The notes: generated by a model not told the origin, from the letters alone. Positions 1-64,000 are shown, counted from the first letter of the stretch. The stretch is 64,000 bases of DNA from an uncultured bacterium (GCA_963977015.1 CAXBMO010000011.1:64001-128000), one strand, 5' to 3'. Numbers and translations are program-made.

Positions 1-365
1 CCATTGCCGGCGGATCGAGCGGAGCTTCCTGTGCCTGGACTGCCGCGTGGGAGCGACCCGATCAATTCGGCAAAGTGCTCGGCTGGGTTGGATCGTTCGT
101 CGATCTGCGGGGCGCCAATGCCTATCCTTCCCTGATTCGAAAAACGGAGCGAAAGCCGATCCGGGCCGTGTTTTTGGCCGGTTCCAACGATGTCGACAAC
201 CGATTTGGGAATTGGCCACTCGCGAACCAACAGATGGAAGCGGCGTTGGCCTTCATGAATTACGATTATCAGTATCGCTGGGGGCCATGTTTTCATGGCA
301 GCAAACACGCCTCAGCCGAGCTGCCGGAGATGTTGCGCTGGCTCTGGCGGGATTGGAACGACTAA
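1..365 (+). CDS. Alpha/beta hydrolase of the enterochelin-esterase-like family, C-terminal part (5' truncated by the window)
   Basis: The frame from base 3 reads IAGGSSGASCAWTAAWERPDQFGKV..., with a GxSxG nucleophile elbow and a C-terminal His motif (FHGSKH). Open from the window edge to the stop at 365. Confidence 0.8.
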   Translation, partial: IAGGSSGASCAWTAAWERPDQFGKVLGWVGSFVDLRGANAYPSLIRKTERKPIRAVFLAGSNDVDNRFGNWPLANQQMEAALAFMNYDYQYRWGPCFHGSKHASAELPEMLRWLWRDWND

Positions 366-769
366 AACTCGGACATTGAGAACGCGTTCTCAATCAGATT
401 GAGTTTTGGTGGGAGTCCCTCTTCCAGAATCACTTCCATAATGTCAAAGCGATGCCGGACTTCCGGCTTGTTCAGTTGGCGGAGCCACGAACTGGCCCCC
501 CGAAGAATCAGTTTTCGCTTCTCGTGATCCACCGCTTCGGACGGTCGTCCATAATCCAGGCTGGTCCGCGTTTTGACCTCCACGAACACCAGCACATCGG
601 AATCCCGACAAACAAGATCGATTTCACCGCCCCCTTTGGGCCGAAAATTCGTCCAAAGCACCTTCCAGCCACGGCGAATCAGCCCGGTTTGAGACAATTT
701 CTCACCCCACTCACCAATCTCCAAATGGCTGAGCCGGGCGGAAAGCCCGTTCTCATCGACCTTCGTCAA
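362..769 (-). CDS. yraN: YraN/UPF0102 family putative endonuclease
   Basis: Motifs GEWGE, GEIDLV, VFVEVKTR and RFDI, in the classic position after rnhB. Start uncertain: TTG at 769 was chosen because longer starts overlap rnhB heavily. Confidence 0.9.
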   Translation of the reverse strand: MTKVDENGLSARLSHLEIGEWGEKLSQTGLIRRGWKVLWTNFRPKGGGEIDLVCRDSDVLVFVEVKTRTSLDYGRPSEAVDHEKRKLILRGASSWLRQLNKPEVRHRFDIMEVILEEGLPPKLNLIENAFSMSEF

Positions 770-1379
770 ACGGCAGGGAGAGCTGAGCGACCGGTCGAAA
801 CGACTGGCGATGTATCGGACAAGGCCCATGGCGGCGGAGTTGCTCAAGATGCAACTTTGTTCCGTAACCCTTATGCTTTTCAAAGCCATATTCCGGATAT
901 TTTTCCGCGAATTTCAGCATCAGGCGATCGCGCTCCACCTTGGCGATGACGCTGGCGGCGGCGATTGAAAGACTGATCGAGTCGCCTTTGACCAAGGCCT
1001 TTTGATGGATTGGAAACCCTTTGACCTCAAGACCGTCGATCAAAACGGCATCGGGCTTGGTGCTGAGGCCTTCGGTCGCGCACTTCATCGCAGCGTGCGT
1101 CGCTTTCAGGATGTTGATCTTATCGATCTGGCGGGAATCGACTGCCGCCGAATTCCAGATAATGCGCTCGTCAGCCTTCAGCTCTTCATAGATCGCCTCC
1201 CGCTTCTTCTCGGAGAGCTGTTTGGAGTCGTTCAGCGAGCTGTGACGAAAACTCAGCGGCAAAATCGCTGCTGCGGCCACAACGGGACCCGCGAGTGGGC
1301 CTCGGCCAGCTTCGTCAATTCCGGCGACGGAGGAATAACCCTCCCTCTGCAGCGTCTGTTCCCAGGCCAGATCCGGCAT
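753..1379 (-). CDS. rnhB: Ribonuclease HII
   Basis: Motifs GIDEAGRGPLAGPV, NDSKQL, IAAASVIAKVERD and HKGYGT. Confidence 0.97.
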   Translation of the reverse strand: MPDLAWEQTLQREGYSSVAGIDEAGRGPLAGPVVAAAAILPLSFRHSSLNDSKQLSEKKREAIYEELKADERIIWNSAAVDSRQIDKINILKATHAAMKCATEGLSTKPDAVLIDGLEVKGFPIHQKALVKGDSISLSIAAASVIAKVERDRLMLKFAEKYPEYGFEKHKGYGTKLHLEQLRRHGPCPIHRQSFRPVAQLSLPFDEGR

Positions 1380-1393
1380 GGGTCAAGAAAGGC

Positions 1394-1858
1394 TTAGCTT
1401 GCGGAAGCGTCTGTGGCCTTCTTCTCGCGCTTGCGCTGCTTGCGCTTGCCCTTGGCTTCGGTGGCTGCAGCCTGAGCGTCTGCATTGGCCTTCACCTTCC
1501 AACCGTTCTTCGCTGGGCGGACGGTCGTAGCGGCTTTTCCAAGGCGGGAGCGCATGTAAGCGAGCTTGGAGCGGCGAACCTGGCCACGGTTGGTAACCTC
1601 GATTTGCGCCACTTTCGGAGAATGAACCTGGAAAACGCGCTCAACACCTTCTCCATTGGAAATCTTACGGACAGTGAACGCCTGATTGACGCCTGTGCCA
1701 CCGCGAGCGAGGACAATGCCTTGGAAAATCTGAATCCGCTCTTTCCCACCTTCAACAACGCGGGAGTGCACTTTGACCGTATCTCCTGGTCCGAAGCTGG
1801 GGACTTCCTGCTTCATTTGTTCTTGCTCGATTTTTTGGATAACGGGAACTGCGCTCAT
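1394..1858 (-). CDS. rplS: 50S ribosomal protein L19 with a basic C-terminal extension
   Basis: Motifs [39 protein letters not shown] and GQVRRSKL. Confidence 0.97.
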
Positions 1859-1965
1859 GACGACCTCTAGGGTTGGTAAGTGAAAATAAAAACGAACCGC
1901 TTTTAGCGGGCGGAAACTTGTATCCAGCTTCAGAAGAAAGGCAACGAAAAAGCCTAAACTTTTTG

Positions 1966-1994
1966 TTGCACGAATTGAAGGTCCCGTCTACGAT
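1966..1994 (+). promoter_or_regulatory. Sigma70-type promoter of tRNA-Asp
   Basis: TTGCAC (1966-1971), a 17-nt spacer and TACGAT (1989-1994), 36 nt upstream of the tRNA. Confidence 0.65.
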
Positions 1995-2030
1995 CCTCGC
2001 CCCGCACGAAAGTGCGATTTTTTAATGTTT

Positions 2031-2107
2031 GGAGTGGTAGCTCAATTGGTTAGAGCACCTGCCTGTCACGCAGGAGGTTGCGGGTTCGAGTCCCGTCCAC
2101 TCCGCCA
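2031..2107 (+). tRNA. tRNA-Asp (GTC)
   Basis: 77-nt cloverleaf: acceptor stem GGAGTGG/CCACTCC, anticodon arm CCTGC-CT-GTC-AC-GCAGG, GGTTCGAG T-loop and encoded CCA. Confidence 0.97.
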
Positions 2108-2255
2108 TTAAAAGCCCTGGCAGGGCATGGGATCCCGTAACCAGCACTCTTTGGCGGGGTTACCCGTTGGAATTGACAATCTCAATAGCTTCCCTCGGAG
2201 TTCCACGAATCCATCGTTTTGTTTACTCTAAGATTCCGACGCTGGTGTTGCGGCC

Positions 2256-5200
2256 TCACCACGCGCAAAGCTTCTCGACGTGCGCGGCGGATCCATCCCG
2301 GAGCCAGCCATCCAGCTGAGCCTGCTCTTTCAATTGCTGGCCCCGATGCCGGGGGACGAGGAAGAAGCTGCAGTCCAGCTCCCGTAGCTGGGTCATGTCG
2401 CTCCAGAGTTTCTCAAATTGGGTGACGGGAAAGATGTCTTCCTGGCCGCTGCCCCAGCGTTTTTTGACTTCCTTGAGGGTCACGTAGGTCGGCATGCGTT
2501 GGGCGAGGTTGCGCACTCCTTTCTGGACGGCGGCTTCATCACGAAGGCTTTCGCGGTCCAAACCAAAGGCGGCGAGCAGTTCATCGATGGAGATCCAGGT
2601 GGTCATGCTGTTGTAGTAGGAGAGCGAAAACTCCAGTTCCTCGCGCGGAAGGGCCAACCCTTCGACGAGTTCGACATGACCGTCGACGCGGGCCAAACCG
2701 CCGCCACGGTCATCGATAAAGCGGCTGATGACTTCGAAGCTAAGCGCGGAGCCGGAAGCGAGATGTCGGCCGAGCAGGGTGGGGTCGAGATGGGCTCCCA
2801 CGGTATCGATGTTGTGGAGCATCAGCACCTGGAGTTGCGGACGCTCGTCGAGGAGACTCGCCAGCGTTCCGTTGAGAAGAAGGTTGGGGACCTCGAACCA
2901 GTGGCCGACCGGGTGGAGGCATTGAGCCGCAAGGTTGTCGGTATAGTCGGCGCCTTCGCCGCTGGTGCGGGCCCAGTCGATCAGGGCGGCATGCGCGCTT
3001 TCGCGAACTTTCTGGGCCTGCTCGTCGAGCGTCTGCTGGGCCAGCTCTTCCCAGGCGAAGCGGAGATCCCGTTCCATCGGAATCATGCGAAGCCCGATGG
3101 ATTTACCCGGAGACAAGATGGTTTGGCCGGGATACGCGAAGTGATCGTGACTCTCGAGAAATCCTTGGAGCGCTCCCTCGGTCAGGTAGCTGGTGGTGAA
3201 AATGTGAGGCGGGAAGGCACCGTATTGCTGACCGATGTGGCGGCTCTTGGCGAGGTGGGTCTCCAGAAAACTGCGGTAGCTGCCGGCGAAACGCGCAAAA
3301 GGGTGGAGCGCTTTGACGACACCGGCACCCTGGGTCCAACGGCTTCCTGCTCCGGCGGCGAGGCTGACCACGGCGACTTCGCCATTGGCGAGCGCGGCTT
3401 CTCCCCGGGCGAGATCCGAGGCGGAATCGCGACCGGGATCGGTGAAGTCCTCAATTTCGTCCGACCGGACATCGAGAATCTCAGTTCGAGCGGGAAGGCG
3501 GTTCTGGGCCAAGCCGATACGGCCCGAACGCAAGTCGGCCCGAATCTGCTCGTGTTGCACCGTGTCGAAGCCATTTTCCGCCAGCAAGGTGAAGAGATTG
3601 CCGTTGGAGTTTTCCTCACGGGTCTCGGGAAAGAGCCGGCGGAAAATTTCCGGAACCAATGAACGGAAGCGGTCGTCCTCGCGGCAGACTTCACCGATTC
3701 GCTGGAGTTCCTCATTGCGACAACGGCTGAGGCTCTTGGGATCCTGGCGAATGAGAAAGGGGACCATGAATTGGTAGTAGGCGCGGTTGAGCAGCGCTTC
3801 GTTGCCGGTCTTCAGTGTCGCCGTGGTTCCCTTGTCGTTGATCGTGAAATCGTAGACCACGGGATCGATCGCGAAGGGGAGGGCCTTCTCCAGCTCGGAC
3901 TTGGTCGAACGCATTTCCTGCTCGAGCCATTCCTGAGCGACCGGCTTGATGGACGGCGCGAAGATGAAGCCCATTCCGCCGCCGGCCATGCCGCCGAGCA
4001 TCCAGAAGCCCCAGAAATCGTCGCCGAACCGTTCGCGGCATTTCTCGATGAGCCGTTCGGTGAAGAGGTTGCTGCACCAGGGGATGATGGTTTGGAGCGG
4101 GCCGAAAAAATTGCGGGTCGTGGTTTCCCCGAGATCGCGAATTTCGCCCTTCTGGAGTCCCTCGAGCACGTCATCGAGCAGGGCGAGGGCTTCTTTGCGG
4201 GCTTCCCATTCCGCCTTGGACCGGAGGAGATATTTCTCGGTCACCATTTCGAGGATCGGGCCAACGTTCTGCGCCATCCCCCCGTGCACGACAACCAGAC
4301 TCTGCTGCAGTTTTTCGGCGATGTCGGGAGCCAGTCGCGGTGGCGCGAGAATCTCGTGATCGGGCATGAGTCGCCCGCGGCTGATCCCGTGCTCGAGGTC
4401 TCCCTCGGAGGCCGGTTGGCCGCAGATCAGCTTGATTCCGGGCCAAATCCCGCCGGAGTCCTGCCATCCTCCACCGGAGCCGCCCAACCATTCGCCCAGA
4501 ATCGCGCGAGCGGCGACGAGACGGAGATCGGACTCGTCGAGCGATCCTTCCAGGGAGCGCGTTTGCCCGGTGGCGCGCATGCAGAGGGCGATGAGGGATG
4601 CGAGAAGGTTCGTCGATACCGCGAGACGCGATCCCTTGGGGATGCCGCGAACATGGCTCACCAGTTCCAGGCCGTTGCCGGGCCCGACGAGGCGCACGAG
4701 AAGGTCGGAGAGTTTCTGCCCGGAGCCTTCCAGTCCCGGTGGGACCAATCCGGAGGCGACGAGAGCCGCTTTGATCAGTCCCAGGTAATCCGCGGCGTAG
4801 TCGAAAATTTCTTCCAGCTCACGGATGTCTTTGCGGGCTTCCAAATCCACGCTAACGAGCCGGATCACCGGTTCATCGATCACGCGAAAGAAAGTCTCAA
4901 TGGGCGGAGCCGGTTCGTCGTCCCGGCCGCGAATCCCCAGGTCAACGGAGACGTTGATGACGCGGGCTCCTTCCGGGTAATCCATCCCGAGGAAGAAAAT
5001 GTCGCTCCAGGCGCTGTGGGTCAGATCCATGCGGACCGGAGTTCGCTCGACGAGGACGGGGAAGAGTCGCGAATCGGAGGAGGCTGGAGTCAGCAGCTCC
5101 GGGCGCACCTGCAGCGGTTGATCCTGGGGATGGCCAAGCCGGAACATCCATTGATTCCCGGGAACCGACCGAACGCTGGTGCGAACCTGATCGGCGAGCG

Positions 5201-5588
5201 ATTGGAAGGCCAATTGATGGTAGGCCGCAGCCAAGGCGCTGGAAAGCGATGCGCTCCATCCGTCTTTCGCGGCGGACTCCCAAAATGTCTCGATGGATTC
5301 CGAAAACCGGCGTTCCAGAAAGTGGCGATAGCCGGAGTAGGGAATCGAGCCACTGGCCGGAAGATCCTTCTTCTCGGGAAGGTGAAAGCGAAAAATCGCG
5401 TAGAGAAAGAAGAGGGCGCGAACGGAATCGTAGAGATTGTCCGATTTCTGCCGAAACGCGTCGAGCATGCGGCACTCGTCGAGCAACTCGGTTAGGGAGA
5501 GCTGGTCCGCGGCCACTGCGAGGGACCGGTTGCGGACCTCTTCATCCGGTGAGGTAATGAGGGGGATCAGGGCGCTGTCGCGTTCCAT
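2256..5588 (-). CDS. Bifunctional GHMP sugar kinase (N-terminal) / UDP-sugar pyrophosphorylase (C-terminal) fusion
   Basis: Kinase motifs PVRMDL, PKGSRLAVST, GGGWQD and LGGMAGGG. Nucleotidyltransferase motifs LAAGAGSRW, HPVGH, HNIDTVGA, RGGGL and QFEKL. Start placed at MERDS (5588). Confidence 0.8.
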   Translation of the reverse strand: MERDSALIPLITSPDEEVRNRSLAVAADQLSLTELLDECRMLDAFRQKSDNLYDSVRALFFLYAIFRFHLPEKKDLPASGSIPYSGYRHFLERRFSESIETFWESAAKDGWSASLSSALAAAYHQLAFQSLADQVRTSVRSVPGNQWMFRLGHPQDQPLQVRPELLTPASSDSRLFPVLVERTPVRMDLTHSAWSDIFFLGMDYPEGARVINVSVDLGIRGRDDEPAPPIETFFRVIDEPVIRLVSVDLEARKDIRELEEIFDYAADYLGLIKAALVASGLVPPGLEGSGQKLSDLLVRLVGPGNGLELVSHVRGIPKGSRLAVSTNLLASLIALCMRATGQTRSLEGSLDESDLRLVAARAILGEWLGGSGGGWQDSGGIWPGIKLICGQPASEGDLEHGISRGRLMPDHEILAPPRLAPDIAEKLQQSLVVVHGGMAQNVGPILEMVTEKYLLRSKAEWEARKEALALLDDVLEGLQKGEIRDLGETTTRNFFGPLQTIIPWCSNLFTERLIEKCRERFGDDFWGFWMLGGMAGGGMGFIFAPSIKPVAQEWLEQEMRSTKSELEKALPFAIDPVVYDFTINDKGTTATLKTGNEALLNRAYYQFMVPFLIRQDPKSLSRCRNEELQRIGEVCREDDRFRSLVPEIFRRLFPETREENSNGNLFTLLAENGFDTVQHEQIRADLRSGRIGLAQNRLPARTEILDVRSDEIEDFTDPGRDSASDLARGEAALANGEVAVVSLAAGAGSRWTQGAGVVKALHPFARFAGSYRSFLETHLAKSRHIGQQYGAFPPHIFTTSYLTEGALQGFLESHDHFAYPGQTILSPGKSIGLRMIPMERDLRFAWEELAQQTLDEQAQKVRESAHAALIDWARTSGEGADYTDNLAAQCLHPVGHWFEVPNLLLNGTLASLLDERPQLQVLMLHNIDTVGAHLDPTLLGRHLASGSALSFEVISRFIDDRGGGLARVDGHVELVEGLALPREELEFSLSYYNSMTTWISIDELLAAFGLDRESLRDEAAVQKGVRNLAQRMPTYVTLKEVKKRWGSGQEDIFPVTQFEKLWSDMTQLRELDCSFFLVPRHRGQQLKEQAQLDGWLRDGSAAHVEKLCAW

Positions 5589-5610
5589 GGGATGGGGGGA
5601 GGTCTCGAGA

Positions 5611-6468
5611 TTACTGATGGGAGCGGGCGAGCAGATCGAGCAGTTCACTGAGAACCATCGATTTGTCGGAACCGTTCAAGGCCAGGGCCAGTTGGGTGTA
5701 GAACAGCCCGTATTTGAGACTGATGTGGTGGCGGCTGCCCTGAATGAGGACCGCGCCGTATTGTTCGCGTCGCGCCAACGCGGCGAGGACGGGAGAAAGC
5801 TGAACTTCGCCTCCGTTTTTCTTCGCGTTTGCGACCGCTTCAAGGAGTAACTCCATCACCAACGGAGTGAGGACGTGAAGTCCAAAAAACGTGAGATATT
5901 GGCCGGCGCGAAGTCCCGGGACAATCAGCTTCTGTTCGGCTTCGGTTGGCGTCGGTTTCTCGATGACTTCGCGAACCTGATAAATCGATTCGGATTTGCC
6001 GGAGCGGGTCAACGACCCGGAAACGGCACCGTAGAGGTGAATCTCCGTCTCCCGCGTGGATTGAACCGCCGACATGGCGCAGCCTTCGCGTTCAGCGCTT
6101 TCAACCAGCTGCCGCGCACAGGATTTCTCCGGATCCGTGCTGAGAAAGAGGTGATCGCAGACGGCATGGAAGAAGGGTTCGCCCTGGACGAACTCGTGAG
6201 CGAGCGAAAGCGCGTGGCCGTAGCCGAGCCGCTCGGTCTGCTCCACAAAGGAGAGGCGGACCGGGAGATCGTGAACCGCTTGGCGGTAGGCTTCTTCGTC
6301 TCCCGGATGAATCACGAGACAGACATCCTCCAGGCCGGCGGAGTGGATCTCGCGAAGGAGGATTTCGAGGACGGAGCGGATCTGGCCATCGCGGTCGACC
6401 AACGTCTGCAGTGGCAGAGTTCGGTGTGCCGGACTGGCCGCCGTGATGACGGCTTTGGTTACTTTCAT
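5611..6468 (-). CDS. GalU-like sugar-1-phosphate nucleotidyltransferase
   Basis: Motifs KAVITAA, Q..RLGYGHA, YG.V, IEKP and GEVQLS; the N-terminal glycine-rich loop is degenerate. Confidence 0.8.
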   Translation of the reverse strand: MKVTKAVITAASPAHRTLPLQTLVDRDGQIRSVLEILLREIHSAGLEDVCLVIHPGDEEAYRQAVHDLPVRLSFVEQTERLGYGHALSLAHEFVQGEPFFHAVCDHLFLSTDPEKSCARQLVESAEREGCAMSAVQSTRETEIHLYGAVSGSLTRSGKSESIYQVREVIEKPTPTEAEQKLIVPGLRAGQYLTFFGLHVLTPLVMELLLEAVANAKKNGGEVQLSPVLAALARREQYGAVLIQGSRHHISLKYGLFYTQLALALNGSDKSMVLSELLDLLARSHQ

Positions 6469-6624
6469 GCGAAGAACGGGGTTCGAAAGGCAAAGGCACC
6501 CTGCGGATGCGCGGCAAGGTAATTCGGAAAGCAGAAAGTCGCAATATCAATAATGAGTATAATTTATGATATTTTTCACATACAGGTTTCCGCTTGGATC
6601 GAAATCCTGGGAAAGCCAGAACCG

Positions 6625-7647
6625 CTATCGCTTCTTCGCAATCAGCCACCGGATCCAATACGCCGGATTGACGAGGAAAATCGCGAGAATCTGGATGGTG
6701 AGGAAGAAGTCCAGACTCATGACCCGGCTGATGCTGAGGTGAAAGGCAATGAGGGTGAGGCCAATCACCAGTGCCCAACGTCTTCCCAACAAGGCCAGCA
6801 CCGCCGCAAACTCGAGCAGCAGGCCGGAGGCCATGAAAATTCGGCTCCAGGTTGGCGACTCGATCAAAAAGGCCTCGATTCGCCTCGAAAGTTTGGCGAA
6901 TACCGCGTCGGTATGCTCGGGAACGCTTTTCCACCACGGCCCGTCGATGGGGGCGGTTCCCGGGAGCTCGAGCCGATTGTAGTACTCGCTCATCCGGGTT
7001 TTCTCGAGCTGGATCGGAAAGTTCTTGGCGTTCTTGACCCATTGGAAATCACTGTCCCACATCTTCGTGATGCCCGTGGTGAGGTAAGTGGCGACGAGAA
7101 CCTGGATCGAAATCCACATGAGTTGCCGGTAGAATTGATCCTGTTGGCGTTCGGTGTTGGCGAAATTCGGCATCAGCCTCCGAATTCCCCAGATGATTGA
7201 CCAAACCGTTTGCGCGGTCAGGACCAGAGCTGCGGCTTGCAGGTGATGGGTGTTCGCGCCCTGGCTTTGGGCCAGGGTGGTTGGCCCGATCACCAGAAAC
7301 CAGATCACCGGCATCACGATTGGCAGGCCGATTCCCACGGCGTAGAGAATCAGCGCTGGAACGAGGAGAAATCCGAGCTTTCCGAGCAGCTCGCGGTCGG
7401 CGAAAAAGGTCAGATCCAAAAAGTGCGCAATCCCGACGGGAACGGGCTGCCCGGAGATCGACATGACCTGGGCTGGAAGCGCCAGATAGATCTCCCAATA
7501 GATGACGAGGGCGAATAAGATTCGGGTGACCAATCGCTCGGTGCTTCCAAAGGCCGGACCGCTCCGGAGTTCTTCCGCAGTTTCCGGCGACCAAAACCGC
7601 CGAAACGCGTTGCGGGCGGCATTGTAGGCAGAAGTCAGGACACTCAT
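6625..7647 (-). CDS. HTTM-like multi-pass membrane protein
   Basis: Several TM helices. YLTTGITK...W and E...FH.SI...F patterns are typical of the HTTM / vitamin-K-dependent carboxylase-like domain. Confidence 0.6.
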   Translation of the reverse strand: MSVLTSAYNAARNAFRRFWSPETAEELRSGPAFGSTERLVTRILFALVIYWEIYLALPAQVMSISGQPVPVGIAHFLDLTFFADRELLGKLGFLLVPALILYAVGIGLPIVMPVIWFLVIGPTTLAQSQGANTHHLQAAALVLTAQTVWSIIWGIRRLMPNFANTERQQDQFYRQLMWISIQVLVATYLTTGITKMWDSDFQWVKNAKNFPIQLEKTRMSEYYNRLELPGTAPIDGPWWKSVPEHTDAVFAKLSRRIEAFLIESPTWSRIFMASGLLLEFAAVLALLGRRWALVIGLTLIAFHLSISRVMSLDFFLTIQILAIFLVNPAYWIRWLIAKKR

Positions 7648-8130
7648 CTAAGGTAATTCAGCGACCATGTAGTGGGTTCGTTCCATCTCTTTGTCTTCCG
7701 TGACTTTCACTTCAACCACATGGAATCGCAGAGGGCGATGGGAGAACAATTCCTCCCGCGCGGTTTCCCGGCAGTTTTCGTAAAGCCAATTCAAGGTGTG
7801 TTCCCCCGCCGGTTCCCGTTGCTCTCTCGTCATCCATTGAAAGCCCTGAATCTGAACTCCGTTTGCTTCGAGTTCCTTGCGCACTTCGCTCAGCTTGGAG
7901 CTGTAGATTTTCTTGAGCTTGCCGGTCCGGATCGAAGTGATCTCCTCAATCGGAATCGGGTTGTCCTGGCTGTCCGTCAGGTAGACATAGGACGTGTTGT
8001 TGGCCATTCGCGCATACATCGGGAAGTCTGAGAACGGAAAATTCTCCTGGAACACCAGGCAGAGGAAGACGGTGATCAACAATGCCGGTGCCGGGAAATT
8101 GCGCAGTTTCTGCTTCCATCGTGGATCCAT
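7648..8130 (-). CDS. Hypothetical membrane-anchored protein, likely partner of the HTTM-like gene
   Basis: N-terminal hydrophobic segment followed by FPFSDFPMY; its stop codon abuts the next ATG. Confidence 0.65.
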   Translation of the reverse strand: MDPRWKQKLRNFPAPALLITVFLCLVFQENFPFSDFPMYARMANNTSYVYLTDSQDNPIPIEEITSIRTGKLKKIYSSKLSEVRKELEANGVQIQGFQWMTREQREPAGEHTLNWLYENCRETAREELFSHRPLRFHVVEVKVTEDKEMERTHYMVAELP

Positions 8131-8230
8131 CAGTATGTTCGGACGAGGTTAGGTTGGGTCGATGTTCTACTCAAGTCAGGGGGAGGGGAATTCGCAAATT
8201 GAGGTGAAGAACCGGCAATTGCTGCGCTGG

Positions 8231-8878
8231 TTAGCCGTTGCTGCCAACTTTGCGATGGGCATAAATCTCGCCGGATTTGTGGTAGGCCAGAAGAATGGCG
8301 CCCTCCACCGCGATTTCCTCGAACAACTCCTGCATGAACTGCTGCTGATAGGGCCACGGATAGACGAAAAAGACATCAATCTCGGAGATATCGCCGTCCA
8401 TCCCCTCGTAACGAAGTTCGGACACCAAATTGTAGGCGACCGCGTCATAATCCTCGCGAATCAGGTATTCGCCACCGACCCCGGAGTAACTCTCATAGCC
8501 GTCGGGGACGTAACTGGTTTCCAGGATGGAGACTTCCAACCCAAGGTGCTCTGCCAGGTCCTCGGAGGCCTCGACCAGGCTGCTTTCAATTTCAATTCCG
8601 TAGGCGTCATAGCCGAGTGAAGCGGCGAGGCACGTGCAAACGCCAAAGCCACTGCCCCACTCGCAAAACACCTTGCCCATGGTCAGGTCGTTCTCGGTCA
8701 AATACGCGAGCGCGCGGTAGAAGACCTCGGGGTCGCTCGGCAGATAGTTTGGAGTCTTTTTGTTTTCGGTGGTGGAAAACAACTCGTCGATTCGACGGTC
8801 CGATTCCTCAATAATGTGTGCAGCGCGCTTCGGCAGGTCGTCCGTCGAAAGCTGCATGGGGATTTCCTGGAGTGCCAT
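8231..8878 (-). CDS. Class I SAM-dependent methyltransferase-like protein
   Basis: FCEWGSGFG (motif I), GIEIE (motif II) and FFVYPWP. Confidence 0.7.
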   Translation of the reverse strand: MALQEIPMQLSTDDLPKRAAHIIEESDRRIDELFSTTENKKTPNYLPSDPEVFYRALAYLTENDLTMGKVFCEWGSGFGVCTCLAASLGYDAYGIEIESSLVEASEDLAEHLGLEVSILETSYVPDGYESYSGVGGEYLIREDYDAVAYNLVSELRYEGMDGDISEIDVFFVYPWPYQQQFMQELFEEIAVEGAILLAYHKSGEIYAHRKVGSNG

Positions 8879-9052
8879 GGGTTATCTGGTCTCTGAAAGA
8901 CCGGCGGGAGAAGTGATCATCCTTCATCCGTACGACCGACGAAACTGAAGTCAAGCAGCGTCGACATTCCCACCCCTTGCGTGCGGGGCCTTGAGCCAAA
9001 ATTTTGCACGACAAAGTGTTTCCCCCGATTGGGTGAGCCGCTAAGATTTTGA

Positions 9053-10522
9053 ATGCATTTCAAACCCCTTTTACAGCAATGCTGCTTCCTCGTGTGCTGG
9101 ATTCCGGCACTTCTCTGGGCTCAGGATGGAGAAAAACCCAACGTGCTCTTTCTGATCTGCGATGACCTGAACTGCGATATTGGCTCCTACGGGCATCCTC
9201 TGGTTCAAACCCCGAACATCGATCGTCTGGCGAGCCGCGGGGTGCGCTTTGATCGCGCCTATTGCCAGTATCCGTTGTGTGGGCCAAGCCGCGCGTCGTT
9301 CATGACCGGCCTCTATCCGGATCAGACGTTGATCCGTCGGAATGCGATCTACGTGCGGGAACACCTTCCCAGTGTGAAGTCGATTCCGCAGATGTTTCGC
9401 GATGCCGGATACTTTGCGACCCGAATCGGAAAAATTTATCACTACAACGTTCCCAAGCACATTGGAACGAGTGGTCACGATGATCCGTATTCCTGGAATC
9501 AGGTTTTCAATCCGCGAGGGCGGGATGTCGAAGACGAGCCTCTGATCTTCAGCCTGCAACCCGGGAGTTTTGGCGGGACGCTCAGTTGGTTGGCGGCCGA
9601 TGGCGAGGACTCAGAGCAGACGGATGCCATGATTGCCGATGAGACCATCCGGCAATTGCAGGGCTTCGCGGAGAGTGGGAAATCCTTCTATCTTGCGGTG
9701 GGGCTGTTTCGTCCGCACACCCCTTACGTTGCCCCCAAAAAATACTTCGATCTCTACCCGCTGGAATCCATCACCATTCCATCACAGCCCGAGGACTATC
9801 TTGAGACCCTTCCCAAACCCGCCGCAACGTCGATTCGGAGGAAGAAGAATCAGGTCGATCTGGATGAGAAGCTCGCTCGGGAATGTATCCAGTCGTATTA
9901 TGCTTCGATTACGTTTGCGGATGCGCAAATCGGTCGAATTCTCGACGGATTGGAGGCGAGTGGGTTGGCGAAAAACACGATTGTGATTTTCACCTCGGAT
10001 CATGGCTATCACATGGGGGAGCACGGGCATTGGCAGAAGACGACGTTGTTTGAGAACGCGACCCGCGTGCCGTTGATCATGGCGGGGCCCGGTATTTCGG
10101 CTGAGGGGAAATCGACCGAAACGCCGGTCGAGATGGTCGATTTTTATCCGACGTTGGCGCAGTTGTCAGGACTGATGAGCAAAGCTCCAAACTATCTTTC
10201 GGGGGTGAGTCTGGTTCCGGTGTTGAATGACCCGGAAAATGCGGCGCCGCGTGGTTCAGCCTTTTCTCAGTATGCGAACGGATATAGCATCCGTACGGCA
10301 CGCTATCGATATACCGAATGGGGGGAGGAAGGCAGTGAAGGGAACGAACTCTATGACCATCAAACCGACGCTGAAGAGTTGGTCAATCTGGCGCAGAACG
10401 TGGAATATGAAGGGAAGGTCAACGAACTGAGGGAGGAGCTTCACCAACGGATCAGGGATGCTCAGCGCAAGCCTGATGGCTTGGAACAAATGGTGTTCGA
10501 GAACCGGCGCCGGGTCCGCTAG
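9053..10522 (+). CDS. Secreted sulfatase (iduronate-2-sulfatase / choline-sulfatase-like)
   Basis: Signal peptide, PNVLFLICDDL, CGPSRAS formylglycine motif, GKIYH, RPHTP and SDHG. Confidence 0.93.
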   Translation: MHFKPLLQQCCFLVCWIPALLWAQDGEKPNVLFLICDDLNCDIGSYGHPLVQTPNIDRLASRGVRFDRAYCQYPLCGPSRASFMTGLYPDQTLIRRNAIYVREHLPSVKSIPQMFRDAGYFATRIGKIYHYNVPKHIGTSGHDDPYSWNQVFNPRGRDVEDEPLIFSLQPGSFGGTLSWLAADGEDSEQTDAMIADETIRQLQGFAESGKSFYLAVGLFRPHTPYVAPKKYFDLYPLESITIPSQPEDYLETLPKPAATSIRRKKNQVDLDEKLARECIQSYYASITFADAQIGRILDGLEASGLAKNTIVIFTSDHGYHMGEHGHWQKTTLFENATRVPLIMAGPGISAEGKSTETPVEMVDFYPTLAQLSGLMSKAPNYLSGVSLVPVLNDPENAAPRGSAFSQYANGYSIRTARYRYTEWGEEGSEGNELYDHQTDAEELVNLAQNVEYEGKVNELREELHQRIRDAQRKPDGLEQMVFENRRRVR

Positions 10523-10745
10523 CGAAACGCTCTTCTTCTGCGACTTTGTCTCCTTTGCGGTGGCTGACCGATGTCTGGGGCGGCCACCCAATTGGCCATG
10601 AGCAGAAGAAGAGAGGGGAGGAAAACGGGGCATGGCCCACCGCGGGCGCGCACCGCATGAAGCTCCACCAAATTACCGATTCTCGAAATATTGGGCGGTT
10701 TGGGATCGTGAATTCGGTAACCCTTTGTTTTTGTTTCAGCGATTG

Positions 10746-12122
10746 ATGAATCTCTCCCGCCGTCGTCTTCTTCAAACTGCCGCCTGTGGCTTTGGCCATC
10801 TCGCGTTTTCTGCGATTGCAAACGCGCAGAACCCACTCGCAGCCCGAGAAACGATGCATTTTGCTCGGGCCAAGCGGGTCATTTTCATCTTTATGCAGGG
10901 CGGTCCGAGTCATGTTGATTCGTTTGAGTACAAGCCCGCGTTGGCAAAATATGACGGTCAGCAGGCCGATTTCCGGAACCCCCGATCGCGAAAGGTCGAG
11001 TCGAAACCGGTCATGGGACCGCTTTGGGAGTTCCAACAACATGGAGCGTCTGGAAAGCACGTCACCGGCCTCTTTCCGGAAGTTGCCAAGCATGTCGATG
11101 ATCTCTGTTTTCTCCACGGGATGCACACCAATGGCGTCGCTCACGGCCCGGCGACGTTGTTTCTCCATACGGGAGCAACCAATCTGATCCGGCCATCGGT
11201 CGGCAGCTGGATCAGCTACGGACTTGGCTCATCGAATGAGAATCTCCCGGCCTTTGTCACCGTGAACCCGTGTGCCAACAAGGGCGGACCTCGCAACTAC
11301 GGGAATGCGTTTCTTCCCGCGATTCATCAAGGCACGGTGTTGGGAAGCCCCGGGAATCGGAATGCCGATCCTCACCTGCAAAATCTGATTTCTCCGCTGT
11401 CACCCGACCAGGCAGAGCGCAACTTTGATTTTCTTTCAAGCCTCAATCAGCTGCAGGCGGGAGCTTTGCTCGCGCCCGCGTTGGAAGGAGCCATTTCCTC
11501 CCATGAATTGGCCTGGCGCATGCAGAGTCGCGCCTCGGACCTGGTGGATCTGGATCGCGAGTCGGTCGCGACGACCGAGCTTTACGGAATCGGCGCGAAA
11601 CCCACCGATTCCTTTGGTCGGCAATGTCTCGCCGCGCGCCAGCTTGCGGAGGCGGGAGTTCGCTACATTCAAATCAGCCATTGCGACAACGGTGCGACGC
11701 CGGTTTGGGATCAACACAGCAACATGCCCAAGCACGAGACCCTGGCGCGTGAAGTGGACAAGCCGATCGCCGGTCTTCTTGCCGATCTCAAGCAACGAGG
11801 CATGTTGGAGGACACGCTGGTTTGGTGGGGTGGGGAGTTTGGGCGCACGCCCTACTCGCAAGGGAACAACGGGCGCGACCACAATCCGAAAGGCTTCACG
11901 ACCTGGCTCGCGGGAGGTGGCGTGAAGCGTGGTTTCAGCTACGGATCAACCGATGAGCTCGGCTTCCAGGCAATCGACGGCAAGGTTCACATGCATGACC
12001 TCCACGCGACGATTTTGCACCTGCTCGGCATGGATCACGAGAATTTGACCTATCGCTATGCGGGGCGCGATTTCCGGCTGACCGACGTTCATGGTCACGT
12101 CGTAAAAGAGATCCTGGCGTAG
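10746..12122 (+). CDS. DUF1501 family protein with Tat signal
   Basis: Motifs SRRRLL, MQGGPSHVD, WDQH, GEFGRTP, GRDHNP and DLHATILHLLG. Confidence 0.92.
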   Translation: MNLSRRRLLQTAACGFGHLAFSAIANAQNPLAARETMHFARAKRVIFIFMQGGPSHVDSFEYKPALAKYDGQQADFRNPRSRKVESKPVMGPLWEFQQHGASGKHVTGLFPEVAKHVDDLCFLHGMHTNGVAHGPATLFLHTGATNLIRPSVGSWISYGLGSSNENLPAFVTVNPCANKGGPRNYGNAFLPAIHQGTVLGSPGNRNADPHLQNLISPLSPDQAERNFDFLSSLNQLQAGALLAPALEGAISSHELAWRMQSRASDLVDLDRESVATTELYGIGAKPTDSFGRQCLAARQLAEAGVRYIQISHCDNGATPVWDQHSNMPKHETLAREVDKPIAGLLADLKQRGMLEDTLVWWGGEFGRTPYSQGNNGRDHNPKGFTTWLAGGGVKRGFSYGSTDELGFQAIDGKVHMHDLHATILHLLGMDHENLTYRYAGRDFRLTDVHGHVVKEILA

Positions 12123-12316
12123 TCGCCGGATTTCCCCAGAAGGGGAGGCTTCTCTCTGATGACTGGCTGACTGGTGGCGTTGGGAACGCGCTTCGCCGCG
12201 TTCTCCGGTAAATCGACGAAGACGCCTTTGGCGGCAATTTCGACATCCTGCGCATCGTGAGACGGAAAGTCGCGACGATTTCGAGGATCATCCTGGAGTT
12301 GGAATTCGGTCTCCAT
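12095..12316 (-). CDS. Small hypothetical protein
   Basis: 73-aa ATG ORF 18 nt downstream of the MarR gene on the same strand; no recognisable motif. Confidence 0.35.
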   Translation of the reverse strand: METEFQLQDDPRNRRDFPSHDAQDVEIAAKGVFVDLPENAAKRVPNATSQPVIREKPPLLGKSGDYARISFTT

Positions 12317-12334
12317 TCGGGGGGGGAGTCGGGG

Positions 12335-12700
12335 CTAGTAGCGGGCTAGCTGCGCAATGGGAGCGGGGGCCAGGTGGGTGATGCGATTCCACTCAAAGGG
12401 AATCGGCTCTTCAGGTTCTTCCGGGAAAACCTGAGATAGCAGCTCTTGCCCCGCCTGGGTGGAGCGGATGATGATTTTGCGGCGATCTTCCGGATTGCGT
12501 TGGCGGGTCACGAGACCTTTTCGCAACAGGTGATCGATCGTTCCGGTCATGGATGCCGGCGAAACGCCGACGAGGTCGCTGAGCTCGGACGAGCAGTGAC
12601 TTTCGTCGCGAAGGTGGAACAGGGTAATCATTGCGGACACCCCAATCCAGTGAGGAATTTGGGTGAGATCCGCAAGAGGAGTCGTCTTGAAGTCGTTCAT
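12335..12700 (-). CDS. MarR family transcriptional regulator
   Basis: Winged helix ELSDLVGVSPASMTGTIDHLLRKGLVTR with the MarR wing motif NPEDRR...T.AG. Confidence 0.88.
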   Translation of the reverse strand: MNDFKTTPLADLTQIPHWIGVSAMITLFHLRDESHCSSELSDLVGVSPASMTGTIDHLLRKGLVTRQRNPEDRRKIIIRSTQAGQELLSQVFPEEPEEPIPFEWNRITHLAPAPIAQLARY

Positions 12701-12789
12701 GATGAGTCGAGTCGATAAGAGATGAAGGCGCGAAGTTGCTTCGGACGGGGGAGTCCGGAATCGCGACCTGACGTGAAATTCCGCGCGGA

Positions 12790-12993
12790 TCAGCGGCGGT
12801 GAGAATTCAGGCTACGGCCGGTGGAATTGGCAAAGGCTTGGAGGGCCTCGTAAACTGCGGTCACGGATTTGGGAGGATTTTGGTCCGACTGCATGTGCGA
12901 GAGAAGCGATTGGATCGATTCCGCGACATCGGAAACCAGGATTTCGTGATCAGATGGGGGTGCAGCTTGCGCTACAGAACGCTGGTTGTTCAT
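12790..12993 (-). CDS. Small hypothetical protein
   Basis: ATG ORF (MNNQRSVAQ..., 67 aa) directly downstream of a structured leader. Confidence 0.45.
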   Translation of the reverse strand: MNNQRSVAQAAPPSDHEILVSDVAESIQSLLSHMQSDQNPPKSVTAVYEALQAFANSTGRSLNSHRR

Positions 12994-13023
12994 TAGCTTG
13001 GTATTTGGATTTTGGTTTCCCAA

Positions 13024-13120
13024 TCAGCACGTTGGCGAACCCGCTGAATGGTTTTGTTCAGGTTGAGAAATGCGCCTCGGATGACTCCTCTCAGTGTTTG
13101 GCGAACCCAGAGTGAAGGCG
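13024..13120 (-). promoter_or_regulatory. Structured leader with two stem-loops sharing GGGUUCGCCAA
   Basis: An 11-mer direct repeat TTGGCGAACCC (+ strand) at 13032-13042 and 13098-13108, each inside an inverted repeat (TCAGC/GCTGA; CGCCT/AGGCG). Confidence 0.5.
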
Positions 13121-13273
13121 GAAATTGCATTTCAGCAAAGATCAAAGATCTAAGCATAATGATATTTAGGCTATGTTAGAAGATGAGTCAATTAAGAGAG
13201 AAGTCTTTGTTAAGAAAAAATCCAGCGACTCGTTCCCGCTCTCTGAAACGCGGTGATTTCAGCCGATTTGTAC

Positions 13274-13311
13274 AAAGAAACCGGGCCGAACACATGAAGC
13301 GTTCGGCCCGG
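13274..13311 (-). terminator. Rho-independent terminator
   Basis: Perfect 11-bp stem CCGGGCCGAAC/GTTCGGCCCGG with a 9-nt loop, followed by TTTCTTT on the - strand. Confidence 0.75.
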
Positions 13312-13350
13312 ATACCAAATAGCAGTAAAGCTAATGTGGGTTCGCCGTGA
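13274..13350 (-). ncRNA. Candidate small RNA (~75 nt) antisense to the two downstream leader loops
   Basis: The 5' part reads GGCGAACCCA on the - strand, complementary to the leader loops. It ends in a strong intrinsic terminator with no credible gene upstream. Confidence 0.4.
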
Positions 13351-13513
13351 ATTCGATACAATATCCTTCGTTTCACGCAAGCTAAATTCTTAGAATTGTA
13401 CAATTTTAATGGAATTGGACTTTGGAGACAGAATTTATGCAATTATCGAAAATAATTCCTGCATTTGGGATGTTTCTTTTGTACAGGAATCTTGAAACCG
13501 TATTTCAGGAAAC

Positions 13514-14017
13514 TTGTCGGAGACAGAAACATCCGAGATCACGAGGAAGTTTTCCCTCAAGGTCGAAGAAACGAACTCAGAGACACGATTGGAGCTCGAA
13601 ATGGGCCAACCGGGGGTCATCAAGTTCGAGCTTCCGCCGCGCCCGCAGCCACGGGCCGTTGGTCCACAGGTGATTTGGGCGGAGCTGCGCGCCAAGCTTC
13701 AGCAGCGGATCGAAAGCGGTTCCAAGGAAGACGCAGGGAAGATCGGAACCAAGGAAGCGGCTTTGATTGGGGCTTGGGCCTATGTTTGTGCGGTGGGCCG
13801 GGACGACGAAGCCTTTGGGACGACGGAGATCAAAACGGTGTTGGGAGATTCCTGGGATGCCTTCAAACGGAAGGACAGCCTTCACACCGGTGATCTCAAA
13901 TTAAACCCGTGGATTGATCAGATCGGGAAAAGCAATCGCTACAGCCTGAATGCGGATGGCATTGACCAGGCCAAGGAGCTGATGAAGTCGCTGATTGGTG
14001 ACGCGCAGGAGGCCTGA
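13514..14017 (+). CDS. Hypothetical protein, possible C-terminal winged-helix domain
   Basis: 167-aa ORF with a TTG start and AGGA upstream. The end, YSLNADGIDQAKELM, resembles a wHTH wing-helix. Confidence 0.55.
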   Translation: MSETETSEITRKFSLKVEETNSETRLELEMGQPGVIKFELPPRPQPRAVGPQVIWAELRAKLQQRIESGSKEDAGKIGTKEAALIGAWAYVCAVGRDDEAFGTTEIKTVLGDSWDAFKRKDSLHTGDLKLNPWIDQIGKSNRYSLNADGIDQAKELMKSLIGDAQEA

Positions 14018-14021
14018 TGGC

Positions 14022-15005
14022 CTATTCGCGAGCCCAGATCCGCGTATCCAGGTTCAGGTCCTCCACCAGATCGAAGCACGACTTCAACTCTTCCGCGACG
14101 CGTTGGATCTGGCTGCTGCCATGCAGACTTTCCTGGAGGCGGGGTTCGAAGAAGTTTCCTTTGAGCGGAATCGCGACATTCACCATCGAATCGACAAACG
14201 AGATTCGGATATTTGCGCCTTTCCAGGCGTTTCGCAGGCTCAGGATTCGGCGCATCATCGTGGTGGAAAGCAGGTAGCGGGCCTCGACCTGATCCGAGCT
14301 GTAGACTTGAAAGTGGTTCTCAAAGTCGGGGTCTTCCATGCGCACCAAATCCTTGGATCCAAACGGAAAAAAGCCCTGCATCGCTTTGCCCATTGCGCCG
14401 AAGATCCCGCTTTCATTGTCCGGCAGAACCCGAGTCACGCCTTGGAAGTTCTTGTGAAAATCCGCAACCATCATCACGCCCTTAAAAATGGTCACGTAAT
14501 AGGTTTCCGTATCGCCATCGCTGTCCGTCCGGGTTCGCTTTTCCTCGGCGTTGATTTCGGCGATGAGCACGTCCGTTTCTCCCACTTTTCCGGCGAGCTG
14601 ATCTTCGGTTGCGTAACGGTCTGGCGAGGTGGGAAAAAGCTGCGTTGCGCGGAAGAGGCTGCATTCAATTCCGCGGTCGGGAGCGAAGCGAACCTTGGGT
14701 TGAATCGTGCGAACCAGCTCCGTCACCACATCGGTCTTGAACGAGGTTCGAAACTCTTTCGCTGCCGGCGCTGCGACCACCATCCAACTGATGATGCTGG
14801 CGATAAACGTGGCGATAACTCCCGGGATGAAGACGAAAGCGCCGTAAGCTTGGGAGAGGAACAGGCAAATTACCAGAATGCCGCCACCGATGACCAACAA
14901 CAGGTTGTAGCACTTGGATCGCTGCTCCAACGCGTGAAGCCGGCGGTTTTCCACGCTGTCCAGGTTGGTTTCCAAGCGGGCCAGAACTTGATCGAGCGCT
15001 TCCAT
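14022..15005 (-). CDS. DUF3137-like membrane protein (LemA-associated)
   Basis: Two N-terminal TM helices; motifs TIFKG, EDPDFENHFQVYSSDQVEARYLL and FFEP. Confidence 0.8.
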   Translation of the reverse strand: MEALDQVLARLETNLDSVENRRLHALEQRSKCYNLLLVIGGGILVICLFLSQAYGAFVFIPGVIATFIASIISWMVVAAPAAKEFRTSFKTDVVTELVRTIQPKVRFAPDRGIECSLFRATQLFPTSPDRYATEDQLAGKVGETDVLIAEINAEEKRTRTDSDGDTETYYVTIFKGVMMVADFHKNFQGVTRVLPDNESGIFGAMGKAMQGFFPFGSKDLVRMEDPDFENHFQVYSSDQVEARYLLSTTMMRRILSLRNAWKGANIRISFVDSMVNVAIPLKGNFFEPRLQESLHGSSQIQRVAEELKSCFDLVEDLNLDTRIWARE

Positions 15006-15041
15006 GATGAGCGAAGTTGTCCCTTGGGGGAATTTCCGGGA

Positions 15042-15599
15042 TTAGGAAAAGTCCACCTTCACCGGTGCTCGTTCCACTTCCGCCGCCTCAAAAAACGCCA
15101 TTTTCTTCAGGTTCATGGCGTTTCCGACGATGCTGGATGGAAACATCTCCAAGGCGTTGTTGAACATCTCCACCGCCCCGTTGTGGGCCCGGCGTGCTGC
15201 TGAAACCTGTTCCTCCACTTCATTCAGCGACTTCTGCAGATGGATGAAGTTGTCGCTCGATTTCAGCTCCGGATACGCCTCGGCGCGGACGGAAATCGCG
15301 CCCAGGTTGGAACTGATTTCGCTCTCCAGCGTCATCCGCTCAGAGGATTCGATATCCCGATTGGCGGCTTGTTCGCGCAGCTCGGTGATCTTGGTCAGCA
15401 GATCGTTCTCATGCTGCATGATTCCCTTCACCGTGTTGACGAGATTCGGGATCAGATCGTGGCGCTTTTTGAGGTGAACATCGACGCTGGATAGCGCGCT
15501 TCGCGCCTGGTTGCGTTTCGCGATGAAGCCGTTGTAGGTTGCGAGCCACCAGATGAGAATGATGAGCCCGGCGCCTGCGAGTATGAAGAGTCCTGTCAT
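15042..15599 (-). CDS. lemA: LemA family protein
   Basis: N-terminal TM helix; motifs YN, KRHDLIPNLV, EAYPELKS, AARR..N and FPSSIV. Confidence 0.95.
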   Translation of the reverse strand: MTGLFILAGAGLIILIWWLATYNGFIAKRNQARSALSSVDVHLKKRHDLIPNLVNTVKGIMQHENDLLTKITELREQAANRDIESSERMTLESEISSNLGAISVRAEAYPELKSSDNFIHLQKSLNEVEEQVSAARRAHNGAVEMFNNALEMFPSSIVGNAMNLKKMAFFEAAEVERAPVKVDFS

Positions 15600-15780
15600 G
15601 GTGCGGTGAGGCTACGCGAACTGGCCGGAACCGCCAACTCCAAACATGTTGATAATTTGGAATAGCAAACCTTGAAGGTGGCCGCTGCAAAGATTCCAGA
15701 ATCAGCTAAGCAGGAGAGCGCGAAAAGTAAGTTTTTCCCATCCGATAGCTTGCACTCTGCAAAGTCGTGTCCGAAGGAAA

Positions 15781-18294
15781 ATGGTCATGAAAAACTCCTT
15801 CGCCCTTCTTCTGTTTGCTTGGCTGACAGCGATTCCGCTGTGGGCTCAAGACAAAGCTCCCGCGCTAAAACTCGCCACCGTGTTTGGCGATCACATGGTG
15901 CTTCAACAAGGTAAGCCAACCTCCATCTTCGGGAGTGCTGCGCCGAACGGCCCGGTGACCGTGAAATTCGCGGGTCAAACCCATCAAACCAAGGCGGACG
16001 GCAAGGGAGAATGGAGCGTGACGTTGAATCCGCTGAAGACCAACAAAGTGGGCCAGGCTCTTACGGTTTCGGCCGGTGGGGAATCCGCGAAACTCAGCGA
16101 TATTCTGGTTGGCGAAGTCTGGATGTGTTCCGGCCAATCCAACATGGCGTGGCGACTGAGCCAAACCACGGATTGGGAGAAAGCCGCAGCGGGGGCGAAG
16201 TTTCCTCAGATCAGACTTTTCACGACCCCAACCTCGACGGCAAAATCGCCTCAACGGGACGTGCTTGGTGGAACCTGGCAAATTTGCTCGCCCGAAACGG
16301 CCCCCAATTTTTCCGGTGTTGGTTATCACTTTGGCCGTCAGCTGCATCAGAAGCTCGATGTTCCGATTGGAATGGTCTGCACGGCGTGGGGCGGCAAGCC
16401 GTCGGAAGCCTTCACGAGCCGGGAAATGCTCGAAAGTGTGAGCACCGCACAGAAGCTGTTGGATGATTGGGATGCGCGCCAAAAAGCCTACAATCCAACG
16501 CAGGCCAAAGCCAATTTTGAAAAGGCGCTCGCCGCGTGGGAGAAAAAAGTCGCTGAAATGCGCGCTGCCGCCAAGGAGTCAGGCAAGCCGGTTGCGAGAT
16601 TTCCCCGGAGACCCGCCACGCCGATGGAACCGTATCTTCAGTCGAATTGCCCGACCGCCATCTACAATCAAATGATTGCGCCCTGGAATCCGGTCGCGAT
16701 TGCCGGAGCCATTTGGTATCAGGGCGAATCCAATGCCTCGCGTGCTCGACAGTATGAGACGATTTTCCCGGCCATGATCCAGGATTGGAGAAATCAGCGG
16801 AACGATGCGATTCCCTTCCATCTTGTTCAGTTGGCGAATTTTAGGGCCCCCTCAACCGAACCCGGCCGTCCCGATTCCTGGGCGGAACTCCAGAACGCGC
16901 AAACCTTGACCCTGAAGAAGCAGGTCAAGACCGGGATGGCGATCATTAACGACATTGGCGAAGCCAACGACATTCATCCCCGGAATAAGAAGGACGTGGG
17001 AGAGCGTCTCGCGCGTTGGGCTCTCGCCAACGATTACGGCAAAGAAGTCGATGTGATTTCCGGTCCCATTTATTCTGGTCACGAGATTGTTCCCGGAGGA
17101 ATTCGCGTCCAGTTCGACTACACGGGCGAGGGCCTCGCTTCTCGCGATGGCAAGCCGCTCGCCCGGTTCGAGATTGCGGGCAAGGATCAGAAATGGCATT
17201 GGGCCGATGTTTCCATTGAGGAAGGCGGCAAGAGCATTTTCGCCACCAGCCTCGACGTGTTGGATCCGGTTGCAGTTCGCTATGCGTGGGCCGCCAATCC
17301 GGAAGGCGCAAACCTGGTCAACTCTGCAGGATTGCCCGCCTCCCTCTTCCGCACCGATGACTGGCCGCTTTCGACCGATGCGTCCGGAATGTATCCGAAG
17401 GAAGAGCGAATGAAGCGACTGCTGGAGCGGAGAAAAGAGGCGGCGAAAACGCCGGCGACTCCGGTTGTGGCCAAAGTGGAGGCGAAACCCGCCGCCAAGT
17501 CCGAGCCCGCAAAACCCGCGGCCAAGTCCGAGCCCGCGAAACCGGCTCCCGCCAAGTCCATGCCTGCGAAACCGGCTCCCGCCAAGGTCGTCCCGAAACC
17601 AGCTCCCGCCAAAACCGAGCCGAAGCCGGAACCCAAAAAGCCCGAGCCGAAGACTGCCGACAACACGAATCGGATTCACGAGAACCTCAAGAAAGCGGGC
17701 TGGGAAGTGCTCTTCAACGGCACGGACACCAAAGGTTGGAAGAATCCCTATGATTACGGCAAAATCGAAGTGAAGAACGGCGAGATTCACCTCACTTCCG
17801 ATAAGAAATTCTTTCTCGTGACCGAGAAGACCTACGGCGACTTTCAGCTCACGGCCGAGATTCATCTTCCAGAAGGTAAGGCGAATTCGGGTGTCATGTT
17901 TCGCTGCCACGTCGAACCGGGAAATGTTTACGGTTACCAGGCTGAGTGCGATGGGTCGGAGCGTCGGTGGTCCGGCGGACTTTACGATGAAGCGCGTCGC
18001 GGCTGGATCTGGCCAAGCCAAACCGGTCGCACCAAAGAGGAAAAGTTTCTTGCTCACGAAGAGGAAAGCCAAGCCTTCATGAAACGCCCTGAAGTCGCCG
18101 GCGCGCTCAAGCGCAACGGTTGGAACAAGTATCAGATCACCTGCAAAGGCAACCGCATCCAAATCCGCGTGAACAACGTCCTCATCACCAACATCGAGGA
18201 CGACACCGACGCCCAAGGCCACATCGGCATCCAGCATCACGGAGAGAAAGGCGCGGTTTACCGGTTCCGGAACATCTACCTGAAGCCGTTGTAG
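15781..18294 (+). CDS. Sialate O-acetylesterase (SGNH) fused through a Pro/Ala/Lys linker to a C-terminal DUF1080 (3-keto-disaccharide hydrolase-like) domain
   Basis: Esterase motifs GEVWMCSGQSNM, WYQGESN, DIHPRNK and VRYAW. DUF1080 motifs LFNG, NSGVMFR, GYQ, WN.Y.I, GHIGIQHHG and FRNIYLK. Confidence 0.88.
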   Translation: MVMKNSFALLLFAWLTAIPLWAQDKAPALKLATVFGDHMVLQQGKPTSIFGSAAPNGPVTVKFAGQTHQTKADGKGEWSVTLNPLKTNKVGQALTVSAGGESAKLSDILVGEVWMCSGQSNMAWRLSQTTDWEKAAAGAKFPQIRLFTTPTSTAKSPQRDVLGGTWQICSPETAPNFSGVGYHFGRQLHQKLDVPIGMVCTAWGGKPSEAFTSREMLESVSTAQKLLDDWDARQKAYNPTQAKANFEKALAAWEKKVAEMRAAAKESGKPVARFPRRPATPMEPYLQSNCPTAIYNQMIAPWNPVAIAGAIWYQGESNASRARQYETIFPAMIQDWRNQRNDAIPFHLVQLANFRAPSTEPGRPDSWAELQNAQTLTLKKQVKTGMAIINDIGEANDIHPRNKKDVGERLARWALANDYGKEVDVISGPIYSGHEIVPGGIRVQFDYTGEGLASRDGKPLARFEIAGKDQKWHWADVSIEEGGKSIFATSLDVLDPVAVRYAWAANPEGANLVNSAGLPASLFRTDDWPLSTDASGMYPKEERMKRLLERRKEAAKTPATPVVAKVEAKPAAKSEPAKPAAKSEPAKPAPAKSMPAKPAPAKVVPKPAPAKTEPKPEPKKPEPKTADNTNRIHENLKKAGWEVLFNGTDTKGWKNPYDYGKIEVKNGEIHLTSDKKFFLVTEKTYGDFQLTAEIHLPEGKANSGVMFRCHVEPGNVYGYQAECDGSERRWSGGLYDEARRGWIWPSQTGRTKEEKFLAHEEESQAFMKRPEVAGALKRNGWNKYQITCKGNRIQIRVNNVLITNIEDDTDAQGHIGIQHHGEKGAVYRFRNIYLKPL
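17485..17622 (+). repeat. Five imperfect 27-30 bp tandem repeats encoding KPA(P)AK(S/T)EPA-type linker units
   Basis: Units start at 17485, 17512, 17539, 17569 and 17596; the first two differ at only 2 of 27 bases. Confidence 0.85.
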
Positions 18295-18427
18295 ATGCGA
18301 CATCTCCGCTTTTGAATTGCGGAAAAGAGAGCGAGATTAGGGCTTGGCTTTCGGGGAATGGTTTCCCGTGGCCATCTCGGATGGCTTCGTAACGAGAGCC
18401 AACTCCGGTCGTCTAGAACTTCGAGTC

Positions 18428-20113
18428 ATGTCCCTGATCCCTCTCCTCACGAAAATCGCCCTCGAATCTGGCTGCCCGGATCGTCACCGTTGTGAGGAGA
18501 CGTTGCAGACGGCTCAGTCGCGGCAAGCTTCGCTGGTGGAGGCCTTGGTGGAGGCCGATCTGGTTGAGGAAACCGCTTTCGCCCAGAACCTGGCCAAAGC
18601 CACGGGGCTGGAGTTCCTCGCCGAAAGCGAGTTGGATCTGAGCCAGCCGCTTCACAACAAGTTCCCCGCGAAGTTGGCGCTGCGGCACCGCATTCTTCCC
18701 GGCCGGATGAACGGGACCGATGTTTGTCTGCTCACCTACGATCCGTTCGATCTGGAGGCGAAACAGGCGGTCGGCCAGGAACTGAGCAAAAACGTGACCT
18801 GGGCGATGACGACGCGCTACCAGGTCCTGGAGTCGCTCCGAATCGGCTATGGCGTCGGGGCGGAGGATTTCGATGAAATGATCGAGGGCCGCGAGGAAGT
18901 CGAGGACGATGAAATGAAGCAGGAGGTCAGCATTCTCGACGAAGAGGATGAGGAGGCCAGCGTCATGAAATTCGTGAATCAGGTTTTTCGCGAAGCGCTC
19001 AAGGAACGGGCCACCGATATTCACGTTGAGCCGCTCGAGGAAGGGCTGCGCATTCGCTATCGCATCGATGGATCGCTTCAGGAAGTCACCGTGCCACCGA
19101 ATATCCGCGTTCTGCAAAGTTCGCTCATTTCCCGCCTCAAAATCATGGCACAGTTGGATATCGCCGAGCGTCGCCTGCCGCAGGATGGCCGGATCAACCT
19201 GATTCTCGATGGCGATCCCATTGACGTTCGGGTTGCGACGATTCCCAGCGTGAATGGCGAAAGCGTCAGCCTGCGTCTGCTCTCGCGCCAGAAGTTCGAT
19301 TTTTCGATGCTCGGCTTGGATCAAAAAGCCGAAGCCACGATTCGCGAATTGTTGGCTGCTCCCAACGGGATCATTCTCGTGACCGGGCCAACCGGTTCCG
19401 GAAAATCGACCACGCTCTACACCTTTCTTCGCCAGCTCAATACCAAGGATCGCCGGATCGTCACAATCGAGGATCCGGTCGAGAACAAGCTGGATGGCGT
19501 CGTCCAGATTGCGGTGAAACCCGAGATCGATCTCACGTTTGCCGTCGGTCTCCGCTCCATTTTGCGGGGGGATCCGAACGTCATCATGGTCGGGGAAATG
19601 CGGGACCTGGAAACGACGGAAATTGCGGTGCGCGGCGCCCTGACCGGTCACCTCGTTTTCAGCACGCTCCACACGAATGACGCCGTTGGTGGCATTTCGC
19701 GACTGCTCGACATGGGGGTTGAACCCTTCCTCATCGCGTCCTCGGTGCGGGCCTTTCTGGCGCAACGCCTCGTTCGCACCCTGTGCGATCATTGCAAGGA
19801 ACCCGCGAGCTTTGAAGACTCCTACCTCAGCAGTATTGGCTTTCCCCTGGAGTGGAAGGACCAGATCAAGCAGGCCAAAGGCTGCCGTGCCTGCCGCGAT
19901 ACCGGATTTCGCGGGCGAATGGCCATTCTCGAGATTTGTCGCGTGACGCCAGCCCTGCAGGAGCTCATCACGCAGAATCGTCCCAACGCCGAATTGAAGA
20001 ATCAAGCCATTAAGGACGGGATGACTCAGTTGCGGCCCTACGGCTGGATGAAAGTCGCCGAGGGACGCACCACGATTGAAGAAGTGATCACAAACACGGC
20101 GGAAGCGGGGTAA
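18428..20113 (+). CDS. gspE: GspE/PilB family secretion ATPase
   Basis: Motifs ATDIHVEP, LDIAERRLPQDG, Walker A GPTGSGKSTT, TIEDPVE, GEMRD, TGHLVFSTLHTN and a CxxC...CxxC zinc motif. Confidence 0.93.
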   Translation: MSLIPLLTKIALESGCPDRHRCEETLQTAQSRQASLVEALVEADLVEETAFAQNLAKATGLEFLAESELDLSQPLHNKFPAKLALRHRILPGRMNGTDVCLLTYDPFDLEAKQAVGQELSKNVTWAMTTRYQVLESLRIGYGVGAEDFDEMIEGREEVEDDEMKQEVSILDEEDEEASVMKFVNQVFREALKERATDIHVEPLEEGLRIRYRIDGSLQEVTVPPNIRVLQSSLISRLKIMAQLDIAERRLPQDGRINLILDGDPIDVRVATIPSVNGESVSLRLLSRQKFDFSMLGLDQKAEATIRELLAAPNGIILVTGPTGSGKSTTLYTFLRQLNTKDRRIVTIEDPVENKLDGVVQIAVKPEIDLTFAVGLRSILRGDPNVIMVGEMRDLETTEIAVRGALTGHLVFSTLHTNDAVGGISRLLDMGVEPFLIASSVRAFLAQRLVRTLCDHCKEPASFEDSYLSSIGFPLEWKDQIKQAKGCRACRDTGFRGRMAILEICRVTPALQELITQNRPNAELKNQAIKDGMTQLRPYGWMKVAEGRTTIEEVITNTAEAG

Positions 20114-20188
20114 CCCGCGACAAAAGGCGCATACTTCCCGAGCTTTCGAGCTTGCCTTCCCGCGATCCCTTCGCTTGGCTGGCACCTG

Positions 20189-21346
20189 ATGGCCCCCATG
20201 TCAGGAACTCGCAAAAAAGTGGTTGTTCTCGGTTCGACCGGATCAATTGGAGATAGCGCGTGCAAAGTCGCCCGCGACATTCCGGATCGGATGGAGTTGG
20301 TGGGCCTTGCCGCCCATCGTTCGGTCGAAAAAATCAACGCGCAGGCGCGGGAATTTGGCGTGGATCACGTTGCTCTCGTCGATGAGTCGCTCGCTTCGCA
20401 GATTGAGGCGTCCCATCCCCATTCGGGAGAGGAAGGCTTGGTCGAACTCGCGACGTTGCCGGAAGCGGATCTCGTCCTGATCGCGATTGTCGGGACCGGC
20501 GGATTGCGTCCGGCTCTCGCCGCGCTCGAAGCGGGCAAAGACATCGCGGTCGCGAGCAAAGAGATTCTCGTGATGGCGGGCGAAGCCGTGATGGAAGCCG
20601 CCAAGCGCAACGGTTGCCGCGTTCTTCCCGTTGATAGCGAGCACAACGCCATTTTTCAGTGTCTCGAAGACCGCAAGCCGGAAGATGTTCGCCGTATCAT
20701 CCTCACCGCATCGGGCGGCCCGTTTCGGCAAACCTCAGCCGCGGATTTGGCTGCGGTTACCGTGGAGCAGGCGCTCAACCATCCCACCTGGGAAATGGGG
20801 CCCAAAATCACGATCGATTCGGCGACGCTCTTCAACAAAGGGCTCGAGATGATCGAGGCGCGTTGGCTCTTCGATGTCGAAATGGATCGCGTCGACGTCA
20901 TCGTCCATCCCCAGAGCATCGTTCACTCCATGGTCGAATTCATCGATCACTCGATCCTCGCGCAATTGAGCTACAGCGACATGTGTTTCCCGATCCAATA
21001 CGCAGTCACCTGGCCCGACCGCGTTCCCAATTCTCTCGACCCGCTCGATTTCGCGAAACTGGCCAAGCTGGATTTTGAAGCTCCCCGGTTCGAGGACTTT
21101 CCCGCCCTCGGCTTGGCGCGCCAGGCAGGCGAAGAAGGCGGCACGCTCCCCGCCGTCATGAACGCCGCCAACGAAATCGCCGTCGCACGCTTTCTCGACG
21201 GCAAATCGGCCTTCCCCGCGATCTGGGAAACCGTCGGAGCGGTCATGGACGCCCACGAAAACGTCGAGCACCCGACTCTGAAGCAAATCCTCGAAGCCGA
21301 TCGGTGGGCGCGAGAGCAGGCGACCGATTTTCCACCTGGCACCTGA
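20189..21346 (+). CDS. dxr: 1-deoxy-D-xylulose-5-phosphate reductoisomerase
   Basis: Motifs LGSTGSIG, LPVDSEHNAIFQ, TASGGPF, HPTWEMGPKITIDSAT and NAANE. Start may be 20198. Confidence 0.97.
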   Translation: MAPMSGTRKKVVVLGSTGSIGDSACKVARDIPDRMELVGLAAHRSVEKINAQAREFGVDHVALVDESLASQIEASHPHSGEEGLVELATLPEADLVLIAIVGTGGLRPALAALEAGKDIAVASKEILVMAGEAVMEAAKRNGCRVLPVDSEHNAIFQCLEDRKPEDVRRIILTASGGPFRQTSAADLAAVTVEQALNHPTWEMGPKITIDSATLFNKGLEMIEARWLFDVEMDRVDVIVHPQSIVHSMVEFIDHSILAQLSYSDMCFPIQYAVTWPDRVPNSLDPLDFAKLAKLDFEAPRFEDFPALGLARQAGEEGGTLPAVMNAANEIAVARFLDGKSAFPAIWETVGAVMDAHENVEHPTLKQILEADRWAREQATDFPPGT

Positions 21347-21401
21347 CTCTTTACCGCAAAATTCTTAAGAAATTGTGGGGCGGGGCAAAGATGTTTTCTG
21401 C

Positions 21402-21637
21402 ATGAATAAACCTACAAAACCGCTTTCATTCGGCCTATTCGTTTTAGTCCTGCACTCTTTCGCTTTCGCAGGAGATTACCACGTGGCAACGGATAGCTCG
21501 GATCGGAACTCCGATTTGGAAGAGCAACCATTTCGACGATTGCCAAGAAATCGGAACCGCCAACACAGCCGGGTGACCGAATTGTTCTTCATCAAGGGCT
21601 CTATCTTCCAACTGCCCTACTAAATCTCAGTAGGTGA
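21402..21637 (+). pseudogene. Frameshifted N-terminal remnant of a secreted DUF1565 / right-handed beta-helix protein
   Basis: Signal peptide plus AGDYHVATDSSDRNSDLEEQPF. After a frameshift near 21535 it continues TIAKK...QPGDRIVLHQGLY and then stops. Confidence 0.6.
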
Positions 21638-21902
21638 GGAACGTAGGGGCAGACCTTTGGGTTGATGGATGCAAAAGGGTAGGCTGTGACTAAAGTGTTG
21701 GGAATTTTGAGCCGAATTGCGTTTGATGGCAAACGATAGGCAGACTATTCAGGTAGTAGAAACGTAATCTTTTCGGCCCATAAAATACATTGCGGTTATA
21801 AATCGAGTTGAAAAATTTCCAATTTTCGACAAACTTGTAAAGATTTGCAAACTGGGCCAGACAGATATGCCGCTACAAAGGTTAGTAAGTCATGAACTCC
21901 CA

Positions 21903-22385
21903 ATGAATCCCTTAATCTATCGGACCAACGTCGAGACACTCTCAGAGAACAAGTCTGACGCAATTTTTCATAATCGCAGCGCATTTCACGCGGAAATCGT
22001 GTATGAAGCTCTGTTTGATTACGCTAAAAGCTCCATAAATATTTTTTGCGAATCACTCGATGATCGCGTTTTTGGATCCGATCGGGTTTTGAAGGCGACA
22101 ACTCGTGCAATCCAACGCAGTGTGCGAATCTCCGTCATATATCAGGATCGATCTGCGGAAGATTCGCGTTTTTTTAAGAAATTCAACAATTACAATGGTT
22201 TGCATAAGGTCTCTCTAAAGTTTGCACCAGAGCATCTGCGGGAACAGGCCGGGAATTTCGCAGTTGTTGACAGCCGTGCCTTTCGCCTAGAACCAGATAA
22301 GTCCACATGCGAGGCTTTTGTTTCGTTCAATCGACCGGCACTCGCCGAAGAACTCGAGCACTTCTTCAAAAAAAATCTAACCTAG
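21903..22385 (+). CDS. Hypothetical protein with a PLD-like fold pattern but no intact HKD motif
   Basis: AKSSINIF, VRISVIY, GNFAVVD.RAFR.E and SFN.P..A..L..F patterns; AT-rich codons. Start at 21903 or 21867. Confidence 0.6.
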   Translation: MNPLIYRTNVETLSENKSDAIFHNRSAFHAEIVYEALFDYAKSSINIFCESLDDRVFGSDRVLKATTRAIQRSVRISVIYQDRSAEDSRFFKKFNNYNGLHKVSLKFAPEHLREQAGNFAVVDSRAFRLEPDKSTCEAFVSFNRPALAEELEHFFKKNLT

Positions 22386-22389
22386 GAAC

Positions 22390-22938
22390 GTGCAGATGTT
22401 TGGGCTGGAGTTTGTGCCGCCGACATATGGCGGAGGAGGGTTCGTTGAGATTTCGGTAGGACTAAATGCAGCTCAGTTTGCGTGGTCCGGGTATAACAAA
22501 CGACTGCGAAGGGCGATCGCAAGGCACACCAGCTATCGCTCTGATATTGCACTCGATATGACTGCATATTTGCAGAGTAATGCAGTCAACCGCCTAACCA
22601 AGTTTCTTTTTTCGGTATACGGTTTTTGGGCGTTTCTTGCTCAGGGTTTCCACCAAATCATGTTTTGGTTGCTGAGGTGGATTGCTGCATTCAACGTCTT
22701 GTTGGGCCTTTTGCTTTTGTATTTTGGCATTGAATGGAAATATTGTTGGATACTTTTTGGCCCATCACTGATTTTGCCGATATTCGATTACTGTGGACAA
22801 CTTATCGTTGCGTTCTTCGCTTGGTGGTTTGCTTACGGCAATCTGCCTGATGATTTCAGGGAAAATTCCCAAGCGCTCGGAGTCATTGACACACTCAGAG
22901 ACCTTACAAGAGGCCTGGATGAGAATCAGCAATCATAG
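22390..22938 (+). CDS. Hypothetical multi-pass membrane protein
   Basis: Several hydrophobic segments; begins 4 nt after the previous stop; AT-rich. Confidence 0.65.
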   Translation: MQMFGLEFVPPTYGGGGFVEISVGLNAAQFAWSGYNKRLRRAIARHTSYRSDIALDMTAYLQSNAVNRLTKFLFSVYGFWAFLAQGFHQIMFWLLRWIAAFNVLLGLLLLYFGIEWKYCWILFGPSLILPIFDYCGQLIVAFFAWWFAYGNLPDDFRENSQALGVIDTLRDLTRGLDENQQS

Positions 22939-23098
22939 CAACTCCGCCGTTCCGACTCCTTAGGGGATATTTCTCAAGGTTCTTCTCAGCTGCGGTATTC
23001 CCAATGTTTCGAAGAGCGAGTTACTGCATTTTCACTAAAAAGCCGCCTTGTTCTACTACACTTGAACCCTTCGTAATCTGCCTCACAATGGTCGCCCC

Positions 23099-23551
23099 AT
23101 GGATGATGACCAAAATGCCCACCAGCAGTTTTCCACCTCCTGTTTCAACGGCGTTTGGGAGTTGCTCGAGAAGAAGGGTCGCTCCGAGGCGGATGACGAG
23201 ATGATGCGCGAGATGGCGCATGCGTCGCTGTTTCACTGGTTAAAGCGCGATGACTGCCGACCGCAGAATCTCTCGATCGGGTATTGGCAGCTTTCGCGGG
23301 TGTATGCGGCCTTGAGCAAAGCAGAGGCGGCTCGGGTTTACGGTGAGCGATGTCTCAAGGTCAGTGAGGATTTGCCACCGTTTTTCCTGGGGTATGCGCA
23401 CGAGGCGCTGGCGCGGGCCGCAAAAATCGGCGGAAAGGACGATGCATTCGCGGAACATCTCGCAACGGCGAAAACGCAGGCTGAGCAGGTCGAGAATGAG
23501 GAGGAACGTCAGCTTCTGGTGGCGGACTTGGCAGAGCTTGGCGAGAAGTGA
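23099..23551 (+). CDS. Conserved hypothetical helical protein
   Basis: FN.VW.LLEK..R...D..M...AHASLFHW...GYWQLSRVYA...YAHEALARA pattern; its end abuts uxaE. Confidence 0.75.
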   Translation: MDDDQNAHQQFSTSCFNGVWELLEKKGRSEADDEMMREMAHASLFHWLKRDDCRPQNLSIGYWQLSRVYAALSKAEAARVYGERCLKVSEDLPPFFLGYAHEALARAAKIGGKDDAFAEHLATAKTQAEQVENEEERQLLVADLAELGEK

Positions 23552-23553
23552 GG

Positions 23554-24813
23554 ATGACCACGATTGGATCTTACTCTTTCGGAATGGGGGACCGCTTTGC
23601 GCATCAGGGCGAAGCTCAGCTGCAAGCTTGCCTCAAGGCGAAGGCGGAACTGGGCATCGATATGGTGCCGGTGTGGAACAAGTCGCACCGGGAGCACACC
23701 ACAATCGGCTCGAAACCGGCTTCGACCCGTGCGGCTGCCGATGCCGCAGTGGCGGCGTTGGGCTGGGAGACGCCCTATTTTGTCGATGCCGATCACATCA
23801 ATTTCGACACGGCGAAGCTGTTTGCCGATTCGAGCGACTTCTTCACCATCGACGTCGCGGATGCGATTGGGGAAGCTGCGGACGCGCAAATGGTAAAGGC
23901 GTTTGTGAGCCGGCATCCGGAATTGGTCGGCTCGATTGAGATTGCGGGAATTGCCGAGCCGCTGGAGATCTCGCAAGACGATGTGACCCGAATCGCGAAC
24001 CAGTTTTTGCTCGCAGTGATGGATGCGGGCCGGATTTATCGCCAGATTGAGGCGCTGAAAGGGAAGGGGAACTTCGTGACGGAGGTGAGTATGGACGAGA
24101 CGGATTCTCCACAGACGCCGCCCGAACTTCTCGTGATCCTGGCGGCGATCGCGGATCAGGATATTCCGGTGCAGACGATTGCGCCGAAGTTTACGGGGCG
24201 GTTTAACAAAGGCGTGGATTATGTGGGCGATGTGGCCCGGTTCGAGCAGGAATTTCGCGCGGACCTGGCGGTGATTGCCCACGCCGTCGCGGCTTACGGC
24301 CTGCCGTCAAATTTGAAACTCAGCGTCCATTCCGGCAGTGACAAGTTCTCGATCTACGCGCCGATCCGTCGCGCGTTGAAGGATACCGGGGCTGGAATTC
24401 ACCTGAAGACGGCGGGAACGACCTGGCTCGAAGAGTTGATTGGTTTGGCTGAAGCGGGCGGAGCCGGTTTGGAGCTGGCGAAAGAGGTTTACCGCGAGGC
24501 GATGGCGAATCAGGAAGCGCTTTGTGCGCCCTATGCCTCCGTGATCGACATCGATCCGGCGCAGCTTCCATCAGCTGATGAGGTGGACGGCTGGAGTTCG
24601 GAGCAATATCAGAACGCGCTGCGTCACGATCCCGATTGCGCGGAGTTTAACCCGCATCTTCGGCAATTACTCCACGTCGGCTACAAGATTGCCGCGCAGA
24701 TGGGCGATCGGTATTTGAATCTGCTGGAGGAGTTCGCGCCAACCATTGCCAGGAACGTGACCGAGAACCTATTCGATCGTCACCTGGTCCGGCTGTTTGG
24801 CTCGGAAAGTTGA
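23554..24813 (+). CDS. uxaE: Tagaturonate/fructuronate epimerase (UxaE family)
   Basis: Motifs SFGMGDRF, DADHI, EVSMDET, F.KGVDY.GD, KLSVHSGSDKFSIY and HLKTAGTTWLEE. Confidence 0.9.
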   Translation: MTTIGSYSFGMGDRFAHQGEAQLQACLKAKAELGIDMVPVWNKSHREHTTIGSKPASTRAAADAAVAALGWETPYFVDADHINFDTAKLFADSSDFFTIDVADAIGEAADAQMVKAFVSRHPELVGSIEIAGIAEPLEISQDDVTRIANQFLLAVMDAGRIYRQIEALKGKGNFVTEVSMDETDSPQTPPELLVILAAIADQDIPVQTIAPKFTGRFNKGVDYVGDVARFEQEFRADLAVIAHAVAAYGLPSNLKLSVHSGSDKFSIYAPIRRALKDTGAGIHLKTAGTTWLEELIGLAEAGGAGLELAKEVYREAMANQEALCAPYASVIDIDPAQLPSADEVDGWSSEQYQNALRHDPDCAEFNPHLRQLLHVGYKIAAQMGDRYLNLLEEFAPTIARNVTENLFDRHLVRLFGSES

Positions 24814-24846
24814 TGATCTGGCGATGTCCTCGCTCAAGCGCAGGTG

Positions 24847-26043
24847 TCAACCGCGCAGGGCGGGGAGGGGAACGCTCTGGGCGAGGTGAGACGAACGGCT
24901 TTTGAGTTCCTCGAGAATCGGCGGAATCTGTTCCGTGGCAATCTCGTGAACTTCGAGAGCTTCCCCAATTCCGGTCACCATCGTGATGGTGAGGCGTCCG
25001 CCGAGGTGTTCGCGAAATTCCTCCAGGCCGCGTAGAATGGCGAGCTGATCTGCTTCGTGAGACTCCAAATCGCGGTCGTAGAGATGGAACCCGATGCGCT
25101 CAATCAGGTCGAGAATGCGGGCGCAGTCGGCTTCGCCGAGAAGACCGGTTCGGCGGGCATAAATCAGGTCGATCCCGATTCCAATGGCGACGGCTTCCCC
25201 GTGACCAACGCGGAATCCTGAAATTTGCTCGAGTTTGTGGGCGCTCCAATGGCCGAAATCGAGAGGGCGGGCGGATCCCAGTTCAAACGGATCGCCGCCC
25301 TTGGCGATGTGATTCATGTGAAGCTCGGCGCTGCGCCGAATCACCGCTTCGAGGGCGTCCTCTTCCAAATTGGCCAGTGCTTCCGCGTTTTCTTCAATGA
25401 ACTCGAAAAACGAGCGATCGCGGATGAGCGCCACCTTGATCGCCTCGATAATCCCGGCCCGACGCTGTGGCTTGGGGAGCGATTGGAGAAAGTTGACGTC
25501 GTTGATGATGGCAAATGGGACGGCGAACGCGCCAATCCAGTTTTTCTTCCCGAAGAAATTGACGCCGTTTTTGACGCCAACGCCTCCATCACCCTGGCTG
25601 AGCGTGGTGGTGGGGAAGCGAATATGTCGAACGCCGCGATGCGCTGTCGCGGCGGCAAAGCCGACCAAATCGAGAACCGCGCCTCCGCCAATCGCGATGA
25701 CGTAGGAGTGGCGGCAAATCTTGCCATCGTGGATCTCCTTCCAAATCTGCTCGACCAACGACCATTGGTTTTTGGAGGATTCGCCGCCGGGAAGGATGGT
25801 GGGCGAGGCGACGAGATCGAGCACATCCTGATGCTCTTGAAAGTAGGATTCGATCGAGGATACCAACTGCTGATTTCCGTGAAGCAGGCCGCGATCCACA
25901 AAAACGACGACTTTGGCGCGCGTTTGGCCCGGTTCGAGGGCGTCCGCGATCAGGTCGCGGAGGGTGTCGTTGCCTGGGGCGAACGCCATCCGGGTAAAGA
26001 TCGCGCGGTGTTCGTAATTCAGGGCGATGTTGCGGGAAATCAT
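24847..26043 (-). CDS. 3-dehydroquinate synthase-like sugar-phosphate cyclase (EboD-type)
   Basis: Motifs GGE.SKN, GGGAVLDLVG, PTTTLSQ.DGGVGVKN, PFELGSARPLDFGHWSAHKLE and HGEAVAIG; lies next to a UbiA gene. Confidence 0.88.
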   Translation of the reverse strand: MISRNIALNYEHRAIFTRMAFAPGNDTLRDLIADALEPGQTRAKVVVFVDRGLLHGNQQLVSSIESYFQEHQDVLDLVASPTILPGGESSKNQWSLVEQIWKEIHDGKICRHSYVIAIGGGAVLDLVGFAAATAHRGVRHIRFPTTTLSQGDGGVGVKNGVNFFGKKNWIGAFAVPFAIINDVNFLQSLPKPQRRAGIIEAIKVALIRDRSFFEFIEENAEALANLEEDALEAVIRRSAELHMNHIAKGGDPFELGSARPLDFGHWSAHKLEQISGFRVGHGEAVAIGIGIDLIYARRTGLLGEADCARILDLIERIGFHLYDRDLESHEADQLAILRGLEEFREHLGGRLTITMVTGIGEALEVHEIATEQIPPILEELKSRSSHLAQSVPLPALRG

Positions 26044-26202
26044 GCAGAGGCTGGGGTTGGGACCGCTGGAAAGTAGAAATGTTCGAGAAGCAGGTCCGTC
26101 CGTCAAGTTTACTGGTTATGAAGTCTTTTCCCAATCTAAGCTCGGTTTGGAATAAAAACGTCTGGAAAGTCGGGATGGGAGGCTCCCAACCTATCCTATT
26201 CG

Positions 26203-27084
26203 CTAGGTGGCCGGGATGTAACGCTGGGCGATGAGGTTGACGGCCAACAGGGAAAAACAGAAGAGTGAGGCGCTCGAGCTGACGGAAATGCAGGCCATGG
26301 CATCCACCAACACCATTCCTGCGAGCAGTTTGCCGACAAAGGCTCCGATCTTGCCCGGTTTCTCACGCAGCGTCTCGTAACTCATCGCCAGCCAGATCCC
26401 AAAAATCGCGACCGAAGCAATGAGCGGGTGAAGCCAGTCTCCCGCTTGAATCCAGACGAAGAGGCCGAGGGCGGCCGGCGCGGCAAGGAGAAGAAGCGCG
26501 ACCCTTTTGACCGATCCGCCGGTGTTTTCGCCCCGGGCTGCGAGCGTGATTCCAGCGACATAAATCAGGAGCGCACCCGCCCAGAGCCAGATGGTCGAGG
26601 AGCATTCAAGCCTGAAAATCGAGGCGGTGGTGAGAAAAAGCAGGGCGCGACAGGCTCCCATGATCCAAACCGAACCGCTCCACTTCTTGTGAAAGTGGTT
26701 GTAGAGCGTAATCGCCGTGAAAAGGGCCGCGATATAGATGATGTGAGCCCCGATCACGAGAAACAGCGTGATTCCGGCGATCAGGCAGGCGAGGCAGTAG
26801 ATCGATGCAGTGCGGAATCTGATCATCCCGCGAGGAATGGGGCGATCCTTGGCATGTTGGCGATCCCACTCCACATCCATGAGGTCGTTCTGCGCCATTC
26901 CGCCGATGTAAAACAGGCTTCCGGCGAGCATGGCGACGAAAAGCATGCCCTCCCATTGGCCTCCCGCGAGAAACCAGGCGGCCGTGATGTTGGCCCAGAC
27001 GGTGGGAAGGTTCGAAACTCGTCCGAGGATCAACAAGGCCCGAATCGTCTGCGGTTTTTGCTGGGGGGATCCGGTTTGATTCAT
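26203..27084 (-). CDS. UbiA family prenyltransferase (EboC-type)
   Basis: Motifs GRVSNLPTVW, YIGGM.QND..D...D......RPIPRG, YN..HK and MGACR; multi-TM. Confidence 0.88.
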   Translation of the reverse strand: MNQTGSPQQKPQTIRALLILGRVSNLPTVWANITAAWFLAGGQWEGMLFVAMLAGSLFYIGGMAQNDLMDVEWDRQHAKDRPIPRGMIRFRTASIYCLACLIAGITLFLVIGAHIIYIAALFTAITLYNHFHKKWSGSVWIMGACRALLFLTTASIFRLECSSTIWLWAGALLIYVAGITLAARGENTGGSVKRVALLLLAAPAALGLFVWIQAGDWLHPLIASVAIFGIWLAMSYETLREKPGKIGAFVGKLLAGMVLVDAMACISVSSSASLFCFSLLAVNLIAQRYIPAT

Positions 27085-27127
27085 GCCGAGCGAACGTGCC
27101 AAAGTCGAATTTTCGGGAAACAAGCTC

Positions 27128-27817
27128 CTAGAGGGCGTCCATTTTCCCGCGCAACCATCCCGGCAACGGATCCATCCCATAGGCTTTCTCTGCGAAGATC
27201 TCGTATTGCTTCTTCGCCTCAAGCGGTTGCTTTGAAGCCACATAAAGCTCCGCGAGTTGCAGATGGATGCTTGGCGCGGTGTTGGAAGTTCGCGCTTCCG
27301 CATTCAGCTGTTCGATCAATTGCGACGTCGTTCCGCTGAGTTTTGCCGCGGTGCAGGCGTAATGGATGCGAAGCGGAAACGGCGCGGTTTCCTCTTCGAT
27401 TCGGAACGTGGCGGGAGCTGGCTTGACGATCGCGTGGGTGGTCGATTCCAGATTGTAGGAGCCGGGAGGAAGCGGTTTTTCGAGAATCCAGACCGCCTCA
27501 AGGTGTTCACCGGGAGCGAGAGAGACAGGCGGCGTAAAAGCCAGGTTCCACTTGGCCTGGCTCGCTTCGCGCAATTTGGGAGCGACATCGATTGGAATGC
27601 GAACGCGCTTGTTTGAGACGTTCTGGACCTGAAGATGAGCCACGATCGGAATTCCCGAGCCAAACGAGGCATGGTCTTGCTCATTCACGAGCCAGACCGC
27701 GTCAAAGTCGCCGAACTCCGGAGCCACGGCGAGCGGATCGCAGTTGGGAACCGCAACGAGAACGGGAGAAACGAAGGCAAAAAGGCGGAAAAAAGCGGTC
27801 ATGGTTAACAGACTCAA
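27128..27817 (-). CDS. Hypothetical exported protein with a C-terminal TPR-like helix pair
   Basis: Hydrophobic N-terminus, Ig-like central pattern and HLQLAELY....Q..EA...Y. Confidence 0.55.
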   Translation of the reverse strand: MSLLTMTAFFRLFAFVSPVLVAVPNCDPLAVAPEFGDFDAVWLVNEQDHASFGSGIPIVAHLQVQNVSNKRVRIPIDVAPKLREASQAKWNLAFTPPVSLAPGEHLEAVWILEKPLPPGSYNLESTTHAIVKPAPATFRIEEETAPFPLRIHYACTAAKLSGTTSQLIEQLNAEARTSNTAPSIHLQLAELYVASKQPLEAKKQYEIFAEKAYGMDPLPGWLRGKMDAL

Positions 27818-27825
27818 AAACTCGA

Positions 27826-29793
27826 TCAGGGCGTGAAATCCCAGAGGCGCATCAGGTCGTTCGCGATGAGTTCGGTGGAGAGTTCACCGTCGAGAAAAAG
27901 GGATGTGGAACCGGGGTGCGGTCGCAACGCACGCCATGCCCGGGTTTGTGATTCGGAATTCGCGATCCCGAGCACGGCGGGAAGGGCATTGATCCGCAAC
28001 GCCTCGATCACGTAAACGCCGGCGCTGGATCCAACCGTTTCGCGGGAGTGCTCATGCGGCTCGACAAAATGAAGATCGATGCCGTAGGGATTGAAGCGCT
28101 GATCGATCGTGTTCTGGACCAGATTGTTGAGTTGGTCGGTGTAGTCGATCAAAAAGTAATCCTTCCGCGTAGGTGAAAATCGGCGGAACTGGCCGTTCAC
28201 GTACGCTCCGCGATACTCCTCGAACGGGCTGAGCGCGTCGTCATCCTCCTCCCCGGAGGAATCTTTTTCGAACGCGTCCGCGATTCCGTTTCGATTGAAA
28301 TCGAGGGGAAAGTGTATCGCGACACCTTCTTCGATCGCGCCGGGATCTTTGACCTGAATCGGTTCCCAAAATCCATCCACGAGGACCTCGGCGCGAATCA
28401 CGCCACTGGCCGCCCAATCCTGGACACTGACCGTGGCCACGGTCGGATTCTGGATCTTCTTGGCGAGAACCGCGTTCGAAACCGGATTCGGAAGGCCGGA
28501 ACTGCGAACCGTGCCCTGGAGCGCGAAGCCCGGGTTGAGTTTCTGATCAAAATAGAGGTCCGACTCGGAGTCTTCCGGCGTTTCCTCGAATGTCCGGTAG
28601 GTTCGGTTCCATTTCAGCTCCGTTTCACCTTCCGTCAGCTTCACTGGGATGCTCTGGGCGACCGTGGCACGGGCTCCGTCCTCCAATTGGCGCAAATTCG
28701 CATTGATGGCAGCTCCGGGGTGGTTGGAAACCTGATCCAGAATCAGGCGAATGCCTTTGACGCGCTTCGGATCCTTGAGGTGGACCGCAAATCTGCGCGT
28801 CTCGCCGAACGTGGGCATCCAGGTTTCCGGGGAGCCGTCTTCGCAGGCAAGCCAGGCGACATCGGGCGGCTCACCAATCGCGAGACGCCAGGATGCGGTG
28901 ATCTTGGTGTCCGGAAAGCCGCCTTTCGTGTCCGTCGAGATGCTGGCGACACTGGTTTGCGTCGCCGTTCCACTCGCGAGAATCCGCCGGCCGGTGAGCG
29001 TGCTGACCGAGCGAACTTCCGAGTCCTCAAACATCAGGCGAGGGGGCAACAAATTGCTGTGAGTGACCTTTCCGGTTCCAGCCGCGCCTCCAATTCGCAA
29101 ATCCAGCGGCAAACTGTAGTCGCGCTCGGACTTTGATACCCGGGGGGGAGCGTCTTTCGAAGTGCTGGGCGAAGTCGTGTTCCGCGTTTCCACCACTTTG
29201 GAATTCGCGACATGGTCGATCGACAACCCCGGCGGGGTGGTGACGGGAAGCGCGCTGAGGCGAATTTCGATGACCGGCTCGGACTCGTGTTCTTCGATGA
29301 TGCGGATGGAAAGGGGACACAACGTCGCGGCCCGGCGAAAACGTTCTTCCTGCTCCAGTTTGGCGAGAAATTCGGGATCGATTTTGTCGGATTTCGTGAA
29401 ATCCCCGAGGTCGATCTGGGATGGATCGATCGAAACCGTCGATTGTTGGTCCAGCTTGGCCTGAATGTCGGTTTTGGTGAACCAGCCGTTCCCGTAGTCG
29501 ACCGGGATCGCCTGAAAGGTCGCTTTTTGGGTTCCGCCCGCCGTGATTTGGATCTGGAGCGGCAACAGCGTCCGCACGTGCTGCCTGCCGCCGGGCGATT
29601 GGCGAATCTGCTGATAAAAGTCGGAAGCGGTGATTTCCAGCTTCCCGCTGCCGTCGTTCACCTCAATTTGAAGCCGGCCACCACGAACGGATTCAAAACC
29701 GGTGGAAGCCAGTCCCACCGTGTTCTGGGCGCAAGCGAATTGCCCCGCAAGCAGGGCAAAAACAACAGAATACAGCACCCGGTGATCGATCAT
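27826..29793 (-). CDS. Hypothetical secreted protein
   Basis: Signal peptide (MIDHRVLYSVVFALLAGQFACA), beta-rich body and an acidic motif PLDFNRNGIAD...EEYRG...KDYF. Confidence 0.7.
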   Translation of the reverse strand: MIDHRVLYSVVFALLAGQFACAQNTVGLASTGFESVRGGRLQIEVNDGSGKLEITASDFYQQIRQSPGGRQHVRTLLPLQIQITAGGTQKATFQAIPVDYGNGWFTKTDIQAKLDQQSTVSIDPSQIDLGDFTKSDKIDPEFLAKLEQEERFRRAATLCPLSIRIIEEHESEPVIEIRLSALPVTTPPGLSIDHVANSKVVETRNTTSPSTSKDAPPRVSKSERDYSLPLDLRIGGAAGTGKVTHSNLLPPRLMFEDSEVRSVSTLTGRRILASGTATQTSVASISTDTKGGFPDTKITASWRLAIGEPPDVAWLACEDGSPETWMPTFGETRRFAVHLKDPKRVKGIRLILDQVSNHPGAAINANLRQLEDGARATVAQSIPVKLTEGETELKWNRTYRTFEETPEDSESDLYFDQKLNPGFALQGTVRSSGLPNPVSNAVLAKKIQNPTVATVSVQDWAASGVIRAEVLVDGFWEPIQVKDPGAIEEGVAIHFPLDFNRNGIADAFEKDSSGEEDDDALSPFEEYRGAYVNGQFRRFSPTRKDYFLIDYTDQLNNLVQNTIDQRFNPYGIDLHFVEPHEHSRETVGSSAGVYVIEALRINALPAVLGIANSESQTRAWRALRPHPGSTSLFLDGELSTELIANDLMRLWDFTP

Positions 29794-29952
29794 GGGGCGG
29801 AACAGGTACGGTTTATGCTCCGCAACGGCAAGTGAAATGCCAAATCCAAGCACCCGAAAACAGGATTGATGGACGGTGACCGTTTCGGTTATCCTGAATA
29901 TCGACTTCACTTTCGGGCGTCAAATTGAGAACCTATTACCCAAATCAATGTT

Positions 29953-30630
29953 ATGCGTTTAGTGCCACAAAGTTGCCGGACTCGTCTTCAACCCCGTGAT
30001 TTTGACTTCATTGCGAAGGTCCTCACGGGAACGAGACCATCCCAAACCGATGCGATTTTCGAGTTGATGTGCGACTCGGATTCCCTCAACTCGCTCCTGG
30101 ATCACAAACAACTTTGGAACGCGATTCTCCACCTCAAACAGCCCGTCACGATTACGCCGGAGTTGTATTTCTACGTTCTGGTGCGCCAGGCCCTGCTGGA
30201 GGCGGGAATTGATCATTTGGAGCTGGCCGATTACATCGCCGCGACCCTTGCCGATCACGCCACGGGTTCCTCGGCTCATACCGGTGAATTGTCATTCAAC
30301 GACGCCTTCTATCACGTGGATTTCATCGAGGCGATGCATTCCGCCAGCCCCGCCGAGCAATTCTATCTTCACGTCCGCTGCGGAAACCAGTTCATGGTTC
30401 TGACGGGACTGTTTCCCCGCTTTCTCGCGCGGAGGGAAGAGCGGAAAGGTGCTCCGGGAGTGCTTTACTATGAAGGAGTTGCGCGGGATTCGTTTCGAAC
30501 GGCTGGAGGGCACCCTCTCGCCAACGAATTTGCGCTCGACGAAGTCTATCACTTGCTCGCCGAGGAGTTTCCGAGGACTCGCAAGGTGCTCAATCGCCTC
30601 GCCCAGGAATACCTGTTCCTGGGAGCGTGA
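29953..30630 (+). CDS. Conserved hypothetical protein
   Basis: 225-aa ATG ORF with coding-like composition and a GN....TGLFP......R....YY pattern. Confidence 0.7.
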   Translation: MRLVPQSCRTRLQPRDFDFIAKVLTGTRPSQTDAIFELMCDSDSLNSLLDHKQLWNAILHLKQPVTITPELYFYVLVRQALLEAGIDHLELADYIAATLADHATGSSAHTGELSFNDAFYHVDFIEAMHSASPAEQFYLHVRCGNQFMVLTGLFPRFLARREERKGAPGVLYYEGVARDSFRTAGGHPLANEFALDEVYHLLAEEFPRTRKVLNRLAQEYLFLGA

Positions 30631-30692
30631 GCACTCGGCCAGGTGGCCGATTTGAAGAAAAACGCGCGTTGGTGACGTGTAATAAGTACTGA

Positions 30693-30712
30693 AATGTCAT
30701 TTTTTTGACATT
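30693..30712. promoter_or_regulatory. Palindromic operator AATGTCA-N6-TGACATT
   Basis: Perfect 7-bp inverted repeat in the intergenic region, overlapping a TTGACA hexamer. Confidence 0.55.
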
Positions 30713-30805
30713 CGACCTAACATTTTTTTCGTCACCACGTTAAAACCGGTGGGTTCTACTCGCCTGTCGAGGAGGATCGTTCGGAAAACCCTATCTCAAC
30801 CATTC

Positions 30806-33316
30806 ATGTCCGCCATCATCAATGCTCTCCGCAATGCGTTGGATTCTGACCCGGCAAGCTGGACGAATCGGTTGGCGCTCATCGAAGCTTTTCTGAACGA
30901 AGGGCAACCAAATGAGGCGATTGGAGTGCTGAACGAGGTTGAAGCCCTCCCGGAAGACGCGGATTCCCTGCTCATTGCCGCCAAGGCCTATGCCCTGGTT
31001 GGTTCGGAAGACGCCGGGAATCTGGTCGATGCGGTTTTGCAGGTGGATCCGAATCACGCCCAAGCGCATTTGACGATGGCCTTTATTGCTCATCGCGCGG
31101 GAAACCCCGCCGTGGCCGGTGAACATTTTGCGAAAGCAAAGACGCTGGATCCTTCCGCGACGGATCCGGACTTGGAGGCGGTTTACGGTTCCGCCCCGGC
31201 GGAAGCTGAGCCGATGGTCGCCCAGATCATCGATGAACCGTTGGATGGAGATGCGGAAGAGGTGATGGAAGCGGCCATCGCCGAGCCGGTTGTGGAATCA
31301 GCCGCGGTGGTTCCCGTCCAAGCTCCGAAACTGGTGCCGCCGGTCAGGTCGGAAGATCCTGAAGCGCACGCTGCGGTGGAGCACCTGAAAGCGTATGAGG
31401 AGGCTCAAAAACTGGCGGTCGAACGCGCGCGACGGCGGGATAAGATCAATTCGCTCTTTATCACGCTGGTGATGCACATCGGCGTGGTGGTGCTTCTCGG
31501 GTTGGTGGTGATGGCGGTTCCCATTGCTGAACCACCCAAGATTCAGGCCGTAACGGCTCCATCCGCAGAGGAAACCATGTTGGAACCCGACAAAGTGGTG
31601 AAGCACGTTCCGCGAAGCCCCACTTCAGCTTCCAACGCGATGCCGGACGTCCTTGCCGCGTTCAATACGTCTGACGTCGCCGTTCCGACGATGAAATTGG
31701 ATTCGACCCAACCTCCCGCCGATTTCGGGATGTACATGGGACCGCCGATGAGTTTTGGGATGTCGGGAGCGAGCGGCGGAGAAGCGATGATTTTCGGCAT
31801 GAAAGTGGAGGGCGACAAGTTGGGCGTGATTCTCGATGTTTCCGGATCGATGGCCGAATATCTCCCGCTCGTGATTCGGGAAGTGGATCGCAATTTCGAC
31901 AATGCCCCGATCGTTTACATCAACAACGCGTTGGTTCGTCCCGGTGGTAGTGAATCCATTGTTCAGCCCGTCGTTGAAGAAGATGTTGTTCCCAGCCGCG
32001 ATGGCCGGGCCACTCCGTATTGGTTTCTGTGGGGGGATTTGCCGCGCAAGGCTCCTCAACGCAGCGTCGACCGGCTCATTAATATTTTCAAAACCCGGCC
32101 CAACACCTTCCTCGCCGTGGGCGGGCACAATCGATTCACGGCGGCGATGGATCACCTGATGAGCCAAAAGATCGATGCGCTGTACGTGTTCAGCGATTTC
32201 GAGGATTTCGTCGATGAGGAAATCGCTGAGGAGTACGGGCAAAAGCTCGGGCGAAACAAGGTCAAAACCTACGTCCAGCCGGCCGAGCAGAAGACCGAAT
32301 ACCTGGGCATTGTCACCAATAAGATCGCGAATCGCAGCAAGGGCCGGCAAATGCCGAGTTTGGTTGCCATGCTCTCCAAGCTGAACGGCAACGATCCGTC
32401 GGACGACACGCCGCCGAGTCTCCCGATGACGCCGATTGCGGAAGGGGCGGTGAACTACGGGACTGGTCGCGCCGAGCGCGAAACGGCGGGGGTTTACGCG
32501 TTTCGTCCCAACAGCCGCTGGGAGAAAAAGCAGATCGCGGTTTTGGAGCAACCCAACTACGACGTGGTGTTTTATGGGCCTGAGGCTCGTGCGCAGATCT
32601 TCATGAAAACCTCGGAGGGCTACATCCAGTATCCCATCACATTTGGTTACCATAGTTGGAAGAAGGATCCGGATCCGAAAGCACTCCACGAGTATCGCTG
32701 GCGCAAGTTTCTTCGCGTCCGTGAGGAGCCCAAGCTGGTGAATGGCGAGATTTCCTGGAAGATGGTTCTCGAGGACGAGATTAACTTCGACGTCACGCTC
32801 GAGCTGGAAAGCAAGGGGATGCGGGCTACCTACATTGCTGAGCCTCCTCCCAATGGCGAAAACGACAGTGCGTTTGTCTACTTCAATGTCCCGCCGATCG
32901 CGAAGGAAAGTAAGGACATGTATTACGGTTATGACTACCCGGATGGGCTGACTCTCGATCAGATTCGCAGGGTCGTTTCGGTCAACAACGCCATGTTCAA
33001 CCTGTCCAGTTCGGTCAAGGATCGTTATGAAAACAGTTGGAACCAGATCGGGTTCAAATCCGGCCAGAATGAACGGACGTTTGGAGAACTCGTTCGCCAG
33101 CTTCCCAGTGGAATTCGCGATGTAAAGGTTTGGGGGCCATCCTTCGGTCCCCGCGTCTTCCATGCGCGGACGACGAGCAACAAGGTCCATCTCTCCGGCA
33201 GGCTGCATCGGGCGGACGCCGAGTTGTGGGAAGGATTCCAGTGTCGTTTGGTTCGTCCCCGGGATACGCGAACGCGGATCACCAAAACGGAGTCGATCTC
33301 GATCATGATTGAGTAA
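30806..33316 (+). CDS. TPR - transmembrane - vWA-like domain protein
   Basis: N-terminal TPRs (VLQVDPNHAQAHL), one TM helix, a Pro-rich linker, a MIDAS-like ILDVSGSM motif and YVFSD. Confidence 0.7.
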   Translation: MSAIINALRNALDSDPASWTNRLALIEAFLNEGQPNEAIGVLNEVEALPEDADSLLIAAKAYALVGSEDAGNLVDAVLQVDPNHAQAHLTMAFIAHRAGNPAVAGEHFAKAKTLDPSATDPDLEAVYGSAPAEAEPMVAQIIDEPLDGDAEEVMEAAIAEPVVESAAVVPVQAPKLVPPVRSEDPEAHAAVEHLKAYEEAQKLAVERARRRDKINSLFITLVMHIGVVVLLGLVVMAVPIAEPPKIQAVTAPSAEETMLEPDKVVKHVPRSPTSASNAMPDVLAAFNTSDVAVPTMKLDSTQPPADFGMYMGPPMSFGMSGASGGEAMIFGMKVEGDKLGVILDVSGSMAEYLPLVIREVDRNFDNAPIVYINNALVRPGGSESIVQPVVEEDVVPSRDGRATPYWFLWGDLPRKAPQRSVDRLINIFKTRPNTFLAVGGHNRFTAAMDHLMSQKIDALYVFSDFEDFVDEEIAEEYGQKLGRNKVKTYVQPAEQKTEYLGIVTNKIANRSKGRQMPSLVAMLSKLNGNDPSDDTPPSLPMTPIAEGAVNYGTGRAERETAGVYAFRPNSRWEKKQIAVLEQPNYDVVFYGPEARAQIFMKTSEGYIQYPITFGYHSWKKDPDPKALHEYRWRKFLRVREEPKLVNGEISWKMVLEDEINFDVTLELESKGMRATYIAEPPPNGENDSAFVYFNVPPIAKESKDMYYGYDYPDGLTLDQIRRVVSVNNAMFNLSSSVKDRYENSWNQIGFKSGQNERTFGELVRQLPSGIRDVKVWGPSFGPRVFHARTTSNKVHLSGRLHRADAELWEGFQCRLVRPRDTRTRITKTESISIMIE

Positions 33317-33349
33317 GGACATTGCCGCGGTTCAGGATTATAGGAGCCG

Positions 33350-34597
33350 ATGCCATTTTCTTCCTTTGGTCTAGCTCCCGATCTGGAGCAGGCCGTCAGT
33401 CAATACGGAGCTCCGACGCCGGTCCAGAGTGCTGCCATTCCCGTTGTGCTCGCCGGAGGTGATCTTTTGGCGACTGCCCAAACTGGTTCCGGCAAGACGG
33501 CGGCTTTTGTGCTGCCGCTGATTCAGCGTTGGCTCAATTGCGACCCGAAGAGTCGGCGACCGATGCACACCTTGATCCTGGTTCCGACTCGCGAACTGGC
33601 CGCGCAGGTCAGGGAGGTCGTACAAGAGCTGTCTGTTCATCTTTCGGAACGTATAAAGGTCGTCAGTGCCGTTGGTGGAGTTTCGATCAATCCTCAGATG
33701 ATGGCCCTGCGTGGCGGTGCTGATTTTGTGGTGGCAACGCCTGGCCGGCTTCTCGATCTGGTGGATCAAAACGCGGTCAAGCTGGGCGGAGTCCGGGCGC
33801 TTGTCTTGGATGAGGCGGATCGCATGCTCGACCTGGGGTTCGCGGATGAACTTTCCCGAATCCTTTCACGGTTGCCTCTCGCTCGCCAGAACTTGATGTT
33901 TTCGGCCACCTTTCCGAGTGAGGTTGAAGCCATGGCCCAGAGTCTGCTTCGTGAACCGGCTCGGATTCAGATCGATTCAGATTCTCAGGACGTTCCTGAC
34001 ATCAACGAGCGTGCCATTCGAGTCGATTCGAAGAGCCGAACCCCATTGCTTCGTCATCTCATCAAGGAAGAAGGCTGGACGCGTGCGTTGGTCTTTGTGG
34101 CCAAGCAATACACGGCAGATCACGTTGCCGACAAGCTGCAGCGCAATGGGATCAATTCGCTTGCGTTCCATGGAGATCTTAGTCATGGCGCCCGCCGCGA
34201 CGCCCTGAACGACTTCAAAGACTCAACGATCCAGGTCCTCGTCGCCACGGACCTCGCAGCTCGGGGGCTCGACATCGAGCAACTTCCCGTCGTCATCAAC
34301 TACGACCTCCCGCGTTCGGCGGTGGACTACACGCATCGCATTGGGCGAACGGGGCGAGCGGGCGAGCCTGGGGTTGCAATCAGCTTTGTGACGGCCGAGT
34401 CGCATGCCCATTTTGACCTGATCGAAAGACGCCACCAATTGAGATTGGCCCGGGAGCAAATTTCAGGTTTTGAGCCAACGGAGCTTCCGCCTCCGGCAGC
34501 GCCGGGAACGGGCGGGATCAAAGGCCGTCGCAAAAGCAAAAAAGACAAACTGCGGGAAGCGGCGGCTCGAAAAGAAGGCGAAGAGCGAAACTCGTAG
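33350..34597 (+). CDS. DEAD-box RNA helicase (RhlE-like)
   Basis: Motifs AQTGSGKT, PTRELA, TPGRL, DEAD, SAT, ARGLD and HRIGRTGRAG. Confidence 0.95.
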   Translation: MPFSSFGLAPDLEQAVSQYGAPTPVQSAAIPVVLAGGDLLATAQTGSGKTAAFVLPLIQRWLNCDPKSRRPMHTLILVPTRELAAQVREVVQELSVHLSERIKVVSAVGGVSINPQMMALRGGADFVVATPGRLLDLVDQNAVKLGGVRALVLDEADRMLDLGFADELSRILSRLPLARQNLMFSATFPSEVEAMAQSLLREPARIQIDSDSQDVPDINERAIRVDSKSRTPLLRHLIKEEGWTRALVFVAKQYTADHVADKLQRNGINSLAFHGDLSHGARRDALNDFKDSTIQVLVATDLAARGLDIEQLPVVINYDLPRSAVDYTHRIGRTGRAGEPGVAISFVTAESHAHFDLIERRHQLRLAREQISGFEPTELPPPAAPGTGGIKGRRKSKKDKLREAAARKEGEERNS

Positions 34598-34621
34598 GGG
34601 GCGTTGCTGACAGCAGGGTTC

Positions 34622-35221
34622 TCAGCCACCCATCGAAACGGCTTTTTCAATGAAGTTGAGAACCTCGACCCGGCCCTTCTTGTTCTTGGTTGAACATGTG
34701 AGAATGGCCGGCGTGCCATCGCAACGTTCGGCAAGCGCTTCCTTGAACTTCGCGATGTTCTTTTTGAGGGGAGCTTCTTTCACCTTGTCCGTTTTCGTGA
34801 AAATCAGCGCAAACGGGATTTGGGATTGGACGACCCATTCCACAAAATCCAGATCCAGGGTTTGCGGCGGGATCTTGCCATCAATCAAAATGAAGACGCA
34901 GATCAGGTTGTCGCGATTGGTAAGGTACTCCGACACGAACTCGTTGAACGCCCTTTGATCCGAAGCCGACCGCTTGGCGTAGCCGTAGCCGGGTAGATCG
35001 ACCAGGCTCCAAGCATTGTTGATCAGAAAGAAGTTGATCAGTTTGGTGGCACCCGGTGTTGATGAAACCTTGGCAAGACCATTGCGCTCTGCCAACAGAT
35101 TGATGAGGGAAGACTTCCCCACGTTGGAACGCCCGATGAATGCCATCTCCCCGAACTCAAAGTCCGGGCAGGAATCAAGATCCGTGGCGCTCTTGATGAA
35201 TTCGGCGGAAGTGATTCTCAT
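34622..35221 (-). CDS. engB: Ribosome biogenesis GTPase YsxC/EngB
   Basis: Motifs GRSNVGKSSLIN, DLPGYGYAK and TKTDK. Confidence 0.95.
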   Translation of the reverse strand: MRITSAEFIKSATDLDSCPDFEFGEMAFIGRSNVGKSSLINLLAERNGLAKVSSTPGATKLINFFLINNAWSLVDLPGYGYAKRSASDQRAFNEFVSEYLTNRDNLICVFILIDGKIPPQTLDLDFVEWVVQSQIPFALIFTKTDKVKEAPLKKNIAKFKEALAERCDGTPAILTCSTKNKKGRVEVLNFIEKAVSMGG

Positions 35222-35281
35222 GCGAAAGGGCTTATTCGCCCGCACGGACCGACAAGCTACTAAGAAATGGAACTTTGTGGC

Positions 35282-36016
35282 TCAGCCCTTTCGATTCCAG
35301 ATACTGGCTTGAGCGACGGTCCATTGGAATTTGCGGCGATGCTCCCGGATGAGAAATGGCATCTCTTTGCTGGAAACGAAATCGAACGCCTCGTGCAGAT
35401 TCTCTTTGAGGAAATCCAGGGTCGAGCCTTCCGGCCAGTTTTCACGGGGAGTGAACTCGTCCATCCAGGTGCAGGGAGTCGTGAAAACCAGTTGGCCACC
35501 TGGATTGACCAATTCCGGAAGTCGAGCCAGGAACTTTTTTGGCGCGGTCAGGCGGCAAAGCAGGTTCGCCGCGTGAACCAGATCAAAGTTGCCGAGATCA
35601 TCGCGCAGATTCATCGCGTCACCTTGCTCAAAACTCACCGCATCCACCTTCGCGCCGTCCGGTCGTTCGGCGGTTTGATGAGTCCAGACGTTTCCCTCCT
35701 CGAGTCGCTCGTAAGCGAGGCGGCCCGTTGAGCGAATCGCTTCCGCAGCATCGACAAAGGCCTGTGAGTAGTCGATTCCAATCACTTCGGAGCAGCGCTT
35801 GGAAAGTTCAAAGCTGGAACGACCGACCGCGCATCCAACGTCCAGGGCTCTGGCCGAGCCGGCGACGCGATCCCAGTCGAACGTTGTTTCCACCGTCCGA
35901 ACCGCGAAATTCAGAGCCGGCTTCGGGCCAAATTCCCATTCCAGAATCTCGTCTCCAGATCCGTAGTGGAAAAGCAGGTATTCGTTCAGCAGCTTGTTCG
36001 ATTCGTAGACGTTCAC
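35282..36016 (-). CDS. Stand-alone methyltransferase resembling the OvoA C-terminal (mercaptohistidine N-methyltransferase) domain
   Basis: Motifs YES...LNEYLLFHYG, ALDVGCAVGRSSFEL, QGDAMNL, ANLLCRL, W..EFTPRENW and IREH.RKFQ. GTG start inferred. Confidence 0.8.
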   Translation of the reverse strand: MNVYESNKLLNEYLLFHYGSGDEILEWEFGPKPALNFAVRTVETTFDWDRVAGSARALDVGCAVGRSSFELSKRCSEVIGIDYSQAFVDAAEAIRSTGRLAYERLEEGNVWTHQTAERPDGAKVDAVSFEQGDAMNLRDDLGNFDLVHAANLLCRLTAPKKFLARLPELVNPGGQLVFTTPCTWMDEFTPRENWPEGSTLDFLKENLHEAFDFVSSKEMPFLIREHRRKFQWTVAQASIWNRKG

Positions 36017-36024
36017 CCTGCCGA

Positions 36025-37182
36025 CTACAGGCTCAAAAGTGGCGCTGGCAAGAGGAAAGCATGCTGTTCCAGGAGACTCGCCGCCCCTGACCAACTGAAA
36101 TACTGCATGAGGAACACCCAAAAGGCATAGGCGAAGGCGATCGGAAGAATCGCGACCCGGCTGATCCAGCGAAAGAGCCCGAAGGCGGGTTCCGGTGAAC
36201 TCGCCGCGCGCCCCATCGCCCAACCGGAGAGAAGGCGCGCCGGTAGGATGGAGATGACGAAAAACAATCCCGGAAGCCAGGCGAGTTCCTGGGGCGTCAT
36301 CTCGACTTTGAGAAGATAAAGCGGCATCGCAAAAAGAACGGTGATGAACATGGCGAGCCAAAACGCGAAGGGAGCCTTCCGAAAGTGAGCCCGAACTTCG
36401 CCAAGCTCAAAGAGACACCGAAATCGACCCTGCTGCGCAAAATGAGCCTGGAGAAAGGGAACGTAGACCACGGCGATCGTCAGTCCCAGGATGCCGATGA
36501 GCGAGAGAACGAATCCTGGTCCTTTCGGCAGTTGTCCCGCAATCATCAAAATGCCAACCGGCAACGCGAGCCAAGCCAGACCGCCAACGAAGCCGCGTGC
36601 CCCGAGCCAGAAATAGTGCGGCAATCGCAGGCTGTTCAGGTAATTCATGACACCATCCCGCAGGCGCTGAAACTTGCCGGGTTCGTGGAGCAGCCAGCGT
36701 TTGAAGTGTTTCGGTGAGGGCCAGAGAAAATGGTTCGTGCGTCCGCCGCGAATACAGGCCCAGCCGATGTGGCCCAGCGCCAGAATCGAAAAGAGAATCA
36801 TGAGGACGAGCATGAATCGAGTCGTCCCGCTGGCGGGATCAATCAGTTGGGCGTCCTTCCAAAGGCTGGAGACAAACCGCAGGGGCAGGAGCGCCAACCA
36901 GCTGAAAATTGCGATGCTGCCGAGGATCGACGCCTTGCGGATGCCGACGAAGCCATGGCGGAGCTTGCCGGTTCGCGCAACCCGGCCGCTGCACTCCAAC
37001 ATATACCCCAGGCTCAAGAAGTTGAGGATGGGAATCGCCGCCACGACCGCCAATCCAACGAGAATGGCTGCGAGCCCGAACATCCAGTCCAGTCCGGAAA
37101 CCACGCCTTTCCACGCTCGAGCCCAGGCGGTCGCGCTTTCCTCGGATTCGAGCAAGGGGAGGGGTGGTGGTTCAGCAATCAT
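36025..37182 (-). CDS. Multi-pass membrane protein (DUF4013-like)
   Basis: IPILNFLSLGY.L pattern and about 8 TM helices. Start at 37182 (MIAEPPP) or 37215. Confidence 0.65.
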   Translation of the reverse strand: MIAEPPPLPLLESEESATAWARAWKGVVSGLDWMFGLAAILVGLAVVAAIPILNFLSLGYMLECSGRVARTGKLRHGFVGIRKASILGSIAIFSWLALLPLRFVSSLWKDAQLIDPASGTTRFMLVLMILFSILALGHIGWACIRGGRTNHFLWPSPKHFKRWLLHEPGKFQRLRDGVMNYLNSLRLPHYFWLGARGFVGGLAWLALPVGILMIAGQLPKGPGFVLSLIGILGLTIAVVYVPFLQAHFAQQGRFRCLFELGEVRAHFRKAPFAFWLAMFITVLFAMPLYLLKVEMTPQELAWLPGLFFVISILPARLLSGWAMGRAASSPEPAFGLFRWISRVAILPIAFAYAFWVFLMQYFSWSGAASLLEQHAFLLPAPLLSL

Positions 37183-37196
37183 CTGCACATCTGGCC

Positions 37197-37265
37197 TAGA
37201 CCCGGCTCTTGCCATTGTGGTTACATTTTGGCAAAGTGTAACCGATCATGGCACACCTTGGTCAT
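37197..37265. promoter_or_regulatory. Back-to-back ECF-sigma-like promoters (TGTAACC-N17-GTC on both strands)
   Basis: GGTTACA (37219-37225) and TGTAACC (37237-37243); each is followed after 17 nt by GTC on its own strand. Confidence 0.45.
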
Positions 37266-37273
37266 ACATTACA

Positions 37274-38941
37274 ATGCCGATCACTCCGCCACCCCTTCCC
37301 GACGAATCCGGCTCCGCACAGCCGGGGCGATGGCGTAGCAATCTGGGGTTTCTCGTCTTGATCGTGCTCGGCGTGGTTGTGATGTTAGGAACGATTTGGG
37401 AGCCGAGAACTGTTCAGCCTCCCGAATCCTTTGATCCGCAGTCACGCGGTGATGCGTCCATTCAGGCAACTGCCGGCAAGGTTGATCAAGCCATCGCGCA
37501 GACGTGGGCGACTGCGGAGGTCGAGCCGGTTTCGCGCGCGGACGACCTGGCGATTGTGCGAAGGCTTTCCCTGGGGCTGATCGGGACGATTCCCTCGTTT
37601 GAGGAAATTCGTGCGATTGAAGCGGTCCCCGAGTCTCGGCGAATCGATTGGTGGTTGGCGCATCTGTTTGAAGATCCTCGCTATGGGGATTACGTCGCCG
37701 AGCGGTTTGCGAGGGCCTATGTCGGAACCGATGCGGGACCATTGCTGGTTTATCGGCGACGACGAATGGTCAATTGGCTGGCGGAAGAATTTCGGGCCAA
37801 TCGTCCCTATGACGAGTTGGTGAGATCGCTGATCGCGGCCGAGGGAGTCTGGACTTCGAATCCGGCCGCCAATTTCTTGACCCGTACCATCGAGAATGGG
37901 AACAAGGACAAGGGGCCTGACGAAGTCGAGTTGGCCGCGCGCATGACGCGAGCCTTTCTCGGTGTGCGAATTGACTGCATGCAGTGTCATGACGATAAAC
38001 TGGGCGATCGCTGGAAACAGGCGGACTTTCATCAATTGGCCGCCTTTTTCGCTCAGGCAGAGAATGGCCTGACGGGGATTCGGGACAATCAGAAGGTTTC
38101 CTATTCGTATCGCTATCGGGGAAGCCGTGAGGAAGCGCCCGTTTCCGCTGTGGTTCCCTTTCAGCCGGAGATTTTTCCCGAGGAAGGCGCTCTTCGCGAG
38201 AGGCTGGCGATTTGGACGACGCATCCCGAGAACAAGGCGTTTGCTCGAACAACGGTGAACCGGGTTTGGGCAATTCTGTTTGGGAAGGCGCTGGTTGAGC
38301 CGGTGGATGATATCCCTCTCGATGGCGAGTTACCGGATGCGCTCGATCTTTTGGCAGACGACCTCATTGCGAATCAATTTGATCTTCAGCGGCTCATTCG
38401 AGTGATTGCTTCGACCGAGGCCTATCAGCTGGACAGCCGGAGTGAAGATCCCAAGTTGGAGGACGTCTGGGCCAGCTACCCGTTGACCCGCCTTCGCCCC
38501 GAACAAGTCGCTCAGAGCGTGATCCAGGCTTCCTCGCTGACCACGATCAATCGCGAGGCGCATATTATCCAGCGCATGAAACGGTTTGGCGAGACCAATG
38601 ATTTTGTGAAGCGATATGGCGATCTGGGGGAAGAGGAGTTTCTCGATCAGGGAGGCACGATTCCGCAACGGCTTCTGTTGATGAATGGCAAGCTGCTGGA
38701 TGAGCGGACCGAGGATAACATCGTCATGAACGCTGCGACTCGAATCGGGGCGTTGGCAGGCAGTGACCAAAAAGCGGTGGAGACCGCGTACTTGTCCATT
38801 TTCACGCGTCGTCCAACTTCCGAGGAGCTAACCCATTTTGTCGGAACGTTGCGCGACAAAAAATCCAAGGCTCGGAATAACGCCATGCAGGATCTTTTTT
38901 GGGCACTGATGAATGCAACGGAGTTTTCCTGGAATCACTAA
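37274..38941 (+). CDS. DUF1549/DUF1553 (planctomycete cytochrome-type) protein
   Basis: Motifs RRLSL.L.G..P, NRPYD, FLGVRIDCMQCHD (CxxCH), NRVW..LFG..LV.PVDD and DLFWALMN..EF..NH. Confidence 0.9.
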   Translation: MPITPPPLPDESGSAQPGRWRSNLGFLVLIVLGVVVMLGTIWEPRTVQPPESFDPQSRGDASIQATAGKVDQAIAQTWATAEVEPVSRADDLAIVRRLSLGLIGTIPSFEEIRAIEAVPESRRIDWWLAHLFEDPRYGDYVAERFARAYVGTDAGPLLVYRRRRMVNWLAEEFRANRPYDELVRSLIAAEGVWTSNPAANFLTRTIENGNKDKGPDEVELAARMTRAFLGVRIDCMQCHDDKLGDRWKQADFHQLAAFFAQAENGLTGIRDNQKVSYSYRYRGSREEAPVSAVVPFQPEIFPEEGALRERLAIWTTHPENKAFARTTVNRVWAILFGKALVEPVDDIPLDGELPDALDLLADDLIANQFDLQRLIRVIASTEAYQLDSRSEDPKLEDVWASYPLTRLRPEQVAQSVIQASSLTTINREAHIIQRMKRFGETNDFVKRYGDLGEEEFLDQGGTIPQRLLLMNGKLLDERTEDNIVMNAATRIGALAGSDQKAVETAYLSIFTRRPTSEELTHFVGTLRDKKSKARNNAMQDLFWALMNATEFSWNH

Positions 38942-38942
38942 C

Positions 38943-40229
38943 ATGAATGCTGATTTATCCAAATTCTGTGGGCCGGCCCATTTTTCGCGACGTTCCATGC
39001 TCCAAGCGGTGGGGCTTTCAGGAGCGACCTGGCTGACGCCGTTTGCCGATCTTCTCGCCGTCGATGCCGAACGACCGAATCGCCGGGGGAAATCGGTTAT
39101 CCTGCTGTGGTTGGCCGGGGCGCCGAGTCAGCTCGAAACGTTTGATCCACATCCGGGTTCGCCCATTTCCTACGGGACGAAGTCGATAAAGACGGCGAAC
39201 CCGGAAGTTGAGTTGGCAAGCACGTTGGAGCAAACGGCGGAAGTGATGAACGATGTTTCGCTCATTCGTTCTGCGGTGAGCCGGGAAGGGGATCATCAGC
39301 GCGCCATTTACAACATCAAGACCGGCTATCGTCCCATTCCGGCATTGAGCCACCCATCCATTGGCGCGGTGATCACCCATGAGCTTCCCAATCCGAAGAT
39401 TGAGATTCCGACCCACGTTTCCATTCTTCCGAGCCAGTTTCCCAGTCGTGGAGGTTACCTCGGTGCGCAATACGACGCCTTTCAGATCGGAAACCCAACC
39501 GAACCGCTTCAGGACATGCAGGCCAAAACGTCAGATGTGCGGGCGAATCAGCGATTGAAGAGCCTCTCCGTCGTGGAAAAGGCGTTTTCGCAAGGGCGTT
39601 ACACCAAGCTCGATGCGGAGAAAACGCTTCATGTTGCGACGGTCGAGAAAGCGCGTCGGATGATGACGAGTGAACAGCTGAAAGCGTTCGATGTGAGCGA
39701 TGAACCTGCAGATGTTCGGGCCGCCTACGGTGAGACTCCGTTTGGGCGGGGTTGTCTGGCTGCGCGGCGACTGGTGGAGGCCGGGGTCCGTTGTGTGGAG
39801 GTGACCTTGGGAGGTTGGGATACCCACGTGAACAATCACGAGCTACAGGCGGGGCGCGTTGCGATCCTGGATCCGGCTTTTGCGACGTTGATCAAAGACC
39901 TCAAACAGCGTGATCTCCTGGATCAAACGGTTGTTCTTTGCGGGGGCGAGTTCGGCAGAACGCCGAAACTCAATGGTCTCGATGGGCGCGATCACTGGCC
40001 GCACGGGTTCAGTCTCGCACTGGCCGGAGGCGGGATCCAGGGTGGTCGTGTGGTTGGAAAAACCGACCCATCCGGCGAAAAGCAGGAGCCGGAACGCCCC
40101 GTCCCGGTCGCCGACATACATGCGACCATTCAAACCGTTCTCGGCATCGATCCGGAATACGAGGTCATGACTCCGGCGAACCGCCCGTTGGCTCTCAGCG
40201 AAGGCAACCTGATCCGCGAGTTGTTGTAA
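38943..40229 (+). CDS. DUF1501 family protein with Tat signal
   Basis: Motifs SRRSML, GAPSQLETFDP, GWDTH, GEFGRTP and GRDHWP. Confidence 0.92.
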   Translation: MNADLSKFCGPAHFSRRSMLQAVGLSGATWLTPFADLLAVDAERPNRRGKSVILLWLAGAPSQLETFDPHPGSPISYGTKSIKTANPEVELASTLEQTAEVMNDVSLIRSAVSREGDHQRAIYNIKTGYRPIPALSHPSIGAVITHELPNPKIEIPTHVSILPSQFPSRGGYLGAQYDAFQIGNPTEPLQDMQAKTSDVRANQRLKSLSVVEKAFSQGRYTKLDAEKTLHVATVEKARRMMTSEQLKAFDVSDEPADVRAAYGETPFGRGCLAARRLVEAGVRCVEVTLGGWDTHVNNHELQAGRVAILDPAFATLIKDLKQRDLLDQTVVLCGGEFGRTPKLNGLDGRDHWPHGFSLALAGGGIQGGRVVGKTDPSGEKQEPERPVPVADIHATIQTVLGIDPEYEVMTPANRPLALSEGNLIRELL

Positions 40230-40257
40230 TCGCAGGGAGGCTGGCTAGAGTTTCCGG

Positions 40258-41676
40258 ATGAAACTCACCATTCTTGGTCTGCTTCTCTCAACCCCGTTTG
40301 TCGTTGCGGAATCGTTGCCGAACATTGTCCTGCTGGTTGCTGATGATCTCGGTTATGGTGAACTTGGTTGCCAGGGGAATCGCGAGATTCCCACTCCGAA
40401 TATCGATTCCATCGCCCAAAACGGGGTTCGATTCACGCAAGGCTATGTAACGGCGGCCTATTGCAGTGCCTCCCGGGCCGGCTTGATGACCGGTCGCTAC
40501 CAGACCCGGTTTGGATATGAGTTCAATCCAATCGGGCATCACAATGATGATCCGGATGCCGGGCTGCCTCCTTCAGAGCGGACGCTCGCCGAACACTTGG
40601 CCGATTCCGGCTATGTCACCGCGTTGATTGGGAAGTGGCATCTCGGCGGTCACCCCAAGTATCATCCCCAGCGTCATGGGTTCGACGAGTTCTTTGGCTT
40701 TACCCATGAAGGGCACTATTTTGTGCCGCCACCTTATGAACGGGTAACCACGATGATGCGTCGCAAGGTGCTGCCGGGCGGGGGGAAGGGACGGTGGATT
40801 TCCAACGACGGCAAAACCATCTATTCGTCACACATGGGAGGGAATGAGCCGGATTACGATGCGAACAACCCGATTGTGCGGGGCGGGCAACCGGTTGAAG
40901 AGAAGGATCACCTGACCGATGCATTTACCCGTGAGGCTGTGGATTTTATCTGGCGGAGTTGGGATTGGCCATTTTTCCTCTATTTGCCCTACAATGCGGT
41001 TCATAGTCCGCTTCAGGGCGCGGATGAATATATGGAAAAATTTTCCCATATAGAAGACGTTCATCGCCGGATCTTTGCCGCCATGCTGGCACACATGGAC
41101 GATAGCGTTGGCGAGGTGTTGAAGGCGCTGCGTGACGCGAGGCTCGAGGAAAACACATTGATCATCTTTCTCAGTGATAATGGTGGGCCGACCAAGGAAT
41201 TGACCTCGCAGAACGGCCCGCTTCGGAACGGAAAGGGCTCGGTTTATGAAGGAGGACTGCGGGTGCCATTCCTGATGCAATGGAAAGGGCAATTGCCTGA
41301 GCAGACCGTGTATGAAAATCCGGTCATCGCTCTCGATATTTTTGCGACCGCGGCAACGGTCGCGAAGAATCCAACGAAACCCGGGACCATTGATGGCATG
41401 AATCTACTTCCCTTTCTGAAGGGCGATGAGCCAGGGGAACCGCATGACGTTCTCTATTGGAGGCTCAACCGGAAGACGGCGCTTCGGGCTGGGGATTGGA
41501 AGATTCTTCAGAATCCGGGGAAAGGAAAGGAGCCCGCCTGGGAGCTCTACAATTTGGCCGAAGACGTCGCGGAACAGAACGACTTATCGGCGGCCAATCC
41601 CGAAAAGACGAGCGAGATGATTCGGATTTGGGAGGGATGGGATCAACAGATGATTGATCCTATTTGGTCTCCGTGA
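40258..41676 (+). CDS. Secreted arylsulfatase-family sulfatase
   Basis: Motifs PNIVLLVADDLGYG, CSASRAGL, GKWHLG, SDNGG and EGGLRVP. Confidence 0.94.
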   Translation: MKLTILGLLLSTPFVVAESLPNIVLLVADDLGYGELGCQGNREIPTPNIDSIAQNGVRFTQGYVTAAYCSASRAGLMTGRYQTRFGYEFNPIGHHNDDPDAGLPPSERTLAEHLADSGYVTALIGKWHLGGHPKYHPQRHGFDEFFGFTHEGHYFVPPPYERVTTMMRRKVLPGGGKGRWISNDGKTIYSSHMGGNEPDYDANNPIVRGGQPVEEKDHLTDAFTREAVDFIWRSWDWPFFLYLPYNAVHSPLQGADEYMEKFSHIEDVHRRIFAAMLAHMDDSVGEVLKALRDARLEENTLIIFLSDNGGPTKELTSQNGPLRNGKGSVYEGGLRVPFLMQWKGQLPEQTVYENPVIALDIFATAATVAKNPTKPGTIDGMNLLPFLKGDEPGEPHDVLYWRLNRKTALRAGDWKILQNPGKGKEPAWELYNLAEDVAEQNDLSAANPEKTSEMIRIWEGWDQQMIDPIWSP

Positions 41677-41677
41677 G

Positions 41678-42508
41678 TTACGGCTTTGAGAGAGCAATCG
41701 GTTCGCCAATACGAGAAAGGTCGACCAGATATTTCGTTCCGGAGCGGTGTTCTCCAGAAGGGTTCTCAAGGACCAATTTTACGCGGGTTGTGCTGCTGGC
41801 CGCGTCGGTTACGGGACTGACAAACTCCAATTTGGCGAGGTATTCTCTGGTCCCGTTTGTCTTTTGAAGCGGCACGGTTTGGCCCGGTTTAAGGTGCTCG
41901 GCTGCTTGGTGAGGGACATGAAGAACGACGTTTAACTGATCAAGTTTCACCAGGGTGAGAACTGGCCCTTGTCCCGGTTGAACGTTCTCACCAACTTCGC
42001 GGTAGATTCGCGATACAATCCCATCAAACGGGCTTCTCAACGTGTGTCGTTCGATCTCTGCCGCAATTCGTTCAACCTGAATTGCCAGGCTGGCCTTCTC
42101 TTCTTTTGCTGCGATGAGTTCGGCGTTGGAGATCTCAAATTCGGCGTTGGCTCGGGCGACTTCATCTCGATTGGCACTACCGGATTTGGCCAAGCGTTCC
42201 AGTTCATCTTTGCGGCGTTTGCGAAGCTCCCAATTGGCCTGGGCCGACTGAATGGTAGATTGGCTTTCCGCTCTGATCTTGGCGATTCGCAACGATGCAT
42301 CGAGAACCTGGCTGTCCAATTTTCCAAGCAGTTCGCCCTCTCTTACGACCTGACCTTCTTGAGCCGGGATCGAGGCGATCACGCCGGATTCAGGAAATGC
42401 CATATCAACCTGGCGGATTGGTTCGGTCGTTCCAATGGTTGGGGTTTGCGCGACGGCAAACGGACTCAGGGTGAAGCTGAGAAGAAGCAGGGAGATTATA
42501 GGTTTCAT
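41678..42508 (-). CDS. Periplasmic adaptor / membrane fusion protein (HlyD/RND-MFP family)
   Basis: Signal peptide, lipoyl halves (SGVI....QEGQVV.EG; LRSPFDGIV), a coiled-coil hairpin and FVSPVTDAASST. Confidence 0.88.
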   Translation of the reverse strand: MKPIISLLLLSFTLSPFAVAQTPTIGTTEPIRQVDMAFPESGVIASIPAQEGQVVREGELLGKLDSQVLDASLRIAKIRAESQSTIQSAQANWELRKRRKDELERLAKSGSANRDEVARANAEFEISNAELIAAKEEKASLAIQVERIAAEIERHTLRSPFDGIVSRIYREVGENVQPGQGPVLTLVKLDQLNVVLHVPHQAAEHLKPGQTVPLQKTNGTREYLAKLEFVSPVTDAASSTTRVKLVLENPSGEHRSGTKYLVDLSRIGEPIALSKP

Positions 42509-42521
42509 CAATTGGGGGGGA

Positions 42522-44504
42522 TTAAGCGAGGCGGAGTTTGGTTTCGTCATTCCATCGATCTTGTTCCATGATGGCGAGCCGGTCCTGGTAGGCTTTTTGT
42601 TCGGCTTTGGATTGAACGCGAAGAAAACGCGAGGAGAGAGAGCTGGGAAGTTCCTCTGCAGAATCTTCGAACTTTTCAGCCATTCGTTTCGCAAGATCGG
42701 GTGCGAATCGAGTCATGATGGAGTCTTCCAGGGAAAGGAAAAGTTGTCCCGAGCCGACCTTGCCCTGACGGGCGGCACGACCCAGCAGTTGCCGGTCCAC
42801 GCGTTGGCTTTCGTCCATTTCCAACACGAGAACATGGAGCCCACCCAGAGCTTCGACCCCGTCACCCAGATCGATATGGGTTCCCCTTCCTGCCATGTTG
42901 GTGGAGATGGTAACGGCATGGGGTTGGCCCGCCGCGGCAATGACTTCTGCCTCGCCTTCATCTTGTTTCGCATTGAGCAAGTGATGAGGAATGCCTGCCT
43001 GATTCAGCAACAGGGAAAGGCGCTCGCTGTTTTCGATGGTTCGAGTACCAACGAGAACAGGTTGCCCCGTATGGTAGAGGCGCCTGATTTCAACAACCGC
43101 AGCGTTCAGCTTTTGCGAACTGGTTCGAAAGACGCGAGGCGGAAAGGTTCTTCGTTGGCTGGGTTTGTTGAGGGGGATGGGAACGACGGGGAGCTGATAC
43201 ACTTCCCAGAATTCTCCGGCGGCTTCGACGGCGGTTCCGGTCATCCCGCCAACGTGATCATACAGGCGGTAAAACTTCTGCCGTGAAATACTCGCCTGAG
43301 ACTCGTTTTCGCAGGTGATGGGTTGGTCTTCCTTGGCTTCGACTGCCTGATGAAGTCCATCTCGCCAACTGCTGCCCTGTTTGACCCGGCCGGTGCATTC
43401 ATCAATGATCAGAACCTCGTTGTTGCGAACGACGTACTGCCGATCTTTGTCCAAGGCGTATTGCGCGCGAAGGGCATTCTCCACATATTTGATCCAGGGG
43501 CGCTTGAGGAGGTTTCGGTCAACTTCCCGGCTTTGGGCCTGTGCTAGTTGCTGACCGGATTCAGTTAGCCAGATTTGTCGCTTTATCGCGTCAAACCCAA
43601 AGTGCAGACCTTCCTCCAACAGGGCAATGGTGTTTCGAGCTGCGTGATAGAGGCTGGTACCGGGATTTTCGCCGTGGGACTTGCCGCTGATGAGCAGCGG
43701 TGTGGTGGCCTCATCGATTAAGATGGCGTCTGCCTCATCAATGATGGCCATGTGGAGACCGCGTTGGGCAAGGGGGAGAGTGCGGGAATCAGAGCCCAGC
43801 AAGGATTTCCAAGTGCGCTCTCCGGGGACGGACTCAGGTTGACGGAGGAGGGTGAGTTGATCGCGAAGGTAATCGAACCCGAATTCAGATCCAGTCCCGT
43901 AGGTGATGTCTGCCTGATAAGCTACTCGCTTTTTCGCGACGGAAACCCTCTCCGGTAACAGGGCGGAGGAGATGCCGAGAGCCTGATATACAGGGAGTCC
44001 GAAGGCATGGTCTCGTTCGGCAAGATAGCTGTTGGCGGTCGCCACGTGAACTCCCTTTCCGGATAAAGAATGGTAGTAGGCCGGGAGCAGTTGGAGCAGG
44101 GTCTTGCCTTCCCCGGTTGCAAGTTCTGCAATCGTTCCCCTGGCCAAAGCCAGGGCACCGAGAATTTGCACATCATAGGGATAGAGACCGAGAATCCGGC
44201 GGCTCACTTCTCGCACCAGGGCGAAGCTGGGGACAAGCAGGTCCTCAAGGGGGCGCCCTGACTGAACCTCTTCACGGTGTTGCCTCGCGAGTGCAACTAT
44301 CGAATGAAGGTCTCTTCGCGCGAACTCGGGAGCGAGTTGGTTGATGGCGGAGAGATGTTCCTGATCAGATGGTTGTCGCGCCTTTCGGGGAGAGAGGGTG
44401 TGTGTTGCGTGAAAGGCTAAAAAAGGAGCGGGTGCGTATTGACGGCGAAGTGTTTCCCAAAATCCGGGAAGTGCGTTTCGAGAGGATGAAGGAGGACGTG
44501 CCAA
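42522..44504 (-). CDS. secA: Accessory, C-terminally truncated SecA paralogue (660 aa)
   Basis: Motifs PYDVQ, ATGEGKT, FGFDYLRD, IDEADAILIDEA.TPL, GLHQAVEAKE, GMTGTA, TNMAGRGT and QL.GR.ARQG..G. It ends early in the helical scaffold region. Confidence 0.92.
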   Translation of the reverse strand: MARPPSSSRNALPGFWETLRRQYAPAPFLAFHATHTLSPRKARQPSDQEHLSAINQLAPEFARRDLHSIVALARQHREEVQSGRPLEDLLVPSFALVREVSRRILGLYPYDVQILGALALARGTIAELATGEGKTLLQLLPAYYHSLSGKGVHVATANSYLAERDHAFGLPVYQALGISSALLPERVSVAKKRVAYQADITYGTGSEFGFDYLRDQLTLLRQPESVPGERTWKSLLGSDSRTLPLAQRGLHMAIIDEADAILIDEATTPLLISGKSHGENPGTSLYHAARNTIALLEEGLHFGFDAIKRQIWLTESGQQLAQAQSREVDRNLLKRPWIKYVENALRAQYALDKDRQYVVRNNEVLIIDECTGRVKQGSSWRDGLHQAVEAKEDQPITCENESQASISRQKFYRLYDHVGGMTGTAVEAAGEFWEVYQLPVVPIPLNKPSQRRTFPPRVFRTSSQKLNAAVVEIRRLYHTGQPVLVGTRTIENSERLSLLLNQAGIPHHLLNAKQDEGEAEVIAAAGQPHAVTISTNMAGRGTHIDLGDGVEALGGLHVLVLEMDESQRVDRQLLGRAARQGKVGSGQLFLSLEDSIMTRFAPDLAKRMAEKFEDSAEELPSSLSSRFLRVQSKAEQKAYQDRLAIMEQDRWNDETKLRLA

Positions 44505-44513
44505 GGTTCCGAA

Positions 44514-46394
44514 CTATTTGGATGTGGAATCAAGTCCTTTGACGATGCGAAGCTCCGGAAGACCGTCGGTGTCTTTCCCTTTTTCGAACTGGATGCCTTC
44601 ACCGCGAATCAGTGTGCCTTTTGCGCGCTCCAGGTTGGTGAGGGCAACGTTGTAAACGACCAGTGATTGGAGAAATTCTTCGCGGGCGATTTGCAGGCGA
44701 TCTTGCGCTTCCAGCAAGCTTCCCAGGTAGTCGCTGGTTAGGATGTTTCCGCCATCCGCATCAACTCCCCGCCGCCGGTTCAGAACGTTCAGGTCCTTTA
44801 GAGCTGCATTAGCCGAAATGTATTTGGCACGCATGTCAGGATAGGCAGTGGTGACCTCCCGATAGGCAACCTGAACTTCCAGTTGGATGGTTTCCAACGT
44901 TGCCTGAAGTCGCTGTTTCTGCTGTCGAAGCTCCAGCTCACTGCGGAGATGACGCGCACGGGTAAAGCGGCGTTCGAGTGAGACCGATGCGGAAAGGCCA
45001 ACAGACCAGGAAGGGTGTCCATCGTTGTATTCTCCACGGGTCGCACCTTCCCAGTCTCCGTCTGATTGCAGATCGGAGATGGAGCCTTCGCCAAAGATGT
45101 TGAGTTCTGGGAGGCGATCCTGCTTTGCCATTCGCTCGCGAATGTTGGCGGCTTTCAGTTGTGCTTCTGCCTGCAGGATCTCAGGACGATACTGCATGGC
45201 CGTCCCGACGGCGGTTTCGAAGTCGACCTCAAACGCAGCTGTTACCGGAAGGTCATCAGGAATCAGCTCGCCGATTCCCTGTTCGATCAAATTGGGATCA
45301 TTGATCAGTGCTCTCAGGCGGGATTCTGAATTCTTGATTGCCAGTTCAGCGCGAACCAACTCAGCTCTCCTTGAGGCGAGGGCCGCTTCGGCACGGGCTC
45401 GCTGGCTGGCCATGGTATCCAACTGTCCACGCTTTCTCATCTCTTCGACAATCGCCTCCGTCCCTTGCACGAGCCGGAATTTTTCCACATGAATGGCACG
45501 GGCGAGATAAAGTGACCAATAGGAGCGGTTCACTTCAGAAAGGTGGGTCTCCAGTTGGCGAAGGAATTCCTGGCTGCCGGTCTCGTGGTCGAGTTTGGCA
45601 ATCCGGATCACGCTTTCATTGTAACGAATTCCTGCGCCCCGAAGCAGTGGCTGCACGACCGTGAGTTTGAGGCGGGCTTTTCCTTGATCATTCGGGATGA
45701 AGAATTCGGAATTGTTCCGGGTCCGGGTCATTTCCTGGGAGAGACTGACCTGCGCTCCGGTCCGGAACCGTTTGCGGATTCCGCTTTCCCAACTCCACTC
45801 CCGCTGGCGAAAGAACTCCTCGTCTCCGCCGACTTCAAGCGAACTTCCAACAGGCTCATGAAGACGATCCAACCCGGTGGTGGTATAGAGTTCACCATCG
45901 AACGCGCCGCGAGCTTCGTTAATGCCGGTTTCGCGAATGACCGGAATGTTGCCGAAAACCTTGATCTGGGTGGAATTTGCCAGGGCTGTTTGGTAAACCG
46001 TATCAAGGTTCACCGCTGCGGGATGGGAATCGCCCAACAGTTGACCGCGAACATCGCTATACCACCATGAGTCCGGAGGAATGGCTCCGTTCTCAAAACC
46101 GCCGCCGGCGCGGGCTTGGCCTTCTTGGCTGAATTCGGTGAGAGCACTGTTTGCAAACGCTTTCTTGAGCAGGGAAATTTGATCAACGAGTTCTTTCTCA
46201 CGTTGTCCCTTGGGTTCATAAGGGGACACGTTCAACGCTTCAAGAAATGGTGACCGATTAAGGTCTTCGTTCTGGTCGTCACGGAGTTGCGCCAAAGATG
46301 AACACGTGCAGAGAACGCCAACAGCAAGACTCAGGAGGGGTGTTCGTAGTGCAAAACCTCGATGGTAGGAGAGGAGTGGTTTTGTAGCTTTCAT
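44514..46394 (-). CDS. TolC family outer membrane channel
   Basis: Signal peptide and two OEP repeats (QPLLRGAG, YW.LY.A, A...RPEI..A, LPELN, L.AQ..L). Confidence 0.88.
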   Translation of the reverse strand: MKATKPLLSYHRGFALRTPLLSLAVGVLCTCSSLAQLRDDQNEDLNRSPFLEALNVSPYEPKGQREKELVDQISLLKKAFANSALTEFSQEGQARAGGGFENGAIPPDSWWYSDVRGQLLGDSHPAAVNLDTVYQTALANSTQIKVFGNIPVIRETGINEARGAFDGELYTTTGLDRLHEPVGSSLEVGGDEEFFRQREWSWESGIRKRFRTGAQVSLSQEMTRTRNNSEFFIPNDQGKARLKLTVVQPLLRGAGIRYNESVIRIAKLDHETGSQEFLRQLETHLSEVNRSYWSLYLARAIHVEKFRLVQGTEAIVEEMRKRGQLDTMASQRARAEAALASRRAELVRAELAIKNSESRLRALINDPNLIEQGIGELIPDDLPVTAAFEVDFETAVGTAMQYRPEILQAEAQLKAANIRERMAKQDRLPELNIFGEGSISDLQSDGDWEGATRGEYNDGHPSWSVGLSASVSLERRFTRARHLRSELELRQQKQRLQATLETIQLEVQVAYREVTTAYPDMRAKYISANAALKDLNVLNRRRGVDADGGNILTSDYLGSLLEAQDRLQIAREEFLQSLVVYNVALTNLERAKGTLIRGEGIQFEKGKDTDGLPELRIVKGLDSTSK

Positions 46395-46432
46395 GTGTGT
46401 GGGGGGAAAGTGGGGGGGATGGGAGGGGTGCG

Positions 46433-49400
46433 TTAACAGCCTGAGGTGAGCCCGGTGAGGCCGGACTGTGAAGCGAACTCATATCGATAGGAATTCCAGC
46501 ACAGCTGAATGATGGATTCGCTGGAGTTGTAGACTTGCAGGACCTGTTGTGCTGAGCGGAGCGTGAAAATGTCCTGCTGAGTGAGCTCTGATGTATAATA
46601 GGTTCCGCTGTTGTAGGTAGGACCAAAATAGGTCCGGAAGTTGTAGCCCGTAGTGTCCGAAGCATTGTGAACGGCTGCAGTCTGGCGCATCACAATGGTA
46701 TGAGGTGCTTCATCGATGGTGGCTGACTGGAAGGTAATGACCCAGTTTCCACCGGAGTCTGCCACGGTTTGCGAAGAACCAATAAGTTGCCCTTGTTGGT
46801 TATAGACTTCCAGCACAACGGTTGATCCGGGTTGGACCAAACCACTGTTCATGTGGTGTGCTATTGAGGTGGGCAACCGGAGGTGGAAGTGATCTCCTCC
46901 TCCAAAGTGTCGGCCCAAGCTGGAGAACCCCTTTTCTGAGAATCCATCTGCCAGGCGGGAATCAGCAAATGAATCATTGCCCAAATACCCACGTTGATTG
47001 TCTTCACCAAAAAGGAAGTTCTGGATGGTGTCGAACTGAAGTACGGGCCAGTCTTCGGATTCTGGCTCTTCCTCTTCGATGATGGGAACCGGTGTGATGA
47101 GAGTCGTGTCTGTGTCCCGGTTGTTTGCCGGGGATGGATCGGGACCTCCTGATCCATCGTCTTTGATCGTTACGGTGTTGAGGATGACTCCTGCGTTCCA
47201 GACGCGAACCGAAACCGTTACCGATCCCGACTGGCCGGGGGCGAGTTGCCCGAGGTTCCAGGTGACGTTGCTTCCACTGTATCGACCGCCGTCCGATGCC
47301 GCCAGGAACTCAACTCCCGTAGGCAATGTGTCCGTGAGGACCACGCCGCTGGAAATTTGGTTGCCAACGTTAGTGTAACTCAGAGTGTAAGTGAGCGTTT
47401 CGCCGACTTCAGCGGTGTCGCGTCCATCGGTTTTGGTCACCACCAGATCCGGGGACGCGATGACCGGAGTCTCTTCATCGTCGGTGTTGTTCGCAGGTGT
47501 CGGATCGATGTCGAGATGAGTGACGTTCGCGGTATTGGTAATGGACTCCAAGCCTGCAGGAATCACGGCAGGCGCGGCGAGGGAGATTGTCACTTCTACC
47601 GTATCACCAATGACAATGTCAGGAAGGGCGATGGTGATGATCCCCCCGGAAAGGGTGCCAACAGGGGATGAACCGATGGGAGTGAATCCATGCTGCAGAA
47701 ATTCAGAAATATCGTCCGTAATTTCGACTCCCAGGGCATCTGCCCGTCCTATATTGGTAATCGAAAGTGTGTAGGTGACGTCCCCGCTCGGTGAGAATGT
47801 GGCCCCTCCATCGTCTTTACTGATGCGAAGGTCGGGTTGAAACACCTCTACGGTTTCGGAATCGGTATCGTTATAGTCATTGAGCGCTCCGCCCGGATCA
47901 GCCGGATCCCCCGTGCGTTCGTCAGAATTGGTTCCCGCTGTTGAGGTCCATTCCAATTCGGCATTGTTGACAATAACACTGTCAAAATCGGAAGTTGAAG
48001 ACGTGACGGTCGCTTCGAATGTCAACTCCACGCTTTCCCCGATATCGAGGCGATTGAGGACAACAGCCAGGGCGGAAGCGGTGCTGTTGTTCGCGGTAAT
48101 GGTGGTCGGGTTGGCCGGCGCTCCCAGCACGGTCAGCTGAATCGAGGATGGATCGAGCACGAGCTCAGATGGAAGCGAGTCGAGAACATCAATATCGAAC
48201 GCATCCGCAGGAAAAAGGCCGCCGGTGTTCTCAATCGTCAGAGTGTAGGTGAGCGTTTCACCAAGCTTGGGTCTGAGGTTGTCGACCGTTTTCTGAATGT
48301 CAAGTTCGGGCTCGACAAGGCTGATGGAGACTTGGTCCTGATCCTGGGGTAGGGCGGCATCGTTGACGTCTTCAGCATCGACGGTTGCGTCATTGGTCAG
48401 CGTCGTGCCGCCCTGATTGGTGGCGACGTTCTCGACAATGGTCTGATAGGTGATGACGAAGGAATCATCTGAGCCGTTATTGGTGGAACTGTTCACCACG
48501 TCCCCGAGATCCAGGGTTAACAGCCCGGTGCCGGAGACCCAGGTTTCAGAAATGGCACCGATGGAGATGAGGGCGTTGCTCTGGCCTGCGTCAAGGGTGG
48601 CGGAACCGGTGACGTATCGCATTCCAGCAGGCAAGCGGTCCTGGAGAACGAGAGCTGGAGTTGTTCCCTCCATGATCGTAACCTCCAACTCAAAGGTGAC
48701 GGTTTCGCCCACCGCGTAGGTGGTTGATGCTCCCGATGGAAGCCGCTTGTCTAGTGAGAGTTCCTCAATGACAGTGGCTGTTGCTGCCGTTGCGGTATCG
48801 GTGTAATCGTTGGCCCCGGTCCCATCTCCATTCCTTTCTTCGGTGCTGGACCCATCCAAACTCGTCCATTGTACCGTGGCCTCATTTTGGATAACCTGGT
48901 TTGGTTCGACCGTATTGTTGAGGACTCCGGAAATGGCGATGGAAATGGATCGGCCAAGCGCGAGGTCGTAACCTCCGGAAACGGTTCTCAGCTCGTTGCC
49001 TACCAGTTCAAAGGATGTCTTGATGTTTCCGGCAACGGATTCCGTGATGGTAACGCCAGAGGAGAAGTCGACGGTCACGCCGGATGGGATGAGATCGCTG
49101 AACACCAGGTCTCTGGCGTCGGCCGTTGAAGCTCCCGTATGCTCGATGACGATGTTCCACGTGATGGCATCACCGGAATCCACGTTGGTGGTGGCACTTG
49201 TCAGGGTTTTGCTGACCGTGACGTCGGGCTCCACGATTTCAACATCCTCAAAATCGGAGAGCATTTGGGCTCCGATGTCGCTGTCGTAGTACAGTTGCCC
49301 GGTGTTTCGGATGACATCACCATCCTGGTTCTCCCCATCATTCACGACCAAAGCTTGAACGGTGATGATGACTTGAGAGTCCGTCACCGTGCCGCTCGTG

Positions 49401-52400
49401 CCGGTGTTGGTGATCGTACCAAGGTTCAGGACGATGCGGTCGTCATACGTGTCCGCGTCGGTATCGGTGATGGAGGGAGACATTCCCGTGATGATTCCCT
49501 GGTCGCTCGTCAGATTGGAGCCGCCAGTAACCGTAGCCGATTGAATGTGAAGCAGGCCATTGGTCGGATCGAGTTGATCGACGATGCTCACATTCGTCGT
49601 TGTGCCGTTCCCGATCGTAGCGACCAGCTGATAGGTCACGACCTCTCCGATGACGAGGTCCGGTATGGTTCCACTGGTTCCCTCGGTGATCCCGGTGTGT
49701 GCCGCGTCACCGCTGACGAACACCTTGTCGAAGGCAAACGTGTCACTGACTTCCGTCGTGAAGCTTACACTGGCATTGGCTTCGTAATCATCCAGCGCGC
49801 CTCCCTGTCCGTCATCGCCGGTTCGCTCGTTCGCGTTGGCTCCGTCAATCGAAGTCCAGTCAACCTGCACATTGTTGGTGTAGGTTGATCCGTCAGTAAC
49901 GGCACCCGTGAGAAGCGCATCATAAGTAAACGTAATGGTTTCGCCAGCAGCCAGCGTGAAGGGCGCATTGCTGGTGACTCCGCTGGTAAGCGCTGTGAAA
50001 CTGGCGCTCACATCGCCTGAGATATTGCTGATCGCGGTGAAGGTTCCCGTTTGGAGCGCAATCTCAGTCGGCAAGGAGCTGACGTAAGTGGAGTCATAGG
50101 CGGAGAACTGGGTCGGATTGGTGATGGTGGCCTCATAGGAGACGGTGTCTCCGGAGTCCGGCTCGGCCGGGATCGAATCAATGAAGACTCCCGCCACAAT
50201 CTGCGGTTCGAAAACCTCGACCGATGCCTGATCATCGAACGTTTGTGCTCCCGAGTAGATGCTGAGTTCCCCATCATTGGTCAGAAGGTCGCCCGTCTGG
50301 TTCTGAACAACATTGGCGACTCTTGCGGTAATGCGAATCGTGATCGTGCTGTCGTCAGCGTTGTTTCCCTCAGCAACAATATCTCCAAAATCAAACTCGA
50401 TGACATCAGGGGAAGTGCCTGTGACGGTTCCACTGTCAGAGACACTCAATCCGCTGGAGATGCTGGTGATTCCACTTCCGATACTCGTGATCGTTCCGCT
50501 AACCAACTCTAGAACGCCGTTGGCAGTACCATTGGAGGCGGTAAACGGCAGGGTGTCGGTAATCACCACATCCGTCGTCGTGCCTTCTCCAAACGTTGCG
50601 ACGAGTTCGAACGTAACCTCTTCACCGATCACGAGGTCTTGAAGAAGGGGATCGCCCTGTCCTCCAAGGTCACCATTCTCTGAGGTTGAGATCACCGATT
50701 TCGTAAATGCATACGCCAGATCAGGATCAACTGGATCAGCCGCTGATACAATAGGTGTCGCAGAACGTCCCGCGCCATCATCAGGATCGTGGTCGTAGTT
50801 CAGCGTCGCAGAGTTGACGATGTTCGAGGAAAGGTCCGTGATGGAGTCGACCATCACGAATTGCATCGTGACTTCGTAGGGATTCGCGGCATCGATCGAT
50901 TGAGGGATGGTTTCCCAGCGTAACGTGATCGTTTCACCGGCGAGACCGGTTCCCGTTCCTGAAATTGTGGTGAGGTCGGGATCCGGGGTGGCTCCGGTTC
51001 CGTTGATGGAACCTGGAACCAACTGGAACCCGCTCGGAATGGTGTCCGTTAGGATCACGTCCATGGCATCAGCGCCGCTCGTTGCGTCGTGATTAATGGT
51101 AAACGTATAGTTGAAGACGTCGCCGGCATCCCCCGAGTCCGCCCCTGTCAGGGTTTTCTCAAATTCGAGCACTGGTTCAACCACCGTGACCGATACCTGG
51201 TTATCATTGTCGTCAGAAACTCCGTCAGCGCTCGCGTCTGCATCATTGGTGAGGACCGCCGTGTTGTAGACGTTAACAGGATCGTCAGAGGCCGTAGCAT
51301 CATAGGTGATGAAAAAGGAGTCCGTGTCTGACGTTGTGGAATCATCGGAGTTGCCAGGATTGAGCACACTCGATGCCGTGATCGTGAGGACCTGTCCGAC
51401 TTGAGCCGCAGCGAAGTCGGTAACCGTCATGCCATTGATATTGGAGATCTGTACGGACCCGAGGTCGAGAGTCATCCCGTCCGGGAGCGTATCGACGATT
51501 GAGAGATTCGTGAGCGTGCCCTCAGCAATGGACACTTCCAATTGGTAAGTGATGGTGTCGCCGACCAGAACCTCTGTAGTTCCGGCTGGGATGGATTTGG
51601 TAACGTCCAAAACTCCCTGGACGCTCGTGTTTGCGGAATCTGAATCGCTGTAGTCATTAACGCCGCCGGAACCGTCGCGTTCGCCAGAATCAGTGCCATC
51701 GATGCCGCTCCAGGTAAGATTCGCGGTGTTGGCGATCGCGTCGCTGGGGTTGGCGTCATCACGAACTTGTCCGGTGATCGTCAAGGTTAGGACCTCGCCC
51801 TGAGCCAAATCCAGATTACCGGTTTGGACCAGGTCGTTGCTGCCATCAATATTGAAAGAGCCGCTCACGTCTGCGGCATCGAGTGTCGCGCTGACGAGGG
51901 TGAAGTTTTCCAGAATACCATCTGGGAGAGCGTCTGACAGATCCAGGTCGAAGGCATCCGCGGTGGAAGAACCGGTGTGCTGAACGAGAATCTGGTAGGT
52001 GACGGTGTCTCCGGCATCAAGCCCCGACACATCGTTGGTGATGGATTTCGTGACGCTTAGATCAGGCTCGACGATGGTGATGTCGGTATCGTCGTCCGGT
52101 GTTGAATCGCTGGAGACCTGAGCGGCGCCGCTTCCATCGGTCCAATTGAGGTCCGCAATGTTTGAGCGAACCACGTTGTTTTGGTTGGAGGCGATGTTGT
52201 CGACCAGCGCAGAATAGCGGATCTCGATGGTCTGGGTGGCAAGACCATCTCCGGACGCTCCTTCGTTGAATTCGATGGTTCCAAAATCGAGTTGAAGCTG
52301 CTCGTCGGAAGTCGTTCCAGGATCGGTTCGGGTAAAGAATACGTTGTTCGTATCATCGTAGGGGCCAGCGGTGGTTACCGTGATTCCTGCCCCTGCGGTA

Positions 52401-55400
52401 ACCGTCAACGTGCCGCTTATGTAACTCATTCCCGCTTCCAAGGCGTCCACGACAACCGCGTTGTCCGTTTGTCCTTCTGGCACGGTGATTGTGAGGACAT
52501 ATTCGACGGTTTCTCCAATCGTATAGGTTGTATCCGCCGGTGTCGCGAGGACTTTGGAGATGGTCGCGTCTGGAGAACTGAAACTTTCGGAGTCCGCGTC
52601 GGTATAGACTCTCTCTCCATCAGTGTCGCCCGAAGCTCCAGCCACACTTCCTGTGGCGTTGTCGCCAGAACCATCCGCTGTTCCCGAGCCCGGAAGGCTG
52701 GAGTAGGTCAGGTTGGCAGTGTTGGTTACGGTCTGTCCAGCTCCAATCTGATCCGTCCCAGAATCGCGAACCCGTGCGTCAAAGGTGATCTCAAAGCTGT
52801 CGCCCGCTTCCAGTTGATCAATGAAAGCCGTGATGTCCTGTCCCACGACTCCCAAACTGCTGGTTACCACGTATCCTGGAAGGCCGGAGAAAGTGAGGCT
52901 TCCTCCATCGATCTCCAATTCTGCGGGGAGGGTGTCCGTGATGTTGAGGTCATAAGCCGTTGCCGCATTGATGTTGCTGTCCGCCGTAATGGTCAGGGTA
53001 TAGCTGATAACATCTCCCGCGTCGGCTGAGCTGGCTCCGTTGTCCGATTTGGAAATCGAAACCTGGGGTTGAACGACGTTCGCGTCGATCGTGGCCGGCG
53101 ATCCGGAGTCAACACCGTTGACCTGTACCTGGGCGGAGTTGGTTAGGGTGTTGCCACGAAAGACGTTGGTCCCGTCATCGTTTGATACAATGACATTGTA
53201 GGAAATGGTCAGGCTCTCCGCCGATCCGGAATCGGTTTCGTTGTTCGTGATCTGGCCAAAATCAAAGGTGATGATCTGTCCATTAACGGTGATCTGGCCG
53301 GGGTCGAGAGTTTGAGCACTGGTATGAACATTGGCAGGAAGGTCCGCGGCGACATAGGTGCCTCCTCCGGCGTCAAACCCATTCAGCTGAACCGTCACGT
53401 TGTTGTCCGCTGGGGCGAGAAACTGCAATCCAGCTTCCAGGGTATCGACCAGGCTTAAGTTGGTCATGTTGCCCTGGGGAAGGTCGATGGTTACCTCATA
53501 GCGAATGATTTCGCCGGGCACCGCGTTGACCTGGCCTGCCGCTGAAGTGTCGTTGGAGGTATGGCCCTCCGAGGTGTCGATGATTGCTTTGTCGCCTTGG
53601 GGATTTGGAACCACGAAAGCGGCATCGTTGCTTTCACTGTAATCGTTCTGTGTCGCAAACAGAGGGTCGGATGTATCTCCGGAACGTTCGATACTATATT
53701 GGTTGTGCGTGGAAATGACGCCGGGGTCTCCGGGGAGGCTGGTCCAGGTAGCTGTCGCGGTATTGGTTACCGTGGTATTGACGTCCAATCCCGTATCAAC
53801 GGTGACATCGATTGAGAAGACTGCGGATTCTCCAACAGCAAGGGTAGCCCAACTGGCGGAAATGGTGCCTTCCGGTGCGCCTGGTGTGAAGGTGAGCGAG
53901 TCCGGAACCACGCCGCTGAGGTATTGAAGATTGGTTGCGGAATTGATTTCCTCGGGAAGCACATCGCTTAATACGATATCATAGGCTTCTACTGACCCAT
54001 TGTTGGTGACTGTGAATTCATAGGTCACGGTCTCATCGGCCATTGCGTTCGCGTTTGAAACGACTTTGGAGACATCGATGTCCGCTTCCCGTATCGTAAT
54101 GTTGGAGGCTTGATCGTCTACGGTTTGCGTTCCTCCGTTGACGTTCCAGGAGAGGTTGGCATCATTGTTTCGCCTTGTTCCCTCGCTATTGCCGGTGTGG
54201 TTGAGAACGACGGCGCGATATTGGAATGTCAGGGTTTCTGCGGTCGCATTGTCCGTGTTCGTATTGGTAATCGTGCCGAGCCCGGGCGTGGAGCCAAAGC
54301 CAAGTTCGATCGTGTTTCCGGAATTCTGCGTAGTGCCTGGATCGGTGACAATTGCAGTGATGGAGCTTAAAGCGCCGAGACTGGAACTAAGATCTCCAGA
54401 GACTGCGGTGACGCCGAGAAAATCGACAAACGCCAACCCGTTATCCATCAGATCCACGATTTCAACCTGCTCCAGGTCTCCTTCGGGAATGGTGACCGTG
54501 ACTTCGTAGGTGATGATTTCACCGATGACGGCCTCCGAATCGCTGTTCGCAGCGGTGTTGTGACTGGTGCTGACCACGGATTTGGCGAGAATGGGGGCAA
54601 CCGTGGTGACGGAGGCGGTATCAACCAGTTCTCCATCATCAGCATGATCGGTTCCGCCTTCCGAATGGCTGTAGCTGACAATTTCTGCGGTGTTGGTCAG
54701 CGTTTCCAGGGCGGTAGCCGTACTATCGACAAGGAGATCATAGGCGATGATTGCGATGTTGCTGCCGCTTGCTCCATCATAGGCCGTGAGACTTCCCTGA
54801 GCCGCACTGGGATCCGTCAGTTCGAGCCCTGCGCCAAACAAGTCTCCGCTGGTGGTAAGAGCGGTTCCGTTTCCATCGGTAACGCGAAGGTTCAGCCCCG
54901 CGCCAGAACTTGGAACGATGAAACCAGCCGGCATCGTATCGTTGATCACGACGTCAAATGCTCCGTAGGAACTGTTTCCGGTGTTCTCTACCGTGATGAC
55001 AAAGGTGACCAAATCCCCGGCGTCGATGGCGCTCAAATTGGCATTGATCGCTTGGGTTTCCAATGCATCTGAGGTTATTGCGTTGCCTGAAAATGCGGAG
55101 GCGCTCCCGGGGGCGGCAAAGGTGGTTCCTGCCGGACCGGTTGTGGAATCAAAGACTCCGGTCGGATGGGTGGTTGAAACCACACCTTTGGTGATGCTGA
55201 GTTCTGGCTCTTCCAGGATGATCTGAGCCATTTCCGAGGAACTTGCCGTTGAGAGAAAGGAGTTCGCTTCTGACGCGCCAACTTGGTTGGTGAACTGGAG
55301 TCCGTCGGCATATTCTGCGTCCAGAATCTCCACGGTGACGATGAACTCGATCGTGCTTGAAACGGCGTCATTGGCCCCGAGACTGTAGTCACCGATCTCG

Positions 55401-57718
55401 ATGACAAAGCCGTTCGAGCTTGCAAAAGTCGCCAGATCGATCACGGGATCGAGGCCGGACAGACTTGGGTTGCCGGAATCATCGATTCCGCCATCTCCGG
55501 TATCATCAGGGCCCTGAGAGCCGTAGAAGGTATCTCCAGAACCGAAACTGATCCGGCCTGCTGTCGTATAAGCCGTTCCCGCATCAAAATCATAAACCTG
55601 GCTGTCGTCGATGCTTGAAGCATCGAAAATGGGAAGCGGTAGAAAGTCTTCCAGACGAAGGCTCTCAAACTCCGTGGTCGGCAGTTCATAGCTAATTCGG
55701 TAGCTCACCAAGTCTCCTGCACTGACATTGTAATCTACCGGGTTCAGTGTGGTGGTACCATGGGAGGTGATGGCGACGACTTCCTTGGAGACCGAACCTA
55801 CCGGAATGGAAACACTCGACGAGCTGCCGTCCGTAACGGTTTGATTGTGGCGGGTCAGGTCGTCGATATCCAGGTTTTCACCGCTGATGGTGACCGTGTT
55901 CGTCAGCTCATCTCCCTGGCTGATCTCTTGTTCACCAGGAACAACGGTGTGCGAGTTTCGAATCTGGACGCGGTAGGTAATGGTTCCTGTCGTGGCGCCT
56001 GCATTGAAAACGGAAGGGTCCACGGATCCCCCACTCAGGCCTCCTGATGGGACCAAGCCACCAAGGATGGGATCCCCACCAGAAATTAAGGTATGACTCG
56101 CCTGTAGCTGTGAGTAGACATCAAACTGAATACTGGTCGATCCATCGGCGTTTACGACCGAAGTGAAGTTTGCGGAGTCGAAGTCGACGGTGATGGTCTC
56201 TCCATGTTGGGTATAGGTTAGCTGAGGAATGATCTCGGATCCGTCAGTCACAAACCCGCCTCGCGCATCGCCGGGGAGGAAGTCTTGCCCATCTCCAAGT
56301 AGGTCGTCCACAACCAAGTCTTCAAATGCGAAATAGTCGGAGACCTGGAAATTTAGCGTGTATTCCAAGATGTCTTGAGGAGAGTTGCCAGCCGCATTGC
56401 GGTCGTCGATGTTTGCGACACCCTTCTGAATGGCCAGGGAATGTTCCTCGAGAACGTAATCCGTTTCCAGATTGCCGGTTACCCCATCCTGACTAGCTCC
56501 GGCGGGACCTTCGTTGTCTGAAACAGGATTGCCGTTCCAAAGCCCGGTAATTTGCGCGTCGTTGTAGGGAGAAATGTCCAGTTGCTCGCCTGTTTCCGGA
56601 TCGATGACGGCGGCACTACTTTCTCCGTCCGTGAAGGGAATGAAGGCTTCGTAGGTGATGGTAATGTCCGTGCCGCTGACCCCGGTGACGGATCCAAATG
56701 AAAGATCAAGCAGGTTGTCTGAAGCTGGGGTTCCCGTCAGGCCATCAGAGTTGATCAGCGGCTCATCATTCGTTGTAAACGCAAGCGGGTTTCCTCCCGA
56801 ATCGAGAACTTGAAGATTTCCGAGATAGGCCAGATCACCGGGAATCACATCAGTAAGGCTCAGGCCGTTCACCGTCTCCCCGGTTGCTACATCAATGCTG
56901 AGGGTATAGGTAACGGGATGGTTGGGGCCGGAAGCCAGTTCGCCAATGTAGGTGCCGTCTTCTTCCGGAACGGCAGCCGTTTTAGTGAGTTGCATCACCA
57001 TTGGCATGACGTCGGATGTGGCCGAAGCTCCAAAGATCGGAGCATCGTCCGGCGCGGCAACGGTTCCCGGATCGTTCAAGGCTGTATGACCCAGCGCGAA
57101 ACCACCCTGAGCCGTAATCCCATAAGACTGGTTTGGTACAATACCGTCAGCCGTATTGAGACTGGCATTAACCGTTAAGGAAAGAGCGGGATTATCCTGA
57201 GAATAGCTTCCAAACGGAAGTTCAACATTATAGACGTATTGACCAATCAGGCTGGGAGTGGTGACGACATCGTAGGTTACCGGAGTGGTTCCTGAGCCCG
57301 CTCCACCATAATATTCGTCGGGAGGAGTTCCAATGCTACTTTCGAACATTGGGTGATCGATGGGCACCGGAGAAGCTGACGAACCGATCTCGATGAGCTG
57401 GCCATCGTTGCCGATTTCACCGATCGGCTCGGTGGCGAGGCCGTCAGGATTGGTTTGCTCGGTCCCGGTCAGGTTGATGGAATTGATCTGGACTTCCGGT
57501 GGTGCGACAATGTCCACATAGGGAGCGAAACCGACCTGGTCTCCGGTATTGTCGAATTCAACGGTGAACTCGATATCATCATTGACCAACTGATCTTCAG
57601 CAACGGTTAGTGCTTCCGTGCTAACGGCAACCTCAGGAACGGCATCGAAGAGAATTCGAGGTTCCAAGGGTTCAAAATGGATATGGGTGGCCTTTTTGCC
57701 TTGTGAGTTTGTAGCCAT
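46433..57718 (-). CDS. Giant (3761 aa) acidic surface protein: LEPRxLL leader, about 20 isopeptide-type/DUF11 Ig-like repeats, C-terminal Ig-like domain
   Basis: N-terminal FEPLEPRILFDA; repeated K...G(D/E).(V/I)TY...D.LP...(I/L)TNTA units; C-terminal G..QPGSTV......G....ADSGGNW. Confidence 0.9.
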   Translation of the reverse strand: MATNSQGKKATHIHFEPLEPRILFDAVPEVAVSTEALTVAEDQLVNDDIEFTVEFDNTGDQVGFAPYVDIVAPPEVQINSINLTGTEQTNPDGLATEPIGEIGNDGQLIEIGSSASPVPIDHPMFESSIGTPPDEYYGGAGSGTTPVTYDVVTTPSLIGQYVYNVELPFGSYSQDNPALSLTVNASLNTADGIVPNQSYGITAQGGFALGHTALNDPGTVAAPDDAPIFGASATSDVMPMVMQLTKTAAVPEEDGTYIGELASGPNHPVTYTLSIDVATGETVNGLSLTDVIPGDLAYLGNLQVLDSGGNPLAFTTNDEPLINSDGLTGTPASDNLLDLSFGSVTGVSGTDITITYEAFIPFTDGESSAAVIDPETGEQLDISPYNDAQITGLWNGNPVSDNEGPAGASQDGVTGNLETDYVLEEHSLAIQKGVANIDDRNAAGNSPQDILEYTLNFQVSDYFAFEDLVVDDLLGDGQDFLPGDARGGFVTDGSEIIPQLTYTQHGETITVDFDSANFTSVVNADGSTSIQFDVYSQLQASHTLISGGDPILGGLVPSGGLSGGSVDPSVFNAGATTGTITYRVQIRNSHTVVPGEQEISQGDELTNTVTISGENLDIDDLTRHNQTVTDGSSSSVSIPVGSVSKEVVAITSHGTTTLNPVDYNVSAGDLVSYRISYELPTTEFESLRLEDFLPLPIFDASSIDDSQVYDFDAGTAYTTAGRISFGSGDTFYGSQGPDDTGDGGIDDSGNPSLSGLDPVIDLATFASSNGFVIEIGDYSLGANDAVSSTIEFIVTVEILDAEYADGLQFTNQVGASEANSFLSTASSSEMAQIILEEPELSITKGVVSTTHPTGVFDSTTGPAGTTFAAPGSASAFSGNAITSDALETQAINANLSAIDAGDLVTFVITVENTGNSSYGAFDVVINDTMPAGFIVPSSGAGLNLRVTDGNGTALTTSGDLFGAGLELTDPSAAQGSLTAYDGASGSNIAIIAYDLLVDSTATALETLTNTAEIVSYSHSEGGTDHADDGELVDTASVTTVAPILAKSVVSTSHNTAANSDSEAVIGEIITYEVTVTIPEGDLEQVEIVDLMDNGLAFVDFLGVTAVSGDLSSSLGALSSITAIVTDPGTTQNSGNTIELGFGSTPGLGTITNTNTDNATAETLTFQYRAVVLNHTGNSEGTRRNNDANLSWNVNGGTQTVDDQASNITIREADIDVSKVVSNANAMADETVTYEFTVTNNGSVEAYDIVLSDVLPEEINSATNLQYLSGVVPDSLTFTPGAPEGTISASWATLAVGESAVFSIDVTVDTGLDVNTTVTNTATATWTSLPGDPGVISTHNQYSIERSGDTSDPLFATQNDYSESNDAAFVVPNPQGDKAIIDTSEGHTSNDTSAAGQVNAVPGEIIRYEVTIDLPQGNMTNLSLVDTLEAGLQFLAPADNNVTVQLNGFDAGGGTYVAADLPANVHTSAQTLDPGQITVNGQIITFDFGQITNNETDSGSAESLTISYNVIVSNDDGTNVFRGNTLTNSAQVQVNGVDSGSPATIDANVVQPQVSISKSDNGASSADAGDVISYTLTITADSNINAATAYDLNITDTLPAELEIDGGSLTFSGLPGYVVTSSLGVVGQDITAFIDQLEAGDSFEITFDARVRDSGTDQIGAGQTVTNTANLTYSSLPGSGTADGSGDNATGSVAGASGDTDGERVYTDADSESFSSPDATISKVLATPADTTYTIGETVEYVLTITVPEGQTDNAVVVDALEAGMSYISGTLTVTAGAGITVTTAGPYDDTNNVFFTRTDPGTTSDEQLQLDFGTIEFNEGASGDGLATQTIEIRYSALVDNIASNQNNVVRSNIADLNWTDGSGAAQVSSDSTPDDDTDITIVEPDLSVTKSITNDVSGLDAGDTVTYQILVQHTGSSTADAFDLDLSDALPDGILENFTLVSATLDAADVSGSFNIDGSNDLVQTGNLDLAQGEVLTLTITGQVRDDANPSDAIANTANLTWSGIDGTDSGERDGSGGVNDYSDSDSANTSVQGVLDVTKSIPAGTTEVLVGDTITYQLEVSIAEGTLTNLSIVDTLPDGMTLDLGSVQISNINGMTVTDFAAAQVGQVLTITASSVLNPGNSDDSTTSDTDSFFITYDATASDDPVNVYNTAVLTNDADASADGVSDDNDNQVSVTVVEPVLEFEKTLTGADSGDAGDVFNYTFTINHDATSGADAMDVILTDTIPSGFQLVPGSINGTGATPDPDLTTISGTGTGLAGETITLRWETIPQSIDAANPYEVTMQFVMVDSITDLSSNIVNSATLNYDHDPDDGAGRSATPIVSAADPVDPDLAYAFTKSVISTSENGDLGGQGDPLLQDLVIGEEVTFELVATFGEGTTTDVVITDTLPFTASNGTANGVLELVSGTITSIGSGITSISSGLSVSDSGTVTGTSPDVIEFDFGDIVAEGNNADDSTITIRITARVANVVQNQTGDLLTNDGELSIYSGAQTFDDQASVEVFEPQIVAGVFIDSIPAEPDSGDTVSYEATITNPTQFSAYDSTYVSSLPTEIALQTGTFTAISNISGDVSASFTALTSGVTSNAPFTLAAGETITFTYDALLTGAVTDGSTYTNNVQVDWTSIDGANANERTGDDGQGGALDDYEANASVSFTTEVSDTFAFDKVFVSGDAAHTGITEGTSGTIPDLVIGEVVTYQLVATIGNGTTTNVSIVDQLDPTNGLLHIQSATVTGGSNLTSDQGIITGMSPSITDTDADTYDDRIVLNLGTITNTGTSGTVTDSQVIITVQALVVNDGENQDGDVIRNTGQLYYDSDIGAQMLSDFEDVEIVEPDVTVSKTLTSATTNVDSGDAITWNIVIEHTGASTADARDLVFSDLIPSGVTVDFSSGVTITESVAGNIKTSFELVGNELRTVSGGYDLALGRSISIAISGVLNNTVEPNQVIQNEATVQWTSLDGSSTEERNGDGTGANDYTDTATAATATVIEELSLDKRLPSGASTTYAVGETVTFELEVTIMEGTTPALVLQDRLPAGMRYVTGSATLDAGQSNALISIGAISETWVSGTGLLTLDLGDVVNSSTNNGSDDSFVITYQTIVENVATNQGGTTLTNDATVDAEDVNDAALPQDQDQVSISLVEPELDIQKTVDNLRPKLGETLTYTLTIENTGGLFPADAFDIDVLDSLPSELVLDPSSIQLTVLGAPANPTTITANNSTASALAVVLNRLDIGESVELTFEATVTSSTSDFDSVIVNNAELEWTSTAGTNSDERTGDPADPGGALNDYNDTDSETVEVFQPDLRISKDDGGATFSPSGDVTYTLSITNIGRADALGVEITDDISEFLQHGFTPIGSSPVGTLSGGIITIALPDIVIGDTVEVTISLAAPAVIPAGLESITNTANVTHLDIDPTPANNTDDEETPVIASPDLVVTKTDGRDTAEVGETLTYTLSYTNVGNQISSGVVLTDTLPTGVEFLAASDGGRYSGSNVTWNLGQLAPGQSGSVTVSVRVWNAGVILNTVTIKDDGSGGPDPSPANNRDTDTTLITPVPIIEEEEPESEDWPVLQFDTIQNFLFGEDNQRGYLGNDSFADSRLADGFSEKGFSSLGRHFGGGDHFHLRLPTSIAHHMNSGLVQPGSTVVLEVYNQQGQLIGSSQTVADSGGNWVITFQSATIDEAPHTIVMRQTAAVHNASDTTGYNFRTYFGPTYNSGTYYTSELTQQDIFTLRSAQQVLQVYNSSESIIQLCWNSYRYEFASQSGLTGLTSGC

Positions 57719-57853
57719 CTGAGGAGGGGGGAATCAGAAGTCAACTATTGGGTAGTTGAGTCTTTTAATAAATATTATAAATATAATAAAACAATATGAA
57801 ATATTAAGATATTAGTGATCTAAAGGAACGGAGACTATATCGGGGCGCGATAC

Positions 57854-60064
57854 TTACTGGACTCTGGTCTCTGCTCTCCTCATCGAGCGGCCAATCGAAT
57901 TCCGAAGCAGTTCCCATAGAGTTTGTGGGATACCTGCATAAATTCTAACGTAGCCAATTTCACCGGTTTCGACTCGTTGGCTCGAGGTGGGGCTCAAATT
58001 GGCAACGGCCTCAAAATGAGGGGCTACCAGCTCGAATTGCCGCGCAAAGATATCGCCGGGATGTTCGGTCTTGATCGCATCCTCGTCGGAACTGGAGGCC
58101 AGAATTTTGCGGGCGACCAAAGGGCCGCCTGATGGGGTCACCAGTCCAAAGTGAGGTATCTGAGTGGAAGCATGAGGGTTCACTCGGGTGAGTTCTGCCG
58201 GAATTCGAGTAATACGCCCGCGAGCGAGAAAGGTTGCGGCTTTGCTCTTGCTATCTTGAAGGCGCATGGCGATTTCTTCCGGCAATGCCATGACGAGCTG
58301 TTTGGTCTCTGCCCGTCCAATGCTACACAGGAGCTGTCCTTTATCGAGATAGGTCCCTTTCAGATTGGCCAGGTCCCTGCCGCTGACGATACCATCACAG
58401 GGAGCCGTCAGGAACAAGGTGTCGACATACCTTTCCAGTTCAATCAGTTGTGTTCTCAGCGTGTTGAGCTGCTTTGATTCGGCTTGATATGCAGAAATAT
58501 TTTCAGACTGAAGATGGCGATCAGCAAGAATGGTGGATCGTTCAACGCTGAGACGAAGTTGCTCCAAACGAGCCTCTTCGTTTGAATTACGGAGTTTGGC
58601 CAACGGTTCACCTTCTTTGACATAGCTGCTGTTGGTGACAAGGAGCTCGTGAACAAAGCCGGGGCATTCCACGCGAACTTCACCATCATTCTTCCAAACG
58701 ACAACGGCGGGAACCTTCACGCTCGGAGTGATTTGGACAAGAGTGAATACCGCACCTATTCCACAGGCAATCAGGGCGATTCGAGCGTAAAATCCAGCCC
58801 TGGATACACCTTCGCTTCGTGCGCGTTTCTGAAGGTATTTTCGAACACTTTGGAGGAATGATAGGATTGTGGCGAGCCCAATCACAATGGCGATGAGAAG
58901 GCCTGTGCCATCCCATTGGCGGCTGAGGAGAGTGAGGATTCCAATGAGAACAATCCCTCTCCAGAAAAATGCAGCAAGGCCATAGATCGTGATCCACCAG
59001 CTACGGTCTTTTTCGGGAACTGGGTGATGATTGGGATCTGCCCCCAGGAGATAGCGTCTGAACCAGAAATTCGCGGAAGATTGGGCTTTCGCATAAAGAT
59101 TGGGAACTCCGGTCAAGTCGGCCAGAATATAGTAGCCATCAAAACGCATCAACGGATTGGCGTTGAACAGAATCGTCGTGACGCTGGAGATGACGATGGC
59201 TTCGTGCAATCCGCGACTCAGCATTCCGGGAGAAAGCTGAGACCAGACAATGGCTGCGATCCCGGCAAGGAAGAGTTCGCCATACATGCCGGCAGCACTG
59301 ACGAAAATGCGATTCCACTTGGAAGGAAACTTAACGGATGACGATGCGTTTACATAACCCAACGGGGTAATGAACATAAACATGACCACGCCCATTTCGG
59401 GCACACTCCCTCCAAATCGCTTGCAAACCAAGGCATGACAGCCTTCATGAAAAATTTTGATGACCACCCAGATGACGGTCAAGAGGAGGAGGTTCCCAAC
59501 TGCAAACATGCCCGCCGTTTCTTCCCGAAAGCGAGTCCAGTGATTGTTGACGGAAACGGCGCCCGCGATGAGAACCGCTATCCAGATGAGAAAGAACCGC
59601 TTGGATACCAACCAGCCGAAGAAGGGCGAGATCCAATCCAGGAAACGGTCAGGGTTGCCCAGGGGAATTCGCCAAAAGACGATGCTTCGACTTTGTTGCA
59701 CGAGTTTTTGGGCGTCCTGTTGGCGGTGATTCTCATCGCGTACCCGGTCGGCATGGACATTCCCGCCGCCCTCAAGTAATCCGGAGTCGGCCAGGGATCG
59801 CACGAGCGTCGTGGCAGCTTGCTCGGAGAGGGCATCGGCCTGTGCCTGAACGGAAAGTTTCCCCACCAATTCAGAGACCGTGGAACTTCCGTCCAACATC
59901 TGGAGGAAGTGATGTTCGATGTGCCCAATACTAAAATAGGTTCCAGCCAGGGGATCCTCCAAAACAAAGTTCCCGTCTTGTCGATAGATCTGGAGATCAT
60001 CGCGAAGCTTGGGCCGCAACGCGGATAGTTCGCGAGTGGATAGATTGGCTTCGGATCGCATCAT
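57854..60064 (-). CDS. Site-2 (M50) metallopeptidase fused to an N-terminal PqqD/RRE-like domain and a C-terminal HlyD-type adaptor domain
   Basis: HEGCH (HExxH in a TM segment), AG.YGE, NANPLMRFDGYY; N-terminal P.LR.DL...LEDP....YF...LDG..TV; C-terminal lipoyl / coiled-coil (APCDG.V). Confidence 0.88.
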   Translation of the reverse strand: MMRSEANLSTRELSALRPKLRDDLQIYRQDGNFVLEDPLAGTYFSIGHIEHHFLQMLDGSSTVSELVGKLSVQAQADALSEQAATTLVRSLADSGLLEGGGNVHADRVRDENHRQQDAQKLVQQSRSIVFWRIPLGNPDRFLDWISPFFGWLVSKRFFLIWIAVLIAGAVSVNNHWTRFREETAGMFAVGNLLLLTVIWVVIKIFHEGCHALVCKRFGGSVPEMGVVMFMFITPLGYVNASSSVKFPSKWNRIFVSAAGMYGELFLAGIAAIVWSQLSPGMLSRGLHEAIVISSVTTILFNANPLMRFDGYYILADLTGVPNLYAKAQSSANFWFRRYLLGADPNHHPVPEKDRSWWITIYGLAAFFWRGIVLIGILTLLSRQWDGTGLLIAIVIGLATILSFLQSVRKYLQKRARSEGVSRAGFYARIALIACGIGAVFTLVQITPSVKVPAVVVWKNDGEVRVECPGFVHELLVTNSSYVKEGEPLAKLRNSNEEARLEQLRLSVERSTILADRHLQSENISAYQAESKQLNTLRTQLIELERYVDTLFLTAPCDGIVSGRDLANLKGTYLDKGQLLCSIGRAETKQLVMALPEEIAMRLQDSKSKAATFLARGRITRIPAELTRVNPHASTQIPHFGLVTPSGGPLVARKILASSSDEDAIKTEHPGDIFARQFELVAPHFEAVANLSPTSSQRVETGEIGYVRIYAGIPQTLWELLRNSIGRSMRRAETRVQ

Positions 60065-60067
60065 CGC

Positions 60068-61918
60068 TTAGGGAAGTTGACGAAGTAGCCAGTTGGTTGG
60101 TGCACGGAGAATGGTCCAAACCGCGGGACGCCAGGGACCATGAATGGTGGCGCGCCCAATTCCTCCGGGGCGAAGGGATTCTTCCGGGTTGGCGATGGTT
60201 GCCTGGCAGACAAACACGTTTTCGCCGTTGCGAAACTCGGAATGGGGGGAAACAAGCGTCAAGTTGGCCTTCCACGTTTTCCCCGGATGAGAGTCAAATC
60301 TCATGGTTACCGATGCGTTGTCCCTGATGAGTGCAATGTCAGACTCCTCGACGGCGATCTCGGCCTGCATCGAATCCAGGGATCCGATTTCAAACAGGCG
60401 CTCGCCGAGTCGAATGATGGCTCCTTCATTTCTTTTGAGGTCGCCGCGTAACACGCGCCCCTCGATTGGAGATTTAATCTGAAGGTTTTCCTGGCGATAA
60501 GTAAGAACGTTGGCCGTTTCGGCTAAGCTGTCGGCTTCGAGTCGAGCCATTTGGGATTCAGCAATTTGGCCGGAACTCATGGCGGCATCCGCCTGTTTCT
60601 CAGCTCGAAGTCGACGGGCGTTGGCGTCGGCCAATTGCCACCGAATTTCACGATCATCCAGGTCCGCAAGCAGTTGTCCGGTTTGGACGACTTCTCCGGG
60701 TTCAACGTGTGCCTTCCGAAGAATGCCATCAAAAGGGGCGGAAACGATTCTTCGGACGGTGGGTTGTAATGTAACCGGGGCATCGACCGGGATCGGGATC
60801 GGAGCGGCCGCGAAGGCGCCCAGACAAATGAGCAAGCTCACGACAAAGCGTCTTTGGTTCGACTTTGCTCGTCCCCACATGCGATGGAGTCGACCGGTCA
60901 TCGCTCCTGGCTTGCCTTTGTGCAGAAGGTGAAGTTGCGGACCTATCAGGTGTTGAGCGGTTTTGAGAAACCGCATCAGTTCCGGAAGCCCTTCCGGCTT
61001 CTTCTTCCAAAGGAACAACCATGCGCCGACAACCCGGTCGTTGTAATAGAGGGGCGCGCACCAATAGTGTTGAGAGGTTGAGTTCCCAAGAAGGGATTGA
61101 ATCTCGGAAGACGCGAGAAAGACGGCGTTGTCAGTCGAATCCAGTTCCCGCTTTCCGTGCACGGTTTCGGTAAGGAGCGCCTGGATCGCGGTTCCCCCTG
61201 CACTCTTCAAAGGAGAATCGCTCTGCATTCCGGAAACGGCCTGTAGCTTGACGTTGCCCGTCTGCTGAGTCGTCGCCAATGCGACGCGGTCACACTTTGC
61301 CAGAACTTGAAGGATATCGACCAATTGAGTGGCTGCGGTGGGGAAATCACTGGCGCAGCCCGTTTTTTCCATGGCCTCGAAAAGTCCGCCAATACGTTGG
61401 GCGGCGAGATTCTCAACCTGGTGCCTCACTTCATCTTCGAGCGCATAGAAGAGCAAGGCGAACCACTGCAGGGTTGCCAATTCTCCTGTCCGCTCAATGC
61501 CGTCGTCATAAGGCATAACCAGACAAAGTCCGTAGTCGATTTTACCTTGTTGTAAGATCGGGACGGTGATGAACGCCAGCGGGGTGTCCTGGACCTCAAA
61601 GTAGTCCGTGCGAGCCTTGCGCTCTTGGCGGCTGAGCATTCCGGTGTGCCAAACACAGGAGATGAGATCCTCCTCCGTGGGACCTTCGGCGAGCGTTATG
61701 GTGGGGGTCGTTTCGTCGCGGAAATCAACCTGGTATGCCCCAATCGCGCGAAAGAGGTGCTTGATGAGGGAAAGCCCGGTTTGACCGCGGAGATGAAAAG
61801 GTAGCTTCGAGATCGACGATATCGCCTCATGCGCACTGGAGTGGCTCAATACCGAACGCTGCGCCAGTCTTTCGGTGGGGATACCCGTTGATCGAGGCTG
61901 CGAGGACGTCATGGTCAT
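60068..61918 (-). CDS. GAF-like domain(s) + TM + HlyD-type membrane fusion protein
   Basis: N-terminal GAF-like patterns (ITVPI....GLCL; CDRVALA...APL....VVGA), one TM helix, then SAPFDGIL..V.PG..V..GQLL..LD and IKSPIEG.V. Confidence 0.82.
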   Translation of the reverse strand: MTMTSSQPRSTGIPTERLAQRSVLSHSSAHEAISSISKLPFHLRGQTGLSLIKHLFRAIGAYQVDFRDETTPTITLAEGPTEEDLISCVWHTGMLSRQERKARTDYFEVQDTPLAFITVPILQQGKIDYGLCLVMPYDDGIERTGELATLQWFALLFYALEDEVRHQVENLAAQRIGGLFEAMEKTGCASDFPTAATQLVDILQVLAKCDRVALATTQQTGNVKLQAVSGMQSDSPLKSAGGTAIQALLTETVHGKRELDSTDNAVFLASSEIQSLLGNSTSQHYWCAPLYYNDRVVGAWLFLWKKKPEGLPELMRFLKTAQHLIGPQLHLLHKGKPGAMTGRLHRMWGRAKSNQRRFVVSLLICLGAFAAAPIPIPVDAPVTLQPTVRRIVSAPFDGILRKAHVEPGEVVQTGQLLADLDDREIRWQLADANARRLRAEKQADAAMSSGQIAESQMARLEADSLAETANVLTYRQENLQIKSPIEGRVLRGDLKRNEGAIIRLGERLFEIGSLDSMQAEIAVEESDIALIRDNASVTMRFDSHPGKTWKANLTLVSPHSEFRNGENVFVCQATIANPEESLRPGGIGRATIHGPWRPAVWTILRAPTNWLLRQLP

Positions 61919-62360
61919 GGCAAGGGAGGCGAAGGCTGAACAAAGTGAAGAGGGAGGTGCTTATCTTGCCTGGGATCCTGCGGTAATTTTCGGTCTTCCG
62001 TCCGGGAAGAGCACGACGATCAGTGGTGTCGGGGAAAGCAAAGGAGGCTGTTTCATGAGGGGGCTTAATTCTAAGCCTTCAAGATATTAAACGCAAATTA
62101 TATTATAATTACCATAATAATGTATGGAGGTGATGATCATAAGGTTTTCCTAACCACTGAATGAATACGCAGCTTCGCGAAAAGCTGGTTCAGCCGCATG
62201 TTCCGTAGCTTCCTGGGCACAGGGGAACGCCTGAAACGAGTGCCTCAGTTGCAATGGCAAGCGGTTGACATGCGCCGGTGGACGGCGAGCCGGGTGAGAG
62301 CACCTACTTCACTGCCGGAAAGGGGGAATGGTGGGAGCGGAAAAGTTCCGCCGATAGGTC

Positions 62361-64000
62361 TTAGGCCGCTGCGGCAGCCGCTGCTGCTGCATCATCCATT
62401 GCGGGAACGGGTGCATTTGTGCCTTCGCCCATTGCTTCCTCAGAAGTTGGGGCGGGTTCCTGGGGGAGCGCCTCGATATTGCCCTGAGTTTGGTTCGGCG
62501 AATCAAGATTGACCGCAGTTCCGTCATCCGTAATCACCTCCAAGGGTGCGTCGCTTCCTTCAGGCTCAACAAGATCTTGTGAAGACGTTTCATGGTAAAC
62601 GAATTGAGCGTCCGCCGCAGTTGACTCAGTGCCATCCGCGAAGCGGACGATGCTTTCACCATGAATCAACACATCACCGTCGGCCGCCGTGTATTCAATG
62701 CCATCACTAACCAAGCCAATGGACTCGATTCCTGCTTCAGTCAGCGATCGAAGTTCGCCTTCGCTCACCATTCCGTCGCCGTCCGCATCCTGCCAGATTT
62801 TGAAGGATTCAAACTCACTATCCGCTGCGGAAAGCACTTGGTCACTGTCGGAATCGAAGTAGAGAAGGCCTTCCATATCGGTTTTGGCGCCATCCACATA
62901 GTCTGTAAATGAGACTTCATGTTTGCCGGAGATTTGGCCATCCTGGTCGGAATCGTAAACCAGAACCGCGTCATCCTGATGTGCCCAAGCGGTTTGTTCC
63001 TGAGCCCCGTCTCCGTCGATATCGAAGCGGATCCCTTCTGCAGCTGAGAGGAACTCGACACCGTCGCCATCCAAATCGATGACGACCGGCGGGGCGGCGG
63101 TAAGCACAAAAATCGTCATCTGAGCTTCGGAACTGACTCCCGTTCCGTCCGTGGCCGTTACTTCGATAAATCGCGGGGTGATGGAGGGGGATGATTCCGT
63201 GTTCTCAAAGGTGATGGCCTGGAGCGCGGTGGTGTAATCCGCCAGGCTGGCCGTTCCCGTCAAGGTGATGGTGAGGGTGCCGGCACCCGATGACGCCACG
63301 GCGCTGATGGAGGCGGGAATGCCGGTGCTATTAAGGACATCGCCGGTTTGCGCATTCGTCAGGGTAATGGTCATGCCCTCGAGATTTGCCGAGTTGAAGT
63401 CGGTGACGTAGCCATCGCTGTCAGCGATGTTAACCGCGTCACCACCTTCGACGAAGCGGGCATACGCCGCGTGGGGCTTGCCACCCGTGCTGGAGTCCTG
63501 GTCCAACACCACATGGGGACGAAACAGGTCGTTGGCCACGGTGGGGTCAGCCGCGCCATCGTTCTGGCCGGAGGGATTACCCTGGGCAAGATAGGTGCCT
63601 TCTCCGGTGATCGTATTCACCGAATAGATCCGGCCGCTATCGTTGTTGAGGATGGCCACATTCCCGTTGGCATCGGAAAACGCTCCGCCCCACGCACTGC
63701 CGTCAGAGGAATGCAAGGGAATCGCATTCGCAAAACTCGTAATCGTCCCGTCCATCGTCATGGAGTAAACCGTGCTGCCCAGGGCTGCCCAAAACAGGTT
63801 ATTCACCGGATCATAGGCGATGTCATGAAAGGTGGCGCTTTCGGACTGGTCAAAGGTTCCGACTTTGGTGCCGTTTTGCACATCGTAGATACTCCACGAA
63901 TCGGTGTTACCCCTTTTGGCATACAGATAACCGTCCGCGGGATTGAATTCCCCCACATATTCACCATTGGCAATACCCGAGCCGATGACGGAGGATGCGC
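62361..64000 (-). CDS. Large acidic secreted protein, C-terminal part (5' end beyond the window): beta-propeller-like region, Ig-like repeat, Ca-binding DxDxDG-rich domain
   Basis: The frame is open to the window edge. Motifs FHDIAYDP...NN.SG.IY...NDGA, GTASLADY..ALQAITF.N and PVVIDLDGDG...FDIDGDG....TAW...WQDADGDG....GEL.SL...GI.SI; poly-Ala tail. Confidence 0.85.
   Translation of the reverse strand, partial: ASSVIGSGIANGEYVGEFNPADGYLYAKRGNTDSWSIYDVQNGTKVGTFDQSESATFHDIAYDPVNNLFWAALGSTVYSMTMDGTITSFANAIPLHSSDGSAWGGAFSDANGNVAILNNDSGRIYSVNTITGEGTYLAQGNPSGQNDGAADPTVANDLFRPHVVLDQDSSTGGKPHAAYARFVEGGDAVNIADSDGYVTDFNSANLEGMTITLTNAQTGDVLNSTGIPASISAVASSGAGTLTITLTGTASLADYTTALQAITFENTESSPSITPRFIEVTATDGTGVSSEAQMTIFVLTAAPPVVIDLDGDGVEFLSAAEGIRFDIDGDGAQEQTAWAHQDDAVLVYDSDQDGQISGKHEVSFTDYVDGAKTDMEGLLYFDSDSDQVLSAADSEFESFKIWQDADGDGMVSEGELRSLTEAGIESIGLVSDGIEYTAADGDVLIHGESIVRFADGTESTAADAQFVYHETSSQDLVEPEGSDAPLEVITDDGTAVNLDSPNQTQGNIEALPQEPAPTSEEAMGEGTNAPVPAMDDAAAAAAAAA

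Follow-up and report, generated by a model that had tools for sequence, protein, structure and literature searches.

A candidate ABC-independent export module for giant proteins with an N-terminal LEPR-type leader in an uncultured bacterium

Related systems and the gene content of the locus

Classical type I secretion systems (T1SS) export their cargo C-terminus first and in one step, without a periplasmic intermediate, by means of a C-terminal signal that RTX repeats usually accompany. In peptidase-containing ABC transporters (PCATs) the inner-membrane component bears a protease domain, which recognises an N-terminal leader and cleaves it. The export of proteins of 5,000-36,000 aa that lack a known signal is an open question in bacteria. 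According to a report on Chlorobium (10.64898/2026.03.19.712371), two LEPRxLL giants flank a TolC gene, and their export in vivo takes place although no signal is known in them; the Chlorobium symbiosis proteins of 36,806 and 20,647 aa are reported to lack known signals, and S13 Fig of Kamneva et al. 2015 (PMC4452313) gives their host a second SecA. Leader removal by RRE-linked proteases has also been described. In daptides the leader is taken off by MpaP, a site-2 protease fused to an RRE (10.1101/2023.03.08.531785), and for the M50 protease EpeP a double role in cleavage and export has been proposed (PMC10885120).

The gene set studied here and the idea of a SecA motor have been in print since 2015. 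Kamneva, Poudel and Ward (PMC4452313) proposed, without experiment, a SecA_DEAD protein as ATPase and an M50 protein as pore, so this combination is not a new idea. In the main text, S2 Table and S13 Fig of that paper the locus resembles ours, with a short SecA without the SW domain, M50-HlyD, GAF-HlyD, HlyD, sometimes OEP and no ABC; SapC is cluster 4, the M50 protein is a pore candidate only, and no cargo, leader or RRE is named. Because the survey was anchored on SecA, it misses a larger SecA-less class. An earlier note on this DNA had mentioned such bioinformatic work on SecA_DEAD genes beside T1SS-related genes in PVC bacteria and knew of no mechanistic characterisation. Our literature search, with mostly open-access coverage, agreed on both counts, as it returned no experiment on any module member and no paper linking the leader to the module. 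The available parts of PMC2953401 (Ruegeria exoproteome) and PMC4809877 held nothing usable on the module's cargo.

We analysed a window of 64,000 nt (the whole stretch of DNA under study) from an uncultured bacterium and extended the contig past its end. The earlier note had described a locus of seven co-oriented genes. All seven minus-strand ORFs were in place, the domain calls (GAF-HlyD, RRE-M50-HlyD, 3761-aa repeat protein, TolC, SecA_DEAD, HlyD) held, and the short gaps within blocks were confirmed at 3, 38, 9 and 16 nt (the last counted from the Met64 start of the small adaptor), with 135 and 442 nt between blocks. The module itself, however, comprises six genes (Table 1). The seventh, the 1342-aa "large acidic protein", was removed from it, as it has neither a LEPR leader nor the C-terminal domain of the 13 LEPR giants of this genome and its homologues travel with a neighbouring ABC gene. 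Judged from base composition, the spacer before the giant gene is a probable internal promoter of the giant-TolC-SecA-HlyD block. The boundary upstream of GAF-HlyD holds an AT-rich patch (30% GC) and a hairpin with a T-rich tail at 62170-62187, which is weak evidence of a terminator because terminator-like sites were not enriched over shuffles (12 found, 10.6 expected); the promoter scan was likewise not above chance. Further copies of the module lie on contigs C7 and C12 of the same genome, both beside a DUF3467 gene that is not found beside the copy in the window.

Table 1. Features of the module and of the neighbouring system (positions counted from the first letter of the window)
Feature	Position	Strand	Basis or remark
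Small HlyD/RND-type adaptor	41678..42505	-	TIGR01730 143 bits, over cut-off
Short SecA-like ATPase, 660 aa	42522..44504	-	SecA_DEAD + PP_bind + P-loop; no SecA_SW match
TolC-family outer-membrane channel, 626 aa	44514..46394	-	Pfam OEP; module-specific subfamily
Putative giant cargo, 3761 aa	46433..57718	-	DUF11/Ig-like repeats
Single-copy C-terminal domain common to LEPR giants	46436..46915	-	leave-one-out HMM
LEPR-XLL leader, aa 11-26 of giant	57641..57688	-	NF012209 22.3 bits, cut-off 17
AT-rich spacer before giant gene	57719..57853	-	33% GC; core 21%
RRE-M50-HlyD fusion, 736 aa	57854..60064	-	core marker of system
M50 catalytic motifs HExxH (H206, E207, H210), NxNPxxxxDG (D309)	59135..59449	-	homologue alignment
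RRE (PqqD-like) domain, ~aa 16-99 of fusion	59768..60019	-	structure match; Pfam PqqD E 0.009
GAF-HlyD adaptor, 616 aa	60068..61918	-	Pfam HlyD_3, HlyD_D23, weak GAF
Boundary between two systems, 442 nt	61919..62360	-
1342-aa Big_9/cadherin/DUF6923 adhesin	62361-66389 (window: C-terminal part 62361..64000)	-
Second TolC (neighbouring T1SS)	66482-68035

Hydropathy divides GAF-HlyD into a cytoplasmic GAF-like region, one predicted transmembrane helix (~aa 356-380) and a periplasmic membrane-fusion domain, and its gene adjoins that of the M50 fusion in 69 of 79 related loci and 57 of 60 sampled loci. The small adaptor has an N-terminal hydrophobic signal; its ORF of 338 aa runs from a TTG at 42694 with Met64 as the probable start, and its paralogues are 271-272 aa long. 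The module adaptors score under the TIGR01843 cut-off and are nearer to MacA/MexA/RND types than to HlyD, a point against the ABC-independent export machine proposed below. The module TolC is 37-40% identical to two paralogues, gave no BLAST match at 1e-8 to the neighbouring T1SS TolC, and is present in 19 of 22 top-scoring sampled loci. The short SecA consists of NBD1, PPXD, NBD2 and one scaffold helix, without the wing domain and the two-helix finger. It aligns to residues 47-600 of solved SecA chains 778-844 aa long and, in an AF2 model, ends within the scaffold helix (last helix 621-659). Its Walker A, DExD and motif VI residues are invariant in 38/38 sequences, and against SecA and SecA2 models every score fell under the cut-off. 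A canonical SecA of 1068 aa is encoded on contig C3. As in the loci of Kamneva 2015, a second SecA_DEAD protein thus stands besides the canonical SecA, adaptors are co-encoded, and no ABC is conserved.

The statement that the locus has no ABC transporter was correct for the part inside the window, where no ABC or RND gene was found, and failed when the contig was extended; a C39-ABC gene begins 4,130 nt beyond the edge of the window, so absence of an ABC from the neighbourhood was rejected. With 802 bits against TIGR03375 (cut-off 693) the protein belongs to the LssB/LapB type, and it is followed by a T1SS HlyD (TIGR01843, 350 bits, cut-off 209). With the second TolC, this trio forms a classical T1SS in its own right, which most likely serves the 1342-aa adhesin, whose NF045619 (Bap/LapF-like) match is under the cut-off. 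In 5/5 relative genomes that were examined, as well as in 9 metagenome loci, homologues of the adhesin ends adjoin the same ABC, with the far side of the ABC system outside view in G487, G488 and G490, whose contigs end within the cargo gene. From this gene order the adhesin most likely belongs outside the SecA/M50 module, as cargo of the neighbouring T1SS.

The RRE-M50-HlyD fusion and the leader of the giant protein

The fusion combines an RRE, an M50 zinc protease with about seven hydrophobic segments and a periplasmic adaptor, and was modelled by AF2 with a pLDDT of 90.8. Its adaptor part matches MacA/MexA structurally, and adaptor matches filled the Foldseek and VIA match lists for the whole fusion. 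The RRE matches lasso-peptide B1-leader complexes (6jx3_B, Z 10.2, rmsd 3.0, 84 aligned; 5v1u_A, Z 9.9, rmsd 3.0, 82 aligned) and PqqD (5sxy, Z 9.2). The best NCBIfam match of the fusion was the daptide intramembrane metalloprotease NF041824 at 162 bits, under the cut-off of 300; the neighbouring genes encode the 3761-aa protein and export components, not daptide enzymes or short precursor peptides. The Pfam M50 score (21.5 bits) is likewise under the gathering score of 27.2. The zinc-site residues H, E, H and D are nevertheless invariant in 120/120 homologues, and among the sampled loci tabulated HExxH occurred in 59/59 and the NP-DG pattern in 56/59. Because these residues are invariant we rejected a dead protease serving as a pore, and the intact motifs predict a zinc-dependent protease that cleaves. 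The suggestion that the M50 fusion is the inner-membrane gate is weakened accordingly, in that its membrane segments may still line an entry but the invariant protease site and an RRE predicted to bind the cargo leader were missed.

The 3761-aa giant is acidic (14% D+E, 2% K+R), has no hydrophobic signal peptide and gave 0 matches in an RTX-pattern search. It carries a single LEPRxLL-type motif, at the N-terminus. The leader consists of a basic stretch, an E-x-L-E-P-R-x-L core and an acidic linker, without a hydrophobic core, and this charge pattern is common to 13/13 giants of the genome. Its residues L18, E19 and R21 are invariant. Leader-bearing proteins range from 2,300 to 12,500 aa, and the 14 leader-bearing ORFs take up about 3.7% of the genome's DNA. 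In three other loci an orthologue of the giant comes directly after the M50 fusion; identity is 40-42% over >3,200 aa for L002 and L008, and 61% for L213, which is from the same genus. The last 160 aa of 13/13 giants form a C-terminal domain that is never internal (leave-one-out HMM, E 1.6e-61 to 0.0037); it also ends six large proteins in related loci and is not in the 1342-aa protein. It is possibly a second export or folding element. Cargo of the SecA-less clade has a common C-terminal helix motif. A DUF4347 search of the genome itself gave no match, nor did its controls.

A predicted complex of leader, RRE and M50 scored 0.69 and the best control 0.02; of solved pairs 116/157 attained this mark, of mismatched pairs 2/215. 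Runs agreed in at least 58% of contacts, and the pLDDT of the partner was 51 or higher. Residues 11-26 of the leader touch RRE residues 42-50 and 79-94 as well as H206, E207, H210 and D309 in this prediction, which used our own alignments and may echo likeness to solved RRE-leader structures. The fusion is thus predicted to bind the N-terminal LEPR-type leader of the giant into its zinc site.

Co-occurrence across genomes and rival explanations

Co-occurrence was assessed in 250 Verrucomicrobiota and 230 Pseudomonadota genomes, with counts that ignore kinship although related genomes are not independent. The chosen thresholds were 1e-40, 1e-135, model position >=645, E<=0.005 and 1e-55; for long queries in the phylum-wide searches 4-6 candidates were scored per genome, and the ambiguous G318 (an 891-aa frame, without the fusion) does not enter the short-SecA count. 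The fusion gene was present in 55/250 and 61/230 genomes, respectively. All 44 leader-positive Pseudomonadota genomes had the fusion and none of the 169 fusion-negative ones had the leader; no leader seeds came from this sample. The corresponding Verrucomicrobiota count (47/51) is partly circular because those genomes supplied the seeds. Among 57 genomes with a T1SS adaptor, the leader was found in 17/20 with the fusion and 3/37 without it. The leader tracks the fusion, not the classical T1SS. A tracking of leader with SecA, seen with NF012209 (19/20 short-SecA genomes), was rejected when the broader model A4 broke the pattern; it was an artefact because NF012209 misses LEDR-type leaders, and the short SecA occurs in only 15/44 (Pseudomonadota) and 18/51 (Verrucomicrobiota) leader-bearing genomes.

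Several counts speak against the ABC-independent export machine proposed below. Neither short SecA nor T1SS adaptor was found in 15/55 fusion-positive Verrucomicrobiota genomes, 12 of them leader-positive and 3 of these 12 single-contig. Four draft genomes have a leader without the fusion, three as strong matches in frames of 674-3742 aa, and at E<=0.005 no leader was detected in 8/55 and 17/61 fusion-positive genomes. A T1SS occurs somewhere in the genome in 20/29 of the SecA-less clade, and a T1SS adaptor is co-oriented upstream of cargo in 3/38 SecA-less loci (L134, L135 and L139, of one genus).

These last three loci, together with a distance of only 6.2 kb between the neighbouring ABC and GAF-HlyD, would suit an ordinary T1SS with extra genes and the LssB/LapB-type ABC as its cognate motor. 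That ABC, however, comes with a TolC, an HlyD and a cargo of its own in 5/5 relatives examined. It adjoins the module in 1/65 metagenome loci (35 of the 65 being at least 10 kb long), and as that one is the identical copy L141, in 0 of the 64 non-identical loci. No T1SS ABC, adaptor or T1SS-type TolC label occurred in 79 related and 22 top-scoring sampled loci, neither an ABC nor an RND gene was found on the contig of the C12 copy, genes upstream of the same-genus orthologous locus L213 are unrelated, no T1SS lies upstream of the orthologous module in G487, and the adaptor TIGR01843 was found in 0/20 other short-SecA genomes. This ABC as motor was therefore rejected by synteny and profiles; on gene order the reading appears largely refuted, and we hold it extremely unlikely. 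As the ABC is not conserved with the module, the ABC-independence that had been claimed stands in spite of the ABC next door. Taken literally, the model of the earlier note and of Kamneva 2015 makes the short SecA the obligatory motor and M50 a pore only, with proteolysis irrelevant. The short SecA is never without the fusion (20/20 Verrucomicrobiota, 21/21 Pseudomonadota genomes), is adjacent to it in 21/22 top-scoring loci, keeps all ATPase motifs and was never found together with a classical T1SS in the 250-genome sample. Yet modules complete with leader-bearing cargo lack it, as do 35/55 Verrucomicrobiota and 40/61 Pseudomonadota fusion-positive genomes, and its presence is clustered on an M50 tree (built rapidly with no bootstrap values and omitting the fragment L136; used for SecA clustering only). 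Because about two thirds of module-bearing genomes are without it, the short SecA is not a universal motor and the earlier claim is weakened; with the M50 catalytic residues invariant and the leader predicted within the active site, we rate this reading as very unlikely.

A route in two steps would send cargo through SecYEG, using the short or canonical SecA, with RRE-M50 as leader peptidase and an adaptor-TolC duct taking up the periplasmic chain, in analogy perhaps to MacAB/RND-type pumps that take periplasmic substrates. In its favour, MacA/MexA/RND types are the nearest relatives of the adaptors, M50 domains are not known to serve as protein channels, and the canonical SecA, the single SecA_DEAD gene in 10/10 SecA-less genomes checked, would supply energy. 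The Chlorobium report (10.64898/2026.03.19.712371) describes LEPRxLL giants in periplasmic fractions, which fits this route. The route is at odds with a short SecA lacking the wing domain and the finger that enters SecY (roles as given in PMC3101351 and PMC4452313). The leader, moreover, has no hydrophobic core, and two of three adaptors are tied to cytoplasm-facing domains (RRE, GAF) as expected of a trans-envelope machine, so that we consider the route unlikely. Threading could instead start from the C-terminal domain, with the protein kept anchored by the RRE, which would hold the leader in the cytoplasm until a GAF-gated M50 cut releases it, following LapA/LapG logic. This would use the single-copy C-terminal domain that accompanies the leader in 13/13 giants and the helix motif of the SecA-less clade's cargo, matches the direction of classical T1SS export, and gives the GAF domain a role in signal input. 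By itself it supplies neither pore nor motor, however, the C-terminal domain differs between clades, and cargoes of 10,000-20,000 aa would need to be held unfolded until complete; we regard it as improbable.

Proposed export route and comparison with known systems

We put at roughly 55% the probability that the six genes form a machine dedicated to the export and processing of giants with an N-terminal LEPR-type leader, independent of an ABC and ending in TolC, and the best reading shifts the centre of the system from SecA to the RRE-M50-HlyD fusion. Cargo lacking a Sec or Tat signal would be synthesised in the cytoplasm. Its leader would be bound by the RRE of the inner-membrane fusion, in the manner of RiPP systems, and the residues that follow directly on the motif would enter the zinc site and be cut, a counterpart of the role of the C39 domain in peptidase-containing ABC transporters. 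Membrane helices of the M50 fusion and GAF-HlyD might form the entry, and the three adaptors a periplasmic duct to the module's own TolC. The short SecA, present in a subtype only and lacking the finger that enters SecY, may clamp the chain at the expense of ATP, keeping it unfolded and feeding it forward, and would not be a universal motor. For all 13 giants of the genome a single set of modules would suffice. That this is a distinct and widespread secretion system, with a RiPP-style RRE-M50 leader peptidase fused to a TolC adaptor replacing the ABC, LEPR-XLL as export signal and a finger-less SecA as optional feeder, seems to us an even bet.

The model is directly testable, as it names the LEPR leader as signal, the RRE as receptor and a cut just past the motif, with the mature protein predicted to start near residue 23-26, and cultured hosts carry the module. 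Methylorubrum extorquens AM1 and Ruegeria pomeroyi DSS-3 appear in S2 Table of Kamneva 2015, and in Cupriavidus metallidurans CH34 locus L218 has a large ORF, an adaptor, GAF-HlyD and M50-HlyD, with no SecA within 32 kb. If true, the model describes an exporter of proteins through TolC that works without an ABC, carries the RRE-leader logic over from small peptides to giants, and offers a missing export route for the largest bacterial proteins, the two Chlorobium symbiosis proteins included; a short tag might then serve the export of large recombinant proteins.

Among known systems, accessory SecA2 (SecA2-SecY2 and SecA2-only) likewise ties a second SecA-family ATPase to very large surface proteins. 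The short SecA differs in lacking the wing and two-helix finger and in scoring under all SecA2 cut-offs; there is no second SecY among the six genes, and it is encoded with TolC and adaptors in diderms. For Omnitrophota giants a SecA motor without scaffold and wing domain has been proposed to aid export (10.1101/2023.11.21.568195); there SecA_DEAD is a domain of the giant itself, and the text of that paper has no M50, HlyD or TolC. T1SS of the PCAT and LapBCE/BapBCD kinds share with the module a TolC exit, membrane-fusion adaptors and large acidic repeat cargo without a signal peptide, whereas here the only ABC belongs to the separate neighbouring system, an intramembrane M50 with an RRE takes the place of a cytosolic C39, three different adaptors are present, one with a GAF domain, and the cargo lacks RTX nonapeptides. 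The daptide peptidase MpaP and the epipeptide peptidase EpeP share the fusion of an RRE to a site-2/M50 protease, and daptides also a short acidic-hydrophobic recognition motif (ELExMEAP); unlike in these, a periplasmic adaptor is joined to the protease here, and a giant protein stands in the place of the "precursor".

The module and the exporter beside it

All seven minus-strand ORFs named in the earlier note were present in the window, their domain names agreed with Pfam/NCBIfam-type profile matches, and the closest named homologues were from Verrucomicrobiales; the locus is real. Six of the genes form the module, with spacers of 3 nt (GAF-HlyD/M50), 135 nt (M50/giant), 38 nt (giant/TolC), 9 nt (TolC/SecA) and 16 nt (SecA/small HlyD), and 442 nt separate GAF-HlyD from the acidic gene. 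Sequences just upstream of start codons were C/T-rich and not Shine-Dalgarno-like. The genes converging on the module end are typical PVC genes with no relation to the module.

Extension of the contig contradicted the earlier statement that no ABC transporter lay nearby and revealed a complete classical T1SS. This was the sole match in the source genome for the ABC at E<=1e-100 and for TIGR01843, and it was found in 3/3 same-genus genomes and 4/12 family members searched. An ABC exporter is thus present just upstream of the module, and synteny and profiles indicate that it is most likely not cognate. The ABC was accompanied by its own TolC, HlyD and a homologue of the 1342-aa protein in 5/5 relative genomes examined (3 contigs ended within the cargo gene). 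Module genes lay beside the ABC in one of 65 metagenome loci, L141, which is 100% identical and may be the same assembly. The orthologous module of the same-genus genome G487 (58-62% identity) had unrelated genes upstream. The 79 related loci, 41 of which span at least 19 kb, and the 22 top-scoring sampled loci contained no T1SS ABC, adaptor or T1SS-type TolC; other ABC ATPase genes occurred in 6 and 2 of these, respectively. There was no ABC or RND gene on the contig of the C12 module copy or within 24 kb of the split copy on contigs C3/C7. The 1342-aa protein had neither the leader nor the shared C-terminal domain of the giants and most likely belongs to the ABC system, which moves the boundary of the proposed seven-gene locus.

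Features in the contig extension, the window and the source genome (G000; plain positions in window numbering, the window being G000:C11:64001-128000; L001, the same region in locus numbering)
Feature	Position	Strand	Remark
Acidic 1342-aa gene (Big_9/cadherin/DUF6923 adhesin)	62361-66389	minus	spans the window end
Second TolC	66482-68035	minus	contig extension past window
LssB/LapB-type C39-ABC	68130-70334	divergent from TolC	TIGR03375 802 bits, above cut-off
T1SS HlyD	70177-71589		beside divergent ABC; TIGR01843 above cut-off
Complete classical T1SS	G000:C11:126361-135589		window 62361-71589; L001:2361-11589
Upstream of start codons	46395-46424, 57719-57748, 61919-61948		C/T-rich
DUF1549/DUF1553, DUF1501, sulfatase genes	36674-41676		converge on module end
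Genes between TolC and GAF-HlyD in the C12 module copy	G000:C12:111054-115424
183-aa ORF	G000:C7:182729-183280		little beyond LEPR leader
134-aa ORF	G000:C2:169774-170178		shared C-terminal domain alone
Tandem array, four LEPR giants	G000:C3:231727-314212		no adjoining module copy on C3
Tandem array, two LEPR giants	G000:C14:86633-151779		no module copy on C14

The giant cargo, its leader and the fusion protein

The 3761-aa giant opened with a LEPR-XLL motif (NF012209 above cut-off), and no hydrophobic signal peptide was found in it. The source genome contained 14 LEPR-XLL ORFs, 13 of them 2,334-12,519 aa, totaling 3.7% of the genome. All 13 giants were net positive ahead of the motif and strongly negative behind it, and all shared a single-copy C-terminal domain (leave-one-out test). 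The location of the two tandem arrays (giants of 4,990-12,519 aa) away from any module copy implies export in trans. The 183-aa and 134-aa ORFs are possible decoys, regulators or remnants. At loci L103 and L105 the proteins next to the module copies measured 423-1097 aa and had a leader of LEQRQLLA type, and a polysaccharide ABC ATPase of Wzt type lay there too. These proteins read as smaller cargo, perhaps glycosylated surface proteins.

The AF2 model of the 736-aa RRE-M50-HlyD fusion (pLDDT 90.8) resembled leader-bound lasso RREs at residues 16-99 (6jx3_B Z 10.2, rmsd 3.0, 84 aligned) and MacA/MexA at residues 436-724 by structure comparison. H206, E207, H210 and D309 were unchanged in 120/120 homologues, indicating that the protease is under selection. 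The top family match was the daptide intramembrane protease, under that model's cut-off. Passages of 10.1101/2023.03.08.531785 describe removal of the daptide leader by an RRE-fused site-2 protease, and EpeP is thought, in part of PMC10885120, to do both cleavage and export. When fusion residues 1-415 were modelled with the giant's N-terminal 45 residues, the complex had a score of 0.69 as compared to 0.02 for the best control. The complex's mark was attained by 116/157 solved pairs and 2/215 mismatched pairs; at least 58% of contacts were shared between runs and partner pLDDT was at least 51. In the predicted complex leader residues 15-18 paired with a strand of the RRE (42-47), and the leader stretch 11-26 as a whole also contacted the zinc ligands. 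This prediction, which may mirror solved RRE complexes, supports leader binding by the fusion. The fusion also matched 61 plasmid/chromid records, including 17 Escherichia and 8 Citrobacter, and in a Methylosinus record (L219) the module was complete and came with a LamG protein of giant size.

Using NF012209 the leader seemed to follow SecA, as 19/20 short-SecA genomes were positive. Large acidic neighbours in SecA-less loci opened with a variant LEDR-type leader and DUF4347. Under a broader 24-column leader model (A4) short SecA was present in just 15/44 (Pseudomonadota) and 18/51 (Verrucomicrobiota) leader-positive genomes, and tracking of SecA by the leader was dropped. The Pseudomonadota sample (230 genomes, phylum inferred) contributed no seeds to A4; all 44 leader-positive genomes carried the fusion and no leader was found in the 169 fusion-negative genomes. 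In the partly circular Verrucomicrobiota sample 51/250 were leader-positive and 47 of these had the fusion, the other 4 lacking it even at E 1e-5. Among 57 T1SS-adaptor genomes the leader was detected in 17/20 with the fusion vs 3/37 without. A leader match was missing in 8/55 (Verrucomicrobiota) and 17/61 (Pseudomonadota) fusion-positive genomes. We report counts without p-values because the sampled genomes are related and not independent. Strong leader matches in 674-3742-aa frames of G052, G115 and G235, sampled genomes in which no fusion gene was found, could be orphan cargo, incomplete drafts or substrates of another exporter.

Short SecA and SecA-less modules

Walker A, DExD and motif VI were kept in the short SecA and invariant in 38/38. 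The protein aligned with residues 47-600 of solved SecA chains and terminated in one helix, and 39/42 homologues with a scorable motif VI had 75-98 residues after it vs 332 in canonical SecA. By the domain boundaries we assume for SecA, this short tail and alignment end indicate loss of the wing and the two-helix finger/IRA1. The two-helix finger/IRA1 is described in part of PMC3101351 as entering SecY and restraining the ATPase.

Short SecA always occurred with the fusion (20/20 Verrucomicrobiota and 21/21 Pseudomonadota genomes), and 35/55 and 40/61 fusion-positive genomes, respectively, were without it, making it a subtype-specific part. All 10 SecA-less genomes checked, including four single-contig genomes, had a single SecA_DEAD gene; short SecA does not account for the motor in SecA-less genomes. 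The proposal that the SecA paralogue is the motor is therefore not general, nor is it new (Kamneva 2015). Neither short SecA nor a T1SS adaptor accompanied the fusion in 15 genomes; single-contig G132, G166 and G189 were of this type and had the leader.

In the SecA-less clade (L110, L114, L118-L120, L129, L131, L132, L134, L135, L139) GAF-HlyD was shorter, at about 460 aa, and TolC was fused to Sel1. The leader of its cargo was of LEDR type and very short; the cargo also had a common amphipathic-looking C-terminal motif and, in the 4 scanned, DUF4347. The C12 copy had several genes between TolC and GAF-HlyD, including DUF3467 and, called by eye from N-terminal sequence, one radical-SAM-like and one halogenase-like ORF; L216 also had a halogenase-like homologue.

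Prior work and proposed mechanism

The locus belongs to a module that was described from genomes in 2015 and whose function is putative. The parts of Kamneva et al. 2015 (PMC4452313) covered describe exactly this module, record the ABC as missing, suggest SecA_DEAD as the ATPase and M50 as the pore, and contain re-analysed microarray data as the sole experimental data; they bear out the earlier note's remark on secondary SecA_DEAD genes beside T1SS-related genes. Cargo, leader and RRE are not named in the main-text parts covered, S2 Table or S13 Fig, and our literature search found no later mechanistic study of the module. In the portion of 10.64898/2026.03.19.712371 covered, two Chlorobium giants with LEPRxLL, Cag_663 and Cag_665, flank a TolC, are exported and are said to have no known signals; LEPRxLL, TolC and second SecA are not joined up in that portion. 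Their host is listed among second-SecA organisms (Kamneva S13 Fig, PMC4452313). These giants are the sole, indirect, in-vivo hint for module export.

We favor, at a probability of roughly 0.55, a mechanism in which the RRE of the fusion would capture the giant's leader, as in the predicted complex, M50 would cut it, and the chain would travel through an adaptor duct and putative pore into the module's TolC, with short SecA feeding cargo and presumably coupling energy in this subtype. Two-step export through SecYEG is unlikely, and slightly less likely is a C-terminus-first tether-and-release route, with which the C-terminal domain common to 13/13 giants is consistent.

A model in which SecA is the obligatory motor and M50 a passive pore would fit the finding that short SecA never occurred without the fusion, but the many fusion-positive genomes without short SecA argue against the motor and the invariant catalytic residues against passivity, making this improbable. 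Least probable is that the neighbouring ABC is borrowed as the motor. A T1SS adaptor co-oriented and upstream of cargo in 3/38 SecA-less loci counts against ABC-independence and favors borrowing, but a T1SS ABC was in 0/79 related and 0/22 top-scoring sampled loci, and TIGR01843 was absent from all 20 short-SecA genomes among the 250 Verrucomicrobiota. Through the favored link between leader, RRE and M50 the system lends itself to direct tests. By its proposed working the module would resemble peptidase-containing T1SS, yet it falls outside that family.
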